Origin: Octopus sinensis
Taxonomy: Eukaryota
Direction of reading: 5' to 3'
DNA length: 64,000 bases
Assembly (NCBI RefSeq): GCF_006345805.1
Contig: NC_042999.1
Coordinates: forward strand, 21,638,001-21,702,000
Shown here: positions 1-64,000 of the stretch, piece after piece
How positions within the stretch are numbered: the first letter of the stretch is position 1
How the letters are laid out: every line of letters starts with the position of its first letter
Position numbers and translations under genes: made by a program
Notes under the pieces: model-generated
Database searches by the model: none
The model's input: only the letters and a program-made list of their open reading frames with translations
What the model was told of the DNA's origin: nothing

Positions 1-215
1 GAAAACAGAATCGTTAGCATGTCTGGCAAAATGCTTGGCGGTATTTCGTCTGCCGCTACGTTCTGAGTTCAAATTCCACCGAGGTCGACTTTGCCTTTCA
101 TCTTTTCGGGGTTGATTAAATAAGTACCAGTTACGCACTGGGATCTATATAATCGACTTAATCCGTTTGTCCTCTCTGTGTTTAGCCCCTTGAGGGTGGT
201 AGAGAAATGTGTATT
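1..215 (+). mobile_element. tRNA-derived SINE family A
   Basis: GAGTTCAAATTCC B-box-like motif; GTCGACTTTGCCTTTCATC body; further partial copies at 835-990, 33040-33180, 33835-33920, 58530-58640. Confidence 0.8.
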
Positions 216-1284
216 TCTCCCAGATTTTAGATTCTGAGGTCAAATCCTATAAAAAGCTTACCTTTTTATTCCTTCGGTGTCAATAAAACAGAGTGCCAAG
301 AAGTACCGGAGTCGATGTAATCGACTTAATTGTACACTAAAAATTACTGACCTTGGAACCTGCAACGGACCAGATTTCCGTCACTTATACGTCATGGAAA
401 CTGATTAAAGAGCCTTATGTGTTCTAAGATTCAAAGCAAATATTTTAAAAACTCTAAGACCCGCGGCCTTCACTATCTTGTCATTTTCAGGAATGGCGCG
501 TGAAATTCCATTATACAATTCGTATTTTTTTAAGACTACAATGTAAGATATAAAGAAAATTGGGTTTCAATTTCAACGAGGTAAAGTTATTACGCTGATG
601 CTGCCTGTTTCTTTTTGATGCGTTCACATTTGGTTGGTAGTGAGTATTCAGTAATTGGTTGATATTTTTCATAAATGCTCCCAATATGCTTCATGGAGAA
701 GTATTTTCTTGGTACTATGGCTCACAAGCAAGGTGTAAAAGCATTCATACCTGCTTCCGCAGCCAACTTTAATTGCTCTATTTTAAATTTCTACTCGATA
801 TCAACAATTTTCTGCAGGTAATATAGCAAGGCAGTTTCGTCTCTATTTACGGTCCTAGTTCAAATTCCGCGAAGGTCGATTTGCTTTTCATCATTTCGGG
901 GTCGATACCAGTTGCATACCAGTTGCATACGGGGTCGATCTAATCGGCTGGCCCCCTCCCCCAAAATTCAGGACTTGTGCTTAGTGTATAAAAGAATATA
1001 GCAACGTAGCGTTATTATTTCGTGTTGATTATTTCTTATAACTTGCATTTTACACCCTTTTTTTTTTAGAATAATTTCCCGTGTCATATTGGAGAGTGTC
1101 ATACCCTTAAGATATTTGCATATTTTAAATTGCATGTTTTCAACTTTGCTCCAGCCATTTCGTGTGGTATAATTGTGTTTGAGTAGAACAGGTTTTATTT
1201 GCCATCTAATATTTATTTGTAGTGAACATCGCAGCGAATGTCAATCATTTAAAGATATTTTGATATATATATATATATATAAAC

Positions 1285-1329
<45 letters not shown>

Positions 1330-1344
1330 ATATATCTATATACA

Positions 1345-1515
1345 TATATATCTTTATTTTTCTCCTTATTTCTTTATGTGTTCCTTTCTGTGGAAGAGCG
1401 TAGGCTCGAAACGTTAAAGATATTTTTTAACTTCCCGAGCGTTATACTAATACATCAGCTCGTTGTCTACACCTCCTGCCTTCGTCTTTTGTATTTTTCG
1501 TGAATTCTCCCTATA
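1345..1515 (+). mobile_element. Penelope-like pLTR fragment, family 2
   Basis: Shares sequence with 10948-11230 and 44200-44470 and carries a hammerhead-like motif; flanked by (TA)n. Confidence 0.5.
1384..1419 (+). ncRNA. Hammerhead-like variant (CUGUGGA core), pLTR family 2
   Basis: CUUU CUGUGGA A GAGC guag GCUC GAA ACGU U AAAG. Confidence 0.45.
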
Positions 1516-1989
1516 TATATATGTATATATATATATATATATACACAGTGGGAGAGAGAGAGAGAGAGAGAGAGAGTCAGAGAGATTGAGAGAGTCAGAG
1601 AGTCTGAAGAGTGAAAAAGAGAGAGGAGAGAAGGATGAGGAGGAGAGAAATATAGATAGATACCTATGTATGTATATAAATGTATACATACATATATATA
1701 TATATATAATATATATATATAATTATATATATATATATATATATATATAATAGAAATATTAAAATTACTAAGTCTCTCTAAAAGAGAACAGCGGCAGCGT
1801 TCCCGGAAAATAATAGTTATCGCCATACTAATATGGCATTCTTATAAAAATACGTATATATATTAATATTAATATATAAATGAGTAACAGCAGAGGTACA
1901 AATGTCAATGCATTACAGCCGTTCCTAACGCCTCCTTTAAGTGATTAATGAAAACATTACAATATTTTAAAGAAACAAGTTTTCATCAG

Positions 1990-2150
1990 ATGAATTCATG
2001 AACTTCAAAATAAAGCAGTTGTATATTTAAAAGATGAGGAATTATGTACTTTTTTACATTTAACACATATTTGTCCTCACTTTGTTGTTAACACAACTTT
2101 TCGGCAGATATACCCTCCAGCCTTCATCAGGTGTCTTGGGGAAATTTCGA
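1990..2150 (-). mobile_element. PLE pLTR family 1 fragment (other copies 22690-22845 +, 45678-45848 +, 63770-63875 -)
   Basis: Shared CATCGAAAAATA...GGAATGAGAACC...CAAGACACCTGATGAAGGC... sequence. Confidence 0.55.
2091..2134 (-). ncRNA. Hammerhead motif, family 1, stem III mutated
   Basis: ACAC CUGAUGA A GGCUG...CUGCC GAAAAGUU GUGU; ACGU has become AAGU. Confidence 0.55.
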
Positions 2151-2435
2151 TGTTTTGTTTTTATACAAACGTCATTATGTACTGTAACCTTTTAATTAAA
2201 TCACGACTTTGTGGGTGGATACTGATAACTTGCCGAACATTCCAGCTAACCGTGAAAACATCGATGCGGTACATTTTCCCTGAGTAATCTCGTATCTGAC
2301 ATATTTGACTTATTCATGAAATTTCGTAAGCAGTTTTTCATTTTGTTTCTTTGAACTGTAATTTGAACGTTATTTTTTCATGAGATCTGTATTTCACTGT
2401 ATGAATATACCCCGACGAGCATCATTACTCTCGTT

Positions 2436-2804
2436 TTTACTCTTTTACTTGTTTCAGTTATTGACTGCGGCCATGCTGGAGCACCGCCTTTAGTCGAGTA
2501 AATCGACCCCAGGACTTATTCTTTGTAAGCCTAGTACTTATTCTATCAGTAAACACACCAGCATCGGTTGTCAAGCGATGTTGGGAGGACAAACACAGAC
2601 ACACAAACACACACACAAATATACACATATATACATATATACGACAGGCTTCTTTCAGTTTCCGTCACTAAATCCACTCACAAGGCTTTAGTCGGCCCGA
2701 GGCTATAGTAGATGACACTTGCCCAAGGTGCCACGCAGTGGGACTGAACCCGGAACCATGTGGTTGGTAAGCAAGCTACTTACCACACAGCCACTCCTGC
2801 GCCT
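2436..2804 (-). mobile_element. tRNA-derived SINE family B (CORE-like ACCTTGGGCAAGT)
   Basis: GGCGCAGGAGTGGCTGTGTGGTAAG head, GGTTCAGTCCC B-box, internal (TA)/(TG)n, AAAGAGT tail. Confidence 0.85.
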
Positions 2805-3974
2805 ATTACCTGCAAATTTCTTTAAAATTATAATGCAGATATTTTTCAGTTTTAATTTTCTTTACCAGTAATTGTATTCAATACTTTGTTTTTATACCTG
2901 TATAGTAAAAAACATTTTTTAAGAGGTTTACGTGTACTGTAAACTTTTAATGAAAACGGGATATCTTAAATGCAGGCTGGCATTTTAGCTTTCTGATAGT
3001 ATTATGTATAAAAAAATATTCAAGATTTGTATGAATCAACATTCAGTGTATATGTATTAACTATAGGAAGAAGTATAAATAGATACTATTTAGACTTGTG
3101 GTCCTTACTCATGCTGTCTCGATTTACAAATACAAATATATAAATACCCCAAAATCCGTAACACTTTCAGTCCTGTGACTTTCGTATAAGAGATTCTCGG
3201 ATCTACATACATAACTTTGATTTATTTGGTAGTTTTGTCTCCTTTGCCTGTATCAACTGCATTTTTGCTTTGTATGTGATGGTCAGATATATTTGATTTA
3301 CGTTGAAGTTACAGGGAATTAGAGTATGTTATAGTGGTGACTGGTACTTATGTTCTATAGCCTTTTAGCCAGACTTTCAATTGGTTAATATATTTTGGGA
3401 AGGATTCCTCGCAACTTTGGGAAATGGTGGCTAAAATGTGGAAGAAAGATAATAATATTTTAGTAAAATTTTCGCGTGTACCATAATAGAAGTAAAAGTG
3501 TTATTTTCTGTTACTAACACTATACAATAACTTCTCCAAGATAATGTTTCAGTGATATTTTAAAATTTAGTGGATTTGGGGTGATCTTTAGAACCGAGAT
3601 GTCATCTACATCTATGGTGTAAGATCAAAGTAAATTATAACTAGCAGTTTGACCAATAATAATGACGCGTCAAAAACGAAGTGCAAAAATAAGAGAAAAA
3701 AAATATAGATATACCATTGACACGGGGAAACTAGAAGATGGAAAACGAAAGTAAAAAAGAAAAGCGGAAAGAAAAATTAAAGAAGAGCAATGTAACCTAA
3801 TGACATCGGCAGTTCGAGAATGTGAAAAACAACGAGAGCTCAAGAGACTGTACGTCTATAGAAAAATATTGAAGAGAAGAATACAGGAACCAAAATAGTC
3901 CATTAAATACATCCAACAACTGACATCTAACATATGCAGTCAAGTAGAATATCAATGTCGCGGTCGTAGGTGTG

Positions 3975-4046
3975 CAAGAATGGAATGCGACCATTATCAT
4001 GAAGGAAGAAGAAAGGGAAGAAGAGAAGGAGAAGGAGAAGAAGAAG

Positions 4047-4078
<32 letters not shown>

Positions 4079-4590
4079 GAAGAAGAAGAATGAGAAAGAA
4101 AAAAAAAGAAAAAGAAGAAAAAGAAGTAGAAAAAGAAGAAGAAAGAGAAGAAGAATGGAATGTGACCATTATCATGAAGGAAGAAGAAAGGGAAGAAGAG
4201 AAGGAGGAGAAGAAGAAGAAGAAGAAGAAGTTTAAGAAGAAGAAAATGAGAAGAAAAGAAAAGAAAAAAAGAAAAGAAAAAAAGAAGTAGAAAAAGAAGA
4301 AGAAAGAGAAGATAATGGAATGTGAACCATTATCATGAATGAAGAAGAAAGGAAGAAGATAAGGAGGAGAAGCAGAAGGAAGAAGAAAAGAAAAAGAAAA
4401 GAAAAGAAAAAGAAAAAGAAAAGAGAAGAAAAGAAAAAGAAGAAGAAAATAAAAGAGAAGAAAAGAAAAAAAAAGAAAAAGAAAACAAAAGAATAGAAAA
4501 GAAGAAAGAGAAGAAGTAGAAGAAGAATGGAATGTGACCATTATCATGAAAGAAGAAGAAGAAGAAGAAGAAGAAGAAGAAGAAGAAGGG
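3975..4590 (+). repeat. (GAA)n composite tandem repeat
   Basis: Four copies of GAATGGAATGTGACCATTATCATGAA embedded in GAA tracts. Confidence 0.85.
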
Positions 4591-4679
4591 TGGAAGTATA
4601 GTGTTCAAGTGTATTAAAAGTAGCTTAGATATTAAGACCATTAGACATCATTGATTTTACACTGCGATTGTTTTAGTTC

Positions 4680-5591
4680 ATGCCTCGGTTAAGTCGAGGG
4701 CTGGAGAGGCGGAACAGTGGAGCTGAACGTACAGGCAGAGACCGAGGTACTGGTGACCTGACGAAAGCATCAGATGGGAGACGTGATCATGAGAGTGTGG
4801 GTGGAGGCAGGGCTCCACGTTGTTACAAGTGTGGCCTGAGGGGTCACATAAGAGCCTTCTGCCCCCCCCAGGAAAGAAATGGATTTCGAACACACAGAGA
4901 GAGAAGCAGAAACCAGAGAGAGGGAGACAGTAGAAGAGGAAGAGAATACACAGAAATGGAAGGAAGCTGGAAGTAAGAGGAAGAGAAGAATACGTGGAAA
5001 AGAAAATAATATGGAACTCCAATCCCCCCAAAACCACCCACGCCCTCTGAGTCCCACCCTATCCATGCAGACATTGAACCCAACCTGCCCCCCCCCCCCC
5101 AAAATACAACAAAGAAAAAAAACAATATACACAGACAAGAGATTGAAATCGATATCAGGCCGCATTTGTACTATGACTGAACAGAAAGAAGTTAAAAGTC
5201 TAATGGAAGAGTATAAATGGTATGAAGTTGGTGAGACTAGGTATGCTGTGATTGAAAAGAAGAACATAGGTGAGTTTATGGTGAGGTGTGAAAGGGAGAA
5301 TTGGGAGGTGAAAGATATAAGAATGAGCGATGAATTCGTGGAAAATATGGATGAGTATTTCGGAGTAAGAATGGATATGGAATTTATTCGTATTGGCAAA
5401 GAACATTCAAGTGACTATGAAAAACAAAGGACAGGTAAGTGATGCTGACGGATGGGGCCGTTGGTATCGCTTTCATTTTATCATTTTTTCGTTTAACAAT
5501 TCATTTTCATAAATTTTAATTATAATGTTCTATGTCCCCATGTCTTTTGGTGTCCCCTTCTGTGTCGCCCCCTGGTGGGTAATAAAGAATC
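4680..5591 (+). mobile_element. TSD-flanked retro-insertion with gag-like CCHC zinc knuckle
   Basis: CYKCGLRGHIRAFC; 21-bp direct repeat ACACTGCGATTGTTTTAGTTC at 4659-4679 and 5592-5612; 3' end resembles the SINE family A tail. Confidence 0.7.
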
Positions 5592-5801
5592 ACACTGCGA
5601 TTGTTTTAGTTCCTAATCAAGTTACGAGGTAAAACTGTTTGGTAGGCAATCTAAAGGAACCGGGATTGAGTCCTTTGACAGTATATAGAGAAGAAAGATT
5701 AATTTGCTTTCCCCTACGAGCAAGTTTGAGATGTTGGACGTGACCACAAGTATATCACATATGCATATGAGATAAAGTATTTGCAGAGAAAGCCCCAAAT
5801 A

Positions 5802-5962
5802 AGCGCAGGAGTGGCTTTGCGCTAAGTAGCTTGCTTACCAACCACATGGTTCCGGGTTCAGTCCCACTGCGTGGCACCTTGGGCAAGCGTCTTCTACTAT
5901 ATCTTCGACCGACTAAATCCTTGTGAGCAGATTTGGTAGATGGAAACTGAAAGAAGCCCGTC

Positions 5963-6033
<71 letters not shown>

Positions 6034-6230
6034 TGTGTTTGTCCCCATAACATCGCTTAACAACCGATGCTGGTGTGTTTACGTCCCCGTAACTTAGCGG
6101 TTCGGCAAAAGTGACCATTAGAATATGTACTAGGCTTACAAACAAAAAGTCCCGGGGTCGAGTTGCTCGACTAAAGGCGGTGCTCCAGCATGGCCGCAGT
6201 CAAAGGACTGAAGCAAGTAAAAGAGCAAAA
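5802..6230 (+). mobile_element. SINE family B
   Basis: Full-length match to the family consensus seen in this window. Confidence 0.85.
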
Positions 6231-6623
6231 GTGTAAAAGAATTTTAGTTAATACCAGACATGATAGAGTGTAGGACGATGCGTTTTCTTTAAAAATTTTC
6301 AAAATTTTTCCAAGTGCACTTCGAATGATAACACCGGAATTCATGAAGATGTAGCATGCAATAGGTTCGATACTACTAAACATCTGACTGTGGCCATTGT
6401 TGATTTATAATTTTTCGAAACTAGCATTGATTGCATCTTCTACAGAGTTAAGGGTTACAAGGCCAATGATTTTATTAATTATTGGAATCTGTTATATCTG
6501 TAAACGACAGTAAATCTGTTGATATTAATAATTCCGTAAAACAGAATGTATTGTATTTCGTTTTGGGATTTAGTTTGCAAGATTCTTTATTTGAGTTCGT
6601 GTGTTGAAGCATATTCTGAGGTG

Positions 6624-6926
6624 TCTGGGGAGAGTCATTCTCTTTTAGTGCCTTATAATGTAACACACTCACCGGTAAAATTTCCACTTATTTTTTATTT
6701 TTATTTTCCTAAAATTTCGTTGTGTCTTGTAACCTTTTCAATAGTCTTGCTATGTATGTTATTTACACTGCGTTCCTTTAAATAACGGATAGAGTCAAGA
6801 CTATTGAAAAGGTTGCACGACGCAACGAAAATTTTAGGAAAATAAAAAGAAGAAATATCTGAAAATTTTACCGGTGAGTGTGTTTGTTACATTATAAGGC
6901 ACAAAAAGAAAATGACTATCACCAGA
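6624..6926. repeat. About 300-bp imperfect hairpin (fold-back/MITE-like)
   Basis: Arms 6624-6749 and 6796-6926 are reverse complements; pairing continues into the loop. Confidence 0.75.
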
Positions 6927-7504
6927 TATAACAGAGAATGTATTGCTTTCGCTATTTTAACTATACAATAGGCATTTTATTCTAAATGTACAAGGTGTAT
7001 AATTATAATTTCTTAATAGCTAACCAACAATATTTGCGTTACAATTCCAGCTGGTAACCTGCTTACTATATTAGATTTTTTCCGGTACTTCAATTTAAAT
7101 AATAGTAATTAGCTAACATATTAATACCTATTTCATGGTGATTAATGGATAGGCTTTGATTGTTTTACTTTATATACATTTCTCCGTCAATACTACAGTG
7201 AACTTTCGCGTCGTTCATTTCAGTTACGTAATTAGCCCATTCGTCTAACAATTAACAGAAAACTAAGATAAGAAATTACATGTTAATGATTTAAAGCTTA
7301 CGACAGTGCATAAGGCAGACGCGAATATTGATTTTCTGGATTGCCTCTATAACATGTTTCGCAATTATATGTCGATACATCTTCGTGTTTTGAAATACAT
7401 TACAGCTCACAGCAATTTTAAGTGATAAACTTAGTACGTTCCAGTAGCATATATCTCTATTTATCGTATATCTGATGTTATTAACAAAAGACTTTTGAAG
7501 CACT

Positions 7505-7855
7505 CCGTCGGTTACGACTATGAGGGTTCCAGTTGATCCGAATCAACGGAACAGCCTGCTCGTGAAATTAATGTGTAAGTGGCTGAGCACTCCACAGACA
7601 CGTGCACAGACAGCGTGACACAGAGATTGACAAGGCCGGCCCCTTGAAATACAGGTACAACAGAAACAGGAAGTAAGAGTGAGAGAAAGTTGTGGTGAAA
7701 GAGTACAGCAGGGATCACCACCATCCCCTGCCGGAGCCTCGTGGAGCTTTTAGGTGTTTTCGCTCAATAAACACTCACAACGCCCGGTCTGGGAATCGAA
7801 ACCGCGATCCTATGACCGCGAGTCCGCTGCCCTAACCACTAGGCCATTTCGCCTC
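7505..7855 (-). mobile_element. tRNA-derived SINE family C
   Basis: Head GGCGAAATGGCCTAGTGGTTAGGGCAGCGGAC...GGTTTCGATTCCC. Confidence 0.8.
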
Positions 7856-7947
7856 CAAATAACAAAAAGACTAAGAAGAATATAAATGTTAAGATGAAAT
7901 AAAATTGTTATTGCTTGAATTATTGGTTGACTGGAAATTTCGTGCCG

Positions 7948-8024
<77 letters not shown>

Positions 8025-8054
8025 TGTGTGTGGTGATGTGTGGATGTGTGTTAT

Positions 8055-8480
8055 AGGGGCAGGAATGACTGTTGGTAAGTAGCTTGCTTAACAACCACAT
8101 GGTTCCGGGTTCAGTCCCACTGCCTGGCACCTTGGGCAAGCGACTTCTACTATAGCTTCGAGTCGACCAAATCCTTGTGAGCAGATTTGGTAGATGGAAA
8201 CTGAAAGAAGCCCGTCGTATATATATATACATTTGTGTGTGTATGTGTGTGTGTGTGTGTGTGTTTGTGTTTCTGTGTTTGTGCCCACAACATCGCTTCA
8301 CAACCGATGCTGGTGTGTTTAAGTCCCCGTAACTTAGCGGTTCGGCAAAAGGGATCAACAGAATAAGTACTAGGCTTACAAAGAATAAGTCCTATGGTCG
8401 ATTTGCTCGATTAATGGCGGTGCTCCAGTATGTCCAGAGTCAAATGGCTGAAACAAAAGACTAAAAGAGAAAAAGAGAGA
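8055..8480 (+). mobile_element. SINE family B
   Basis: As above. Confidence 0.85.
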
Positions 8481-8873
8481 AGTACCTGACTTAGGAGTAC
8501 TGATATAGAATCGTTCCACTAAACTATTCCAGGCAGAGCCCCAGCATGGCAAAAGTCCAATGACTACAATACGTAGACGTTGAGAGAAAAAATAACAAAT
8601 GGCTCAATGGATATATTAATATTTGTATTAGTATATTTTCTATAACGCATAATATTTTGTCGATACCCTTTCCATATGTTTCAACTTCGCAAGTAATGGA
8701 AACGACAGAAGAAAAAAACACACACAGAAATTCAAAATGTATCGCTAGTTACATTTGCCTATTGTTCTCCACTGTTCGGCGCAAATCATCCAGAATATAT
8801 TTATTTTCATTACACATTTTCGAATTGAACTAAATTTCATAGAATGATTATATTTCAAATTCAATACTGCATA

Positions 8874-8907
<34 letters not shown>

Positions 8908-8922
8908 CATACATACATACGT

Positions 8923-8954
<32 letters not shown>

Positions 8955-8955
8955 T

Positions 8956-8990
<35 letters not shown>

Positions 8991-9085
8991 CGATATAGAT
9001 ATAAATATATATATAATATTAATATATATTATATAATATTATATATATACATATATATATATATATCGATATAGATATAAATATA

Positions 9086-9117
<32 letters not shown>

Positions 9118-9118
9118 T

Positions 9119-9150
<32 letters not shown>

Positions 9151-10513
9151 CAAATATTTCCAAAATGAATTATTTTGTGATTGCTTTCACATTGAGATTA
9201 ATTGTTCATTTATTATCCATTAAATTTCGTTTTTATCTTCTTGTTTTCATAAATGTTCTTGCAAGCAGTTATAAAACACACTGAGGTATAATGTTCAGCA
9301 TTATCCTAAATACCAATATTACAGATCAGAATGCTTCCACTCCTTAATATATTATGATGAATGAGATTCAGTGTGGCAAATGAAGCCAACTGTTATTAAA
9401 ATGTATACAATGCAACACCTGCTATTTTGCTTCTTGTTATTGAATGTAATGTACGTAGATGTGCCAGGTACCTGTATATGTTTCCGTTATCTGTTATGGA
9501 AATCGATACCACCAAATACCAGCAAAATACAATATGAAATCATTGCAGAGGAATTGAAGTTCTTCAGCGATATGACATATACGTTAATATCATCATACAA
9601 ATCTTTGACATTGCTAAACAATTGAACAATATGCATCAATGAGCTTTGAATGCAAATTTAATCAGATCTGTTGCCAATTTTACTCGATTCTCTCAGTTTC
9701 TGTAATATTTGTCTTTTAAAATACGCAACAAAACTCTTCTATATGATGTCGTTCATGTTATCACTAAACAAAAGAAGTTTTCTTTGCAATGAAATCTTTG
9801 AAATTATATTCCATTTGAAAAACTATTCAGCCGCGACTTACTATATATATATCTACTTGCAGCATTTTCGTTTCGTCTGCTGAAATTAAACATTTCTTAT
9901 TGCATAGCGGTATGTCTTTCATAAAATTCTTTTGTGGTATTTGTATAAATAATTTGTTTAACTAAGTCTATGAAACAAAAGTTCAAACTAATTGATAATC
10001 GGATATATAGTTTCATAAGAATAAACTTAGAATTAAAATATATAGGCATAGACTCTATACTATACAGTCTCACAAAATTGCAGATCGTTAGCAAGAATGG
10101 CTATTTAATGAAATACGGCCGAAGTTTACAAAAGAAGTAACGTACTATTTTTAGATTCGTAATTTACCATAAGCCCTCAATTGATACACTACAAATAAAA
10201 CATGAATAACTTGGGAATAACCTTCGTCATAACCCAACGCCAATTTATTTCTAAATTTATATGTACATTTATTTTGTCGTGTGGTTTAAATTATACTTTG
10301 GAATTTGTATTGATTGTCTGGATATGTTTCTTCTATAATTTCCCTTATTCTTCAACTTAGCTCGCAATGAGCACTTCTTATTACAGTCCATTTATTTTGA
10401 TGTATACTTAAAAACATATTTTATAAGAAAAAATAACTTTATGTATATATACACACACACAAAAACACAAATATATATATATATATATATATAGATAATA
10501 TATATATATATAT

Positions 10514-10909
10514 ACTCTTTTACTCTTTTACTTGTTTCAGTCATTTGACTGCGGCCATGCTGGAGCACCGCCTTTAATCGGGCAACTCGACCCCGGGACT
10601 TATTCTTTTTGTAAGCCCTGTACTTATTCTATCGGTCTCTTTTTGCCGAACCGCTAAGTGACGGGGACGTAAACACACCAGCATCGGTTGTCAAGCAATG
10701 CTAGGGGAACAAACACAGACACATAAACACACACACATACATATATATACATATATACGACAGGCTTCTTTCAGTTTCCGTCTACCAAATCCACTCACAA
10801 GGCATTGGTCGGCCCGGGGCTATAGCAGAAGACACTGGGACTGAACCCGGAACCCCGGAACCATGAGGTTGGTTAGCAAGCTACTTACCACACAGCCACT
10901 CCTGCGCCT
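10514..10909 (-). mobile_element. SINE family B
   Basis: As above. Confidence 0.85.
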
Positions 10910-10947
10910 ATATAGCCACTCCTGCGCATATATATATATATATATAT

Positions 10948-11510
10948 AGGGAGAGTTTACGAAAAAACAAAAGACGAAGACAGGTTGTGTACAAAACAAA
11001 AAAAAGATGTATTAGTATAACGCTCAGGAATAGAAAAAGTATTTTACGTTTCGTGCCTACGCTCTTCTACAGAAAGAGACACAGAAAAAACAAGGAGAGA
11101 AACAAGGAGAGAAAAAATGTGTGTAGTGGCTAATGACCTATCATGGCGTCTGATTCGGACAGAAGAGCCACACACGAGGAGGAAAGTTAGGGGAGATAAC
11201 AAAGTAAAGATGACCCAACACGAAGGTGCGTGTGTGTATAAGAGAGTATGTATGTGCGTGTGAAAGACTGGTGGTCTGGATATGTGCGTGTATGTATGTG
11301 TAGGTGTGAGAATGTGGGGATGAGTGTGTGGATGGTGTGTTGTGATGTGATGTGTAATGTTGTATGGTGTAGTGTGGTGTGGTGTATATATGTGTGTATG
11401 TATGTACGTATATATGTAAATATATGTATGTGTGTGTGTGTGCGTGTAGCAAGATCTCCAAAAAGCAAAACTATAGCAAAAACAACAGTGACACGGGAAA
11501 ATATCACAAA
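10948..11510 (-). mobile_element. Penelope-like pLTR fragment, family 2, with degenerate GT-rich tract
   Basis: Homologous to 1345-1515 and 44200-44700. Confidence 0.5.
11042..11076 (-). ncRNA. Hammerhead-like variant (CUGUAGA core), pLTR family 2
   Basis: CUUU CUGUAGA A GAGC guag GCAC GAA ACGU A AAA. Confidence 0.4.
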
Positions 11511-11767
11511 GTAATTGTACTCATTTTATTCGATTAAATATTACAAAACAAAACAAAAAAAGTTAATCATGGAATTTCAGACTTGGTACGTATTCAGAAC
11601 ATGGGTATAGTAACGAAAAATAAGAAATAAAGAAAAAAAACCTAATAAAAATATTAACAATCGATGTGAAAATGTCCACATGAACCTTGCTTACATAGAG
11701 GCCTTTGACTGACCGGAGGTAGGATGAAGGAAGCAAAATAATAAGTCGCTTTCTCTTTATTATTTAC

Positions 11768-11836
<69 letters not shown>

Positions 11837-11943
11837 GTGGTTCGCAGTGCTTGTTTCTGCTTCTTCGTTAACTTACGAGCGGCGCTGTGCGTTTGTATAC
11901 CAATTTACATATGAAATGCATTCCTAGAGCTGGTTCGTAAACA

Positions 11944-12416
11944 TTAATGATTTGTAGGTACGTGTTTCCATAATGAACAACCACACACCATCAAAATGTT
12001 AATGTTTACATACCAGCTCCAGGAATGCGTTTAATATGTACATTGGTATATCCAATACCTCAATATATCCCTGTATGAGCTAGCCATATAAGCAATGTGT
12101 TCAGAGGCGGAAATGGGTTAGACAGGCGGCACTGATGAAGGGGCATCAACCCCCGAAATATGACATATACTCTCATTACCCAATTTTGTATATCTCATTT
12201 TTCGTTTACATTGGACGTCTTGAAATGAAAGATTGTAGTAAACGTCAGTGCTGGCTATAATTTTCCATAGAATATCTATAGATATATCCTTAACAAAATA
12301 ATGTAAATGGCTCTGCTGACGCAGTAGAATGTGATATTGACTTATAAAAAAATTTAACATACTTTATAGGATGTTATGTTTGCATAACGAAGTACCACGT
12401 ACCTACAAATAATTAA
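11944..12416. mobile_element. Element with 21-bp inverted ends (MITE or PLE fold-back)
   Basis: TTAATGATTTGTAGGTACGTG / CACGTACCTACAAATAATTAA (20/21 match); degenerate CTGATGA-GGGG..CCCC-GAAA at 12132-12158. Confidence 0.45.
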
Positions 12417-12420
12417 GAGT

Positions 12421-12935
12421 ATGTATGTATTTATGTCTGTCTGTCTGTCTGTCTGTATGTATGTATGTATGTATGTATGTATGTATAAGCATTTATGTGT
12501 ATGTATGCGTTCATGTATTTATGTATATATGCATGCATGTATGCCATTATTCAGTTTTATTTCAAGATTTCTTGCTAATAAAGAAAGAACCGGTTTCTAA
12601 CCTAGATCCAAGACTGCATCATTGGAATTTTATTATTAGCAACGGTGTTTTTGTATTATGTATGTATGTATGTATATATGTATATATGTATGTGTGTGTA
12701 TGTATGTATGTATGTATGTATGTATGTATGTATGTATAAGCATTTATGTGTATGTATGCGTTCATGTATTTATATATATATATGCATGCATGTATGTATG
12801 TATGTATGTATGTATGTATGTATGTCATTATTCAGTTTTATTTCGAGATTTCTTGCTAATAAAAAAATGAACCGGTTTCTAACCTACATCCAAGACTCCT
12901 TCATTGGAATTTCAATATCAACATCTGTATTTTTG

Positions 12936-12969
<34 letters not shown>

Positions 12970-13660
12970 TGTATGTATGTATGTATGTATTTATACTTAC
13001 AGATTTGTATGTTTTGTTTTATGTATATCTTGTCATGCACATACTTGCATATCTAGACATAATCATATATACTTAAATGATAAACTTCTGAAAAGTTTTG
13101 CAGATTTTTACACTTCTAGTGATTAATTGGATCTGAAGTCGTCGATTCAGCTGTCTACTCTCTGGTTTTGATAAGCCTAAATTTTCAATATTGCTCTATA
13201 AGCAGCGTATAAGATAGTACCCCGATAATTACAGGTAAGGTATAAATTACAGGTATGTATGTATCTATGCACGTACGCATCTATGTATGCATGCATATAT
13301 CTATGTATGTATGTATGTATGTATGCATGTATGTATGTATGTATGTATGTATGTATGTATGTATGTATGTATGTATGTATGTATGTATGTATGTATGTAT
13401 GTATGTATGTATGTATGTATGTATGTATGTATGTATGCACATATGTATGTATGTATGTATGTTTGTATGTATGTATGTTTGTATGTATGTATGCATGTAT
13501 GTATGCATGTATGTGTGCATGTATGTATGCGTGTATGTATGTATGTTTATATGTATGCATGTATGTATGCATGCATGTATGTATGTATGCGTGTATATAT
13601 GAATGAATGAATTATGTACGTATGTATGCATGCATTATGTGTGTAAAAGAACTAGCTGGT
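12421..13660. repeat. Composite (TATG)n blocks with a roughly 115-nt unique spacer (also 29520-29930, 32700-33010, 37410-37860)
   Basis: Spacer ...GAGATTTCTTGCTAATAAAAAA...CTAGACTCCTTCATTGGAATTT... recurs on the 3' side of TLR copies 1-3. Confidence 0.85.
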
Positions 13661-13743
13661 ATAGAGATAGTTAAAATGTAACATGTTTAATTTTTACAAA
13701 TTATATTATACAGTGAATTTAAAATTGAATAGTCAAATTAATT

Positions 13744-13812
<69 letters not shown>

Positions 13813-13996
13813 CTATTATCAGAGTATGAAATTTGTCAAAAAACAATCAGAGAGTAATTATACATAGAATATTCACTATAAAGACTCTTTTCTAGATTTG
13901 TATCACTGATACATATTTATGGATACATTAGCAACAGCTTTACTTCTCCTGTGTAATTGTTTGTCTGCTTTGAAACTAACGCTCTACCATTTAGCT

Positions 13997-16060
13997 CTAA
14001 ATCTCGTTATCGATATCATTTGCGTTCAGCCGTCCTATAAAACGTTCCCAAAACATTTCTTCATATTGTTCGTCGTTCGGCCATTCGAGGTACGTTTTCT
14101 GTTTCAGTAAAATTCCAAGCCTTTTAGTTTGTAAATTCGACGGAATTTCATTTAACAAAACAGGAATGATAATATCGTAGTGCTCTTCTAAGATCTTTTG
14201 CTGGGCAATACTTGCTTCAAACTGGCACCAGCTACTCTGAGCAAAATCATTTGACAACACTAGAACAACCTTACGGCTTTGTTGCATGCTGTCTACGATA
14301 TTATCAACAATATCGTTTCCAACCAAAAAGTCCCTGTCATGCAAACATAAATTGAAATGGTTTTCTTCTTCTATAATGGGTAAAAGTTTATTCAGAACCC
14401 AGTTGACGTCAGTGCTGCAATAACATATGAACGCATCGTACTTATATTGGCCATTATTAACGAGCGCTTTGTATTTTCTCTTTCTTACTAATGATTGGTA
14501 AATACAGAGGCGAATCGACCATCGTTTTGTATATGATAATATTGCTGTAAATACAAACATCACTGCCAGCACAGCTACAATCACTCCAGCAACGGCGATA
14601 GAAGATGGTTTGTTTATGTTTTCACAGTAATCCCAGCTTAGAGAAAAATTTCGCAAATGAACGTGACCAAGTGAGTTGGGACTGAAGCAACGGTAAATTT
14701 TGTAATTCTTCAATCGCCCTGCATTTTTCCGTGACCAGTCTCGAAACCAGAGTGTTTTGCAGTCACAAACGAACGGGTTGTTTGAGAGATCAATCTTCAG
14801 TTTCTCGTTGCTGAATAGTAACTGAGAAAATAATTTTGGATTAACATAGATAATTTTATTATGCTTTAACTCCAGTTTACGCAATACTCTCATAGCTGAG
14901 CAATTCGCTTTGTTCCATTTGCTAACAGTTGTATAACAAATGGAAAGTTTTGTAAGATTGTTCATATTACAAATCGAATCTGGAACACTTCTAACCTGCC
15001 CATCAGTAATCTTCAGATTTTCCAGTTTAGTCAGTGGCTTAAGTAAATCGTTGGCGTTTATGTTACTGACATTTCTCAGAATCAAATTTCTTAGCTGTGT
15101 GCACGACTTTAATAACGAAGAGGGTTTGCCTTCGTTAACATCAACATGAATGTTAATTAGCTCCACTGATTCCAATAATTTGAGTTTGAAGACGTTTCGC
15201 TCAAATCTTATGATACGGTGATTACGAGATACTAAACTTACTGCTCGTAGATGTTTCAATTTCTGGAAAACATCCGAGCTGATTAAATAGATATCACCAA
15301 CATAGATACCCAGTGTATGTAGACGGTCTAATCCTTTGAAAAAATTGCTGTTTAGGTAAGTAAGTCCTGATAAACCTAAGAAAAGCTTTTCAAGTTTTGG
15401 GTAAAATATAAATCCTGATTCATTTCTAAATGTTGGTAAAATTGAAATTTCGTTATGATACAAATCTAGATAAGTCAAATTAGGAAGATATCCCCAGTCG
15501 GTAACTCTGGTAATACCGTCTCTTTGAAGAACAAGTTGTTCTAATCGATCTATACCGGTGAAATAGCTGCCATCAAAACGTAACATTGTAGATTGCTCTA
15601 TGATAATTGTTGAAACGTTTGTTCCTCTGAGACCATCAAATATATCTTTAGTGAAATATTCCAAATTCATTTCAGTGAAAACTAAATTTTTTGTAGTCAG
15701 TGGTAAACCAAACAGCACATTTCGTAATTCTGGAAGGGGCAACTGAAGATTAATAATTTCGAATTCTTCTATATACTTCAAAGACTTAAATACATCATTA
15801 GTAGATGTCTTAAGCCGGGTGGATTTAATTAACAAATGTTCTAGTAAGGGCAGTTCTGTCAAATTTTGAAAGGTTTGGTTGTCCCAATTGTGAATTTTTA
15901 GATCTGTGAATGTTACAGATGTAGTGTAATTTGGTAAAATTGGAACAAAATGGCTCCCATAACATAAGTATCTATCTTTTCTTATAACGCGACATCCTTT
16001 CACTTCACTACATGAAACATGACATATCAGGAAGAGTACGCTTAGAGACAAAGAATTCAT
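13997..16060 (-). CDS. Toll-like receptor paralog 1 (single cysteine cluster type), 687 aa, single coding exon
   Basis: Hydrophobic N-terminus; about 15 LxxLxL repeats; LRRCT NNPFVCDC...YRC...YC; TM about aa 487-510; TIR from aa 541 with YDAFICY, LCLHDRDFLVG, SRKVVLVLS, WCQFE and FW motifs. Confidence 0.97.
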   Translation of the reverse strand: MNSLSLSVLFLICHVSCSEVKGCRVIRKDRYLCYGSHFVPILPNYTTSVTFTDLKIHNWDNQTFQNLTELPLLEHLLIKSTRLKTSTNDVFKSLKYIEEFEIINLQLPLPELRNVLFGLPLTTKNLVFTEMNLEYFTKDIFDGLRGTNVSTIIIEQSTMLRFDGSYFTGIDRLEQLVLQRDGITRVTDWGYLPNLTYLDLYHNEISILPTFRNESGFIFYPKLEKLFLGLSGLTYLNSNFFKGLDRLHTLGIYVGDIYLISSDVFQKLKHLRAVSLVSRNHRIIRFERNVFKLKLLESVELINIHVDVNEGKPSSLLKSCTQLRNLILRNVSNINANDLLKPLTKLENLKITDGQVRSVPDSICNMNNLTKLSICYTTVSKWNKANCSAMRVLRKLELKHNKIIYVNPKLFSQLLFSNEKLKIDLSNNPFVCDCKTLWFRDWSRKNAGRLKNYKIYRCFSPNSLGHVHLRNFSLSWDYCENINKPSSIAVAGVIVAVLAVMFVFTAILSYTKRWSIRLCIYQSLVRKRKYKALVNNGQYKYDAFICYCSTDVNWVLNKLLPIIEEENHFNLCLHDRDFLVGNDIVDNIVDSMQQSRKVVLVLSNDFAQSSWCQFEASIAQQKILEEHYDIIIPVLLNEIPSNLQTKRLGILLKQKTYLEWPNDEQYEEMFWERFIGRLNANDIDNEI

Positions 16061-16634
16061 TGTGCAGAAATTTAGTTACGAATTTGGATGGGTTGATCTA
16101 CAAAGCTTCATTCTATTCAGGTCGTCAACATTTCATCCATATCTGAAATAGTTCAAACGAGACACTACACTTAATATTACAAATAAAAGAATTTATATTA
16201 CAAAACACTAAAACTAAATCACATTCGGACAATGTAGCATGAAATAAACATATTTTAGTGAATCCTATAAGGGACAATATTTAGTATATAATATGTTAAA
16301 TTTTAAATTCAGCAATATGCTTCTTGCTCTAGATCTAGAGGGGAAGAAATTATTATCGATTATTCCAAATCTATTGATAATAAACACCACTAATAAGGAC
16401 ACAATGCTAATTTTACGGGAGAGTAAAGACAAGTACATCGACCCTCACCTATATATTTCTCGTATTTATTTTTCTGACAAAGACTCTTAAAGTTGCCCTT
16501 GAGAAGCCATACACCCTTAAACGCAACTCGTATATACCTTAAAACATATCATTCATACTCTGAGGCTCAGCTTCATCAGCCATGCATCCCTCTCAACTGA
16601 AAAGCAAATGTAAGATCGTAGTCTTATATATATA

Positions 16635-16669
<35 letters not shown>

Positions 16670-16681
16670 AGACTACGATCT

Positions 16682-16728
<47 letters not shown>

Positions 16729-16789
16729 TATACGTTTAAATATTTGTTGTGCAAGATTTTTTATGTGAAGTCGTGTGTTGAAACAGATA

Positions 16790-18047
16790 TTGTTGTATTT
16801 AGGAATGGTCATTTTGCCAGTTTAGCCAATAAATAGGGAAGGCCAACTCTTGGTATGATAGCCATAAATACCATAGTGTCATGTTCGTTGACACCACCCC
16901 TGGAGGTGAACTGGCGTATCGCTTTAGAAGGACCCTAGACAAACTTAAGCTAAGAATTAAGGTTGTTGAAAAGCCAGGCAACCCTATCAAGTCTATAATT
17001 GGTAGAACCTATCCTTTTAGTAGAACCCCCTGTACGGATAAGTACTGTACTGTATGTATATTTAGCCCACAAATAAACTGTAAAGCCAGAAATGTAGTCT
17101 ATAGTATAAGATGTATAGAGGGACGATGCAGTAACAAGACAACGACATATGTAGGGGAAACGGCAAGAAGCATAGGAGGGCGGGTAAATGTGCATTGGAG
17201 ACAACTCAAGGAAGGTAAAAGCTCATCGATTCCGTACAAACACGCCGAACAAGAACACGGGGGATCAACCAATAACATAGAAATTAAAATATTATCCACA
17301 CATAGATCAGCTGCAACAATTAGACAAATTACAGAAGCTACACACATAATAGAAAATAAACCTAGCCTGAATAGAAAACTAGAATGGAGCACTAACACAC
17401 ACCACAACATATGACGATAGAGGATCCTGAAAACATAATAAATACACAGATAAATAAATAAACTAATAGAAATAAATAACTATATATATATATATATGTA
17501 TATGTATATATATATATATGTATATATATAATTTTTTTTCTTTTTTTTCGATTCAATTTATTATTATTATTACTAGTATTGTTGTTATACATACATACAT
17601 ACATACATACATACAAGCATATGTAATGACAATAATGGGTGGATGTAAACACATGAACAAAATAACAATAAACAAAAACAACAAAAACAAAAAACAAAAT
17701 ACAAAATACAAATTACATGAACATATATAAACAGAAGATATAAATATTACAGGCATCCCCCACATACACACACTAAATGAACATAAACGTACATAGAGAT
17801 ATTAGCATGCGCAAATGAAGACATACAATAGAAATACAAAATGGCTGATGGTTAGTAAGGAGAGACACAAATAAGTAAGAAGAAAACAAAGGACCACTTA
17901 TGCGGTCACAGGAGTGTGACGAAAGAACTCTGGCCGAAATAAGATTAAGATTAATGTAAAAAATGAATAACACTGAAGCAAAGTAACACCAAATATATAG
18001 TGCGTGTGTTTTTATTGGCTAAACTGGCAAAATGACCATTCCTAAAT

Positions 18048-18054
<7 letters not shown>
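16790..18054 (+). mobile_element. Penelope-like element 3' part with GIY-YIG endonuclease ORF (16881-17414)
   Basis: Cys-rich linker, then NVVYSIRC...YVGETARS...R...EATHI...PSLN; perfect 44-bp inverted repeats at 16790-16833 and 18011-18054; absent from the paralog 3 unit. Confidence 0.85.
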
Positions 18055-18097
<43 letters not shown>

Positions 18098-19437
18098 TAT
18101 TTTATAGAAGGAGCTTCTACAGGACTAGAACTGTTTCATTCAAAAGAAATCATCAGGAAGCACCTTATTGAGTACCTTATTTACTGTGGTTAACCCCGAC
18201 TCAACCCGGGACCTACATATATATATATATATATATATGTATGAGTGTGTGCAGAGTGGAGGTGAGTGCGCGTGTGTTTAGAGTTATCAGTCACGTTAGA
18301 AGACAGCATATCCCCTAAATGAGAGTAATTCTTGAAACTAAGATAGCATTTCATTCTTTATGATATTTATTTTATAATTTATTTCTAGTCTGGCTTCACA
18401 GAAGTCTTTCACTCAATAGCTATACAGAGCAATTTAAGAGAGAGTTCTCCCTCGACGACGATGGAATATGAAAATATACAGTAAAAACAGCAGCTAGTGA
18501 GGGGCGGATGTGCACAGAGGGACTAAAGCATATGGGGCTAGTCCCGTTTGAAATACTGAGGAAATAACACGAAGATGTAAATGACCAACAGCTGTAGACA
18601 CTTCCGTCTCACAATGTCTCAACAATGCTTGACAGTTGGTAATTTTGCGTAATGGACAAGGTTGAAGTGACTAAAGCCCTGGTGATATTTTAATCATTTT
18701 GTTTAATAAGAGTAATGATAAAGAACATAAAGAAATACGAAGACGAGTTAAATTTGACTGCCACATATATTCCGCTGCTGAAAGGAAACACGGTAAACAT
18801 GAATATTACCGTTAACGAAAACACATAAGCCCTAGTGCAGCTGGAAGATGGAGATGTTCGCGGGAAGGACGCAAATCAAGACGAGAAGGATCTCACTTCA
18901 CATTTCTATCCTCACTGAGGCCGCATAGCAGAATGAAACTGCTCTCACGTCAAAGATCCAAACTCCATCATGACGACTCTCCACTCTGAGGAATTAGCGG
19001 GAAAAACGTATATAATATTATATATAATATATATATATTATATATATATATATAAATATAATATTATATATAGATATAGAATAAAAATTATCTATATATA
19101 TATATATATATATATATAAATATATATAATATTATATATATATCATATATATAAAATATATATATAGAAATATATATATATATATAATAAAGATATATAT
19201 ATTATATATATATATATATATATTTATATAATATATATATATATATAAATATTATATAATATATATATATATTATATATATATATATATAAATATATAAT
19301 ACTATATATATATATAAAGATATATATATTATAAATATATAATATATATATATATATATAGGTATATATATAAAATATATAATATATATAATATATATAT
19401 ATATATATTATATATATATATAAATATATATCTATAT

Positions 19438-19740
19438 AGGCGCAATGGCCCAGTGGTTAGGGCAGCGGACACGCCGTCGTAGGATCGCAGTTCCGATTCC
19501 CACACCGGGCGTTGTGATTGTTTATTGAGCGAAAACACCTAAATAGCTCCACGAGGCTCCGGCAGGGGTTGGTGATCCCTGCTGTACTCTTTCACCACAC
19601 TTTCTTTCACTCTTTCTTCTGTTGGCCTGCTCGCTTAACTAGCGGGGTGGCGTCATTCGAAGGCTAAAACAATGCGAACGCATTGTGACCAGCGATGTGT
19701 AATAACATCTGATGATCTGGTCGGTCACTAGTTCACGTGA
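19438..19740 (+). mobile_element. SINE family C, specific to unit 1
   Basis: GGCGCAATGGCCCAGTGGTTAGGGCAGCGG head; inserted in a (TA)n tract that lacks it in unit 3 (about 41610-41655). Confidence 0.8.
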
Positions 19741-19780
19741 TATATATATATATAGGATTATTAAAATTATAATTTCGAGT

Positions 19781-20148
19781 ATCTAAGAGATAACACTACG
19801 CTGGAAATAGCAGCCAAAACTTCACTCTAAAACCACACCAAACGCCTACACAACACCAGGAGAGAAGACAGAAAGACAAAACAAACGAGTAAAAAATTAC
19901 TGGATAAATCTAGATCCCGAACATCTGACTTCGCATAAGAAACGCCCCGCCTCATCAGGGGAATATACACAAATAGCACATAATAGCATATATTCCACTG
20001 ATGTGACTGGGCGTTTCTAATAATGAGGTCCGGGATCTGGAATTATACAGTAATTTTTTGTCTTCTCTCCTGGTACTGTGTGAGCGTTTGGTGTGATTTT
20101 AGAGTCAGGTTTTGGCTGCTATTTCCAGCGTGGTGGTAACACTTAGAT
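19781..20148. repeat. About 370-bp palindromic (fold-back) element
   Basis: Left arm ACGCTGGAAATAGCAGCCAAAAC... pairs with ...GTTTTGGCTGCTATTTCCAGCGT; paralog at 41683-42030. Confidence 0.8.
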
Positions 20149-20377
20149 AGTTAGCAACTTCCTTGTCTTTCTCTCTAAGCTTTTCGTTCGCCTATTTTCC
20201 ATGCGAGTACTTCTGCTCTATATGAAAGAGTGAAGCCGCCCAAGTATTGATAGCTTCGGTCTTATTCCGTCCATTTAATTTCGACTCTAGGATCAGTCTC
20301 AGTCTGCGAATATTCTCCACCTAAACTTTTTCTATCATTTCTCTCTCCATCAATTTATCTATTTCCAAAATCATCGC

Positions 20378-20509
20378 CAGAACTTATTCTTTGCCGAACT
20401 GCTAAGTTACGGGGACGTAAAAACACCAGCAACGGTTGTCAAACCATGTGGGGGAAAGACAAAGACACAAGCACCACACACACACCCACACACCATACAT
20501 TTATATATA

Positions 20510-20541
<32 letters not shown>

Positions 20542-20552
20542 GTATATATATG

Positions 20553-20610
<58 letters not shown>

Positions 20611-20775
20611 CTACGAGGGAATTCTTTCAGTTTCCCTCTACCAAATCCACTCACAAGGCTTTGGTCGGCCCGAAGCTATAGTAGGAGACGCTTGCCCAAG
20701 ATGCCTTAGCAGCGGGACTGAACCCGGATCCGTTTGGTTGGTAAGCAAGCTACTTACGACACAGTCACTCCTACT
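20378..20775 (-). mobile_element. SINE family B, partial (paralog 42260-42585)
   Basis: Shared by duplicated units 1 and 3. Confidence 0.8.
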
Positions 20776-22858
20776 CCATTCCTTTGTTATAATTATCTAT
20801 ATAATAGTAAAACATTTTTAATATACATACATACATATATGTGTGTGTGTGTGCGTACGTGTGTGTATGTGTACGTTTGTGCGTGTGAGTATGTGTATTT
20901 ATACATACGCGTTTGAATACTGATGACAATAGATATATGTACCAGTAGATGTGTGGGTGTGTATATATATCTATATATATAAAACTGAGAATGTGTGTAT
21001 GTTTGACTGTCTGTCTCTCTGTGTGTTTCCCTAAACTTGAGAACTAAACAACCAAAAACATTGAAATTTTACACATGCCTTACTTAGGGTCCATGTAGTT
21101 TCATGGCAAAAAATTTTCAACTTCTTGACTAGGGCGAGTCCATATCAATATCATATCTTCTCCACTATTTCAGTATTATGTGTTGAAAGTGAAACAAAAA
21201 CATTTCTCTATTTTATGTCAGATACTTTCACTTTAATACTACAAATTAGAGATAATAATAACAATTGAATTATATGTAGTAAGTAATATTTAAAATCAAA
21301 CTAAAGTATAATATAATCGTAACATGACAAAAGTAAAAATAGCAATTGCTATAAAATTGCATCACTGACTTGAACTTGAATACGTGGTTTCACATGAATG
21401 GGAATAAATTAAAAATAAAATTAGCATGCAGAAATGGAATAGTCCAGATGGACTATTATACATAAATAACTATAGCTTCAACTGCGTACTGCTTTTTGTT
21501 GTCATTATTATTACTGTTTGACTATTGTTATCACGTTTGTTGGTTCCGCGTAAGGGAAACGTTGTTGTGTTGCATTTGTTAGATAATTGTAAACTGTAAC
21601 CCTCCACATTTGGGAGAAGGTGCTTTGGTTATTGTTGAAAAATTGAATTGTGTCCGTGTTTGGGGAAATTGATAATATTTTCCCCGTTTACACGGAAGCA
21701 TTTTTGTTAGAATGCCTTCGATAGAAGAAAGTCCAAAAATGAATTTCGCTTCAGCCGTTGGCGGACTCAAAGACATTAAAATTAAAATGGAAGAAATACA
21801 AATCTATTTCGGATTGATCACCGACAAAGACGTTGAATCTAGAATAACACCACCAAACGAAATAAAAAATTAAATTAAAGAAAAGACTATTGTCTATAGT
21901 AGTATACAATGTAGAGAAGAAAAAAAGGTTTGAACACCTAGAGGAAAGCACCATCGAAAAGTATCTTGGTGCGACTATAAAAGATATCTAACCAGAGGCG
22001 GTTAATTCGCCACAATAGAAGCAAGGTTCGAGTCAACGTAGCGTGCAAGGGAGTACTCAACTCGAAACTTGCAAAAGGGAAATATTTTATTTTCACCTTT
22101 ATATCTGGGACGTAGGAAGCTCCGGATAAAAATTTAAAATGCCCCTCCCACACACATACTTAAAATCAATAGTAAATATTATGTAAACCCTTAACCTGTG
22201 TGCTGCAGAAATCTCGTTTCCAAGATTTTGAATATTTGGTTTCATTGAGTTTGTCGGAGTTATACAATTTATACTTAAGGAAATTCCTAAATAACACATT
22301 CTTTATTCGGGCATTGTCTGTAGTATTAGATTGTGAGTTAGTTATTAGACTATATAGAAGATATTGGCAATTTTAGTTTTGAGTTTTGTATCAGGGATAT
22401 AAAATAGAGCTTGGTGGTTATATGAAGCATGAGTGTTAAATATCTTCTTATTGGCATATAAGATTGAAATTCTAATAGAAATGGCCGTTACCATGCTATC
22501 GAGGGATAATCAAGGACGATTAGAGAGAATATGTAAGAACTGAAGAGTTTGGTTCGGTTTCCTATATGGATAGTGAAGATTAATATTAAGATTAAGTATG
22601 ATATCCATTTATTATCCATTTATTATCCTTTTCAAATACAATATTTAAATTATAATTTTTAAAGAATTTTATCAAAAATAATAATAATAACACCATCGAA
22701 AAATACGTAGGAATGAGAACCCACAAGACACCTGGAGAACGCCGAAGCGTATATCAGCCGACAGTTGTGTAAACAAGAAACAAGATATCCGTCGAATGTA
22801 AATAATGTAAATAAATACATAAATCCTCATCTCTTAAATATAGAAAAGTTTCACTTAC

Positions 22859-23150
22859 CGAAAAAATATATATGGAACCATTATCAACCAGTAACTGTAT
22901 AATACAAAACAATTGTGATACTGTTGCCAGTTTATTGTTGTATAACACTCGGTGACTGAGTGGTAATATTTTTCTCGATATAGGAAGTAAAATATCAACA
23001 AGGACCTTTATCAATTAGTATTAATTATTACATAATAAGAAGTTAAAAATTAAAAGCATTTGTACCATCCCACTAATTAAATGTGCAAGTAATTACTAAT
23101 ATGAGAGAGGTTTTATTTAGTCTGAAATCCTCCACAATTTGACCTGCATT
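22859..23150 (-). promoter_or_regulatory. Predicted non-coding exon 1 / promoter block of TLR paralog 1
   Basis: About 300 bp conserved with 45865-46158 and 55533-55830; ends in minus-strand CG|GTAAGTG donor (GT at 22858-22857); contains AGGAAGT, TTATCA and TGACCT motifs. Confidence 0.6.
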
Positions 23151-23324
23151 GCAGCTTTTAGTGTAATTGCCTTCAACTGCATAAGAGTAATAGCCCAATC
23201 AAATACCAAAAACCGATTACATATTGGGTGAAGGAAGTTGTATGTAAAAACATGGAAAATATAATAGCATCTGCTCATTATTAAGGGGTCGGCTTTGCAT
23301 TCGTTCCTTGCGTGATCGATAAAA

Positions 23325-24420
23325 TAAGAATCGTGTGAGTATTGGTGTCTACGTTATGAGTTCAAATTCCGCTTAGGTCGACTTTGCCTTTCATCCTTTC
23401 GGGCTCGATTAAATAAGTACCAGTTACACACTGGTTTGTCTGTCCTTCTTTGTCCCCTCTGTATTTAGGCCCTTGTGGGTAGTAAGGAAATAGGTATTTC
23501 GTCTACTGTTACGTTCTGAGTCCAAATTCCGCCGAAGTCGACTTTGCCTTTCATCCTTTCGGGGTCGATTAAATAAGTACCAGTTACGCACTGGGATCGA
23601 TGTAATCGACTTAATGCGTTTCTCTGTCCTTGTTTGTCCCCTCTGTGTTTAGCCCCTTATGGGTAGTAATAAAATTGGTGTCTATGTAATCGCTGTACAC
23701 TTTGCTCTGAAATTTCAGGCCTTATACAAATATTTGTAACAAATATTAGTATTACCTTCATCAACATCGTCAAACGTTATTTCTTTCCAGGTTCTATAAT
23801 TAGGCAAACATCGACTTATAACCGTTTCATACGTACTTGAGTTTAAAGGGCGGCAAGCTGACAGGATCGTTAGCACGCTTAGTGGTATTTCTGAATTCAA
23901 ATTCCACCGAGGTCGATTTGCCTTTCATCCTTTCGGGGTCGATAAATTAAGTACCAGTAACGCATTGGGTTCGATGTAATCGACTTAATCCCTTTCTCTG
24001 TCCTTGTTTGTTCCCTCTATGCCTAGCCCCTTGTGGTCAATGAAGAAATAAGAAACGTTAAGAACGCTGGGGGAAATGCTTAGCGGTATTTCACTGTCTT
24101 TACGTCCTGAGTTTAAATTCCACCGAGATCGATTTTGCCTTTCATCCTTTCGGGGTCGATAAATTAAGTACCAGTTAAGCACGGGAGTCGATGTAATCGA
24201 CTTAATCCCTTTGTCCTTGTTTAGCCCCTTGTGGGCAATAAAGAAATAAGAATTATTTGCACACCTGGTAAAATGCTTAACGGCATTTCGTCTTCATGTT
24301 CTGAGTTCAAATTCCCGCGAGATCGAAATTGCCTTTCATTTTTACAGAATCGATAAAGTATATACCAGTTGAATAGTGGGATCTATGTGATTGACATACC
24401 CACTCCTCCGAAACTGCTGG
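23325..24420 (+). mobile_element. Head-to-tail array of SINE family A units
   Basis: Several 170-190 bp repeats of the family A body. Confidence 0.8.
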
Positions 24421-25112
24421 CCTGGTGCCAAAATTTGAATTCATTATTACTGGCAAATCTGCTCAGATATTATCATTTTCATCACAGGTACCGATTGGAT
24501 ATTCTGAATATGGACATTGACAGATATCATCGGCACATCTAGATCGTATGTACTGCTAGAGTTGACGTAGCCAACTCCCACGTCACTGCTAATTTATAGC
24601 CTTGTATCAATAGAGAGATGATTATAGTTATTACTGTTTAGTGAGCAAGAAATGCATGCTTTCAAAGTGACGCTGGTGTATGAATATACGAAGCTAATAT
24701 CCCATCATTACAACCCATCTGGTAATGGTACGCCTGGCATATGCATCACAACCATATGATCGCGACATACTGATCTCTTATGAACACTAACAAGGCATGA
24801 CCTTGCCAGTGGGGCAAGGAATTTTTTTCATGTCATGTAACTCATCCTTATCAAAACGTCCCTGAATAAAGTTTAACGATCATAAACGAAACACCCATGT
24901 TTCCAGAGGTAACTTATTCAAACCCCAATAAATTCCTTTCAACATAGTTACAGTGCTCCCCTGCTACTCCTACTAGTGATCAGAGATGAACATATTGTCA
25001 GCCATTAAGAGACATTCCCAATAATTGTTATTTCTGTTTTTCACAGACTTTCGAATATTCTCTTCATATTTCTCAGTAATTTTGATTTCTATGGTGTCAA
25101 CTTTGTCATCAT

Positions 25113-25291
25113 AGGCGTAGGAGTGTCTGTATGGTAAGTAGCTTGCTAACGAACCGCATGGTTCCTGGTTCAGTCCCAATTCGTGGAACCTTGCGCAAGT
25201 GTCTTCTACAATCGCCTCGGGCCGACCAAAGCCTTGTGAGTGGATTTGGTAGGCGAAGACTGAAAGAAGCCCGTGTATATATGTATGTTAT

Positions 25292-25322
<31 letters not shown>

Positions 25323-25357
25323 TATATATTATATATGTATGTATGTGTATATATATG

Positions 25358-25432
<75 letters not shown>

Positions 25433-25650
25433 GTATAAATGTTTGCGTGTCTGTGTTTGTCCACCCAACATCGCTTGACAACCGATGCTGGTGTGTTTAC
25501 GTCCCCGTAATTTAGCGGTTCGGCGAAAAAGAATGATAGAATAAGTACTAGGGTTACAAAGAAAAAAGTCCTGGGGTTGATTTGATCTACTAAAAGTGGT
25601 GCACCAGCATGGCCAGTCAAATTATTGAAACAACTAAAAGAGTAAAGAGA
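25113..25650 (+). mobile_element. SINE family B
   Basis: As above. Confidence 0.85.
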
Positions 25651-26228
25651 GATAGGAAATTGCAAAGCCTACGATCTTCCAGTGTTTATTTTATCCTCTA
25701 CAATGATATCTGGTCATCATGTGTCACTACCTTGGACAACCTTTATGAGAAAGTCCCATACGTCACCTTAATTCTTGTTCTTAGATTCTGTTTCCTCTCG
25801 CTGTCCCCTGTTTGCTCCAAGAGAAACCTCTAAATATAATCAATCAAGGAAACCCACAGATGAAGGATGACAACCGAATCACCAGCCCTTTTCCAGTGTT
25901 GCTCTCCAAACTAATCTAAAATTACACCAATAGATTTGTGAGCAACAGTTGGGAGCAGACACGTTCTTTTCATGGTCATGGTAATTCTAAATGCCTTTCC
26001 TTCATTGGTCCTTGATGGGATCTCCAGTATGAGGAAAGCTGAATCAGTCATGTTATTATTTTATTGCATTTTATATTTTTTTCCCTTCATTCTCTTCATC
26101 TTCTATGTCAATCCCCAAGCAAATTGTTAACTTTCTTTGTGATGTCGCCCTCATCATGTCAATGCGTCTAATAAAAGACAACTCCATCATCATCACATCA
26201 TTATTATTATTATTACTATTATTATTGA

Positions 26229-26763
26229 GTGAGAGAGCAGTGCATGCCATCAAAGTGGCACTGGGGTAAAATATACGAAGCCCACTATACCCATCACGAC
26301 TACCGTCTGATAAGGGTACACCAGGCACATGCATCACAACCATATGTGCGCGACATGGTGACCTCATATCAAGATAAACAGCACATGACCTTGCAGGTGG
26401 GGAACCCAATTAGAATTTTCTTCAGGTTGAGTAGCCATCCCGCTCAAACGGTCCCTGAATAAGGGTTGTTTAAGGATGTTGAAAAAACCACCCATGTTTC
26501 CAGAGGTGAATTATTCAAACCCCAAAGAATCCCTCTCAACACATGGCTATGATGCTCCCCCACTACTTCTGCTCGTGATCAGAGATGTACATATAGTCAG
26601 CCACTAAGGGACATGCTCAACCGGTTAAGGTCAAACAACTGACAAGCAAATCTGTGGTATTGAGCAGAATATTTGCTGTAGCCCATCTCTTATACAAAGA
26701 CAAAACAATGTACATGATAACACTTCCAATCAGTTAAAATCAGAAGCCATGAGAGCCACTGCC

Positions 26764-26765
<2 letters not shown>
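26229..26765 (-). repeat. About 500-bp interspersed repeat with (AAT)n tail (also 24640-25012, 33445-33830, 59080-59975, short pieces at 28895 and 35778)
   Basis: Multi-copy CATGCCATCAAAGTG...GGTCCCTGAATAAGGG...GAGCAGAATATTTGCTG; probably a retroposon 3' end. Confidence 0.6.
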
Positions 26766-26841
<76 letters not shown>

Positions 26842-26969
26842 ATAGTTATAATTTTATAGTGTGATTCCACTTCACCACCGAGCGCAGTTCTGTTTGCCTT
26901 GGGTATGTGCTGCGGGTTGTTGTGATGCTCTTATGGACTCAGTGAAGTCTATTCACTGATTATCAAAAT

Positions 26970-27453
26970 AAGAAATATTGAATTTCTAAATCTCTCGTAG
27001 AGAGATGTACGGTGGTGGGGCGATAGAATGGTTGTATACTGTCAATCTAACAAGAACGTGACAGTAGGGGGTACACCACCGTTGTATAGCCCTTTAGAAA
27101 TTCAATATTTCTTTTCACTGAGTTTACATATATACAGATACGAAGTCCAGACAAATATCACCAGCCGACCGGTGTCTGCTACTCTAGGCCGATGAAGGAC
27201 AATGATCCTGAAACACGGTGTCCCTAGATGCAGTTCCGGCGATTGGGGTGTTTGTCTCCCCTTCGTATGTGTATATAAGGACACAGGAAAAAAATGTGTT
27301 GAAGCTGTCAGGAGGCGTTCGATGCCTCCTAGGGCTATACAACGGTGGTGTACCCGCTACTGTCATGTTCTTGTTAGATTGACAGTATACAACCATTCTA
27401 TCGCCCTACCACCGTACATCTCTCTACGAGAGATTTAGAAATTCAAATTTCTT
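26970..27453 (+). mobile_element. Fold-back PLE-derived element with internal hammerhead
   Basis: About 123-bp near-perfect inverted arms at 26970-27093 and 27331-27453. Confidence 0.65.
27184..27227 (+). ncRNA. Type I hammerhead motif with CCGAUGA core inside a fold-back element
   Basis: CUAGG CCGAUGA AGGA caauga UCCU GAA ACA CGG UGU C CCUAG: all three stems pair; GUC triplet. Confidence 0.65.
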
Positions 27454-27482
27454 ATATATATATAGGAAAGTAGGGAGAAGGA

Positions 27483-27563
<81 letters not shown>

Positions 27564-27819
27564 ATACATATATATAGAATTAATGTAGGCTGAAATTTTT
27601 TCGAAAAAAATTTTAACAATGCCCAGCATATTAAAAAATACCTTTAAAGGTTAATTTTATAAACAACTTATGATAAGGGCAAAGAAAAAATTTCTAATAC
27701 CAAATATGCCAAAATTAGACACCCATGGATATATTTGGGGTACTTAATTGTGCTCAGAACTTAGTGTTTGGTTCTTCCATGGGTATGAGTGAGTATGTCA
27801 TTTATTTCTTTGCAACATT

Positions 27820-27872
27820 TATCACAGACGAAGGGAGTGTTCCTACGAACTAACCTTGAAATCGGTCCGATA
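27820..27872 (+). ncRNA. Degenerate duplicate of the 34656 hammerhead (core CAGACGA)
   Basis: Paralog within the segmental duplication; core U4 changed to A. Confidence 0.4.
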
Positions 27873-28016
27873 TGGTAATAAAGGATTTTTTTAGAAATTT
27901 CTATCGACCTTCTTTGAGTAGCGTGTGGCTTGTGAAAAATTATATGGTTATGGACAGGGTGTCTAATTTCGGCATATTTGGCATTAGAAATACATATACA
28001 TACATATATATATATA

Positions 28017-28723
28017 TTGCTCTTACTCTGCGATAATATTCTCTCCTGATCCTTTCTTTCATCACTGAATGCCTTATTCCGTCCCCTTCAATTACCCCTA
28101 GGTACTTGTAGCACTCCGCTGGGTCTAATTCTTTTATGACATTCTGCTGGTCAAGGTTAACGTTAGATATTTCTGTCATTTTCTTTGATAAAGGTAGCTT
28201 TTGCACATTTATCGAGGCCAAATTGCATTCTGATGTCATCACTGAATTGTTTAACAATCTCTAGTAAGCCCTTGAGTTGTTGGACATTTTTTGCAAAGAG
28301 CTTTAACTCATACATATAAATGTTATCAACATTTTATATCCGTACTGCGCACCATTGAGCAATTTTGAGAGAGGTATTAAGGCTAAACAAAACAGGAGTG
28401 GTGATATTGAGTCACCCTGGAAAATGCCACATGAAAGTTTTACATTTCCTGCATTTAGAGATTCATTGACACTGTTCAAAGTTAGTGTGGGTCTCCATGA
28501 TCTCATACTTACAGTCAAGAAGTTTCGCAGAGTAGGTGCTATCTTATACATTTCCGGCATTTCTTAATCTAGCTATGTGGTAGGCTATCAAAAGCCTTTT
28601 TATAGTCTATCCAGGTTATTGATAAGTTTTTGTATTGTTCATGACAATCTTCCAAGTTCATCTTATTGATGAGTAGTTACTTTTACAACCATAGGATCCA
28701 CGTTTACATTATTTTTTACATCC

Positions 28724-28724
<1 letters not shown>
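28017..28724 (-). mobile_element. R4/Dong-like non-LTR RT fragment
   Basis: GIFQGDSISPLLFCLALIPL, YKYLGVIEGDGI; abuts (ATT)n. Confidence 0.75.
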
Positions 28725-28784
<60 letters not shown>

Positions 28785-29075
28785 GTGTTGTTGTTGTTGT
28801 TATTATTATAATCATCATCATCGTCATCATCATTATTATTATTGTTATTAATATTATTATTATTATTGTTATTATTATTAAGATTATTATTGCGTTAGGG
28901 AGAAGTGCATGTCATCAAAGTGACATTGACATATAAATATACGAAGCCCAATATACGTATCATGGCTACCCGACTGATAAGATTTCATAGGAATTTTAGT
29001 ATCAGCAACGGTGTTTTTGTATTATGTATGTATGTATGTATGTATGTATGTATGTATGTATGTATGTATGTATGT

Positions 29076-29523
29076 ATTATTAGAATTGAAGATAGAAGAA
29101 TTCCTAAGCAGATGCTCTATGGAGAACTTGTGAATGGAAGGATACTCCGGCAGAAACCAAGGCTACGATTTAAGGACTGCGTCAAGTCCTCGTTAAAGTC
29201 TTTTGAAATACAGGACACTGACTGGAAGGACAATGCCTGTCATTGCCACATATGGAGGAAGCAGGTTAAGGAGGGGATCGACACTTTTGAGAGAGCACGT
29301 GTCCAGCATGAAGAACTTAAGCGAACTGCGCGAAAGCGAACGGCTGATATAGTGAATGGGGAAAGCTTGGTCTGCAATGTGTGCAGTCGTGTATGCTTGT
29401 CAAGAGCAGGGCTCATTAGCCACCAACGGAGCCGCAAATGCAAAATATAAGTTAGTCCTAGAGCGCACAATGTTCCTGAAGGTCGACAATGGTCATCCTC
29501 TGTCACGAGTGTACGGCCTTCAT
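29076..29523 (+). mobile_element. RTE-clade LINE 3' end with (TGTA)n tail
   Basis: RIPKQMLYGEL...KPRLRFKDCVK and C-terminal CNVCSRVCLSRAGLISHQR zinc finger. Confidence 0.85.
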
Positions 29524-30177
29524 GTATGTATGTATGTATGCATGTATGTATGTATGTATGTATATATGTATGTATGTATGTATGTGTGTGTATGTATGTG
29601 TGTATGTATGTATGTACCTATGCGTGTATGTATGTATGTCATTATTCTGTTTTATTTCGATATTTCTTACTAATAAAAAAAAGAACTGGTTTCTAACCGA
29701 GATCCTAGACTCCTTCATTGGTATTTCAATATCAACACCTGTATTTTTGTATGTATGTATGTATGTATGTTTGTGTGTATGTATGTATGTATGTATGTAT
29801 GTATGTATGTATGTATGTATGTATGTATGTATGTATGTATGTATGAATGAATTATGTACGTATGTATGCATGCATTATGTGTGTAAAAGGACTAGCTGGT
29901 ATAGAGATAATTAAAACGTAACATGCTTAATTTTTACAAATTATATTATACAGTGAATTTAAAAATGTATACACAAATTAATATATATATATATATATTA
30001 TCAGAGTATGAAATTTGTCAAAAAACAATCAGAGAGTAATTATACATAAAGTATTCAAATATAAAGACTCTTTTGTAGATTTGTATCAGTTATTTATTTA
30101 TGGATACATTAGCAACAGCTTTACTTCTCCTGTGTAATAGTTTGTCTCCTTTGAAACTAACGCTCTACCATTTAGCT

Positions 30178-32241
30178 CTAAATCTCGTTGTCGATATCAT
30201 TTGCGTTCAGCCGTCCTATAAAACGTTCCCAAAACATTCCTTCATATTGAGTTTCATTCGGCCATTCAAGGTACGTTTTCTGTTTCAGTAAAATTCCAAG
30301 CCGATTAGTCTGTAAATTCGACGGAATTTCATTTAACAAAACAGGAATGATAATATCGTAGTGCTCTTCTAAGATCTTTTGCTGGGCAATACTTGCTTCA
30401 AACTGGCACCAGCTACTCTGAGCAAAATCATTTGACAACACTAAAACAACCTTACGGCTTTGTTGCATGCTTTCTACGATATTATCAACAATATCGTTTC
30501 CAACCAAAAAGTCCCTGTCATGCAAACATAAATTGAAATGGTTTTCTTCTTCTATAATGGGTAAAAGTTTATTCAGAACCCAGTTGACGTCAGTGCTGCA
30601 ATAACATATAAACGCATCGTACTTATATTGGCCATTATTAACGAGCGCTTTGTATTTTCTCTTTCTTACTAATGATTGGTAAATACAGAGGCGAATCGAC
30701 CATCGTTTTATATATGATAATATTGCTGTAAATACAAACATCACTGACAGCACAGCTACAATCACTCCAGCAACGGCGATAGAAGATGGTTTGTTTATAT
30801 TTTCACAGTAATCCCAGCTTAGAGAAAAATTTCGCAAATGAACGTGACCAAGTGAGTTGGGACTGAAGCAACGATAATATTTGTAATTCTTCAATCGCCC
30901 TGCATTTCTCCGTGACCAGTCTCGAAACCATAGTGTTTTGCAGTCACAAACGAACGGGTTGTTTAAGAGATTAATCTTCAGTTTCTCGTTGCTGAATAGT
31001 AAATGTGAAAATAATTCTTGATTAACGTAGATAATTTTATTGTGCTCTAAGTCAAGTTTACGCAATACTCTCATAGCTGAGCAATTCGCTTTGTTCCATT
31101 TGCTAACATCTGTGTGAGAAATGGTAAGTTCTCTAAGCTTATTCATATTACAAATCGCATCTGGAACTTTGCTAACCTGCCCATCAGTAATCTGCAGATT
31201 TTCCAGTTTAGTCAGTGGCTTAAGTAAATCGTTGGCGTTTATGTTACTGACATTTCTCAGAATCAAATTTCTTAGCTGTGTGCACGACTTTAATAACGAA
31301 GACGTTTTGCCTTCGTTAACATCAACATGAATGTTAATTAGCTCCACTGACTCCAATAATTTGAGTTTGAAGACGTTTCGCTCAAATCTTAATCTAGTGT
31401 GCTTAAGAGATACTAAACTTACTGCTCGTAGACATTTCAAATTCTGGAAAACATCCGATTTGAATAAAATGATATGACCAACAAAGATACCCAGTGTATG
31501 TAGACGGTCTAATCCTTTGAAAAAATTGCTGTTTAGGTAAGTAAGTCCTGATAAACCTAAAAACAGCTCTTTAAGTTTTGGGTAAAATATAAATCCTGAT
31601 TCGTTTCTAAATTTTGGCAAAGTTGAAATTTCGTTATGATAGAAATCTAGATAAGTCAAATTAGGAAGATATCCCCAGTCGGTAACTGTGGTAATACCGT
31701 CTCTTTGAAGAACAAGTCTATCTAATCGATCTATACCTGTGAAATAGTTGCCATCAAAACGTAACATAGTAGATTTCTCTATGTAAATAATTGAAATGTT
31801 AGTTCCTCTGAGACCATCAAATATATCTTTATTCATATTTTCCAGTTGCATATCAGCTAATATTAATTTTTTTGTAGTCAGTGGTAAACCAAACAGCACA
31901 TTTCGTAATTCTGGAAGGGGCAAATGAACAGTAATAAGTTCAAATTCTTGTATATACTTCAAAGACTTAAATACATCATTAGTAGATGTCTTAAGCCAGG
32001 TGGTTTTAATTAACAAATGTTCTAGTAAGGGCAGTTCTGTCAAATTTTGAAAGATTTGGTTGTCCCAATTGTCAATTTTTAGGTCTGTGAATGTTACAGA
32101 TGTAGTGAAATTTGGTAAAGTTGGAACAAAATGGCTACCATCACATAAGTATCTATTTTTTCTGAAAACGTGACATTCTTTCACTTTACTACATGAAACA
32201 TGAAATATCAGGAGGAGTACGCTTAGAGACAAAGACTTCAT
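30178..32241 (-). CDS. Toll-like receptor paralog 2, 687 aa
   Basis: Same architecture, colinear with paralog 1 without indels; TIR differs from paralog 1 at 5 of 147 residues by eye. Confidence 0.97.
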   Translation of the reverse strand: MKSLSLSVLLLIFHVSCSKVKECHVFRKNRYLCDGSHFVPTLPNFTTSVTFTDLKIDNWDNQIFQNLTELPLLEHLLIKTTWLKTSTNDVFKSLKYIQEFELITVHLPLPELRNVLFGLPLTTKKLILADMQLENMNKDIFDGLRGTNISIIYIEKSTMLRFDGNYFTGIDRLDRLVLQRDGITTVTDWGYLPNLTYLDFYHNEISTLPKFRNESGFIFYPKLKELFLGLSGLTYLNSNFFKGLDRLHTLGIFVGHIILFKSDVFQNLKCLRAVSLVSLKHTRLRFERNVFKLKLLESVELINIHVDVNEGKTSSLLKSCTQLRNLILRNVSNINANDLLKPLTKLENLQITDGQVSKVPDAICNMNKLRELTISHTDVSKWNKANCSAMRVLRKLDLEHNKIIYVNQELFSHLLFSNEKLKINLLNNPFVCDCKTLWFRDWSRRNAGRLKNYKYYRCFSPNSLGHVHLRNFSLSWDYCENINKPSSIAVAGVIVAVLSVMFVFTAILSYIKRWSIRLCIYQSLVRKRKYKALVNNGQYKYDAFICYCSTDVNWVLNKLLPIIEEENHFNLCLHDRDFLVGNDIVDNIVESMQQSRKVVLVLSNDFAQSSWCQFEASIAQQKILEEHYDIIIPVLLNEIPSNLQTNRLGILLKQKTYLEWPNETQYEGMFWERFIGRLNANDIDNEI

Positions 32242-32571
32242 TGTGCAGAAATTTAGTTACGAATTTGGATGGGTTCATCTACAAAGCTTCATTCTATTCA
32301 GGTCGTCAGCATTTCATCCATACCTGAAATAGTTCAAAAGAGACACTACATTTAATATTACAAACAAAAGAATTTATATTACAAAATACTAAAACTAAAT
32401 CACATTCGGACAACGTAGCATGAAATAAACATATATTAGTGAATCGTAAAAGGTAAAATATTTAGTATATAATATGTCAAATTTTAAATTCAGCAATATG
32501 CTTCTTGCTCTAGATCTAGAAGGGAAGAAATTATTGTCGATTATTCCAAATCTATTGATAATAAACACCAC

Positions 32572-32671
32572 NNNNNNNNNNNNNNNNNNNNNNNNNNNNN
32601 NNNNNNNNNNNNNNNNNNNNNNNNNNNNNNNNNNNNNNNNNNNNNNNNNNNNNNNNNNNNNNNNNNNNNNN
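32572..32671. other. Assembly gap (100 N, probably a placeholder)
   Basis: Run of exactly 100 N; cuts the paralog 2 upstream flank 330 nt after the ATG. Confidence 0.99.
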
Positions 32672-32706
<35 letters not shown>

Positions 32707-34026
32707 ACATACAGTTGCATATTTATGTATGTATATCATTCAGTTTATTTCAAGATTTCTTGCCAATGGAGAAAAAGCCAGTTCTTAACTTATGATCAAG
32801 GCTCCTTTATTGGAATTTCTACGTCAACAGGCTATTATTGTCTGTATGTACATACGTATGTATGTATATATGTATGTATGTATGTATGTATATATGTATG
32901 TGTGTGTGTATGTATGTATGTATGTATGCATGTATGTATGTATGTATGTATGTATGTATGTATGTATGTATGTATGTATGTATGTATGTATGTATGTATG
33001 CATGTATGTATTACGTAGCCATACGTGCCTGCGCGCATAGGTACACCAGGTCATCCTTTCAGGTTCGATAAGTAAAGTACCAGTTTCGCACTGGGGTTCA
33101 TATAATCGAATTAAACCCTTTGTATGTCCTTGTTTGTCCCCTATATGTTTAGCTCCTTGTGGGCAGTAAAGAAATATATACGCATGCAGACGACGGTCGA
33201 TATATATGAAAAAGAAATTGTACAAAATTATATGACCATTTGCTTTTCCGGAAATTTGTAATTTGTTATTAAAGATAATCTAACTAAATGTTCATTTTGA
33301 GTGACTCCCCTGTGAGTACTTCTGCTAAACGTAGTTTAAATCCGTTCAGCCGTTTTCCATTAATTTTGCAAACACACGGACAACAAAGACGAGTGATTAC
33401 AATACCCTGATTTCTTCGCTTATGTACGGAGGGCAATAAACAGACTAAGACCTTGCAGGTGGGACACAGTTAGAACTTTCTTCAGCACGCATAGCCTTTC
33501 TCGCTTAAAAGGTCCCTGAATAAATGTTGTTTAAGGGTGAAGAACGAAACACCCATCTTTCCAGAGGTGAATTATTCAAATGCCAACGAATTTCTTTCAA
33601 CCCATAGCTATTATGCTGCCCCACTACTCCCGCTCGGGATTAGAGATGCGCATATCGTCAACCACCGATAAACATGCTCCACTGATGAAGATCAAAGAAG
33701 TGACAAATAAATCTTTGGTATTGAGCAGAATATTTGCTGTGGCCAATCTCTTACACCAAGACAAGATATGTACATGATAAAACAACCAATCAATTAAGAT
33801 GTGAAGCCGTAAGAGCCAAATGCTTGGTATTACCTTAGGGCGGAGAGCTAGCTAAATTGTTAGCACTGCGGACAAAATACTCAACTGCATTTTTCCGCCT
33901 TTACGTTCTGGATTCAAAATACGTGAAGGCTGGCGATTACGTTCGTCACTTTGTTTACGATGAAATAAATACTCTGAAATAAATAAGTACTCTGATGATA
34001 AATAAATATATATGTACATATATATA

Positions 34027-34088
<62 letters not shown>

Positions 34089-34375
34089 CAGTAAAAGTTG
34101 AAATCATTCATGATGTTATGAGGTAGTAGACACGAAAATATAAAAAAAATTACATTTGTAGGTAATTTGTAGGTAAATTCTATATAAGAATTATATACAG
34201 AGTTATATGTATGTTTATACATATAAAGGTATTTTCTTGTTTGGATTAACTTTATATATATATATATATATAAAGTTAATCCAAACAAGAAAATAAAAAC
34301 CAAAAACACAACAACGCAAGGACGTGGAACAAATAAAGTATTATTGGACTCTCAGGAAAGAAGGGAAGAAGGAGG

Positions 34376-34406
<31 letters not shown>

Positions 34407-34409
34407 TAT

Positions 34410-34826
34410 AGAATTAATGTAAGGTGAAATTGTTTCGAAAAAAAATTTTAACAATGGCCAATATATTAAAAAATACCTTTAAAGGTTAAATTTATAAACA
34501 ACTTATAATAAGGGCAAACGAAAAAATTTCTAATACCAAATATGCCCAAATTAGACACACATGGATATATTTGGGGTACTTAATTGTGCTCAGAACTTAG
34601 TGTTTGGTTCTTCCATGGGTATGAGTAAGTATCTCATTTATTTCTTTGCCACATTTATCACTGACGAAGGGAGGGTTCTTACGAACTAACCCTGAAATCG
34701 GTCCGATATGGTAATAAAGGAAGTTTTTAGAAATATCTATCGACCTTTTTTGAGTAGCGTGCGGCTTGTGAAAAATCATATGGTTATGGACAGGGTGTCT
34801 AATTTCGGCATATTTGGAATTAGAAA
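34410..34826 (+). mobile_element. PLE remnant with inverted ends (duplicate at 27580-27990)
   Basis: 32-bp inverted repeats at 34527-34558 and 34795-34826 (30/32 match) enclosing a hammerhead motif. Confidence 0.45.
34656..34708 (+). ncRNA. Hammerhead motif in a PLE remnant
   Basis: UAUCA CUGACGA AGGG...GUUcuuacgAAC...CCCU GAA AUCGGU C CGAUA; one mismatch in stem I. Confidence 0.5.
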
Positions 34827-34870
34827 TACATATACATACATATATATATATATATATATACATATATATA

Positions 34871-35580
34871 TTGCTCTTACTCTGCGATAACATTCTCTCC
34901 TGATCTTTTCTTTCATCACTGAATGACTTATTCCGTCTCCTTCAATTACCCCGAGGTACTTGTAGCACTCCGCTGGGTCTAATTCTTTTATGACATTCTG
35001 CTGGTCAAGGTTAACGTTAGATATTTCTGTCATTTTTCCTTTGATAAAGGTAGCTTTTGCACATTTATCGACGCAAAAGTTCATTCTGATGTCATCACTG
35101 AATTGTTTAACAATCTCTAGTAAGCCCTGGAGTTGTTGGTAATTTTTTGCAAAGAGCTTAACTCATCCATATAAATGTTATCAAACATTTTGTATCCGTA
35201 CTACGCACCATTGTGCAATTTTGAGAGAGGTATTAAGGCTAAACAAAACAGGAGTGGTGATAGTGAGTCACCCTGGAAGATGCCACATGAAATTTTTACA
35301 TCACCAGCATTTAGAGATTCATTGCCACTGTTCAAAGTTAGTGTGGTTCTCCATGATCTCATACATACAGACAAAAAGTTTCGCAGAGTAGGTGCTATTT
35401 TATACATTTCCAGGCATTTCTTAATCCAGCTATGTGATAGGCTATCAAAAACCTTTTTATAGTCTGCCCAGGCTATTGATAAGTTTTTGTGTTGTTCATG
35501 ACAATCTTCCAAGTTCATCTTATTTATGAGTAGTTAATTTTACAACCATAGGATCCACGTCTACATTCTTTTTTACATCC

Positions 35581-35581
<1 letters not shown>
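34871..35581 (-). mobile_element. R4/Dong-like RT fragment (duplicate of 28017-28724)
   Basis: AWADYKKVFDSLSHSW, GIFQGDSLSPLLF, YKYLGV. Confidence 0.8.
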
Positions 35582-35618
<37 letters not shown>

Positions 35619-35954
35619 GTTGTTGTTGTTGTTGTTGTTGTTTTTGTTATTATCATCATCATCATCATCATCGTCATCGTCATCATCATTATTATTATTG
35701 TTGTTATTATTATTATTATTATCATTATTATTATTATTATTATTATTATTGATATTATTATTAAGATTATTATTGCGTTAGGGAGCAGTGCATGTCATCA
35801 AAGTGACATTGACATATAAATATACGAAGCCCAATATACGTATCATGGCTACCCGACTGATAAGATTTCGTAGGAATTTTAATATCAGCAACGGTGTTTT
35901 TGTATTATGTATGTATGTATGTATGTATGTATGTATGTATGTATGTATGTATGT

Positions 35955-36338
35955 ATTATTAGAATTGAAGATAGAAGGATTTCTAAGCAGATGCTCTATG
36001 GAGAACTTGTGAATGGAAGGATACTCCGGCAGAAACCAAGGCTACGATTTATTGTCATTGCCACATATGGAGGAAGCAGGTTAAGGAGGGAATCGACACT
36101 TTTGAGAGAGCACGTATCCAGCATGAAGAACTTAAGCGAACTGCGCGAAAGCGAACGGCTAATATAGTGAATGGGGAAAGCTTCTTCTGCAATGTTTGCT
36201 GTCGTGTATGCTTGTCAAGAGCAGGGCTCATTAGCCACCAACGGAGCCCCAAATGCAAAATATAAGTTAGTCTTAGAGCGCACAATGTTCCTGAAGGTCG
36301 GCAATGGTCTTCCTCGGTCACGAGTGGACGGCCATCAT
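35955..36338 (+). mobile_element. RTE 3' end duplicate with internal deletion
   Basis: Colinear with 29076-29523 but lacks about 66 nt. Confidence 0.85.
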
Positions 36339-36401
36339 GTATGTATGTATGTATGTATGTATGTATGTATGTATGTATGTATGTATGTATGTATGTATGT
36401 A

Positions 36402-37408
36402 TAACTTAGAAAGGTTTTAGCCAGTATTGGCCCAGGCCATGTCTAACTTAATAGCACCACTTGGCGATGTCTTTCAATTCAGGATTTGGGCACCAAGGCC
36501 CATTCGAGCAGAGAGTTATTGTTTGCGGAGACATATCCGGGTGTGGGTGGTTTGTCCGAGACTGTTTGAAGGAATTTGTCCAAAGACTTCTTGAATTTTG
36601 TGTGGTCAGTTTCTTTTTTGACGTGTCCTGGTGTAATGTTGAAGAGAGCGGGTCCAATTGAGGTGAAATAGTTGTGCTATATTGTCGTTATGTGATGCGA
36701 TTTAGATTTTAGTTGTGGACGGATGGCACGTGGTCCAAGCCTTGGATGTATTTTGAAGGTGATGCCAACATCATTCGGACAGTGCTGATGGAATATTTTC
36801 CACATTATACAGATAATGTAGCGTTCACGGCGTCGTTGGACTGAATACAGTTTCAGCTTCTCTAGTCTACCCCAGTAGTCAAGGTCTGGCATGCCATCTA
36901 TCTTTTTTGTGATTGTCCTTTGGGGAGCTTCAATTCTCATAATATTTTGTTTTGTGTAGGGAGACCACAGTGGACAGCAGTATTCAAGGTGGGGTCGGGC
37001 AAAAGTGGAGAAGAGAAGGATAATAGTGTGGGAATCTCTCGACTGGAAGGTTCTGAGAATCCAGGAACACATTCTGCGGGCCATGTCAACTTTGCTGCTT
37101 ATATGTGTAGCCCAGCTTATGTTGTTGTCCACTGTTACTCCCAAGTCTCTGATGTTGTTGGATGCCATGAGAATTTCTCCAGAAGGAAGAGAGTATGGGA
37201 GTTTCAGAGCATCCTCCCTTCCAAAGTGGATCAGTTCGAATTTGTCTTCATTTAGCAACATGTTATTCTTTTCCGCCCATTGGACAACAGCCAGTAGGTC
37301 TGACTTAAGGTTTATTCGGTCATCCACGCCATTGATGACCTTCTGGAGCTTGGAATCATCAGCGATGGTTCTGATGTTACTGTGTTTGATGGTGTCAGTA
37401 ATATCAAG
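36402..37408 (-). mobile_element. CR1-group LINE, 5' truncated, inserted in (TATG)n
   Basis: DDSKL, DLGVTVD, RPHLEYCCPLWSP, QRRRER; absent at the matching site near 29523. Confidence 0.9.
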
Positions 37409-37938
37409 TATGTATGTATATATGTATGTATGTATGTTTATATGTATGTATGTATGTATGTGTGTGTATGTATGAATGAACGTATGTATGTATGTACCTA
37501 TGTGTGTAAGTATGCGTACAAGTATTTATATATATATATATATATATATGCATGCATGTATGCATGTCACGTTTCAGTTTAGGTTCGAGATTTCTTGCTA
37601 ATAAAAAAAAGAACAGGTTTCTAGCCGAGATCCTAGACTCCTTCATTGGAATTTCAACATCAACATCTGTATATTTGTATGTATGTATGTATGTATGTAT
37701 GTATGTATGTATGTATGTATGTATGTATGTATGTATGTATGTATGTGTGTATATATGTGTGTGTCTGTATGTATATATGTAAGTGTGTATGTATGTATGA
37801 ATGAATTATGTACTCATGTATGTATGCATTATGTGTGTAAAAGGACTAGCTGGTATAGAGATATTTAAAATGTAACATGCTTAATTTTTACAAATTATAT
37901 TATACAGTGAATTTAAAATTGAGTACACAAATTAATAT

Positions 37939-37980
<42 letters not shown>

Positions 37981-38156
37981 CAGAGTACGAAATTTGTCAA
38001 AAAACAATCAGAGAGTAATTATACATAGAATATTCAACTATAAAGACTCTTTTCTAGATTTGTATCAGTTATTTATTTATGGATACATTAGCAACAACTT
38101 TACTTCTCCTGTGTAAATGTTTGTCTCCTTTGAAACTAACGCTCTACCATTTAGCT

Positions 38157-40220
38157 CTAAATCTCGTTGTCGATATCATTTGCGTTCAGCCGTCCTATAA
38201 AACGTTCCCAAAACATTCCTTCATATTCTTCGTCGTTCGGCCATTCGAGATACGTTTTCTGTTTCAGTAGAATTCCAAGCCTATTAGTCTGTAAATTCGA
38301 CGGAATTTCATTTAACAAAACAGGAATGATAATATCGTAGTGCTCTTCTAAGATCTTTTGCTGGGCAATACTTGCTTCAAACTGGCACCAGCTACTCTGA
38401 GCAAAATCATTTGACAACACTAGAACAACCTTACGGCTTTGTTGCATGCTGTCTACGATATTATCAACAATATCGTTTCCAACCAAAAAATCCCTGTCAT
38501 GTAAACATAAATTGAAATGGTTTTCTTCTTCTATAATGGGTAAAAGTTTATTCAGAACCCAGTTGACGTCAGTGCTGCAATAACATATGAACGCATCGTA
38601 CTTATATGGGCCATTATTAACGAGCACTTTGTATTTTCTTTTTCTTACTAATGATTGGTAAATACAGAGGCGAGTCGACCATCGTTTTGTATATGATAAT
38701 ATTGCTGTAAATACAAACATCACTGCCAGCACAGCTACAATCACCCCAGCAACGGCGATAGAAGATGGTTTGCTTATATCTTCACAGTAATCCCAGCTTA
38801 GAGAAAAATTTCGCAAATGAATGTGACCAAGTGAGTTGGGACTGACGCAACGGTAAATTTTGTAATTCTTCAATCGCCCTGCATTTCTCTTTGACCAGTC
38901 TCGAAACCAGAGTGTTTTGCAGTCACAAACGAACGGGTTGTTTGAGAGATCAATATTCAGTTTCTCGTTGCTGAATAGTAAATGGGAAAATAATTTTGGA
39001 TTAACATAGATAATTTTATTATCCTTTAACTCCAGTGTACGCAATACTCTCATAGCTGAGCAATTCGCTTTGTTCCATTTGCTAACATCTGTGTTAGAAA
39101 TGGTAAGTTCTCTAAGCTTATTCATATTACAAATCGCATCTGGAACTTTACTAATATGCTCATCAGTAATCTTCAGACTTTCCAGTTTAGTCAGTGGCTT
39201 AAGTAAATCGTTGGCGTTTATGTTACTGACATTTCTCAGAATCAAATGTTGTAGCTGTGTGCACGACTTTAATAACGAAGACGGTTTGCCTTCGTTAACA
39301 ACAACATGAATGTTAATTAGCTCCACTGATACCCATGATTTGTTTTTGAAGACGTTTCGCTCAAATCTTAAGACATGGTGCTTAAGAGATTCTAAACTTA
39401 CTGTTCGTAGACTTTTCAAATTCTGGAAAACATCCGATTTGATTAAAGAGATATCCCCAACAAAGATACCCAATTTAGTTAGACCGTCAAATCCTTTGAA
39501 AAAATTGCTGTTTAGGTAATTAAATCCTGATAAACCTAAGAACAGCTTTTCAAGTTTTGGGTAAAATTTAATTCCTATTTCGTTTCTAAATTTTGGTAAA
39601 GTTGAAATTTCGTTATGATACAAATCTAGATAAGTCAAATTAGGAAGATATCCCCAGTCGGTAACTCTGGTAATACCGTCTCCTTGAAGAACAAGTTGGT
39701 CTAATTGATCCATACCGGTGAAATAGCTGCCATCAAAACGTACCATATTACATTTATTTATGAAAATTCTTGAAACGTTAGTTCCTCTGAGACCATCAAA
39801 TATATCTTTAGTCAAATATTCGAATTTCATTTCATTGAAAACTAATTTTTTTGTAGTCAGTGGTAAACCAAACAGCACATTTCGTAATTCTTGAAGGGGC
39901 AACCAAAGTTTAATAATTGCGACTTCTTGTATATACTTCAAAGACTTAAATACATCATTAGTAGATGTCTTAAGGACGGTGGACTTAATTAACAAATGTC
40001 CTAGTAAGGGCAGTTCTGTCAAATTTTGAAAGGTTTGGTTGTCCCAATTGTCAATATTTAGGTCTGTGAATGTTACAGCTGTAGTGTAATTTGGGAAAGT
40101 TGGAACAAAATGGCTCCCATAACATAAGTATCTATCTTTTTTTATAACGCGACATCCTTTCACTTCACTACATGAAACATGAAATATCAGGAGGAGTACG
40201 CTTAGAGACAAAGAATTCAT
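38157..40220 (-). CDS. Toll-like receptor paralog 3, 687 aa
   Basis: Same architecture; TIR differs from paralog 1 at 3 of 147 residues by eye. Confidence 0.97.
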   Translation of the reverse strand: MNSLSLSVLLLIFHVSCSEVKGCRVIKKDRYLCYGSHFVPTFPNYTTAVTFTDLNIDNWDNQTFQNLTELPLLGHLLIKSTVLKTSTNDVFKSLKYIQEVAIIKLWLPLQELRNVLFGLPLTTKKLVFNEMKFEYLTKDIFDGLRGTNVSRIFINKCNMVRFDGSYFTGMDQLDQLVLQGDGITRVTDWGYLPNLTYLDLYHNEISTLPKFRNEIGIKFYPKLEKLFLGLSGFNYLNSNFFKGFDGLTKLGIFVGDISLIKSDVFQNLKSLRTVSLESLKHHVLRFERNVFKNKSWVSVELINIHVVVNEGKPSSLLKSCTQLQHLILRNVSNINANDLLKPLTKLESLKITDEHISKVPDAICNMNKLRELTISNTDVSKWNKANCSAMRVLRTLELKDNKIIYVNPKLFSHLLFSNEKLNIDLSNNPFVCDCKTLWFRDWSKRNAGRLKNYKIYRCVSPNSLGHIHLRNFSLSWDYCEDISKPSSIAVAGVIVAVLAVMFVFTAILSYTKRWSTRLCIYQSLVRKRKYKVLVNNGPYKYDAFICYCSTDVNWVLNKLLPIIEEENHFNLCLHDRDFLVGNDIVDNIVDSMQQSRKVVLVLSNDFAQSSWCQFEASIAQQKILEEHYDIIIPVLLNEIPSNLQTNRLGILLKQKTYLEWPNDEEYEGMFWERFIGRLNANDIDNEI

Positions 40221-40787
40221 TGTGCAGAAATTTAGTTACGAATTTGGATGGGTTGATCTACAAAGCTTCATTCTATTCAGGTCGTCAGGATTTCCTCCAT
40301 ACCTGAAATAGTTCAAACGAAACACTACACTTAATACAAAAGAATTTATATTACAAATCACTAAAACTAAATCATATTAGGACAATAAAGCATGAAATAA
40401 ACATATATTAATGAATTCTATAAGGGACAATATTTAGTGTATAATATGTCAAATTTTAAATTCAGCAATATGCTTCTTGCTCTAGATCTAGAAGGGAAGA
40501 AATTATTGTCGATTATTCCAAATCTATTGATAATAAACACCACCAATAAGGACACAATGCTAATTTTACGGGAGAGTAAAGACAAGTACATCGACCCTCA
40601 CCTATATATTTCTCGTATTTATTTTTCTGACAATGACTCTTAAAGTTGCCCTTGGGAAGCCATACACCCTTAAACGCAACACGTAAAAACCTCAAAACAT
40701 TTCATTCATGCTCTGACGCTCAGCTTCTTCAGCCATGCATCCCTCTCAACCGAAAAAGAAATGGTAGATTGTAGTCTGAGTTAATTG

Positions 40788-40846
<59 letters not shown>

Positions 40847-41612
40847 GAGTGTGTACAGAGTGGAGGTGAGTGCTCGTGGGTGTAGAGTTATCAGTCACGT
40901 TAGAAGATAGCATATCCGCCTAAATGAGAGTAATTCTTGAAGCTAAGATAGCATTCCATTCTTTATGATATTTATTTTATAATTTATTTCTAGTCTGGCT
41001 TCACAGAAGTCTTTCAGTCAATAGCTATACAGAGCAATTTAAGAGAGAGTTCTCCCTCGAGGATGAAATATGAAAATATACAGTAAAAACAGCAGCTGGT
41101 AAGGGTCAGATGTGCACAGAGGGACCAAAGCATATGGGGCTATTCCCGTTTGAAATACTGAGGAAACAACACGAAAATGTAAATGACCAACAGCTGTAGA
41201 AACTTCAGTCTCACAATGTCTCAACAATGCTTGACAGTTGGTACTTTTGCGTAATGGACAAGGTTGAAGTGACTAAAGCCCTGGGGATATTTTAATCATT
41301 TTGTTTAATAAGAGTAATGATAAAGAACATAAAGAAATACGAAGACGAGTTAAATTTGACTGCCACATATATTCCGCTGCTGAAAGGAAACACGGTAAAC
41401 ATGAATATTTCCGTTAATGAAAACACACAAGCCCTCGTGCAGCTGGAAGATGTCCGCGGGAAGAACACAAATCAAGACGACGAGGATCTCTCTTCACATT
41501 TCTATCCTCACAGAGGCAGCATATCAGAATGAAACTGCTCTCATGTCAAAGATCCAAACTCCATCATGTCGACTCTACACTCTGAGGAATTAGCGGGAAA
41601 AGCTTCTCCAAT

Positions 41613-41660
<48 letters not shown>

Positions 41661-41682
41661 TATTAAAATTATAATTTAGGGT

Positions 41683-42030
41683 CTCTAAGAGATAACACTA
41701 CGCAGGAAATAGCAGCCAAACCTTGACTCTAAAACCACACCAAAAGCCTACACAGCACCAAAACAAACGAGTAAAAATTTACTGGATGAGTCTAGATCCC
41801 GGACATCTGACTCCGCATAAGAAACGCCCCGCCTCATCAGTGGAATATACACAAATAGCACATAATAGCATATATTCCACTGATGTGGCTGGGCGTTTCT
41901 AATCAAGAGGTCCGGGATCTGGAGTTTTCCAGTAAATTTTTTTGTTCACTCCTCGTGATGTGTGGGCGTTTGGTGTGGTTTTAGAGTCAGGTTTTGGTTG
42001 CTATTTCCAGCGTGGTGGTAACATTTAGAT
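41683..42030. repeat. Palindromic element, paralog in unit 3
   Basis: Colinear with 19781-20148. Confidence 0.8.
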
Positions 42031-42369
42031 AGTTAGCAACTTCCTTGTCTTTCTCTCTAAGCTTTTCGTTCGCCTATTTTCCATGCGAGTACTTCTGTTC
42101 TATATGAAAGAGTGAAGCCGCCCAAGTATTGATAGCTTCGGTCTTATTCCGTCCATTTAATTTCGACTCTAGGATCAGTCTCAGTCTGCGCAAATTCTCC
42201 ACCTAAACTTTTTCTGTCATTTCTCTCTCCATCAATTTATACATTTCCAAAATCGTCGACAGAACTTATTCTTTGCCGAACTGCTAAGTTACGGGGACGT
42301 AAAAACACCAGCAACGGTTGTCAAGCCATGTCGGGGGAAAGACACAGACACCTGCATACACAGAGGTAC

Positions 42370-42412
<43 letters not shown>

Positions 42413-42767
42413 CATATATACGACGGAATTCTTTCAGTTTCCGTCTACCAAATCCACTCACAAGGCTTTGGTCGGCCCGAAGCTATAGTAGGAGACGCTT
42501 GCCCAGGGTGCCTTAGTAGTAGGACTGAACCCGGAACCATGTGGTTGGTAAGCAAGCTACTTACCACACAGCCACTCCTACTCCATTCCTTTGTTATAAT
42601 TATCTATATAATCGTAAGATATTTTTAATATACATACATACATATGTGTGGGTGGGTGTGCGCGCGTGCGTGGGGGTGTGTATGTGTATTTATACATACG
42701 CGTTTGAATACTGATGACTATAGATACATATACCTGTACATGTGTGGGTGTGTATATATATATCTCT

Positions 42768-44178
42768 CTATATAAAACTGAGAATTTGTGTCTGTCTGTC
42801 TGTCTGTCTGTCTGTGTGTTTCCCTAAAACCTGAGAACTACAAAACTAATTTCACTCAAATTTTACACATGCCTTACTAAGGGTCCGGGGAATGTCATCG
42901 ACAAAAATGTTCAATTTCTTGACTAGGGCGAGCCCTTAGCAATATCATATCTTCTCCACAATTTCAGTATTACGTGTTAAAAGTGAAACGAAAACATTTC
43001 TCTAATTTATGTCAGATACTTTCACTTTAATAATAAAAATAATAATAACAATTGAATTATATGTAGTAATTAATAATTAAAATAAAACTAAAGTATGATA
43101 TAATCGTAACATAATAAAAGTAAAAATAGCAATTGCTATAAAATTGCATCACTACCTTGAACTTGAATAAGTGGTTTCACATGAATGGGAATAATTTAAA
43201 AATAAAATTAGCGTGCAGAAATAGAATAGTCCAGATAGACTATTATACATAAAGGACTATAGCTTCAACTGCATACTGCTTTTTGTTGTTATTATTATTA
43301 CTGTTTAACTATTGTTATCACGGGTGTTGGTTCCTCGTAAGGGAAACGTTGTTGTGTTGCATTTGTTAAATAATTGTAAACCGTAACCCTCCCCCTTTGG
43401 GAGAAGGAGCTTTGGTTATTGTTTAAAAAGTGAATTATGTCCCTGTTTGTGGAAATTGACAATATTTTCACCGTTTACACGGAAGCATTTTTGTTAGAAT
43501 GCCTTCGATATAAGAAAGTCCAAAAATGAATTTCGCTGCAGCCGTCGGCGGGTGCGAACTCATTAAAATTAAAATGGAAGAAATACAAACCTATTTCGGA
43601 TTGATCACCGACAAAGACGGTGAATCTAGGATAACACCACCAAACGAAATAAAAAAAAATAGACTATTGTCTATAGTAGTATACAATGTAGAGAAGAAAA
43701 AAAGATTTGAACATCTGGAGGAAAGCACCATCGAAAAGTGTCTTGGTGCGACTATGAAAAATATCTAACCAGAGGCGGTAAATTCGGTACAATAGAAGCA
43801 AGGTTCGAGTCAACGGAGCGTGCAAAGGGGAAATATTTTATATTCACCTTTATATCTGGGACGTAGGAAGCCCCGGATACAAATTTAAAATGTCCCCCCC
43901 CCGAAGTAGAGGTAGGCTGTATTGTAGCCACACTTCTATGCAAGAGGGATGACAAGATACAATTGATCGAGATTACCATAGACGAGCCTACAATTCCAGT
44001 CTGTCATATATTTTGAGTATTGTTGTCACTTGCGATATCAAGATATAACTTTAAATTTTCTATATTATGTGTAGATGTATATATATATATATATATATAT
44101 ATAGATGTACATGTAATATGTACACATATACACATGCACTAGCAATATAAACCGGCAACGACGGGTCATACTGCCAGT
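42768..44178 (+). mobile_element. Possible non-autonomous Helitron/HINE-like element (partial paralog 20958-22150)
   Basis: 5' TC-TATATAAAA plus (GTCT)n tract; 3' CCGGCAACGACGGG...CCAGT resembles a hairpin + CTAG end. Confidence 0.35.
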
Positions 44179-44199
44179 ATATATATATATATATATATC

Positions 44200-45100
44200 T
44201 ATAGGGAGAATTCATAATAAAACACAAAATACGAAGACTGTGGTGTAGACAACAAACAGATGTATTAGTTTAACGCTCGGGAAGTGGAAAAGTCTTTAAC
44301 GTTAAAGAATTTTTCACTTTTTGCGCAGAAAGGAACACAGAAAGAAACAAGGAGAGAAAATGAAGAATGTGTAGTGGCAAGCGTTCTATCATGGCGAATG
44401 CCGGACAGAGGGGTCACACAGGAGATCTAGGAAGAAGGGGTGATAATAAAGTAGTGGTGATCCCAAAACGAATGTCTGTGTGTGAGTGTATGAGGGAACA
44501 TGTATGTTCGTGTGGAAGAAGTTTGGTGACCTTGAAGTGTGCGTGTGTGTAGGCGTAGGTGTGTAGATATGGAGCCGGGATGTTGTCCATGCTAGTGTGC
44601 GCGTGGTGGTGTGATGTGGTGCTGTTTGGTATGGTAGTGTATGGTGTAGAAGTGTGCGGTGTGGTGTGATGGAGTTTGGATGTGCAGGAGGCGATAGTGG
44701 GGAAAGCAATGGTGGGGTGTGGTTTAGGCTGCGTCTGGGGATAGGGTTGGGGTTTGTGGGTAGGCTGCGGGTGGGGTAGAGTTGGAGTATGTGTGCAGGC
44801 TGAGTTTGGGGCTAAAGGTGGGATTTTGTGTGGGTGGGTGTAAGGGATGGGATGAGGTTGGGATGGATAGCAAGAATTGTGAGACGTATATTTAGAAAAT
44901 ATGGTAGATTATAAGCAAGCAATTATTCTCCGAGATGAAGGTGAGGTGGGGTGCGAGTATACATCTTAGGTGGAATACATAATTTGCATACAAGCGTAAT
45001 TGTATTATACGGAGGTGCTTCTGCTATTATTGACTAAGACAATGTGTATTGTATATACTTTAACTTAAGTTCGTGTATGCATGCGGCTAGCGTTGTTGTG
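44200..45100 (-). mobile_element. Penelope-like pLTR fragment, family 2, ribozyme core destroyed
   Basis: Homologous to 10948-11510; absent from the paralog 1 unit. Confidence 0.45.
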
Positions 45101-45864
45101 AATATATATTTAAGTTAGTAAAAAAATTCAAAGGAGCCCTATAGCGACTCTTAAAATCAATAGTAAATCTTATGTAAACCCTTAACCTGTGTGCTGCAGA
45201 AATCCCGTTTCCAAGATTTTGAATATTTGGTTTCATTGAGTTTGTCGGAGTTATACAATTTATACTTAAGGAAATTCCTAAATAACACATTCTTTATTCG
45301 GGCATTATCTGTAGTATTAGATTGTTAGTTAGTTATTAGACTATATAGAAGATATTGGCAATTTTAGTTTTGAGTTTTGTATCAGGGATATAAAATAGAG
45401 CTTGGTGGTTATATGAAGCATGGGTGTTAAATATCTTCTCATTGGCATATAAGATTGAAATTCTAATAGAAATGGCCGTTACCATGCTATCGAGGGATAA
45501 TCAAGGACGATTAGAGAGAATATGTAAGAACTGAAGAGTTTGGTTGGGTTTCCTATATGGATAGTGAAGATTAATATTAAGATTAAGTATGATATCCATT
45601 TATTATCCATTTATTATCCTTTTCAAATGCAATATTTAAATTATAATTTTTAAAGAATTTTATCAAAAATAATAATAACACCATCGAAAAATAGGTAGGA
45701 ATGAGAACCCAGGTTCGAAATTTTTCCACAAGACACCTGGAGAACGCTGAAGTGTATATCAGCCGACAGTTGTGTTAACAAGAAACAAGATATCCCTCGA
45801 ATGTAAATATTGTAAAGAATGTACATAATTCCTCATCTCTTAAGCATAGAAAAGTTTCACTTGC

Positions 45865-46158
45865 CGAAAAAATATATATGGAACAATTATCAACCAGCAA
45901 CTGTATAATACACAACAATGGTGATACTGTTACCGGTTTATTGTTGCATAAAACTCGGTGACTGAGTGATAATATTGTTTTCGATACAGGAAGCAAAATA
46001 GCAACAAGGACCATTATCAATTAGTATTAATTATTACATAAAGAGAAGTTAAAAATTGAAAGCATTTGTACCATCCCAGTAATTAAATGTGCAAGTAATT
46101 ACTAATATGAGAGAGGCTTTACTTAGTCTGAAATCCTCCACACTTTGACCTACATTGC
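45865..46158 (-). promoter_or_regulatory. Predicted exon 1 / promoter block of TLR paralog 3 (GC donor)
   Basis: Paralog of 22859-23150; donor reads CG|GCAAGTG (GC at 45864-45863). Confidence 0.55.
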
Positions 46159-46159
46159 C

Positions 46160-46824
46160 AACGTTGAAGTCCGCCAACGTTTACTTGATCGCTGCAACAA
46201 TTAGAGCGAGGAATATTTGAGCATAATAGTCACAGGAGATGAAATGGGGTTTCATCATTAAGAGGCAGAATCTGAAAGAAAGAGTATGGAGCGCAAATAT
46301 CCTGGCTCGCCAGCGACGAAGATATTCAAGACTCAGTCGTCCGCGGGTAAGGTTATGCTAACCATATTTTGGGACTCAAAAGGGCAAGATATATACAAAA
46401 GCCAGCAAACGCCTAAGCCTATTGTCAAAGGCAGTGTTGTTGCATGATAACGCACGCCCACACACCGCCGCCCATACCCTTGAAACCATTAACCAATCGA
46501 GTTCTGAAGTGCTGGAATATGCTGCCTACAACCCAGATCGCGCCCCTCCCCAGTATCATATCTTTGGGTCACTCTAAGATGGTTTACAAGGTCGTCGATT
46601 TTCTACGGATGAAGATGTGAAAAAAGTGCTGCATAAATTGTTGTAAGACTGACCGATAACCATCTTGATGGAGGGAATACGGAAGCTTGTGGACCGCTGG
46701 ACCAAATGCAATTGAAGGGAAGGAGACGATATAGACAAATGACGTGTTTCTTTACCCCACTGTTTTTGTGTAAATAGATTGAAAAAAAAACAAGAGTGCG
46801 TATAATTTATGACTCTCCCTCGTA
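46160..46824 (+). mobile_element. Mariner (DD34D-type) transposase relic with right TIR
   Basis: IVTGDE, SAGKVMLTIFWDSKG, LHDNARPHT, YNPD motifs with frameshifts; right end ...GACTCTCCCTCG followed by TA. Confidence 0.85.
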
Positions 46825-47542
46825 TGCATACGTTTATAAATGTGTATACATATGCACACACAAACACATACACACACATATACAAATGCATAAAAGGGAC
46901 TCACACTCGCATATATATGTACATATATTGATTTATTCATTTATTGGTTTACATATTCAAGATACAATTTTCACACATATTTAAAGCTTTTCTCTAAAGC
47001 ATACGTATATTGTGTTCTAAAACCAGGCTATTCGTAGTTATATGTTGTAGTGGAATATTAAAACGTAATAGAATAATAAAATAAAACTTATACATGTTTT
47101 CTGCGAGCGAAAATTTACCAAAATTACCTGGAAATCTAATTATATATAAAAAAAGGAAAATTTGATAATCTACATTTAATTAGTATTATATTTCTGCATT
47201 TGTTACCGTAGTAGTGTGTATTGTATGTTTACAATAAAACAATTTTGAAACTAATAATATTTCATATGTGTGTGTCGTTTTATTAGTTCCATTATTTTTC
47301 TACAAATTTTACAATACAATGAGGGATAAATATTTCTAAAATGCATGCACAAGCACTTCTGTTTATTCAAATAGTGAGTTTGGAATCGTGTGTAGATGCT
47401 TACTTAGAACGAAACTGTATGCCATGAAAGATTATAGTCTTATTAATATTCGTTTTGACATGAAATATATTTAGGATTGCTTTCATAATATTAAACGTTG
47501 ATGTCACATTTGTTACTAGATATCTAAGCATTTACACTGCTG

Positions 47543-47606
47543 TTCATCGGAATTCGAGCAGCTTCACCGAGGACTTCATCGGAATTCTAGCAGTTTCACC
47601 GAGGAC
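47543..47606. repeat. 2 x 32-bp tandem duplication downstream of TLR paralog 4
   Basis: TTCATCGGAATTCGAGCAGCTTCACCGAGGAC twice (30/32 identical). Confidence 0.85.
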
Positions 47607-47752
47607 TAATTTCTCTATAAGATGTTGTTAGAAAAATTCCTCTTTGTCCAAAACAACATCAAATAAAATATATTCAGTTTTGTTTTCTTACGGAAAATGT
47701 GTGCCGATACATTTGCTTTTCTCTTTTTGAATGAATCCATTACCCATCAGTT

Positions 47753-49816
47753 CTAAGCCTCATTATCGGTTTCATTTTCGTTCAGACGTTTTACAAATTG
47801 TTCCCAAAACTTTTCTTCATATTGGCTTTCATTCGGCCAATTCAAGAACGTTTTATGATTTTGTAAATCAACAAGACTTTCCGTTCGTAAATTCGAAGGA
47901 ATTTCATTTAATAAAACAGGAATAATAATATCGTAGTGCTCTTCTAAGATCTTTTGCTGGGCAATGCTTGCTTCAAACTGGCACCAGCAATTCTGAACAA
48001 AATCCGGTGACAAAATTAAAACAACCTTACGGCTCTGTTGCATGCAGTCCACGACATTATCAATAATATTGCTGCCAACAAAAACGTCCCTGTCATGTAA
48101 ACATAAATTGAAATGGTTTTCTTCTTCTATAATGGGTAAAAGTTTATTCAGAACCCAGTTGACATCAGCATTACAGTAACATACAAGCGCATCATGCGTA
48201 TATTGGCCATCATTAACGAGTGTTTTGTATTTTCTCTTTCTTACTAATGATTGGTATGAACAGAAATGAATTGACCATCGATTTGCATATGATAATATTG
48301 CCAAACATACAAAAATAACAACCAGTACGGCTATAATTCCACCAAACATAGCGATAAGAGACGGTTTCTGTCTATTTTCACAGTAATCCCAGCTTAGAGA
48401 AAAATTTTCCAAATGGATGTAATCAGATGTATCCGGAATAAAGCAACGATATGTCTTGTAATTTTTCAATCTCCCTGCATTTTTCCGTGACCAATCTCGA
48501 AACCAGAGTGTTTTGCAGTCACAAACGAACGGGTTGTTTGAGAGATCAATATTCAGTTTCTCGTTGTTGAATAGTAAATGGGAAAATAATTCTTGATTAA
48601 CGTAACGAATTTTATTATCATTTAACTCCAGTTTACGCAATACTCTCATAACTGAGCAATTCGCTTTGTTCCATTTGCTAACATTTGTGTAAATAATGGA
48701 AAGTCCTGTAAGATTATTCATATTACAAATCGCATCTGGAATTTTGCTAACCTGCCCATCAGTAATCTCCAGATTTTCCAGTTTAGTCAGTGGCTTAAGT
48801 AAATCGTTGGCGTTTATGTTACTGACATTTCTCAGAATCAAATTTCTTAGCTGTGTGCACGACTTTAATAACGAAGACGGTTTGCCTTCGTTAACATCAA
48901 CATGAATGTTAATTAGCTCCACTGATTCCAATAATTTGAGTTTGAAGACGTTCTGCTCAAATCTTAAGACATGGTGCTTAAGAGATACTAAACTTACTGC
49001 TCGTAGATATTTCAATTTCTGGAAAACATCCGATCTGAATAAAACGATATGACCAACAAAGATACCCAGTTTATGTAGACCGTCTAATCCTTTAAAAAAA
49101 TTGCTGTTTAGGTAAGTAAATCCTGATAAACCTATGAATAACTTTTCGAGTTTTGGGTAAAATATAAATCCAGATCCATTTTTAAATTTTGGCAAGGTTG
49201 AAATTTCGTTATGATACAAATCTAGATAAATCAAATTAGGAAGATATCCCCAGTCGGTAACTCTGGTAATACCGTCTCCTTGAAGAACAAGTTGTTCTAA
49301 TCGATCTATACCGGTGAAATAGCTGCCATCAAAACGTACCATATTACATCTACTTATGAAAATACGTGAAACGTTAGTTCCTCTGAGACCATCAAATATA
49401 TCTTTATTCATATTTTCCAGCTGCATTTCAGATAATACTAATTTTATTGTTGTCAGTGGTAAACCAAGCAACACATTTCTTAATTCCAGAAGAGGTAACG
49501 GAACAGTAATAAGTTCAAATTCTTGTATATACTTCAAAGACTTAAATACATCATTGGTAGATGTGTTAAGCCAGGTGGATTTAATTAACAAATGTTCTAG
49601 TAAGGGCAGTTCTGTCAAATTTTGAAAGGTTTGGTTGTCCCAATTGTCAATTTTTAGATCTATGAATGTAACAGCTGTAGTGTCATTTGGAAAATTTGGA
49701 ACAAAAGTGCTTCCTTTGCATGACCAACTCCCTTTTCTGAAAACGTGACATTCTTTCGTTTCACCATATGAAACATGAATTATCAGGAAGAGTACGGTTA
49801 GTGATAAGGGATTCAT
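47753..49816 (-). CDS. Toll-like receptor paralog 4, 687 aa, divergent TM/TIR
   Basis: Same length and architecture; box 1 reads HDALVCY and BB loop HDRDVFVG; 3' flank unrelated to copies 1-3. Confidence 0.96.
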   Translation of the reverse strand: MNPLSLTVLFLIIHVSYGETKECHVFRKGSWSCKGSTFVPNFPNDTTAVTFIDLKIDNWDNQTFQNLTELPLLEHLLIKSTWLNTSTNDVFKSLKYIQEFELITVPLPLLELRNVLLGLPLTTIKLVLSEMQLENMNKDIFDGLRGTNVSRIFISRCNMVRFDGSYFTGIDRLEQLVLQGDGITRVTDWGYLPNLIYLDLYHNEISTLPKFKNGSGFIFYPKLEKLFIGLSGFTYLNSNFFKGLDGLHKLGIFVGHIVLFRSDVFQKLKYLRAVSLVSLKHHVLRFEQNVFKLKLLESVELINIHVDVNEGKPSSLLKSCTQLRNLILRNVSNINANDLLKPLTKLENLEITDGQVSKIPDAICNMNNLTGLSIIYTNVSKWNKANCSVMRVLRKLELNDNKIRYVNQELFSHLLFNNEKLNIDLSNNPFVCDCKTLWFRDWSRKNAGRLKNYKTYRCFIPDTSDYIHLENFSLSWDYCENRQKPSLIAMFGGIIAVLVVIFVCLAILSYANRWSIHFCSYQSLVRKRKYKTLVNDGQYTHDALVCYCNADVNWVLNKLLPIIEEENHFNLCLHDRDVFVGSNIIDNVVDCMQQSRKVVLILSPDFVQNCWCQFEASIAQQKILEEHYDIIIPVLLNEIPSNLRTESLVDLQNHKTFLNWPNESQYEEKFWEQFVKRLNENETDNEA

Positions 49817-51350
49817 TGTGCAGAAATTTAGTTACGACTTTGAATAGGTTGATGTACTAAGCTTCATTTTGTCATATATATTTCAGGTCGTCAGCATTTC
49901 ATCCATATCTGAAACAGTTCAAACGATACACTACACTTGATATTACAAAAGAATTTATATTGCAAAACACTAAAACTAAACCATATTCGGACAATAAAAC
50001 ATGTAATAAACATATATCAGTGAATCATATAAGGGTCAATATTGAGTATATAATATGTTAAATAAGTCAGAAATAAGCTTCTTGCTCTAGATCTAGAATG
50101 GAAGAATGTATAATCTATTTTTCCAAACCTATTGATAATGAAGAATGTTGACAAGTATACAAGGCTCAACAATCTCAATAGAATATAATCAATTACATCG
50201 ATGCACCTACATTTTTCTGGTACTTAGCTTTCAGATACCAGAATGATGACACGTAAAGTAAGTTGACCTTGGGAAGAGATTTACTCTTAAACGAAAGATC
50301 TCCACCCGTAATGAACCCATAAAATTTACTTCAATCTCTGTCTTTTTAGAGTGTTGGATCCCATGATGACGAAAGAGCAATAATTCTTGAAATATGCATA
50401 TACATCTACTTCCTAATTTTCTGCCGTCGTTTATGCTTACATAAACGTTTTCGTATATGACATGACAGAAATGTCAATGCTATTTGTGAATTCTATTGAA
50501 AATCAGCAGAGAAAAGCTTGACACCAAAACAAGGCATCATATTGACACGTCATATTGACATCATATTGACCAAAAAAACTTAGTAGAATTTAATTCTATT
50601 TTACCATGAATGATCAAATTTATGTTGAATCTGAGAGAAAAAAATAATCTCTCCTATTGTTTTAAACGGGAATAATAAGTGTATGTGAATAATAAGTGTA
50701 AAACTAAAAATGTTATATATAGATGTAAAGTTACATCTAAGGGAAGTGTATATTTTTACATCAGTGCGACTTCACTAATTTTGAGAAAGAAACTTGCTAA
50801 TCACTTAAATTCATTTAGAGATAAAAAGAAAATTTCAAAACAAGTCTAACTTAATCAGGTCTTTTAAAGATAGAAGCTAGGACTATACTAACAATTGGCA
50901 ATTAATTAGTACTGCAAAACCGTACATACCAGTATCTCATAAATGTGATCTACGTATAAAAGAAGTTTACCAACTTTTTATATCTAAGTGTTAATATAAT
51001 GAATTCTAGACAAAAGAAAGCTTTAAGATGCTTGCATTAAAGAAAATTTACCGTTGTTAAATATACATGAGTCATAAACATTTAAACAACGAAATTGTTT
51101 GAAATAACTGACTATAAGGATTAAACGAGTGATTATCCAAACAATATTTCTATTGATAATTCGTGTCTAAATAAACGCACAACCCCACTTCATAGAACGC
51201 AAAGAAAATCAACATGAAACTTTAAATATTTAAATCAAAAGATATTAAAGTGAAGACCCTGAAGAGACTGCACCGGAATAAGAGTAAGCTTACAATTGAA
51301 ACGATTACTAATCGATGGATTAGAATCATATGCAGGTCTATTTAAAGCTG

Positions 51351-51417
<67 letters not shown>

Positions 51418-51459
51418 AAGGAATTAAAGGTAATGCTAAAGCTACTTTGTAATAATCAT

Positions 51460-51512
<53 letters not shown>

Positions 51513-51513
51513 G

Positions 51514-51546
<33 letters not shown>

Positions 51547-51604
51547 CTGTGTGTGTGTGTATGTGTGTGTGTGTGTGAGTGTGTCTGATCATTCAATAAG
51601 TGAC

Positions 51605-51795
51605 CGCGTGTGTATCGTTGGCGATTTTTTCCTCCGTCTTTACTTCCTTGGACCTTCCCTTTTTCTATATTTCTGACGAAGAGCTCCGCTCGAAATGTTA
51701 AATCCTCCTTTCCTTTCCCTTACCGTCCAATAACACTATACTTGTTCCACATCCTCGCGTTGTTGTGTTTTCTCTTTGTATTTTCATGTTTGGAT

Positions 51796-51874
<79 letters not shown>

Positions 51875-52990
51875 GGTGTGTATATGTGTATTGCAAATTT
51901 CAAGAGTAAATCAAGTTTATTCTACGGCATCCCCAAAATCCACAAAAGCAGAACAAGTGAGGCATGCAAAGAACTTACAGACATAATCATCAAGGTTCTC
52001 TCACCTGATGACCTGAAATTAAGACCAAAGGTAGCAGGTCCAGCATGCGAAACCCACCGCCTCAGCAACTTCCTAGACACTCTACTGAAACCCTTCCTCA
52101 CACACATCGAAAGCTACATAAGGGATGATCTAAACATGCTCAACCACCTCCCAAAAACGGTCAATGAGAAAACACTGCTAGTATCCTTCAACGTAGTCAA
52201 CCTATATTCAAACATCCTTCACACCCTAGGAATATAAGCAATCACATTCTGGTTAGACAATTACACCTATGAAAAGTCGTAATGGAAGGACTAAGATTTA
52301 TTCTTGACAACAATTATCTTATATTTGATAATGACTACTTCCGACAGCAATGGGAACACGGACTGAACCTTCTTTTGCGAACCTGGTAATGGGCTATCTG
52401 GAAATTAAACTATACCAGAGAACACTCGAGAAATATGAAAACTCCTTTTTAACCTACATTCAAAACAACTGGAAAAGATATCTCGATGGCAGCTTCATCC
52501 TCTAGAATGAAAGTAGAGAGAAACTTAATGACTTCATACCTCTTCTAAATGGAATAAATGAAAACCTCCAATTTATGATAGAGTACAACCAGGAACAACT
52601 AACGTTTTTAGATATCCTTATTAAGAAAGTCGGGAACAAAATAGAGACAGATATCTATTACAAAACCAGGGACTCGAAACAGTACCTGCCATTTGATTCG
52701 TGGCACTCGAGACACACCTGGATGATTATGCCATTCTGTTTAGCCAAAACAATATGCACAATAGTATCAGACACAAACACCCGGGAATTAAAAACTACAC
52801 TCATCAATAGGAATTACCCACAACGTTTAATCGACAATACGATCCAAGGAGTCCTGTAAAATTTTATATCCAACGAGATATGTCAAATTTTATTCTTTTC
52901 TTTCTTTCTCTCACGATACAACATATATGCTTGGGGACTGCCTTGATATATATAGTCGAAGAAACATATTCCCTATGCTCATCTTATTAT
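51605..52990 (+). mobile_element. Penelope-like element: pLTR plus frameshifted RT
   Basis: YGIPKIHK, LRPKVAGP, LSNFLDTLLKP, LVSFNVVNLYSNI, LTFLDILI, DIYYK motifs typical of PLE RT. Confidence 0.85.
51669..51703 (+). ncRNA. Minimal hammerhead motif in the pLTR upstream of a Penelope-like RT
   Basis: AUUU CUGACGA A GAGC ucc GCUC GAA AUGU U AAAU. Confidence 0.65.
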
Positions 52991-53097
52991 TAATAATTCT
53001 TATTCTGCAAGTTTCTTTTGTAGCACTGCAAGGCTATGGATGCGTAACATTGCTAAGCGCGGAGGAGAAACAATGAGAAAACACATTCATATATACA

Positions 53098-53167
<70 letters not shown>

Positions 53168-53541
53168 AACACATTTTATTCAGCAAAAACAATAACAATA
53201 TTCAACAAAAACATTTTGAAATAACGGTCTGACCGTCTGAAAGCAAATGGGAAGCAGTAATTGGAGTAGATGGTGAATATGCTCCGAATAATTATCTAAA
53301 GATGTTTTTGTTACATGTTGTCATAGTTTTTGTTGAATAAAATTTGTTGAAAAAATTATGCACCAACCCAATATATACATATATTTGTGCCTGTGCGTGA
53401 GTGTGTGTGTGTGTGTGTATGATTTTACAAAGACCTATGAATACTTATGCATATAAATACATACATACATAATGCATACATAAATACATACATACATACA
53501 TACTACATACATACATACATACATACATACATACATACATA

Positions 53542-54061
53542 CAATAATCCCTCGCCTATCGCGGTCCACCAATAGCGCACTTGATACATCGCAGTTCACC
53601 TATCGGGCACTCAGTACTTTGCGGGATTTTCTGGCTAATATATGTAAATTTATATCACGGACTCCTCAGCATATCGCCGGTTTATGTAGCCGATAGGTAT
53701 TTATATTTTCTAGATTTTAATTATTTCTGATAAAATAAACATTTTCACACCTAAAAATTAATAAATCAATAACTAAAAATAGAGTACAGTACTGCATTGT
53801 ATAACACATTAATTAAAATATGTTTAAAGAAAATACGTAGTGTACCGCAAATGAGTAAACAAAGAATCGCACATACTCTATGGAAAAGGAAACTCAGGAG
53901 GCAAGTATGTGGTGTTGTTTTGCATTCATAATAAAATAGATATGTACAAATTATAAAATTGATAAAAAATATACAGTATAGTACTGTTTCTACTTCGCGG
54001 ATTTTCCCCTATTGCTGGAGGTTTTTGGAACGTAACAACCGCGATAGTCGCGGGATTACTG
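53542..54061. mobile_element. Tigger/pogo-like MITE, TA target site
   Basis: TIRs CAATAATCCCTCGCCTATCGCGGT / ACCGCGATAGTCGCGGGATTACTG flanked by TA. Confidence 0.7.
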
Positions 54062-54417
54062 TATATGTATATATAGTCAACAGATGAGATCCAGGGACTC
54101 TCGTTATAGAAAATGCTAACTAGCGCTCAGATGATACGTACTCAGACTCTGTTTTTTTTTTATAATTAAGCAATTTCGCCAGGTACGGGGACAACAGGCG
54201 AACAGATGTGGAGGCAATTTTGTAGATGAAGAAATTAAATATAACAATATCTATAGAGATATAAATATCTATGTATCTATACTTATATCGTGTGAAAATC
54301 TCAAGTTGTTGCAGTCTCTGTATACATGACTATACGCACTCACACATACACACATATATATATATGTATGTATGTACGTGTGTATGTGTGTTTATATATG
54401 TATATATATATATATAT

Positions 54418-54496
<79 letters not shown>

Positions 54497-54764
54497 TAAA
54501 TATTTATGTACATATATATATATATATGTATGTGTGTATAAATGAATTATGTATGAATATATATATATATATACACGACAGACGCCTCACACAGTTTCCG
54601 TCATCAGTATTAATTCACACTGAAGACATCGCTCATTTTGGTCTCTACTAGAAGACACACAAACACAAACACAAACACACACACACTCTCTTTCTCTCTC
54701 TCTCTCTCTCTCTCCTCGCTATCTCCTTTCTCTGTCATAGGAACACAACTAGTTCTTTTCTACA

Positions 54765-55335
54765 CTAGGCACAAAGCCCGAAATTTTGGGGGAAGGGGGC
54801 CAGTCGATTAAATCATCCCTAGTACTCCACTGGTACTTAATTTATCGACCCCGAAAGTATGAAAGGCAAATTCGACCTCAGCGGAATTTGAACTCAGAAC
54901 GTAGCGGCAGACGAAATACCTATTTCTTTACTGCCCACAAGGGGCTAAACAGAGAGAGGACAAACAAGGACAGACAAACGTATTAAGTCGATTATATCGA
55001 CCCCAGTGCGTAACTGGTACTTATTTAATCCATCCCAAAAGGATGAAAGGCAAAGTCGACCTCGGCGGAATTTGAACTCAGAACGTAACGGCAGACGAAA
55101 TACCTATTTCTTTACTACCCACAAGGGGCTAAACACAGAGGGGGCAAACATGACATGAACAGACAAACGGATTAAGTCGATTATATCGACTCCAGTACGT
55201 AACTGGTACTTAATTTATCGACCCCGAAAGTATGAAAGGCAAAATCGACCTCGGCGGAATATGAACTCAGAACGTAGCGGCAGACGAAATACCGCAACGT
55301 ATTTCACCCGGCGTGCTAACGTTTCTGCCGGCTCG
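54765..55335 (-). mobile_element. SINE family A tandem array
   Basis: About three internal units. Confidence 0.8.
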
Positions 55336-55532
55336 CCATATACATATAACAACAACAACGATTGTTTGGATCAACGTAAAATGAACTGTTTCGCTCAAAA
55401 TCACATCGCATCGCCCTGTTCAGGAATCGAAACCTCACCTTAACTATCATGCGTGAAACACCTTCACTCCAAGCAAAACACCTTTACAATAGGTACAGCA
55501 CTATAATGCAAAATTATCAAAGTTTCACTTAC

Positions 55533-55830
55533 CGTGTAAATATATATGGAACCATCAATGACTAGTAACTGTATAATACACAACAATGGTGATACTGTTA
55601 CCAATTTATTGCTGCCTCTGCATACCAACTAGCTGACAGTCAGTTTTAAACATGTTTTCGATATAGGAAGCAAAATATCAGCAAGCACCATTATCAATTA
55701 GTATTAATTATTTAAAAAAGCAAAGTTACAAATAAAAGAATTTGTCCCATCCCCACTAATTAAATGTGAAACTAATTGTTGATATGAGAGAATTTTTATT
55801 TAGTCTGAAAGCTCACGTGCTTTGACCTGC
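55533..55830 (-). promoter_or_regulatory. Predicted exon 1 / promoter block of TLR paralog 4
   Basis: Homologous block retained although 50300-55500 is unrelated to the other units; donor CG|GTAAGTG (GT at 55532-55531). Confidence 0.6.
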
Positions 55831-55883
55831 ATTACTGCTTCTATTGAAAGTGCTATGAAATATTTACATAAGCCCATTCGTGT

Positions 55884-56129
55884 AGGCGCGTGGCTTAGGG
55901 GTTAGGATGTCAGCATCTGATCATAAGATTAGGGTTTCCATTCCTGGACCGGGCGACGCGTTGTGTTCTTGAGCAAAACACTTCATTTCACGTTGCTCCA
56001 GTACATTCAGTAGGCAAAAATGAGTAACGCTGCGATGGACTGGCGTCCCGTCCAGCTAGGAAACGCATACGCCATAGAAACCGGGAAACCGGGCCCATGA
56101 GTCTGGCTAGGCTTTAAAAGGGCGCATTT
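55884..56129 (+). mobile_element. SINE family D (V-domain-like GCGATGGACTGGCGTCCCGTCCAG)
   Basis: tRNA-like head GGCGCGTGGCTTAGGGGTTAGG; tail-to-tail with the next copy. Confidence 0.7.
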
Positions 56130-56181
56130 AAAATTTTTTTATTAGTCCATACAACAAACCTAAACCAAATTATATAAATAT

Positions 56182-56410
56182 ATGTGCCCTTTTAAAGCCC
56201 AGACAGGCTCATGGGCCCGGTTTCCCGGTTTCAATAGTGTATGTGTTCCCCAGCTGGACGGGACGCCAGTCCATCGCAGCGTTACTCATTTTTGCCAGCT
56301 GAGTGGACTGGAGCAACGTGAAATGAACACAACGCGTCGCCCGGTCCAGGAATGGAAACCACAATCTTACGATCATGATGCTGGCACCCTAACCACTATG
56401 CCACGCGCCT
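56182..56410 (-). mobile_element. SINE family D, inverted partner
   Basis: Reverse complement of 55884-56129 across a spacer of about 52 nt. Confidence 0.7.
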
Positions 56411-56656
56411 CTACAAACCAGATTATATACAGCAATTTCCCATTATTAAAGAGTCGGCTTTGTCTTTCTTCCTTACGGGATCGATAAATCATGAAACAGA
56501 ACACTGTCGTGGTTATAAACGACGTAGCCCTTGCCCAGAAATTGCTAGACTTGAGCCAAAAATTGAAATAAATCTGTAACTATTATTCCTTTCATCATTA
56601 TGATAGTAAAAGTGGTTTGAAATTTTGTACTTATTTCAAATTTTCTATATTTTTAT

Positions 56657-57072
56657 AGGCCACAGGAGTGGCTGTGTGGTAAGTACCTTGCTTACCAACC
56701 ACATGGTTCCTGTTCAATCCCACTGCGTGTTAACTCGGGTAATTTTTTTCAACTATAGCCTCGGGCCCACCAAAGTTTTGTGAGTGGATTTGGTAGAGGG
56801 AAACTGAAAGAAGCCCATCGTGTATATATATATATATAAATATATATATATGTGTGTGTGCGTGTGTGTGTGTGTTTATGTGTCAGTGTTTGACCCCCAC
56901 CATCGTTTGACAACCGATGTTGTTGTGTTCACGTCCCCGTAAATTAGCAGTTCGGCAAAAGAGCGGATAGAATAAGTAATAGGCTTACGAAAAATAAGTA
57001 AAGAATAAGTCGATTTGTTCGACTAAAGGCAGTGCTCCAGCATGACCGCAGTCAAATGACTGAAACAAATAA
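56657..57072 (+). mobile_element. SINE family B
   Basis: As above. Confidence 0.85.
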
Positions 57073-57379
57073 ATAAAAATATAGAAGTTATCGACACAGA
57101 AATCCGAAGTTAACCTCGGAGCAATTTAGAATCAGGACGTAATGACGGACAAAATGACATTAAGCATTTTGTCCGGCGTTGTAACAATTCTCCCTGCTCG
57201 TCGCCTTAATGATCCTCTCTTCAATAGGTGCAAGGCCCCACATTTTAAGGGAGTGGGTTAGTCGATTAAATCGTCCTCAGCGCTCATCTGATACCTATTT
57301 CATCGACCCTGTAAGGATGAAAAGCAAAATCTTTGAAATGAGATTTACTTTCCAGGTTTTATACAGAGAAACGTCGACA

Positions 57380-58480
57380 TCGTTTCTACAGAACAACTAT
57401 ATAATGTTAGTTATCAATGAATCTGTACGTACAGATCGTTTGTACAGAACAACTATATAATGTTAGTTATCAATGAACCTGTACGTACAGATACACAAGC
57501 AGAAAGTTGGGGGAAAATATATAAAATTAGAGAACGCCAGACGCAGGAAGTTGACATTGACAAAATGCTTCTAAGTAGTGAAAGTATTAATAAGTCGAGT
57601 TGCGCCAAGAATAATCACAAAGGATTTAAATGTGAACTATCAAGTGTTAATAAGGCAACAAATTCAAAAAATGTCTAAAATATGTATTGGAAAATCAGCG
57701 TACAATATACAGTACCTCATTCGTTTCATTGAGAAAAAGGCGTCTATCTCTATATGATATTTTTTTACCATTCACACACACTCACGTAACTTTTTATCTT
57801 AAACAGAAAGCCGGAGAAGAGTATAAAAATGAACGTACCTTTAGAAATTCCTTTTTACCTGAAATCGTCACAACTGCAGTAGTGTATACGCAGGTGTGTG
57901 TGTGTGCTAATAACTGGTTACTTAGTTACTGTGTTGACATTGACAAAACGGTTCGGAGAAGTGAAAGTGTTAATAAAGTCGAGTTGTGCCAAGTATAATC
58001 ACAACGGATTTAAATTTGAAATATCAAGTGTTAAAAAGGCAACTTGTAGCAAAAATGTCCGAAATATGTTTTGAAAAATCAATGTACAAAATACAATACC
58101 TTATTCAGTTAATTGAGAAAAGGCGTCTATCTCCATATGAATTTTTTTCTTACACACGCACGCACGTAATTATATTTCTTATGTATAAGAAACAGAGATG
58201 TTGACAATTGATTAATTAAATGAAAGAAAAGGTGTCTATCTCAGTATGAATTTTTTCTTCTCATACACACAAATGAAACTGTACGTACAGATACACAAAT
58301 GAAAATCTGGAGAAGAATATAAAAAATAAAAGTACCTTTAGAAATTCCTTTTTATCAGACATCGTCACAATTGTAATGATGTATACGTGTGTGTGTGTGT
58401 GTCAATAAATAGCTAGTTGCTTAGTCACTACGGCAGGACGCCAAACATAGGAAGTTGACATTGACAAAACGGTTTGAGGG
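57380..58480. repeat. Diverged tandem repeat of about 380 bp (2-3 units) plus a 56-bp duplication
   Basis: GTTGACATTGACAAAA recurs at about 57551, 57933 and 58454 with colinear downstream sequence. Confidence 0.65.
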
Positions 58481-58648
58481 ACTTAGTTACAACGCCAGGA
58501 CGCTAAACACAGGGAGTTGATAATCTTTTCTACTCTAGGCACAAGGCACGAAATTTTGAGGGAGGGAACCAGTCGATTATATCGACCCCAGTACGCAACT
58601 GGTATTTGATTTATCGACCCCGAAAAGATGAAAGGCAAAAAATGATTT

Positions 58649-58714
<66 letters not shown>

Positions 58715-58718
<4 letters not shown>

Positions 58719-58910
58719 TAATAATTTAGAAAATGTGGCATCTCAAGGCGGTTACAATACCAGTGATCGTAGGAGCACTAGGAATGATCAAGAAGGGAAC
58801 CGAAAATTATATGAGAATTATCCCTGGCTTACCATCCCTGCAAGAAGTGCAAAAGATTGTCTTAATTGGTACATCACACGTATTCAGAAGAACATTGTCG
58901 ATGTGAGAAC
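58715..58910 (+). mobile_element. R4/Dong-like element C-terminus after (AAT)n
   Basis: WHLKAVTIPVIVGALGMIKKG...EVQKIVLIGTSHVFRRTLSM*. Confidence 0.7.
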
Positions 58911-59543
58911 TATTACTACCCATGTATTTTAATTTAACTTTATTTCTATCAAAAAAATGGCCTACCAATGTATACAATGAGTTTCTTCGCCCTAGGAGTC
59001 GGGAAGACACTCGGCAAGAAATGGAAGCAAATTTGAAAGAAGAAGAAAAAAAAATAATAATAATAATGATATTGAATAAGAGAGCAGCGCATGTCATCAA
59101 AGTGACACTGGGGTACAAATGTACAAATCTCAATATACCCACCATGACTACCCGTCTTATAAGTGTACACCAGACACTTGCATCACAACCATATGTGCGC
59201 AATATGGAGACCTCATATCACGATAAACAGCGCGTGACTTTGCAGGTGGGGCCCAGGAACTTATTTCTTCAGTTCAAGTGGCCCATCCTGCTCAAAATGT
59301 GCTTCAATATGGGCTGTTTGAATTAGGGTTGTTTAACGATATTTTCAAAAATGAATAATTGAAACCCCAAAGAATTCCACTCAACACATGGCTATGATGC
59401 TCCCCCACTATTTTTGCTCGTGATTAGAGAGATGCCCATATTGTCAGCCACCAAAGCACATGCTCAACTGGTCGAGGTCAAACAGCTGGTAACCTAATCT
59501 ATGTTATTGAACAGAATATTTGTTGTTGCCCATCTTTTATACC

Positions 59544-59884
59544 TATTTCTTTATGACCCACAAGGGGCTAAACATAGAGAGGACAAACAAGGACAGGCAT
59601 AGGTATTAAGTCGATTACATCGACCACAGTGCGTAACTGATACTTAATTCATCAACCCCGAAAGGATGAAAGGCAAAGTCGACCTCGGCGGAATTTGAAC
59701 TCAGAACGTAGCGCCAGACGAAATACCGCTAAGCATTTCGTCCGGCGTGCTAACGTTTCTGCCAGCTCGCCGCCTTAGAAAGGCAAAGTCGACCTCGGCG
59801 GAATTTGAACTCAGAACGTAGCGCCAGACGAAATACCGCTAAGCATTTCGCCCGGCGCGCTAACGTTTCTGTCAGCTCGCCGCA
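59544..59884 (-). mobile_element. SINE family A with duplicated head, 9-bp TSD
   Basis: TTTTATACC at 59535-59543 and 59885-59893; interrupts the (AAT)n-tailed repeat. Confidence 0.85.
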
Positions 59885-60120
59885 TTTTATACCAAGACAA
59901 ATAAATATACATGATAACACTTCCAATCAGCTAATATCAGAAGCTATAAGAGTCAGTGTCTGGTACTACATCAGGGTTAATATCATTACTATTATTATTG
60001 TTAAAATCTTTATATGTGTGGAATGTTTAACATATGTACATCTTTAAAAATGCTGCGGCAATGATATTGGAAAAATTCCTTTCACAGACCAGTTATTATA
60101 AAGAAAATTAGAATACTTCA

Positions 60121-60513
60121 TGACGTATATTTGCCATGTAAATATGGCTAACCCCTAAGGGTGGATGCTACTGTAGCTTGTAGCCCCAGGAGGACACCTC
60201 TTCCAGCTGGCTATAGACACACTTTCTGCGCGCTATCAGTATTTGCAAAGGGAAACCATCCTTTCCGTCTTCAGCTTATGATACACAGTTGTCGACAACT
60301 GTGATTATCACACGCCGATGACGGGTCAATACTCAGAAATTCGAGTCCGTGTGTATCATAAGTTGAAGACGGGAAGGATGGCTTCCCTTTGCAAATACTG
60401 ATAGGCCATAGAAAGTGTATCTATAGCCAGCTGGAGGTGTCCTCCTGGGGCTACAAACTACAGTAGCATCCACCCTTAGAGGTTAGCCATATTTACATGG
60501 CAAATATGCGTCA
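60121..60513 (+). mobile_element. Fold-back PLE-derived element with internal hammerhead
   Basis: About 165-bp inverted arms at 60121-60287 and 60350-60513; 20-bp palindrome at 60284-60303. Confidence 0.7.
60309..60353 (+). ncRNA. Type I hammerhead motif with CCGAUGA core inside a fold-back element
   Basis: CACACG CCGAUGA C GGGU caau ACUC A GAA AUUCGAGU C CGUGUG: 6-bp stem I, near-palindromic stem III, GUC triplet. Confidence 0.65.
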
Positions 60514-60769
60514 CGATGTGTTGTAGTTACTGTTTATAACTCACTCTGAGATTTATTATTGCTAGAATGCTTCAGCTTTAGTTCAAATTAAATATCCCCG
60601 GAGGTGACAGCTAGAGTGGCCGAGGTGTCTATCTTTTACATGTGACCCGAGTACATAACAATGACAAATGTGCGAAACGGCGAAATGTGCATTATCAATT
60701 TAGTAGTTGCTTTCAGGGTGATTTCGTTTCGTCTCGCTTTGAAGTATGTTACGTTTACTATTGTTTTGT

Positions 60770-61010
60770 TTTATCACATGATGTCTATGAACAGATCATT
60801 TTCGACACAACTACTGCAATTTCTTGCTTTTTCAAGAATACACGTAAAATATATATAGAATTACAGTCACACTATGCCGACGACACAAAAAGTAGTGCAA
60901 TTAGTGAAGGAACCTTCCGATGTTGTTCTCCTACAGAAAGAATCGATGTCATAAATAAATGGACTGCAGAAAACAACATGGAATTTTATGCAAGTAAATT
61001 CTAAGCCCTC
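60770..61010 (+). mobile_element. Degraded CR1/L2-type RT fragment
   Basis: YADDTK...KWTAENNMEFYASKF. Confidence 0.55.
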
Positions 61011-61155
61011 TGCTCTCAAATAGCTAGTGCTCACATGCCGCAACAACTGACGGAGGGGAGTTACGAAAATCTTATTCAAATGACATAAACCGCATAATGC
61101 TTACTTTGCATCTACTGATAATAATTTATTCAATTTTGCTATATTTTTCTTTTTT

Positions 61156-61550
61156 AGGCGCAGGAGTGGCTGTGTGGTAAGTAGCTTGCTTACCAACCAC
61201 ATGGTTCCGGGTTCAGTCCCACTGCGTGGCACCTTGGGCAAAGTGTCTTCTACTATACCTTCGGGCTGACCAAAGCCTTGTGAGCGTATTTGGTAGACGG
61301 AAACTGAAAGAAGCCCGTCGTATATATGTATATAATTATGTGTGTATGTTTGTGTGTCTGTGTTTGTCCCCCCAACATCGCTTGACAACCGATGCCGGTG
61401 TGCTTACGTCCCCGTAACTTAGCGGTTCGGCAAAAGAGACCGATAGAATAAGTACTAGGCTTACAAAAAATAAGTCCTGGGGTCGATTTGCTTGACTAAA
61501 GGCGGTGCTCCAGCATGGCCGCAGTCAAATGACTGAAACAAGTTTAAAAA
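61156..61550 (+). mobile_element. SINE family B, close to consensus
   Basis: As above. Confidence 0.88.
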
Positions 61551-62085
61551 AATGAAAGAAAAAGATATACTTCGGACTAAGATGACATCGTGTCGCAAGT
61601 GATTCAAGTGCGTAGCGATGACAGGCCACAATAACGGAGAAATGTTCATCTGTCAATCTCGTAGTCGCTTCCGAGACGATTTCGCTTCGTCTAACTCAAA
61701 AGTATGTTATTTCTAAACATACTAAATTTATTAAGACAATTTTTTTTTGCGAAGATTATTGCGGTCTCTGGCTTTACCGATATACATACGTTACATAGAT
61801 TTTAATCTGGTGCTGCTTCTATTCTATAAAATTAATTCTATCATCATCATCATCATTATCATCATCATCATCATCATTAATATTATTAGCATTATTAAAC
61901 TACTACATGCTAATTTAATTAACAGGTGCTTTATTTTGCTGCTTCTTGCCGACAAGTCTCTTAAAATCTCAAGTATTTCTCTCAACATTCCTTCAGAACT
62001 CAGGATAGAAGTAGTTTTTTGTGTAGTTCCACAGTTCCAATGTCCATTCCAATATTTTACAATCTATTACGAAGCATTTTGGCTG

Positions 62086-63412
62086 TTAGTTAGTTAGTTA
62101 ATTTTTGCTCAAAAGCAAATAGCAAGGCCATGTAGGGGGACATGGAGTTAAGTACAGGGTGGTGTTCATGTAAAGAGTTCAGGCCACTTGTGGTCAAGGG
62201 AGACTTTGAACTGAGCGGTCGTCGGCATATTCACCATCTCGTCCGGCAGCTTATTCCACGGATCCGCAACCCGGACGGAGAAAGCCCCTCTCCTTCGATT
62301 GAGATGAAATCGTCGCAGGTAGAGCATTTCGGAATGACCCCGCAGCCGACGCTCTGGAGCAGGAGTGAAGAACAGCTCTTTCGAGAGGTTACACTTTCCG
62401 CTTATGATGTTGTAAGCGAGAATGAGATCACCGCGGCGGCGGCGTTTTTCTAGAGAAAAAAGGTCGAGCGTCCTCAGCCTTTCTTCATAAGACAAATTTT
62501 TGAGACCATTAACCATGCGGGTAGCCAGCTTCTGGACTCTTTCGAGATGCTGTATGTCTTTTAGGAGATAAGGAGAAGAGACTTGAATCCCGTACTCCAA
62601 TATGGGTCTCACCAGCGTGACATAGAGTGGTAGGAATATGGCTGCTGTGAGCATTCCGAATGACCGTCGAATCAAGAACAGAATTCCGCGTGCTTTGTTG
62701 GCAGCATGGACGCCATGGGCCGAAGGCGAAAAAGAGGAATCCATCAAGATACCCAGGTCCTTTACCTGATCGGTCCTCTCCAGCAGCAGACGACCCGGCT
62801 CGAAATCCATTTGAGTTGCAGGAGGAGAGCCAACAGGCAGATGACAGCACTTTGACACGTTCAGACACAGGTCCCATTCGTTAGACCACCTCCAAATTTG
62901 GTGGAGGCATCGACGAAGATCCTCTATATCACCGCGAGGAGCGACCAGTCGGCAAATAGAAGGGTGTGTTGCGTGAGGTCGTCGGGCAAGTCATTTATGA
63001 AGACTAAGAACAACAAGGGCCCAAGCACTGAACCTTGAGGCACGCCACTGCTCGCACTGGAGACGTCGGACCGCGAACCATTAACTTGGACTTGGAAGGA
63101 GCGATCTGAGAGGAAGGCACCAACCCATCGTACAATATCCGGATGGAAACTATATGCTTGAAGCTTGACAAGTAATAGGCGGTGGTTTACCGAGTCAAAA
63201 GCTTTGGCAAAGTCCAATAAAACGATGTCAACAGCATCACTATCATCGAGGATGCGCGTCACCAATTCTTCCATTACCAGTAAGTTGGTCAAGCGTGATC
63301 TCTTCGGCACGAAGCCGTGTTGGGAATCGGAGATAGAGGCTGTGTTTTGGAGGTGGAGCATCATACTTTTCTTAAGGATGGTTTCGAACATCTTGCTGAT
63401 TATTGATGCTAC
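62086..63412 (-). mobile_element. CR1-group LINE RT, frameshifted, (TAAC)n tail
   Basis: QHGF, LDFAKAFDSV, SGVPQGSVLGPLLF, LFAD, DLGI, RPILEY, RRRRGDLI. Confidence 0.92.
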
Positions 63413-63690
63413 AGTTATCACACAAATAATTGTTCTTTTAGTCTTTCACGGGCTTTTCATCTCTCTGACTAGTTTCTGGTATTTCTCAATATTTTCGTTT
63501 TCTTTACTATCAATTCTGTTCTCTTGTAGGAATTGCCAAGCCTAGGATTTTACTCTGTTTATTTTGTCCTCTCATCGGACAATATTTGCGAGGAAGTCCC
63601 ATAAGATCCCTTAATTCTTATTCTCAGCTTCTGGTTCATATTTATACCACTCATTATGTCCTGTTCGTATTCAAGAGAAACTCCAAAAAT
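63413..63690 (-). mobile_element. R4/Dong-like C-terminal (RLE) fragment, continuing at 61930-62085
   Basis: Degenerate WYKYEPE...ILWDF and EKYQKLVRE; downstream part IGMDIGTVELHK. Confidence 0.5.
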
Positions 63691-63779
63691 AGCCGATCAA
63701 GAAACCCAAAGCACCACCGATGTCACCAGCCCTTTCCCAACTATTTATATTATTTACATTATTTAAATTCGGCGGATAT

Positions 63780-63823
63780 ACACAACGTTTCAGCGGATAT
63801 ACCCTCCAGCCTTCATCAGGTAT
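63780..63823 (-). ncRNA. Minimal type I hammerhead ribozyme motif, intact core (PLE pLTR family 1)
   Basis: AUAC CUGAUGA A GGCUGGAggguauaUCCGCU GAA ACGU U GUGU: stem I AUAC/GUGU, stem II, palindromic ACGU stem III, GUU cleavage triplet. Confidence 0.7.
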
Positions 63824-63874
63824 CTTGGGGGAATTTCCAACCTAGGTTCTCATTCCTAAAGTATTTTTCGATGT

Positions 63875-63906
<32 letters not shown>

Positions 63907-63923
63907 TTCTTCTCTTTTCTTTT

Positions 63924-64000
<77 letters not shown>
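63875..64000. repeat. (CTT)n / (ATT)n microsatellite
   Basis: Direct reading. Confidence 0.95.

What the first reader, a model, noticed from the sequence alone, without database searches (positions are those of the whole stretch)
13997..49816. Four TLR paralogs with mosaic ectodomains: all three pairings alternate along the LRRs
Seen by aligning the four 687-aa ORFs (no indels). Pairing 1+3 vs 2+4: aa 22-26 (GCRVI vs ECHVF), 127-137 (EY.T vs MQLENMN), 256/260 (D..I vs H..F), 408-409 (PK vs QE). Pairing 1+2 vs 3+4: aa 151-160 (STML vs RIFI..CNMV), 180, 233, 246, 249, 400, 422. Pairing 1+4 vs 2+3: aa 267 and 368-378 (NLT.LSI.YT vs KLRELTIS.TD). No single tree explains this. Switching incompatible sites is the established signature of gene conversion or unequal recombination. 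Inference: the cluster diversifies ligand-binding LRR cassettes by patchwise exchange while keeping the frame and length fixed.
Basis: partly seen in the sequence, partly recalled or inferred. Interest (0 to 1): 0.85.

Follow-up and report, generated by a model that had tools for sequence, protein, structure and literature searches.

The report
Octopus Toll-like receptor genes swapping patches
Four neighbouring Toll-like receptor genes of the octopus Octopus sinensis have repeatedly copied short stretches of their pathogen-sensing part into one another while their signalling part stayed separate, a known way for immune gene clusters to evolve that I found no report of in cephalopods.

Summary
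Four intact, gap-free 687-codon ORFs lie on the minus strand. All three 2+2 pairings occur (28/15/15 nucleotide sites), in runs. The N gap is intergenic, 331 nt upstream of copy 2, and breaks no ORF.

The window is Octopus sinensis. O. vulgaris, assembled independently, carries orthologs of all four copies with the same mosaics (11-31 nt differences), so the copies are not assembly or haplotype chimeras.

With the two O. bimaculoides genes as reference, the cluster holds two old paralog types: A (copies 1-3) and B (copy 4).
- TM/TIR and both flanks follow orthology.
- CDS nt ~120-1371 (LRR ectodomain) groups by species.
- Synonymous divergence between A and B is 0.11-0.14 there, against 0.41-0.48 in TM/TIR.

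Recombination tests are significant. Two adjacent A/B cassettes occur in all four combinations. One 20-67 nt tract was exchanged in O. vulgaris after the species split.

Best explanation: repeated short-tract germline gene conversion that reshuffles LRR variants. Variable residues concentrate on the predicted concave face. Adaptive diversification is inferred, not shown. Nothing here points to somatic shuffling.

This is a new member of a known kind (compare TLR1/TLR6 and avian TLR2A/B), with the opposite domain polarity. Interest is moderate.

The parts
13997..16060 (-). Copy 1 (Os1), type-A TLR gene. Single exon, 687 codons: signal peptide, 16 LRRs, LRRCT, TM, TIR.
   Evidence: ORF. Pfam LRR_8 and TIR. 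AF2 model with pLDDT 84. O. vulgaris ortholog L003:9611-11674 differs at 11 nt.
30178..32241 (-). Copy 2 (Os2), type-A TLR gene. Carries B-type patches at CDS nt 381-410 and nt 1986-1990.
   Evidence: O. vulgaris ortholog L007:9611-11674 differs at 31 nt.
38157..40220 (-). Copy 3 (Os3), type-A TLR gene. Carries a B-type patch at CDS nt 445-478.
   Evidence: O. vulgaris ortholog L005:9494-11557 differs at 16 nt.
47753..49816 (-). Copy 4 (Os4), type-B TLR gene. Its TM/TIR, 5' flank and 3' flank are orthologous to O. bimaculoides gene B. Its ectodomain is shared with copies 1-3.
   Evidence: O. vulgaris ortholog L004:10001-12064 differs at 14 nt.
48446..49696 (-). Exchange zone in copy 4 (CDS nt 121-1371, LRR1 to LRRCT). 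The same CDS interval is 14690-15940 in copy 1, 30871-32121 in copy 2 and 38850-40100 in copy 3.
   Evidence: In the best-fitting segment (nt 36-1371) quartet sites split orthology/concerted 26/52 (with Os1); 3' of it, together with the few sites 5' of nt 36, 62/1. Synonymous divergence Os4 vs Os1-3 is 0.11-0.13. The ectodomain tree groups by species, 100/100.
47753..48445 (-). Copy 4 TM, TIR and C-terminal tail (CDS nt 1372-2064), which stayed outside the A/B exchange. The equivalent in copy 1 is 13997-14689.
   Evidence: 123-135 differences to copies 1-3 against 81 to O. bimaculoides gene B. The tree shows A and B clades at 100/100. AU test rejects ObA+ObB as a clade, p=1e-7.
31832..31861 (-). 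Cassette at CDS nt 381-410 (aa 127-137) in copy 2, B type (MQLENMN). It is shared with copy 4 (49407-49436) and O. bimaculoides gene B. Copies 1 and 3 carry the A type.
   Evidence: nucleotide alignment; identical codons.
39743..39776 (-). Cassette at CDS nt 445-478 (aa 149-160) in copy 3, B type (RIFI..CNMV). It is shared with copy 4 (49339-49372), OvX and O. bimaculoides gene B. Copies 1 and 2 carry the A type (STML).
   Evidence: Together with the previous cassette, all four combinations exist (A/A, B/A, A/B, B/B).
31110..31138 (-). Derived cassette at CDS nt 1104-1132 (aa 368-378, KLRELTIS.TD) in copy 2. It is shared with copy 3 (39089-39117) and OvX. Copies 1 and 4 and both O. bimaculoides genes keep NLT.LSI.YT.
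   Evidence: It is incompatible with the derived GCRVI cassette shared by copies 1, 3 and OvX (15983-15996 and 40143-40156).
32572..32671 (.). Assembly gap. It is intergenic, 331 nt upstream of the copy-2 ATG, at the junction of two repeat units.
   Evidence: The O. vulgaris counterpart is about 6.6 kb, mostly the U-block repeat, with no TLR copy.
40817..46158 (.). 'U block', a repeat upstream of copy 3. A paralogous block lies upstream of copy 1 (18214-23152, about 89-94% identical). The copy-2 equivalent is presumably inside the gap.
   Evidence: Self-BLAST; O. vulgaris L007:3411-8978.
34376..36400 (.). 'D block', a repeat downstream of copy 3. A paralogous block lies downstream of copy 2 (27542-29585, 91-95% identical).
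   Evidence: Self-BLAST.
13253..13645 (.). (TGTA)n-type microsatellite (the finder reports the unit in rotations: GTAT, ATGT, TGTA) about 350 nt 3' of copy 1. The same repeat lies 3' of copy 2 (29522-29885) and copy 3 (37668-37839), and just right of the gap (32839-33011).
   Evidence: Tandem Repeats Finder. Any role in recombination is speculation.

Best explanation
**What it is.** The window is a tandem cluster of four intact single-exon Toll-like receptor genes of Octopus sinensis. Copies 1-3 are recent duplicates of an old 'type A' gene. Copy 4 is the old 'type B' paralog. The A/B split predates the divergence from O. bimaculoides.

**What happened (shown).** Stretches of the ectodomain-coding part (CDS nt ~120-1371, LRR1 to LRRCT) have been copied non-reciprocally between the genes, including between the A and B types. 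This happened repeatedly, in short internal tracts of tens to a few hundred nt, as germline interlocus gene conversion.

**What stayed out (shown).** Exchange between the A and B types essentially stopped 3' of nt ~1371, leaving TM, TIR and both flanks with their orthologs.

**Result (shown).**
- Each gene is a different mosaic of a shared pool of LRR variants.
- The ectodomains of A and B evolve in concert within a lineage.
- New combinations of neighbouring cassettes arise.
- Most mosaics were already fixed before O. sinensis and O. vulgaris separated, and at least one small tract was exchanged afterwards.

**What is inferred.**
- Selection on the ligand-binding concave face keeps or favours the variants, so the exchange acts as combinatorial diversification.
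- Sequence divergence or selection keeps the two TIR types apart.
For: **Identity.**
- Pfam LRR_8 plus TIR.
- AF2 model with pLDDT 84, 16 LRR strands, a TM helix at 487-511 and a TIR fold.
- The best PDB fold matches are all TLRs or RP105.
- The organism comes from the source contig and its NCBI names.

**The copies are real.** O. vulgaris orthologs differ at 11, 31, 16 and 14 nt and show the same mosaics.

**Domain-level incongruence.**
- The ectodomain tree joins ObA+ObB (100/100) and all O. sinensis/O. vulgaris copies including type B (100/100).
- The TM-TIR tree gives A and B clades (100/100).
- AU tests reject the opposite grouping in each partition (p=0.005 and 1e-7).

**Synonymous divergence.**
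- Os4 vs Os1-3: 0.11-0.13 in the ectodomain, 0.41-0.48 in TM-TIR.
- Orthologs between the species lineages: about 0.19-0.25.

**Quartet sites.** Orthology/concerted counts are 62/1 outside the best-fitting concerted segment (almost all of these sites lie 3' of nt 1371) and 26/52 inside it (nt 36-1371), where the two classes alternate in blocks.

**Both lineages homogenise.** In nt 721-1080, ObA-ObB differ at 26 sites and Os4-Os1/2 at 18-23, against 39-65 between species.

**Flanks.**
- 3' flank: A and B are unalignable (about 47% different), while orthologs differ by 12-14%.
- 5' flank: Os4-ObB differ by 8%, Os4 vs A copies by 12-15%.
- The exchanged part is therefore internal, which means conversion rather than a single crossover.

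**Fine scale.**
- PHI, runs and single-tree simulation tests are significant.
- Two multi-site A/B cassettes 35 nt apart occur in all four combinations.
- Two derived multi-site cassettes (GCRVI in 1, 3, X; KLRELTIS.TD in 2, 3, X) are mutually incompatible.
- Paired copies use identical codons at 28 of 33 sites.

**Still happening.**
- Ov3 differs from Os3 at 5 sites within nt 1356-1375.
- Each of these changes makes it identical to Ov2.
- Two of the shared states occur only in O. vulgaris copies 2 and 3.
- P is about 1e-4 that 5 of 16 differences cluster this way by chance.

**Surface.**
- Variable residues occupy 44-45 of 80 predicted exposed xxLxLxx positions, against 70-71 of 316 elsewhere (OR 4.2-4.5, p about 1e-8).
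- The repeat register was checked against the model's strands.
Against: - The strict GENECONV-style scan is only borderline.
- Clustering of patterns is not significant once tightly linked sites are merged.
- There is only one genome per species, so fixed differences cannot be told from polymorphism.
- There is no outgroup beyond O. bimaculoides, so the direction of most exchanges and the lineage in which 'concerted' sites changed are not polarised.
- The O. bimaculoides loci contain N runs and could hide further copies.
- Positive selection is not demonstrated. pN/pS at exposed codons is 1.0-2.3 with Fisher p>=0.09, and recombination would bias codon-model tests.
- The 3' limit of exchange could reflect low similarity rather than selection.
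Confidence: 0.88

Rival explanations
1. Assembly artefact: the copies, especially 2 and 3 on either side of the N gap, are two haplotypes of one locus placed in tandem, or chimeric joins of haplotypes.
For: The gap sits exactly at the junction of two repeat units that are 90.5% identical (26374-32571 against 33436-40543). The homology of copy 2's upstream region runs right up to the gap edge.
Against: - The independent O. vulgaris assembly has separate orthologs of copy 2 (31 nt differences) and copy 3 (16 nt differences), 15.7 kb apart, each with the same mosaic.
- Copies 2 and 3 differ at 155 nt.
- Orthologous non-coding sequence on both sides of the gap is 96-98% identical to O. vulgaris.
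Confidence: 0.02
2. No recombination: the incompatible patterns come from parallel substitutions under similar selection (convergence) and from rate differences between domains.
For: - The ectodomain evolves fast (omega about 0.7-1.9).
- Many shared sites are nonsynonymous and lie on exposed positions.
- Clustering is weak after merging adjacent sites.
Against: - Paired copies use identical codons at 28 of 33 sites, including two-base codon differences (ATA/TTC).
- Nine synonymous informative sites exist.
- Synonymous divergence itself is 3-4 times lower in the ectodomain than in TM-TIR for A vs B.
- Simulation on a single tree with gamma rates never reached the observed number of incompatible sites (maximum 22 against 30).
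- Tree incongruence has 100% support, and AU tests reject the alternatives.
Confidence: 0.03
3. Unequal crossing-over (reciprocal exchange between misaligned copies) made hybrid genes and is the main source of the mosaics, rather than gene conversion.
For: - Copy number does change. O. vulgaris has a fifth gene (OvX) between copies 2 and 1, and a TLR relic fragment downstream of Ov2.
- The units share long flanking repeats (U and D blocks) that could mispair.
Against: - Copy 4 keeps B-type sequence on both sides of the exchanged zone: the 5' flank with CDS nt 1-120, and TM/TIR with the 3' flank.
- Inside the zone, orthologous and concerted blocks alternate at a 100-300 nt scale.
- The cassettes are 14-34 nt long.
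- A single crossover cannot give internal patches.
Confidence: 0.07
4. A dedicated diversification system, somatic or programmed, VLR-like: LRR cassettes are shuffled in haemocytes or at high rate in the germline.
For: Only the mosaic pattern itself and the concentration of variation on the concave face.
Against: - All genes are complete and intact.
- The 64 kb hold no partial LRR cassettes (tblastn, E<=1e-3).
- The mosaics are 98.5-99.5% identical between two species, so turnover is slow: one clear and one possible small tract since the split.
Confidence: 0.02

Closest known systems
Gene conversion between mammalian TLR1 and TLR6, and avian TLR1A/B and TLR2A/B (Kruithof et al. 2007, PMC2077338; Huang et al. 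2011, PMC3125219)
   Same: - These are tandem TLR paralogs.
- In part of the gene, paralogs within a species are more alike than orthologs. The rest follows orthology.
- Conversion occurred independently in several lineages.
- Identical codon usage was used to exclude convergence.
   Different: - The polarity is reversed. In vertebrates the converted part is the C-terminal LRRs, TM and TIR (plus the N-terminus in TLR2A/B), and the ligand-binding part stays orthologous.
- Here the LRR ectodomain is exchanged and TM/TIR stay apart.
- Vertebrate tracts are long (0.6-1.2 kb) and nearly identical. Here there are many short, older patches among four or five genes, giving mosaics rather than one homogenised block.
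Patchwork (mosaic) evolution of tandem plant LRR resistance-gene clusters and of MHC or KIR genes by short-tract gene conversion
   Same: - Short sequence exchanges among tandem paralogs reshuffle variants.
- Variation concentrates on solvent-exposed xxLxLxx residues of the LRR.
- Non-recognition domains are more conserved.
   Different: - These are different protein families and kingdoms.
- This cluster is tiny (4-5 genes).
- Positive selection has not been demonstrated here.
Sp185/333 immune gene cluster of the purple sea urchin, bounded by microsatellites (Miller et al. 2010, PMC3091723)
   Same: - It is a tight tandem cluster of small intron-poor immune genes with shared flanks and microsatellites at the unit edges.
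- Gene conversion or duplication was proposed as the source of diversity.
- Here a (TGTA)n-type repeat lies 3' of each type-A copy.
   Different: - The protein family is unrelated.
- The role of the microsatellites is speculative in both cases.
Lamprey and hagfish variable lymphocyte receptors (somatic LRR cassette assembly)
   Same: Diversity is made by copying LRR-coding cassettes by a gene-conversion-like process.
   Different: - VLR genes are incomplete in the germline and are surrounded by hundreds of partial cassettes. Assembly is somatic.
- Here the genes are complete, no spare cassettes exist in the window, and the mosaics are inherited.

Membership tests
Toll-like receptor (single cysteine-cluster type) | Extracellular LRR solenoid | tested here: met
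   Pfam LRR_8 E=5e-14. Sixteen LxxLxLxxN repeats match 16 predicted strands. The top fold matches are TLR5, RP105, TLR8 and TLR3.
Toll-like receptor (single cysteine-cluster type) | C-terminal cap with a CxC...C...C cluster, then one transmembrane helix | tested here: met
   C432, C434, C458 and C479 are invariant or nearly invariant in alignment A1. The model has a helix at 487-511.
Toll-like receptor (single cysteine-cluster type) | Cytoplasmic TIR domain | tested here: met
   Pfam PF01582, E=3e-20 for copy 1 and 3e-19 for copy 4. Caveat: the BB-loop reads RDFLVG/RDVFVG, with V where most relatives in alignment A1 have P (consensus RDFxPG).
Toll-like receptor (single cysteine-cluster type) | Ligand-induced signalling through MyD88/NF-kB | not testable with these tools
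   Needs experiments.
Vertebrate TLR13 orthology (the NCBI name of these genes) | Orthologous relationship to vertebrate TLR13 | tested here: inconclusive
   Vertebrate proteins named TLR13 are only 24-29% identical, and arthropod Toll-receptor 9 scores as well. The name is a best-hit label. No phylogeny was made.
Interlocus gene conversion / concerted evolution of tandem paralogs | Paralogs within a species closer than orthologs in one segment, the reverse in another, with supported tree conflict | tested here: met
   100/100 support on both trees; AU p=0.005 and 1e-7.
Interlocus gene conversion / concerted evolution of tandem paralogs | Signal present at synonymous sites and in codon identity (not convergence) | tested here: met
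   Synonymous divergence 0.11-0.13 against 0.41-0.48. Identical codons at 28 of 33 sites.
Interlocus gene conversion / concerted evolution of tandem paralogs | Exchanged tract is internal: unconverted sequence on both sides | tested here: met
   Copy 4 is B-orthologous in the 5' flank, in CDS nt 1-120, in TM/TIR and in the 3' flank.
Interlocus gene conversion / concerted evolution of tandem paralogs | Significant recombination statistics | tested here: met
   PHI p=0.0018 to <=0.0002. Single-tree simulation p<0.001. My GENECONV-like scan was borderline. The published programs (GENECONV, RDP, GARD) were not available.
Interlocus gene conversion / concerted evolution of tandem paralogs | New events seen in pedigrees or populations | not testable with these tools
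   There is only one assembly per species. Indirect evidence: one post-speciation tract in O. vulgaris.
VLR-like somatic LRR cassette assembly | Incomplete germline gene flanked by arrays of partial LRR cassettes | tested here: not met
   Four complete ORFs. No further TLR/LRR fragments in 64 kb.
VLR-like somatic LRR cassette assembly | Somatic sequence change in immune cells | not testable with these tools
   Needs haemocyte against germline sequencing. Near-identity of orthologs across species argues against it.

The most novel reading that the evidence does not exclude
The cluster is a germline cassette-exchange system kept by selection. Conversion between the A copies and the B copy is frequent enough that individual octopuses carry different LRR mosaics and copy numbers. 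That would be a population-level receptor repertoire of the MHC or plant R-gene kind. The two TIR types are kept apart so that the same recognition surfaces feed two signalling outputs.
Probability: 0.2. Interest if true: 0.65.

Novelty: new member of a known kind. Interest (0 to 1): 0.45.

Why it matters
**Evolution of cephalopod immunity.** Cephalopods have no adaptive immunity, and little is known about how their innate receptors evolve. This cluster shows that octopus TLR ectodomains are reshuffled by gene conversion among tandem paralogs, while two distinct signalling domains are preserved. That is the mirror image of the vertebrate TLR1/TLR6 case. It offers a small, tractable locus (4-5 single-exon genes, no indels) for asking whether conversion diversifies or homogenises recognition surfaces.

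**Practical consequences.**
- Trees built from the full-length genes will mislead about orthology.
- The current gene models are unreliable: one chimeric 'isoform' and several truncated O. vulgaris models.
- Copy number differs between sister species.

Tried and rejected
- **Haplotig false duplication of copies 2 and 3 across the gap.** I considered this seriously because of the self-BLAST layout. I rejected it once the O. vulgaris orthologs of both copies were found.
- **OvX (P0006) as the ortholog of copy 2.** Rejected: they differ at 156 nt. The true ortholog, P0072, turned up through the cluster look-up.
- **Exact-protein look-up of copy 2 in other assemblies.** It found nothing, so there is no independent read-based confirmation within O. 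sinensis.
- **Strict GENECONV-like scan.** It gave only borderline tracts, because the tracts are short and old.
- **Merging adjacent sites in the runs test.** This removed significance. I report it as a caveat.
- **Pairwise pN/pS on exposed codons.** It was above 1 in eight of the nine pairs tested (0.99 for Os1-Os2) but not significant. I do not claim positive selection.
- **tRNA scan of the window.** It found nothing.
- **Literature search.** It found no paper on gene conversion in cephalopod TLRs. The O. sinensis TLR survey by Chen et al. 2024, cited in PMC12521104, is not in the searched library, and I did not try to fetch it.

Full report
**1. What is in the window**

Four ORFs of exactly 687 codons lie on the minus strand at 13997-16060 (copy 1), 30178-32241 (copy 2), 38157-40220 (copy 3) and 47753-49816 (copy 4). 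They align without indels.

Each encodes the following:
- a signal peptide;
- 16 leucine-rich repeats;
- a C-terminal cysteine cap;
- one transmembrane helix;
- a TIR domain.

The support is Pfam LRR_8 and TIR, an AlphaFold model with mean pLDDT 84, and best PDB fold matches that are all TLRs or RP105.

The window comes from a 174-Mb Octopus sinensis chromosome. NCBI calls the genes 'toll-like receptor 13', a best-hit label.

**2. The assembly gap (tested first, as asked)**

- The only N run, 32572-32671, is intergenic. It lies 331 nt upstream of the copy-2 start codon and is in no ORF.
- Left of it, copy 2's upstream region matches copies 1 and 3 right up to the gap edge.
- Right of it come (CA)n, a (TGTA)n repeat, and sequence downstream of copy 3.
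- In O. vulgaris the two sides are about 6.6 kb apart (L007:2658-9280). Most of that interval is a repeat ('U block') that also lies upstream of copies 1 and 3, and it holds no TLR copy.
- The gap therefore probably hides several kb of repeat. The two sides are not contiguous, but nothing about the four coding sequences depends on it.

**3.

There are 58 informative nucleotide sites: 28 for 1+3|2+4, 15 for 1+2|3+4 and 15 for 1+4|2+3. Their order along the gene is CBBBBACBBBBBBBBBBBBAAAAAABCAAABBCCCACCCCABBBACBABABCCBBBCC.

Tests in favour:
- PHI permutation: p=0.0018 (whole CDS) and <=0.0002 (ectodomain, or seven sequences).
- Pattern switches: 24 against 36.7 expected, p=0.00024.
- 1000 alignments simulated on the best single tree with gamma rates gave 8.7+-3.1 minority-pattern sites (maximum 22), against 30 observed.

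Caveats:
- After merging same-pattern sites <=5 nt apart, the runs test gives p=0.15.
- My strict GENECONV-like scan is borderline.

**4. Not an artefact**

I fetched the homologous genes of O. vulgaris (independent assembly OX597816.1) and O. bimaculoides.
- O. vulgaris has full-length orthologs of all four copies, differing at 11, 31, 16 and 14 nt. They show the same mosaics and the same gene order.
- This excludes chimeric misassembly. It also excludes copies 2 and 3 being two haplotypes placed on either side of the gap.
- All 11 genes in three species keep 687 aligned codons with no indel.

**5.

O. bimaculoides has two genes, ObA and ObB. The table gives nucleotide differences by region.

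| Region | Comparison | Differences |
|---|---|---|
| TM-TIR (nt 1321-2061) | copies 1-3 vs ObA | 38-51 |
| TM-TIR (nt 1321-2061) | copy 4 vs ObB | 90 |
| TM-TIR (nt 1321-2061) | A vs B types | 116-145 |
| Ectodomain (nt 121-1320) | copy 4 vs copies 1-3 | 102-118 |
| Ectodomain (nt 121-1320) | copy 4 vs its ortholog ObB | 144 |
| Ectodomain (nt 121-1320) | ObA vs ObB | 127 |
| Ectodomain (nt 121-1320) | ObA vs copies 1-3 | 138-155 |

So A (copies 1-3) and B (copy 4) are old paralogs, yet in the ectodomain the paralogs within a species are closer than the orthologs.

Maximum-likelihood trees:
- The ectodomain groups by species lineage (100/100 for both groups).
- TM-TIR groups by A/B orthology (100/100).
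- AU tests reject the opposite grouping in each partition (p=0.005 and 1e-7).

Synonymous divergence shows the same, so this is not convergence or constraint:
- copy 4 vs copies 1-3: 0.11-0.13 in the ectodomain and 0.41-0.48 in TM-TIR;
- orthologs between the species lineages: about 0.19-0.25.

Quartet-informative sites (Os4, ObB, an A copy, ObA):
- orthology/concerted counts are 62/1 outside the best-fitting concerted segment; almost all of these sites lie 3' of nt 1371;
- inside that segment (nt 36-1371) the counts are 26/52;
- blocks alternate: concerted at nt 121-240, 481-600 and 721-1080; orthologous at about 300-480, 600-700 and 1200-1320.

In nt 721-1080, ObA-ObB differ at 26 sites and Os4-Os1/2 at 18-23. 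Between-species pairs differ at 39-65. Both lineages therefore homogenised this block independently.

Flanks:
- The 300 nt 3' of the stop codon are unalignable between A and B (about 47% different). Orthologs differ by 12-14% there.
- In the 330 nt 5' of the ATG, copy 4 is closest to ObB (8% against 12-15%).
- Copy 4 is thus type B on both sides of the exchanged zone. That requires internal non-reciprocal tracts (gene conversion), not a single unequal crossover.

**6. Fine-scale mosaics**

| Cassette (CDS nt) | B type in | A type in |
|---|---|---|
| 381-410 | ObB, copy 4, copy 2 | ObA, copies 1 and 3 |
| 445-478 (35 nt further on) | ObB, copy 4, copy 3, OvX | ObA, copies 1 and 2 |

All four combinations of these two multi-site cassettes exist.

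Two derived cassettes are mutually incompatible:
- GCRVI (nt 65-78) in copies 1, 3 and OvX;
- KLRELTIS.TD (nt 1104-1132) in copies 2, 3 and OvX.

At 28 of the 33 amino-acid 2+2 sites the paired copies use the same codons.

OvX is a fifth O. vulgaris gene lying between copies 2 and 1, with no counterpart in the window. It is another mosaic, with a copy-4-like block at nt 601-720 (4 differences against 10-13 to the A copies).

**7. Tempo**

Most mosaics predate the O. sinensis/O. vulgaris split, since orthologs are 98.5-99.5% identical. Exchange has not stopped, however.
- Five of the 16 differences between Os3 and Ov3 fall in nt 1356-1375.
- Each of these changes makes Ov3 identical to Ov2. Two of the shared states are found only in O. 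vulgaris copies 2 and 3.
- The tract is 20-67 nt long. The chance that 5 of 16 differences cluster like this is about 1e-4.
- A second, weaker candidate is an Ov1-like 'RS' patch in Ov2 at nt 1071-1074.

**8. Does it diversify recognition?**

- Among copies 1-3 the ectodomain has dN of about 0.083-0.107 against dS of 0.05-0.09. In the TIR domain (aa 521-660) omega is about 0.1.
- Variable residues occupy 44-45 of 80 predicted exposed xxLxLxx positions, against 70-71 of 316 other ectodomain positions (OR 4.2-4.5, p about 1e-8). I checked the repeat register against the strands of the structural model.
- pN/pS at the exposed codons is 1.0-2.3, but no pair is individually significant.
- So the exchange and the new cassette combinations are shown. 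That selection favours them is a reasonable inference, not a result.
- Between A and B the same process is also homogenising.

**9. Comparison with what is known**

- Gene conversion between tandem TLR paralogs is well documented for mammalian TLR1/TLR6 (PMC2077338) and avian TLR1A/B and TLR2A/B (PMC3125219).
- There the converted part is the C-terminal LRRs, TM and TIR (plus the N-terminus in TLR2A/B), and the ligand-binding part stays orthologous.
- The octopus cluster has the opposite polarity. It shows many short patches among four or five genes rather than one long homogenised block. In that respect it resembles the patchwork evolution of plant LRR resistance-gene clusters (my own knowledge, not checked here).
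- The (TGTA)n-type repeats 3' of each type-A copy recall the microsatellite-bounded Sp185/333 cluster of sea urchins (PMC3091723). Any role for them is speculation.
- It is not VLR-like. The genes are complete, there are no spare cassettes, and the mosaics are inherited.
- My searches found no report of gene conversion in cephalopod TLRs. A 2024 survey of 14 O. sinensis TLRs exists (cited in PMC12521104), but it is not in the searched library and I did not try to fetch it.

**10. Verdict**

- The adaptive and somatic extensions are unproven and unsupported, respectively.
- This is a new member of a known kind, of moderate interest.

Noticed in passing
window 39716 (copy 3, CDS nt ~505) and 31737 (copy 2, same CDS position): NCBI protein XP_036356772.1 ('toll-like receptor 13 isoform X3') is a chimera. 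Residues 1 to about 169 come from copy 3 and the rest from copy 2. The join is made across the assembly gap at homologous cryptic splice sites (copy 3 CCG|GTATGG, copy 2 CACAG|GT). Copy 3's own protein sequence is not in the protein collection.
   Followed up: partly
L001:9611-11674 (O. vulgaris OX597816.1, about 22.914 Mb): O. vulgaris has a fifth intact gene (OvX) between the orthologs of copies 2 and 1. There is no counterpart in the O. sinensis window. The copy 2 to copy 1 distance is about 57 kb in O. vulgaris against 16 kb here. This is a copy-number difference between sister species.
   Followed up: partly
L007:13086-13438: A frameshifted relic of a TLR N-terminus (aa 27-144) lies 1.4 kb downstream of the O. 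vulgaris copy-2 ortholog. It is absent from the corresponding place in the window.
   Followed up: no
window 13253-13645, 29522-29885, 37668-37839, 32839-33011: A (TGTA)n-type microsatellite (reported by the finder as GTAT, ATGT or TGTA) lies a few hundred nt 3' of each type-A copy, and again just right of the assembly gap. No such repeat was reported (TRF score >=150) in the 3.7 kb between copy 4's stop codon and the U block.
   Followed up: no
L006:10001-12064 and L005:9494-11557: O. bimaculoides gene B has a premature stop at codon 668 and loses the last 20 residues. The O. vulgaris copy-3 ortholog has lost its stop codon and is extended by two residues. The O. vulgaris gene models for copies 1, 2, 3 and X are truncated at the N-terminus (520-557 aa), although the full 687-codon ORFs are intact.
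   Followed up: partly
window copies 1-4, aa 576-581 (for example copy 1, about 14318-14335): The TIR BB-loop reads RDFLVG (type A) or RDVFVG (type B), with valine where most relatives in the protein alignment have proline (consensus RDFxPG). The effect on signalling is unknown.
   Followed up: no
copy 2 against L007:9611-11674: The copy-2 ortholog pair is two to three times more diverged (31 nt) than the other three pairs (11-16 nt). In the ectodomain it has 15 nonsynonymous and 2 synonymous differences.
   Followed up: no
window 54802-55293, 59668-59883, and dispersed copies at about 2549-2806, 5799-6231, 8051-8477, 10511-10912, 56650-57086 and 61150-61560: There are several families of short interspersed repeats and 110-184-bp tandem repeats around the cluster. 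No tRNA genes were found in the window.
   Followed up: no

What the first reader, a model, noticed from the sequence alone, without database searches (positions are those of the whole stretch)
22848..55830. Hidden non-coding first exon/promoter conserved 5.6-6.7 kb upstream of three TLRs, one with a GC donor
A block of about 300 bp recurs at 22859-23150, 45865-46158 and 55533-55830. It survives upstream of paralog 4 although the sequence in between is unrelated. Each ends (minus strand) in CG|GTAAGTG, except copy 3, which has CG|GCAAGTG, the recognised minor GC-AG donor. All four genes have a TTTCAG acceptor 82-92 nt before the ATG. The block keeps GGAA (ETS-like), GATA and AGGTCA-type motifs, and the donor overlaps an IRF-like AAGTGAAA. 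Inference: two-exon genes whose regulatory region lies far from the ORF.
Basis: partly seen in the sequence, partly recalled or inferred. Interest (0 to 1): 0.7.

Follow-up and report, generated by a model that had tools for sequence, protein, structure and literature searches.

The report
Octopus TLR genes' upstream leader exon
A roughly 300-bp block lying 5.6-6.7 kb upstream of tandem octopus Toll-like receptor genes is most likely each gene's own promoter plus untranslated first exon, an ordinary gene layout already known for TLRs in other animals.

Summary
The window is Octopus sinensis chromosome CM016861.1. It holds four intact 687-aa TLR genes (A-D) on the minus strand.

- Blocks lie at 22859-23170, 45865-46158 and 55533-55853.
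- Donors are CG|GTAAGTG for A and D, and CG|GCAAGTG for C.
- TTTCAG acceptors lie 82-92 nt before each ATG.

The 100-N gap upstream of gene B is not continuous sequence. The O. vulgaris ortholog shows about 6.6 kb missing there, including a fourth block.

Nine block copies in three octopus species all sit 4-9 kb upstream of a TLR ORF in the same orientation. The most invariant 29 nt straddle the donor. An O. bimaculoides gene model starts its CDS at an ATG 23 nt before that donor and must splice there.

So the two-exon reading is probably right (about 0.7), but no transcript could be examined. The block does not clearly evolve more slowly than neutral proxies. Homology "ending at the donor" is caused by a repeat insertion. 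The unrelated intron sequence reflects repeat turnover.

A non-coding first exon upstream of a single coding exon is standard for TLRs such as human TLR2, so novelty and interest are low.

The parts
22859..23170 (-). Block A: inferred core promoter plus non-coding exon 1 of TLR gene A. The exon ends at 22859 and the donor is G|GTAAGT at 22858-22853. A uATG lies at 22881-22879.
16143..22858 (-). Inferred 5'UTR intron of gene A (6716 nt). About 39% is made of sequence repeated elsewhere in the window. A repeat copy at 22721-22845 begins 14 nt after the donor.
13997..16142 (-). Gene A exon 2: 82-nt leader (16061-16142) with conserved uORFs, then the 687-aa TLR ORF (13997-16060).
30178..32323 (-). 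Gene B exon 2: 82-nt leader after the TTTCAG acceptor, then the 687-aa ORF.
32572..32671 (.). Assembly gap inside gene B's inferred intron. It stands for about 6.6 kb that in O. vulgaris holds B's own block (L008 exon 1 end 3923, exon 2 start 9529).
45865..46158 (-). Block C: inferred promoter plus exon 1 of gene C with the GC donor (CG|GCAAGT). The uATG is lost (ATT). Homology with the other copies ends at 46158.
40303..45864 (-). Inferred 5'UTR intron of gene C (5562 nt), collinear with intron A.
38157..40302 (-). Gene C exon 2: 82-nt leader plus the 687-aa ORF.
55533..55853 (-). Block D: inferred promoter plus exon 1 of gene D, with donor CG|GTAAGT.
49909..55532 (-). Inferred 5'UTR intron of gene D (5624 nt). 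It is unrelated to introns A and C except for its last 390 nt or so, and it contains a 184-nt SINE-like tandem at 54802-55293.
47753..49908 (-). Gene D exon 2: 92-nt leader plus the 687-aa ORF.

Best explanation
Each TLR paralog of this Octopus sinensis tandem array is a two-exon transcription unit. Transcription starts inside the roughly 300-bp block; the exact start is unknown.

Two start sites are possible, both inferred only:
- A TAAATAAAA element (TATAAAA in one O. bimaculoides copy) would give an exon 1 of about 230 nt.
- A TATATCG plus TCAGTC pair would give an exon 1 of about 100 nt.

The untranslated leader is spliced at CG|GTAAGT (CG|GCAAGT in gene C) across a 5.6-6.7 kb intron rich in repeats. 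It joins a TTTCAG acceptor 82-92 nt before the ATG, and the whole 687-aa receptor is encoded in exon 2.

The tandem duplication unit runs from just upstream of the block to beyond the ORF, so every copy carries its own promoter and leader. The introns have since diverged by repeat insertion and deletion.

Shown: the sequence anatomy, its presence in nine copies of three species, and an annotated CDS in O. bimaculoides that must use the donor. Inferred: the start site, joining of exon 1 to the TLR exon 2, and use of the GC donor.
For: - Pfam finds LRR and TIR domains in the intact 687-aa ORFs.
- The window is O. sinensis CM016861.1:21638001-21702000.
- A and C are ends of a collinear segmental duplicate of about 9.7 kb whose upstream limit is the block. 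A, B and E share the whole intron as well.
- Block copies sit upstream of the O. vulgaris D, C, B and E genes and of both O. bimaculoides genes. All are in the same orientation, with implied introns of 4.2-8.8 kb.
- In the nine-copy alignment, 25 of the 29 columns TCCATATATATTTTTTCGGTAAGTGAAAC are invariant. This is the densest window of the block (shuffle p about 0.002).
- G|GTAAGT is rare, 5 on this strand in 64 kb.
- The acceptor GTTTGAACTATTTCAG is conserved in every copy where the region was read, 10 across three species.
- An in-frame stop 18 nt before each ATG makes the leader non-coding.
- A gene called in O. bimaculoides has its CDS start at L004:5700, the ATG 23 nt before the donor. 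An in-frame TAA at 5724 forces splicing at 5722|5723.
- The O. bimaculoides D-like protein carries two RefSeq accessions for one sequence, which fits transcript variants differing in untranslated exons.
- The GC donor is shared by O. sinensis and O. vulgaris gene C, and both genes have intact ORFs.
- Precedent exists in human TLR2, with an untranslated first exon and a single coding exon (PMC3306729), and in the non-coding exons of the TLR10-TLR1-TLR6 cluster (PMC2702086).
Against: - No transcript, junction read or start-site datum was available. Searches for transcript-derived protein fragments and for the spliced junction found nothing, and the control pattern showed the collection holds no octopus DNA.
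- The O. bimaculoides model that uses the donor encodes an 87-aa product and runs more than 34 kb past both TLR genes. It shows use of the donor, not joining to the TLR exon.
- The block is not clearly more conserved than neutral proxies. Orthologous intron segments are as similar as the block, 82-89% against 83%.
- A TATAAAT about 55 nt before the acceptor could serve a proximal promoter.
- A long exon 1 would put 7-10 upstream ATGs in the leader.
- O. bimaculoides loci contain many N runs, so their intron lengths are estimates.
Confidence: 0.7

Rival explanations
1. Proximal promoter. The TLR mRNAs start close to the ATG, for example downstream of the TATAAAT about 55 nt before the 'acceptor'. 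The upstream block is then only a surviving piece of the ancestral duplication unit, possibly a distal enhancer, and is not part of the TLR mRNA.
For: - About 400-480 nt upstream of each ATG are conserved among all four paralogs at the same level as the CDS and contain a TATAAAT.
- The block evolves at about the neutral rate.
- Several upstream ATGs would burden a spliced leader.
Against: - The strongest conservation in the block is exactly on a perfect U1-complementary donor.
- An annotated CDS must splice at that donor.
- The TTTCAG acceptor with its pyrimidine-rich tract is conserved in every copy where the region was read, 10 across three species.
- Nine of nine copies keep position and orientation despite heavy intron turnover.
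Confidence: 0.15
2. The block is the first exon of another long transcript, not of the TLRs. That transcript would be a non-coding RNA or the 87-aa model annotated in O. bimaculoides, which runs through the cluster. Its association with TLR copies is then only because it was co-duplicated with them.
For: The only annotation that demonstrably uses the donor is an 87-aa gene model spanning more than 34 kb across both O. bimaculoides TLR genes.
Against: - No such gene is called in the O. sinensis or O. vulgaris loci.
- Each of five O. vulgaris paralogs has its own block, including a partial view of A's. This fits one leader per receptor gene better than one long transcript.
- The two readings are not mutually exclusive.
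Confidence: 0.1
3. The block is a fragment of an interspersed repeat that happens to lie near the TLR genes.
For: The surrounding sequence is rich in repeats. About 38% of the introns recur within the window, and a true repeat abuts the donor in the A/C lineage.
Against: - In the 64-kb window and about 190 kb of fetched loci from three species, some overlapping each other or the window, every copy lies upstream of a TLR ORF in the same orientation, and none lies elsewhere.
- Real repeat families in the same window have up to about 9 scattered copies in both orientations.
- No Rfam family matches.
Confidence: 0.03

Closest known systems
Human TLR2, and the TLR10-TLR1-TLR6 cluster: untranslated 5' exon(s) followed by a single coding exon
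   Same: The whole receptor ORF lies in the last exon. The first exon is non-coding and is separated from it by an intron of several kb. The promoter therefore lies far from the ATG, and the paralogs are tandem (PMC3306729; PMC2702086).
   Different: This is a cephalopod lineage with no sequence relation to the human leader exons. One leader exon is inferred here rather than mapped, and start sites and splicing have not been shown experimentally.
GC-AG introns, the minor donor class of U2-type introns (established knowledge)
   Same: Gene C has GC at +1/+2 with the rest of the donor at consensus (G|GCAAGT), as is typical of functional GC donors. Its paralogs have GT at the same site. The change is shared by O. 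sinensis and O. vulgaris.
   Different: Exon positions -2 and -3 are not consensus (TCG). Use of the site is unverified. The same copy has also lost its upstream flank and its uATG, so it might instead be a weakened leader.
Tandemly expanded invertebrate TLR families (bivalves, sea urchin)
   Same: The array arose by tandem duplication of single-coding-exon TLR genes, with diversification of the LRR ectodomain (PMC10279657 for mussels; here).
   Different: Cephalopods are reported to have the smallest molluscan TLR repertoires (PMC10279657). This is a small local array of 4-5 genes.

Membership tests
Toll-like receptor | Leucine-rich-repeat ectodomain | tested here: met
   Pfam LRR_8 at E=5e-14 for gene A and 2e-9 for gene D.
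Toll-like receptor | C-terminal TIR domain after a single transmembrane segment | tested here: met
   Pfam TIR at E=3e-20 and 3e-19. A hydrophobic stretch, IAVAGVIVAVLAVMFVFTAILSY, is seen by eye in the translation. No TM predictor was run.
U2-type spliceosomal intron in the 5'UTR | Donor matching GTRAGT (or GC with an otherwise strong consensus) | tested here: met
   G|GTAAGT in 7 copies and G|GCAAGT in 2 copies of the nine-copy alignment. The string is rare in the window.
U2-type spliceosomal intron in the 5'UTR | Acceptor AG preceded by a pyrimidine-rich tract | tested here: met
   TCTCGTTTGAACTATTTCAG| is conserved in every copy where the region was read, 10 across three species.
U2-type spliceosomal intron in the 5'UTR | A spliced transcript joining the two exons | not testable with these tools
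   No octopus transcripts are in any searchable collection. The only indirect evidence is the O. bimaculoides CDS model that must use the donor.
RNA polymerase II core promoter / transcription start | A mapped start site with TATA/Inr at the right spacing | tested here: inconclusive
   Two TATA-like elements lie in the block: 23119-23111, and 22982-22976 with TCAGTC 25 nt downstream. Another lies near the acceptor. Such strings are common in 65% A+T DNA.
Interspersed repeat / transposable element | Many dispersed copies independent of the neighbouring gene, in both orientations | tested here: not met
   Only TLR-linked, co-oriented copies were found in the window and nine fetched loci. A whole-genome copy count could not be done.
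Selectively constrained non-coding element | Substitution rate below neutral proxies | tested here: inconclusive
   The whole block shows 18.8% A-D divergence, against four-fold sites at 13% (all) and 28% (region not homogenised between D and A/B/C, 13/47 sites). Only the 29 nt around the donor stand out.

The most novel reading that the evidence does not exclude
The leader exons and internal splice sites might be used across paralog boundaries. Read-through transcripts from one block would then splice to a downstream paralog's exon, or join the N-terminal LRR part of one gene in frame to the rest of the next, giving combinatorial TLR mRNAs from a tandem array.

Hints:
- RefSeq XP_036356772.1 is exactly gene C codons 1-168 joined by a canonical GT-AG junction to gene B from codon 169.
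- An O. bimaculoides model runs from one block past two TLR genes.

Both could equally be annotation artefacts. Causes could be near-identical paralogs, the unassembled B leader, or a paralog (E) missing from the assembly.
Probability: 0.08. Interest if true: 0.6.

Novelty: new member of a known kind. Interest (0 to 1): 0.22.

Why it matters
If confirmed, it places the promoters of these octopus TLR genes 5.6-6.7 kb from the ORFs in this window (4-9 kb across the three species). That matters for anyone studying their regulation, designing reporter constructs or interpreting ATAC/CAGE data. It also corrects gene models; the O. vulgaris models are truncated to 520-557 aa although the full ORFs are intact.

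It shows too that the O. sinensis assembly gap hides gene B's leader. Biologically this is the expected layout for a TLR gene and opens no new question. The GC donor in one paralog is a small natural experiment on donor strength.

Tried and rejected
- Transcript contigs by exact protein look-up: only genome records were returned.
- N-terminal 211 aa as a query to catch partial ORFs on short transcript contigs: no hits.
- Scan of metagenome contigs for the predicted spliced junction: zero hits. The unspliced donor pattern used as a control also gave zero, so the negative is uninformative.
Its downstream exons lie beyond the fetched loci.
- The 2024 paper on O. sinensis TLRs (PMID 38679344) is not held. 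Open papers on mollusc TLRs say nothing on exon structure.
- Rfam on the whole window: no family.
- Pfam on the four other ORFs of 200 aa or more: nothing; one of them (3927-4547) overlaps a GAA tandem-repeat array.
- Constraint from ortholog comparison: rejected as a test, because alignable O. sinensis-O. bimaculoides intron segments are already 77-89% identical, like the block.
- 'Homology stops at the donor because it is an exon edge': rejected. Ancestral homology continues about 300 nt further, and in the A lineage a repeat starts there.
Full report
**What the window is.** The four 687-aa minus-strand ORFs are A 13997-16060, B 30178-32241, C 38157-40220 and D 47753-49816. They have LRR and TIR domains. 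Exact look-up places them on Octopus sinensis chromosome CM016861.1, so the window is 21638001-21702000. Relatives are annotated 'toll-like receptor 13' in O. sinensis, O. vulgaris and O. bimaculoides.

**The observation.**
- Self-BLAST finds the block three times: A-C 93.7%, A-D 78.9% (E=2e-73) and C-D 79.4%.
- The exon-side ends are 22859, 45865 and 55533. They are followed by GTAAGTGAAAC, GCAAGTGAAAC and GTAAGTGAAAC.
- Exon 2 would start at 16142, 32323, 40302 and 49908, which is 82, 82, 82 and 92 nt before the ATG.
- G|GTAAGT occurs only five times on this strand in 64 kb.

**The gap.** This was tested. The 100 N at 32572-32671 lie 331 nt upstream of B's ATG, in non-coding DNA.
- In the O. 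vulgaris B locus (L008, no N runs), window 34059-32676 matches L008 1302-2657 at 97%.
- Window 32571-30100 matches L008 9281-11752 at 98.6%.
- The gap therefore stands for about 6.6 kb. That stretch holds a block copy 94% identical to block A, with a GT donor (exon end L008:3923) 5.6 kb before B's acceptor.

The two sides of the gap are not continuous, and 'three of four genes' is an assembly artefact.

**Duplication structure.**
- A and C are ends of a collinear duplicate of about 9.7 kb (13472-23152 ~ 37668-46158). It includes the whole intron and stops at the block's upstream edge.
- O. vulgaris B and a fifth paralog E share that intron too.
- D shares only two islands with A and C: the block, and the last 480 nt or so before the ATG plus the ORF.
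- About 38% of each intron recurs elsewhere in the window.

The unrelated sequence between block and gene D is therefore explained by repeat turnover in an intron.

**Comparative evidence.** Nine copies were aligned: O. sinensis A, C, D; O. vulgaris B, C, D, E; and O. bimaculoides A-like and D-like.
- All lie in the same orientation upstream of a TLR ORF, with implied introns of 4.2-8.8 kb. The O. bimaculoides lengths include N runs.
- Of 320 block columns, 153 are invariant.
- The densest 29-column window, 25 invariant, is TCCATATATATTTTTTCGGTAAGTGAAAC. It is centred on the donor (shuffle p about 0.002).
- The GC variant is shared by gene C of O. sinensis and O. vulgaris, and both have intact ORFs.
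- The acceptor is conserved in every copy where the region was read, 10 across three species. An in-frame stop 18 nt before each ATG means an upstream exon cannot add coding sequence.

**Annotation evidence.** In O. bimaculoides a called gene with an 87-aa product has its CDS start at L004:5700.
- That position is the ATG 23 nt before the donor.
- Read on without splicing, the frame hits TAA at 5724, so the model must splice at 5722|5723.
- This shows that an annotated transcript includes the 3' part of the block and uses the predicted donor.
- It does not show joining to the TLR exon, because the model runs more than 34 kb past both TLR genes.
- Its provenance and RNA support are unknown to me.
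- The D-like TLR protein has two RefSeq accessions for one sequence, which fits variants differing in untranslated exons.

**What is not shown.**
- No transcript could be examined.
- The block as a whole is not clearly constrained. A-D divergence is 18.8%, against 16% in the acceptor-side intron, 13% at all four-fold sites and 28% (13/47) at four-fold sites of the region not homogenised between D and A/B/C.
- Orthologous intron pieces are as similar as the block.
- Homology does not end at the donor ancestrally. O. bimaculoides A-like and D-like stay alignable for about 300 nt more. In the O. sinensis A/C lineage a repeat (22721-22845, also at 2019-2141) starts 14 nt after the donor.
- The start site is unknown. 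There are two TATA-like candidates in the block and one near the acceptor, none decisive.
- The ETS, GATA, nuclear-receptor and IRF-like strings exist but are untested.

**Conclusion.** The best reading (about 0.7) is a set of ordinary two-exon TLR genes. Each has a promoter and non-coding leader in the block, a repeat-rich 5'UTR intron, and the entire ORF in exon 2. Each tandem copy carries its own leader.

This is the layout of human TLR2 and of the TLR10-TLR1-TLR6 cluster (PMC3306729, PMC2702086). It is a new member of a known kind and of low general interest. It is useful for correcting gene models and for locating the promoters.

**Rivals.**
- A proximal promoter with the block as a relic or enhancer (0.15).
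- The block as the first exon of another long transcript (0.1, not exclusive).
- An interspersed repeat (0.03).

**Side observations.**
- A RefSeq chimeric isoform joins C and B in frame.
- The LRR-coding region is a patchwork, with non-synonymous change at or above synonymous change.
- O. vulgaris has a fifth paralog that is missing here.
- The exon-2 leader carries conserved uORFs.

Noticed in passing
window 40220-39715 joined to 31736-30178 (minus strand): RefSeq XP_036356772.1 ('TLR13 isoform X3') is a chimera: gene C codons 1-168 plus the first base of codon 169, joined in frame to gene B from the second base of codon 169. The donor is CCG|GTATGG in C and the acceptor is TTCACAG|GT, which only B has. 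It could be real read-through splicing. It could also be an artefact of near-identical paralogs, of B's unassembled leader, or of a missing paralog.
   Followed up: partly
window CDSs 13997-16060, 30178-32241, 38157-40220, 47753-49816; L007:9611-11674: The paralogs are mosaics. Mismatch counts per 90 nt swing between 0-5 and 20-29 along the ORF, and O. vulgaris E is C-like in codons 1-150 and D-like around codons 211-300. In the LRR part, changes at codon positions 1+2 (7.6-11%) equal or exceed four-fold-site changes (3-9%). This points to gene conversion plus diversifying selection of the ectodomain. The TM/TIR part is nearly identical among A, B and C.
   Followed up: partly
window 23100-30300 versus L007 and L008 (O. 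vulgaris): O. vulgaris has a fifth intact paralog (E, 687 aa) with its own block between B and A. In O. sinensis, B's 3' flank runs directly into E's distal 3' flank, which adjoins block A. Either a unit was lost by unequal recombination or the assembly collapsed it.
   Followed up: partly
window 16142-16061 and the same leader in B, C, D: The 82-92-nt exon-2 leader carries conserved upstream ORFs. ATGGATGAAATG...TGA is seen in A, B, D and their O. vulgaris counterparts (the first ATG is altered in C and in both O. bimaculoides genes). An ATGAAGCTT... uORF of 11 codons keeps its start in all copies. The uATG in exon 1 (22881-22879) would give a 10-codon uORF across the junction, and it is lost in gene C.
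   Followed up: partly
L004:5700 onward, L003 entire (O. bimaculoides CM046603.1): A called gene with an 87-aa product starts in the D-like block and spans more than 34 kb over both TLR genes. Its other exons lie beyond the fetched DNA and its nature is unknown.
   Followed up: partly
L005:19638-21707, L007/L008/L009:9611-11674 (O. vulgaris): The deposited O. vulgaris models for four paralogs are truncated to 520 or 557 aa, starting at Met170 or Met131. The full 687-689-aa ORFs from Met1 are nevertheless intact in the DNA.
   Followed up: yes
window 54802-55293; also 1-245, 23349-24429, 59539-59886: A SINE-like unit of about 184 nt (GGCGGAATTTGAACTCAGAACGTAGC...) occurs in tandem and dispersed copies in both orientations. 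A separate repeat of about 400 nt has up to about 9 full or partial copies (2435-2806, 5799-6231, 8051-8477, 10516-10911, 20386-20777, 25111-25646, 42272-42579, 56635-57080, 61129-61553).
   Followed up: no
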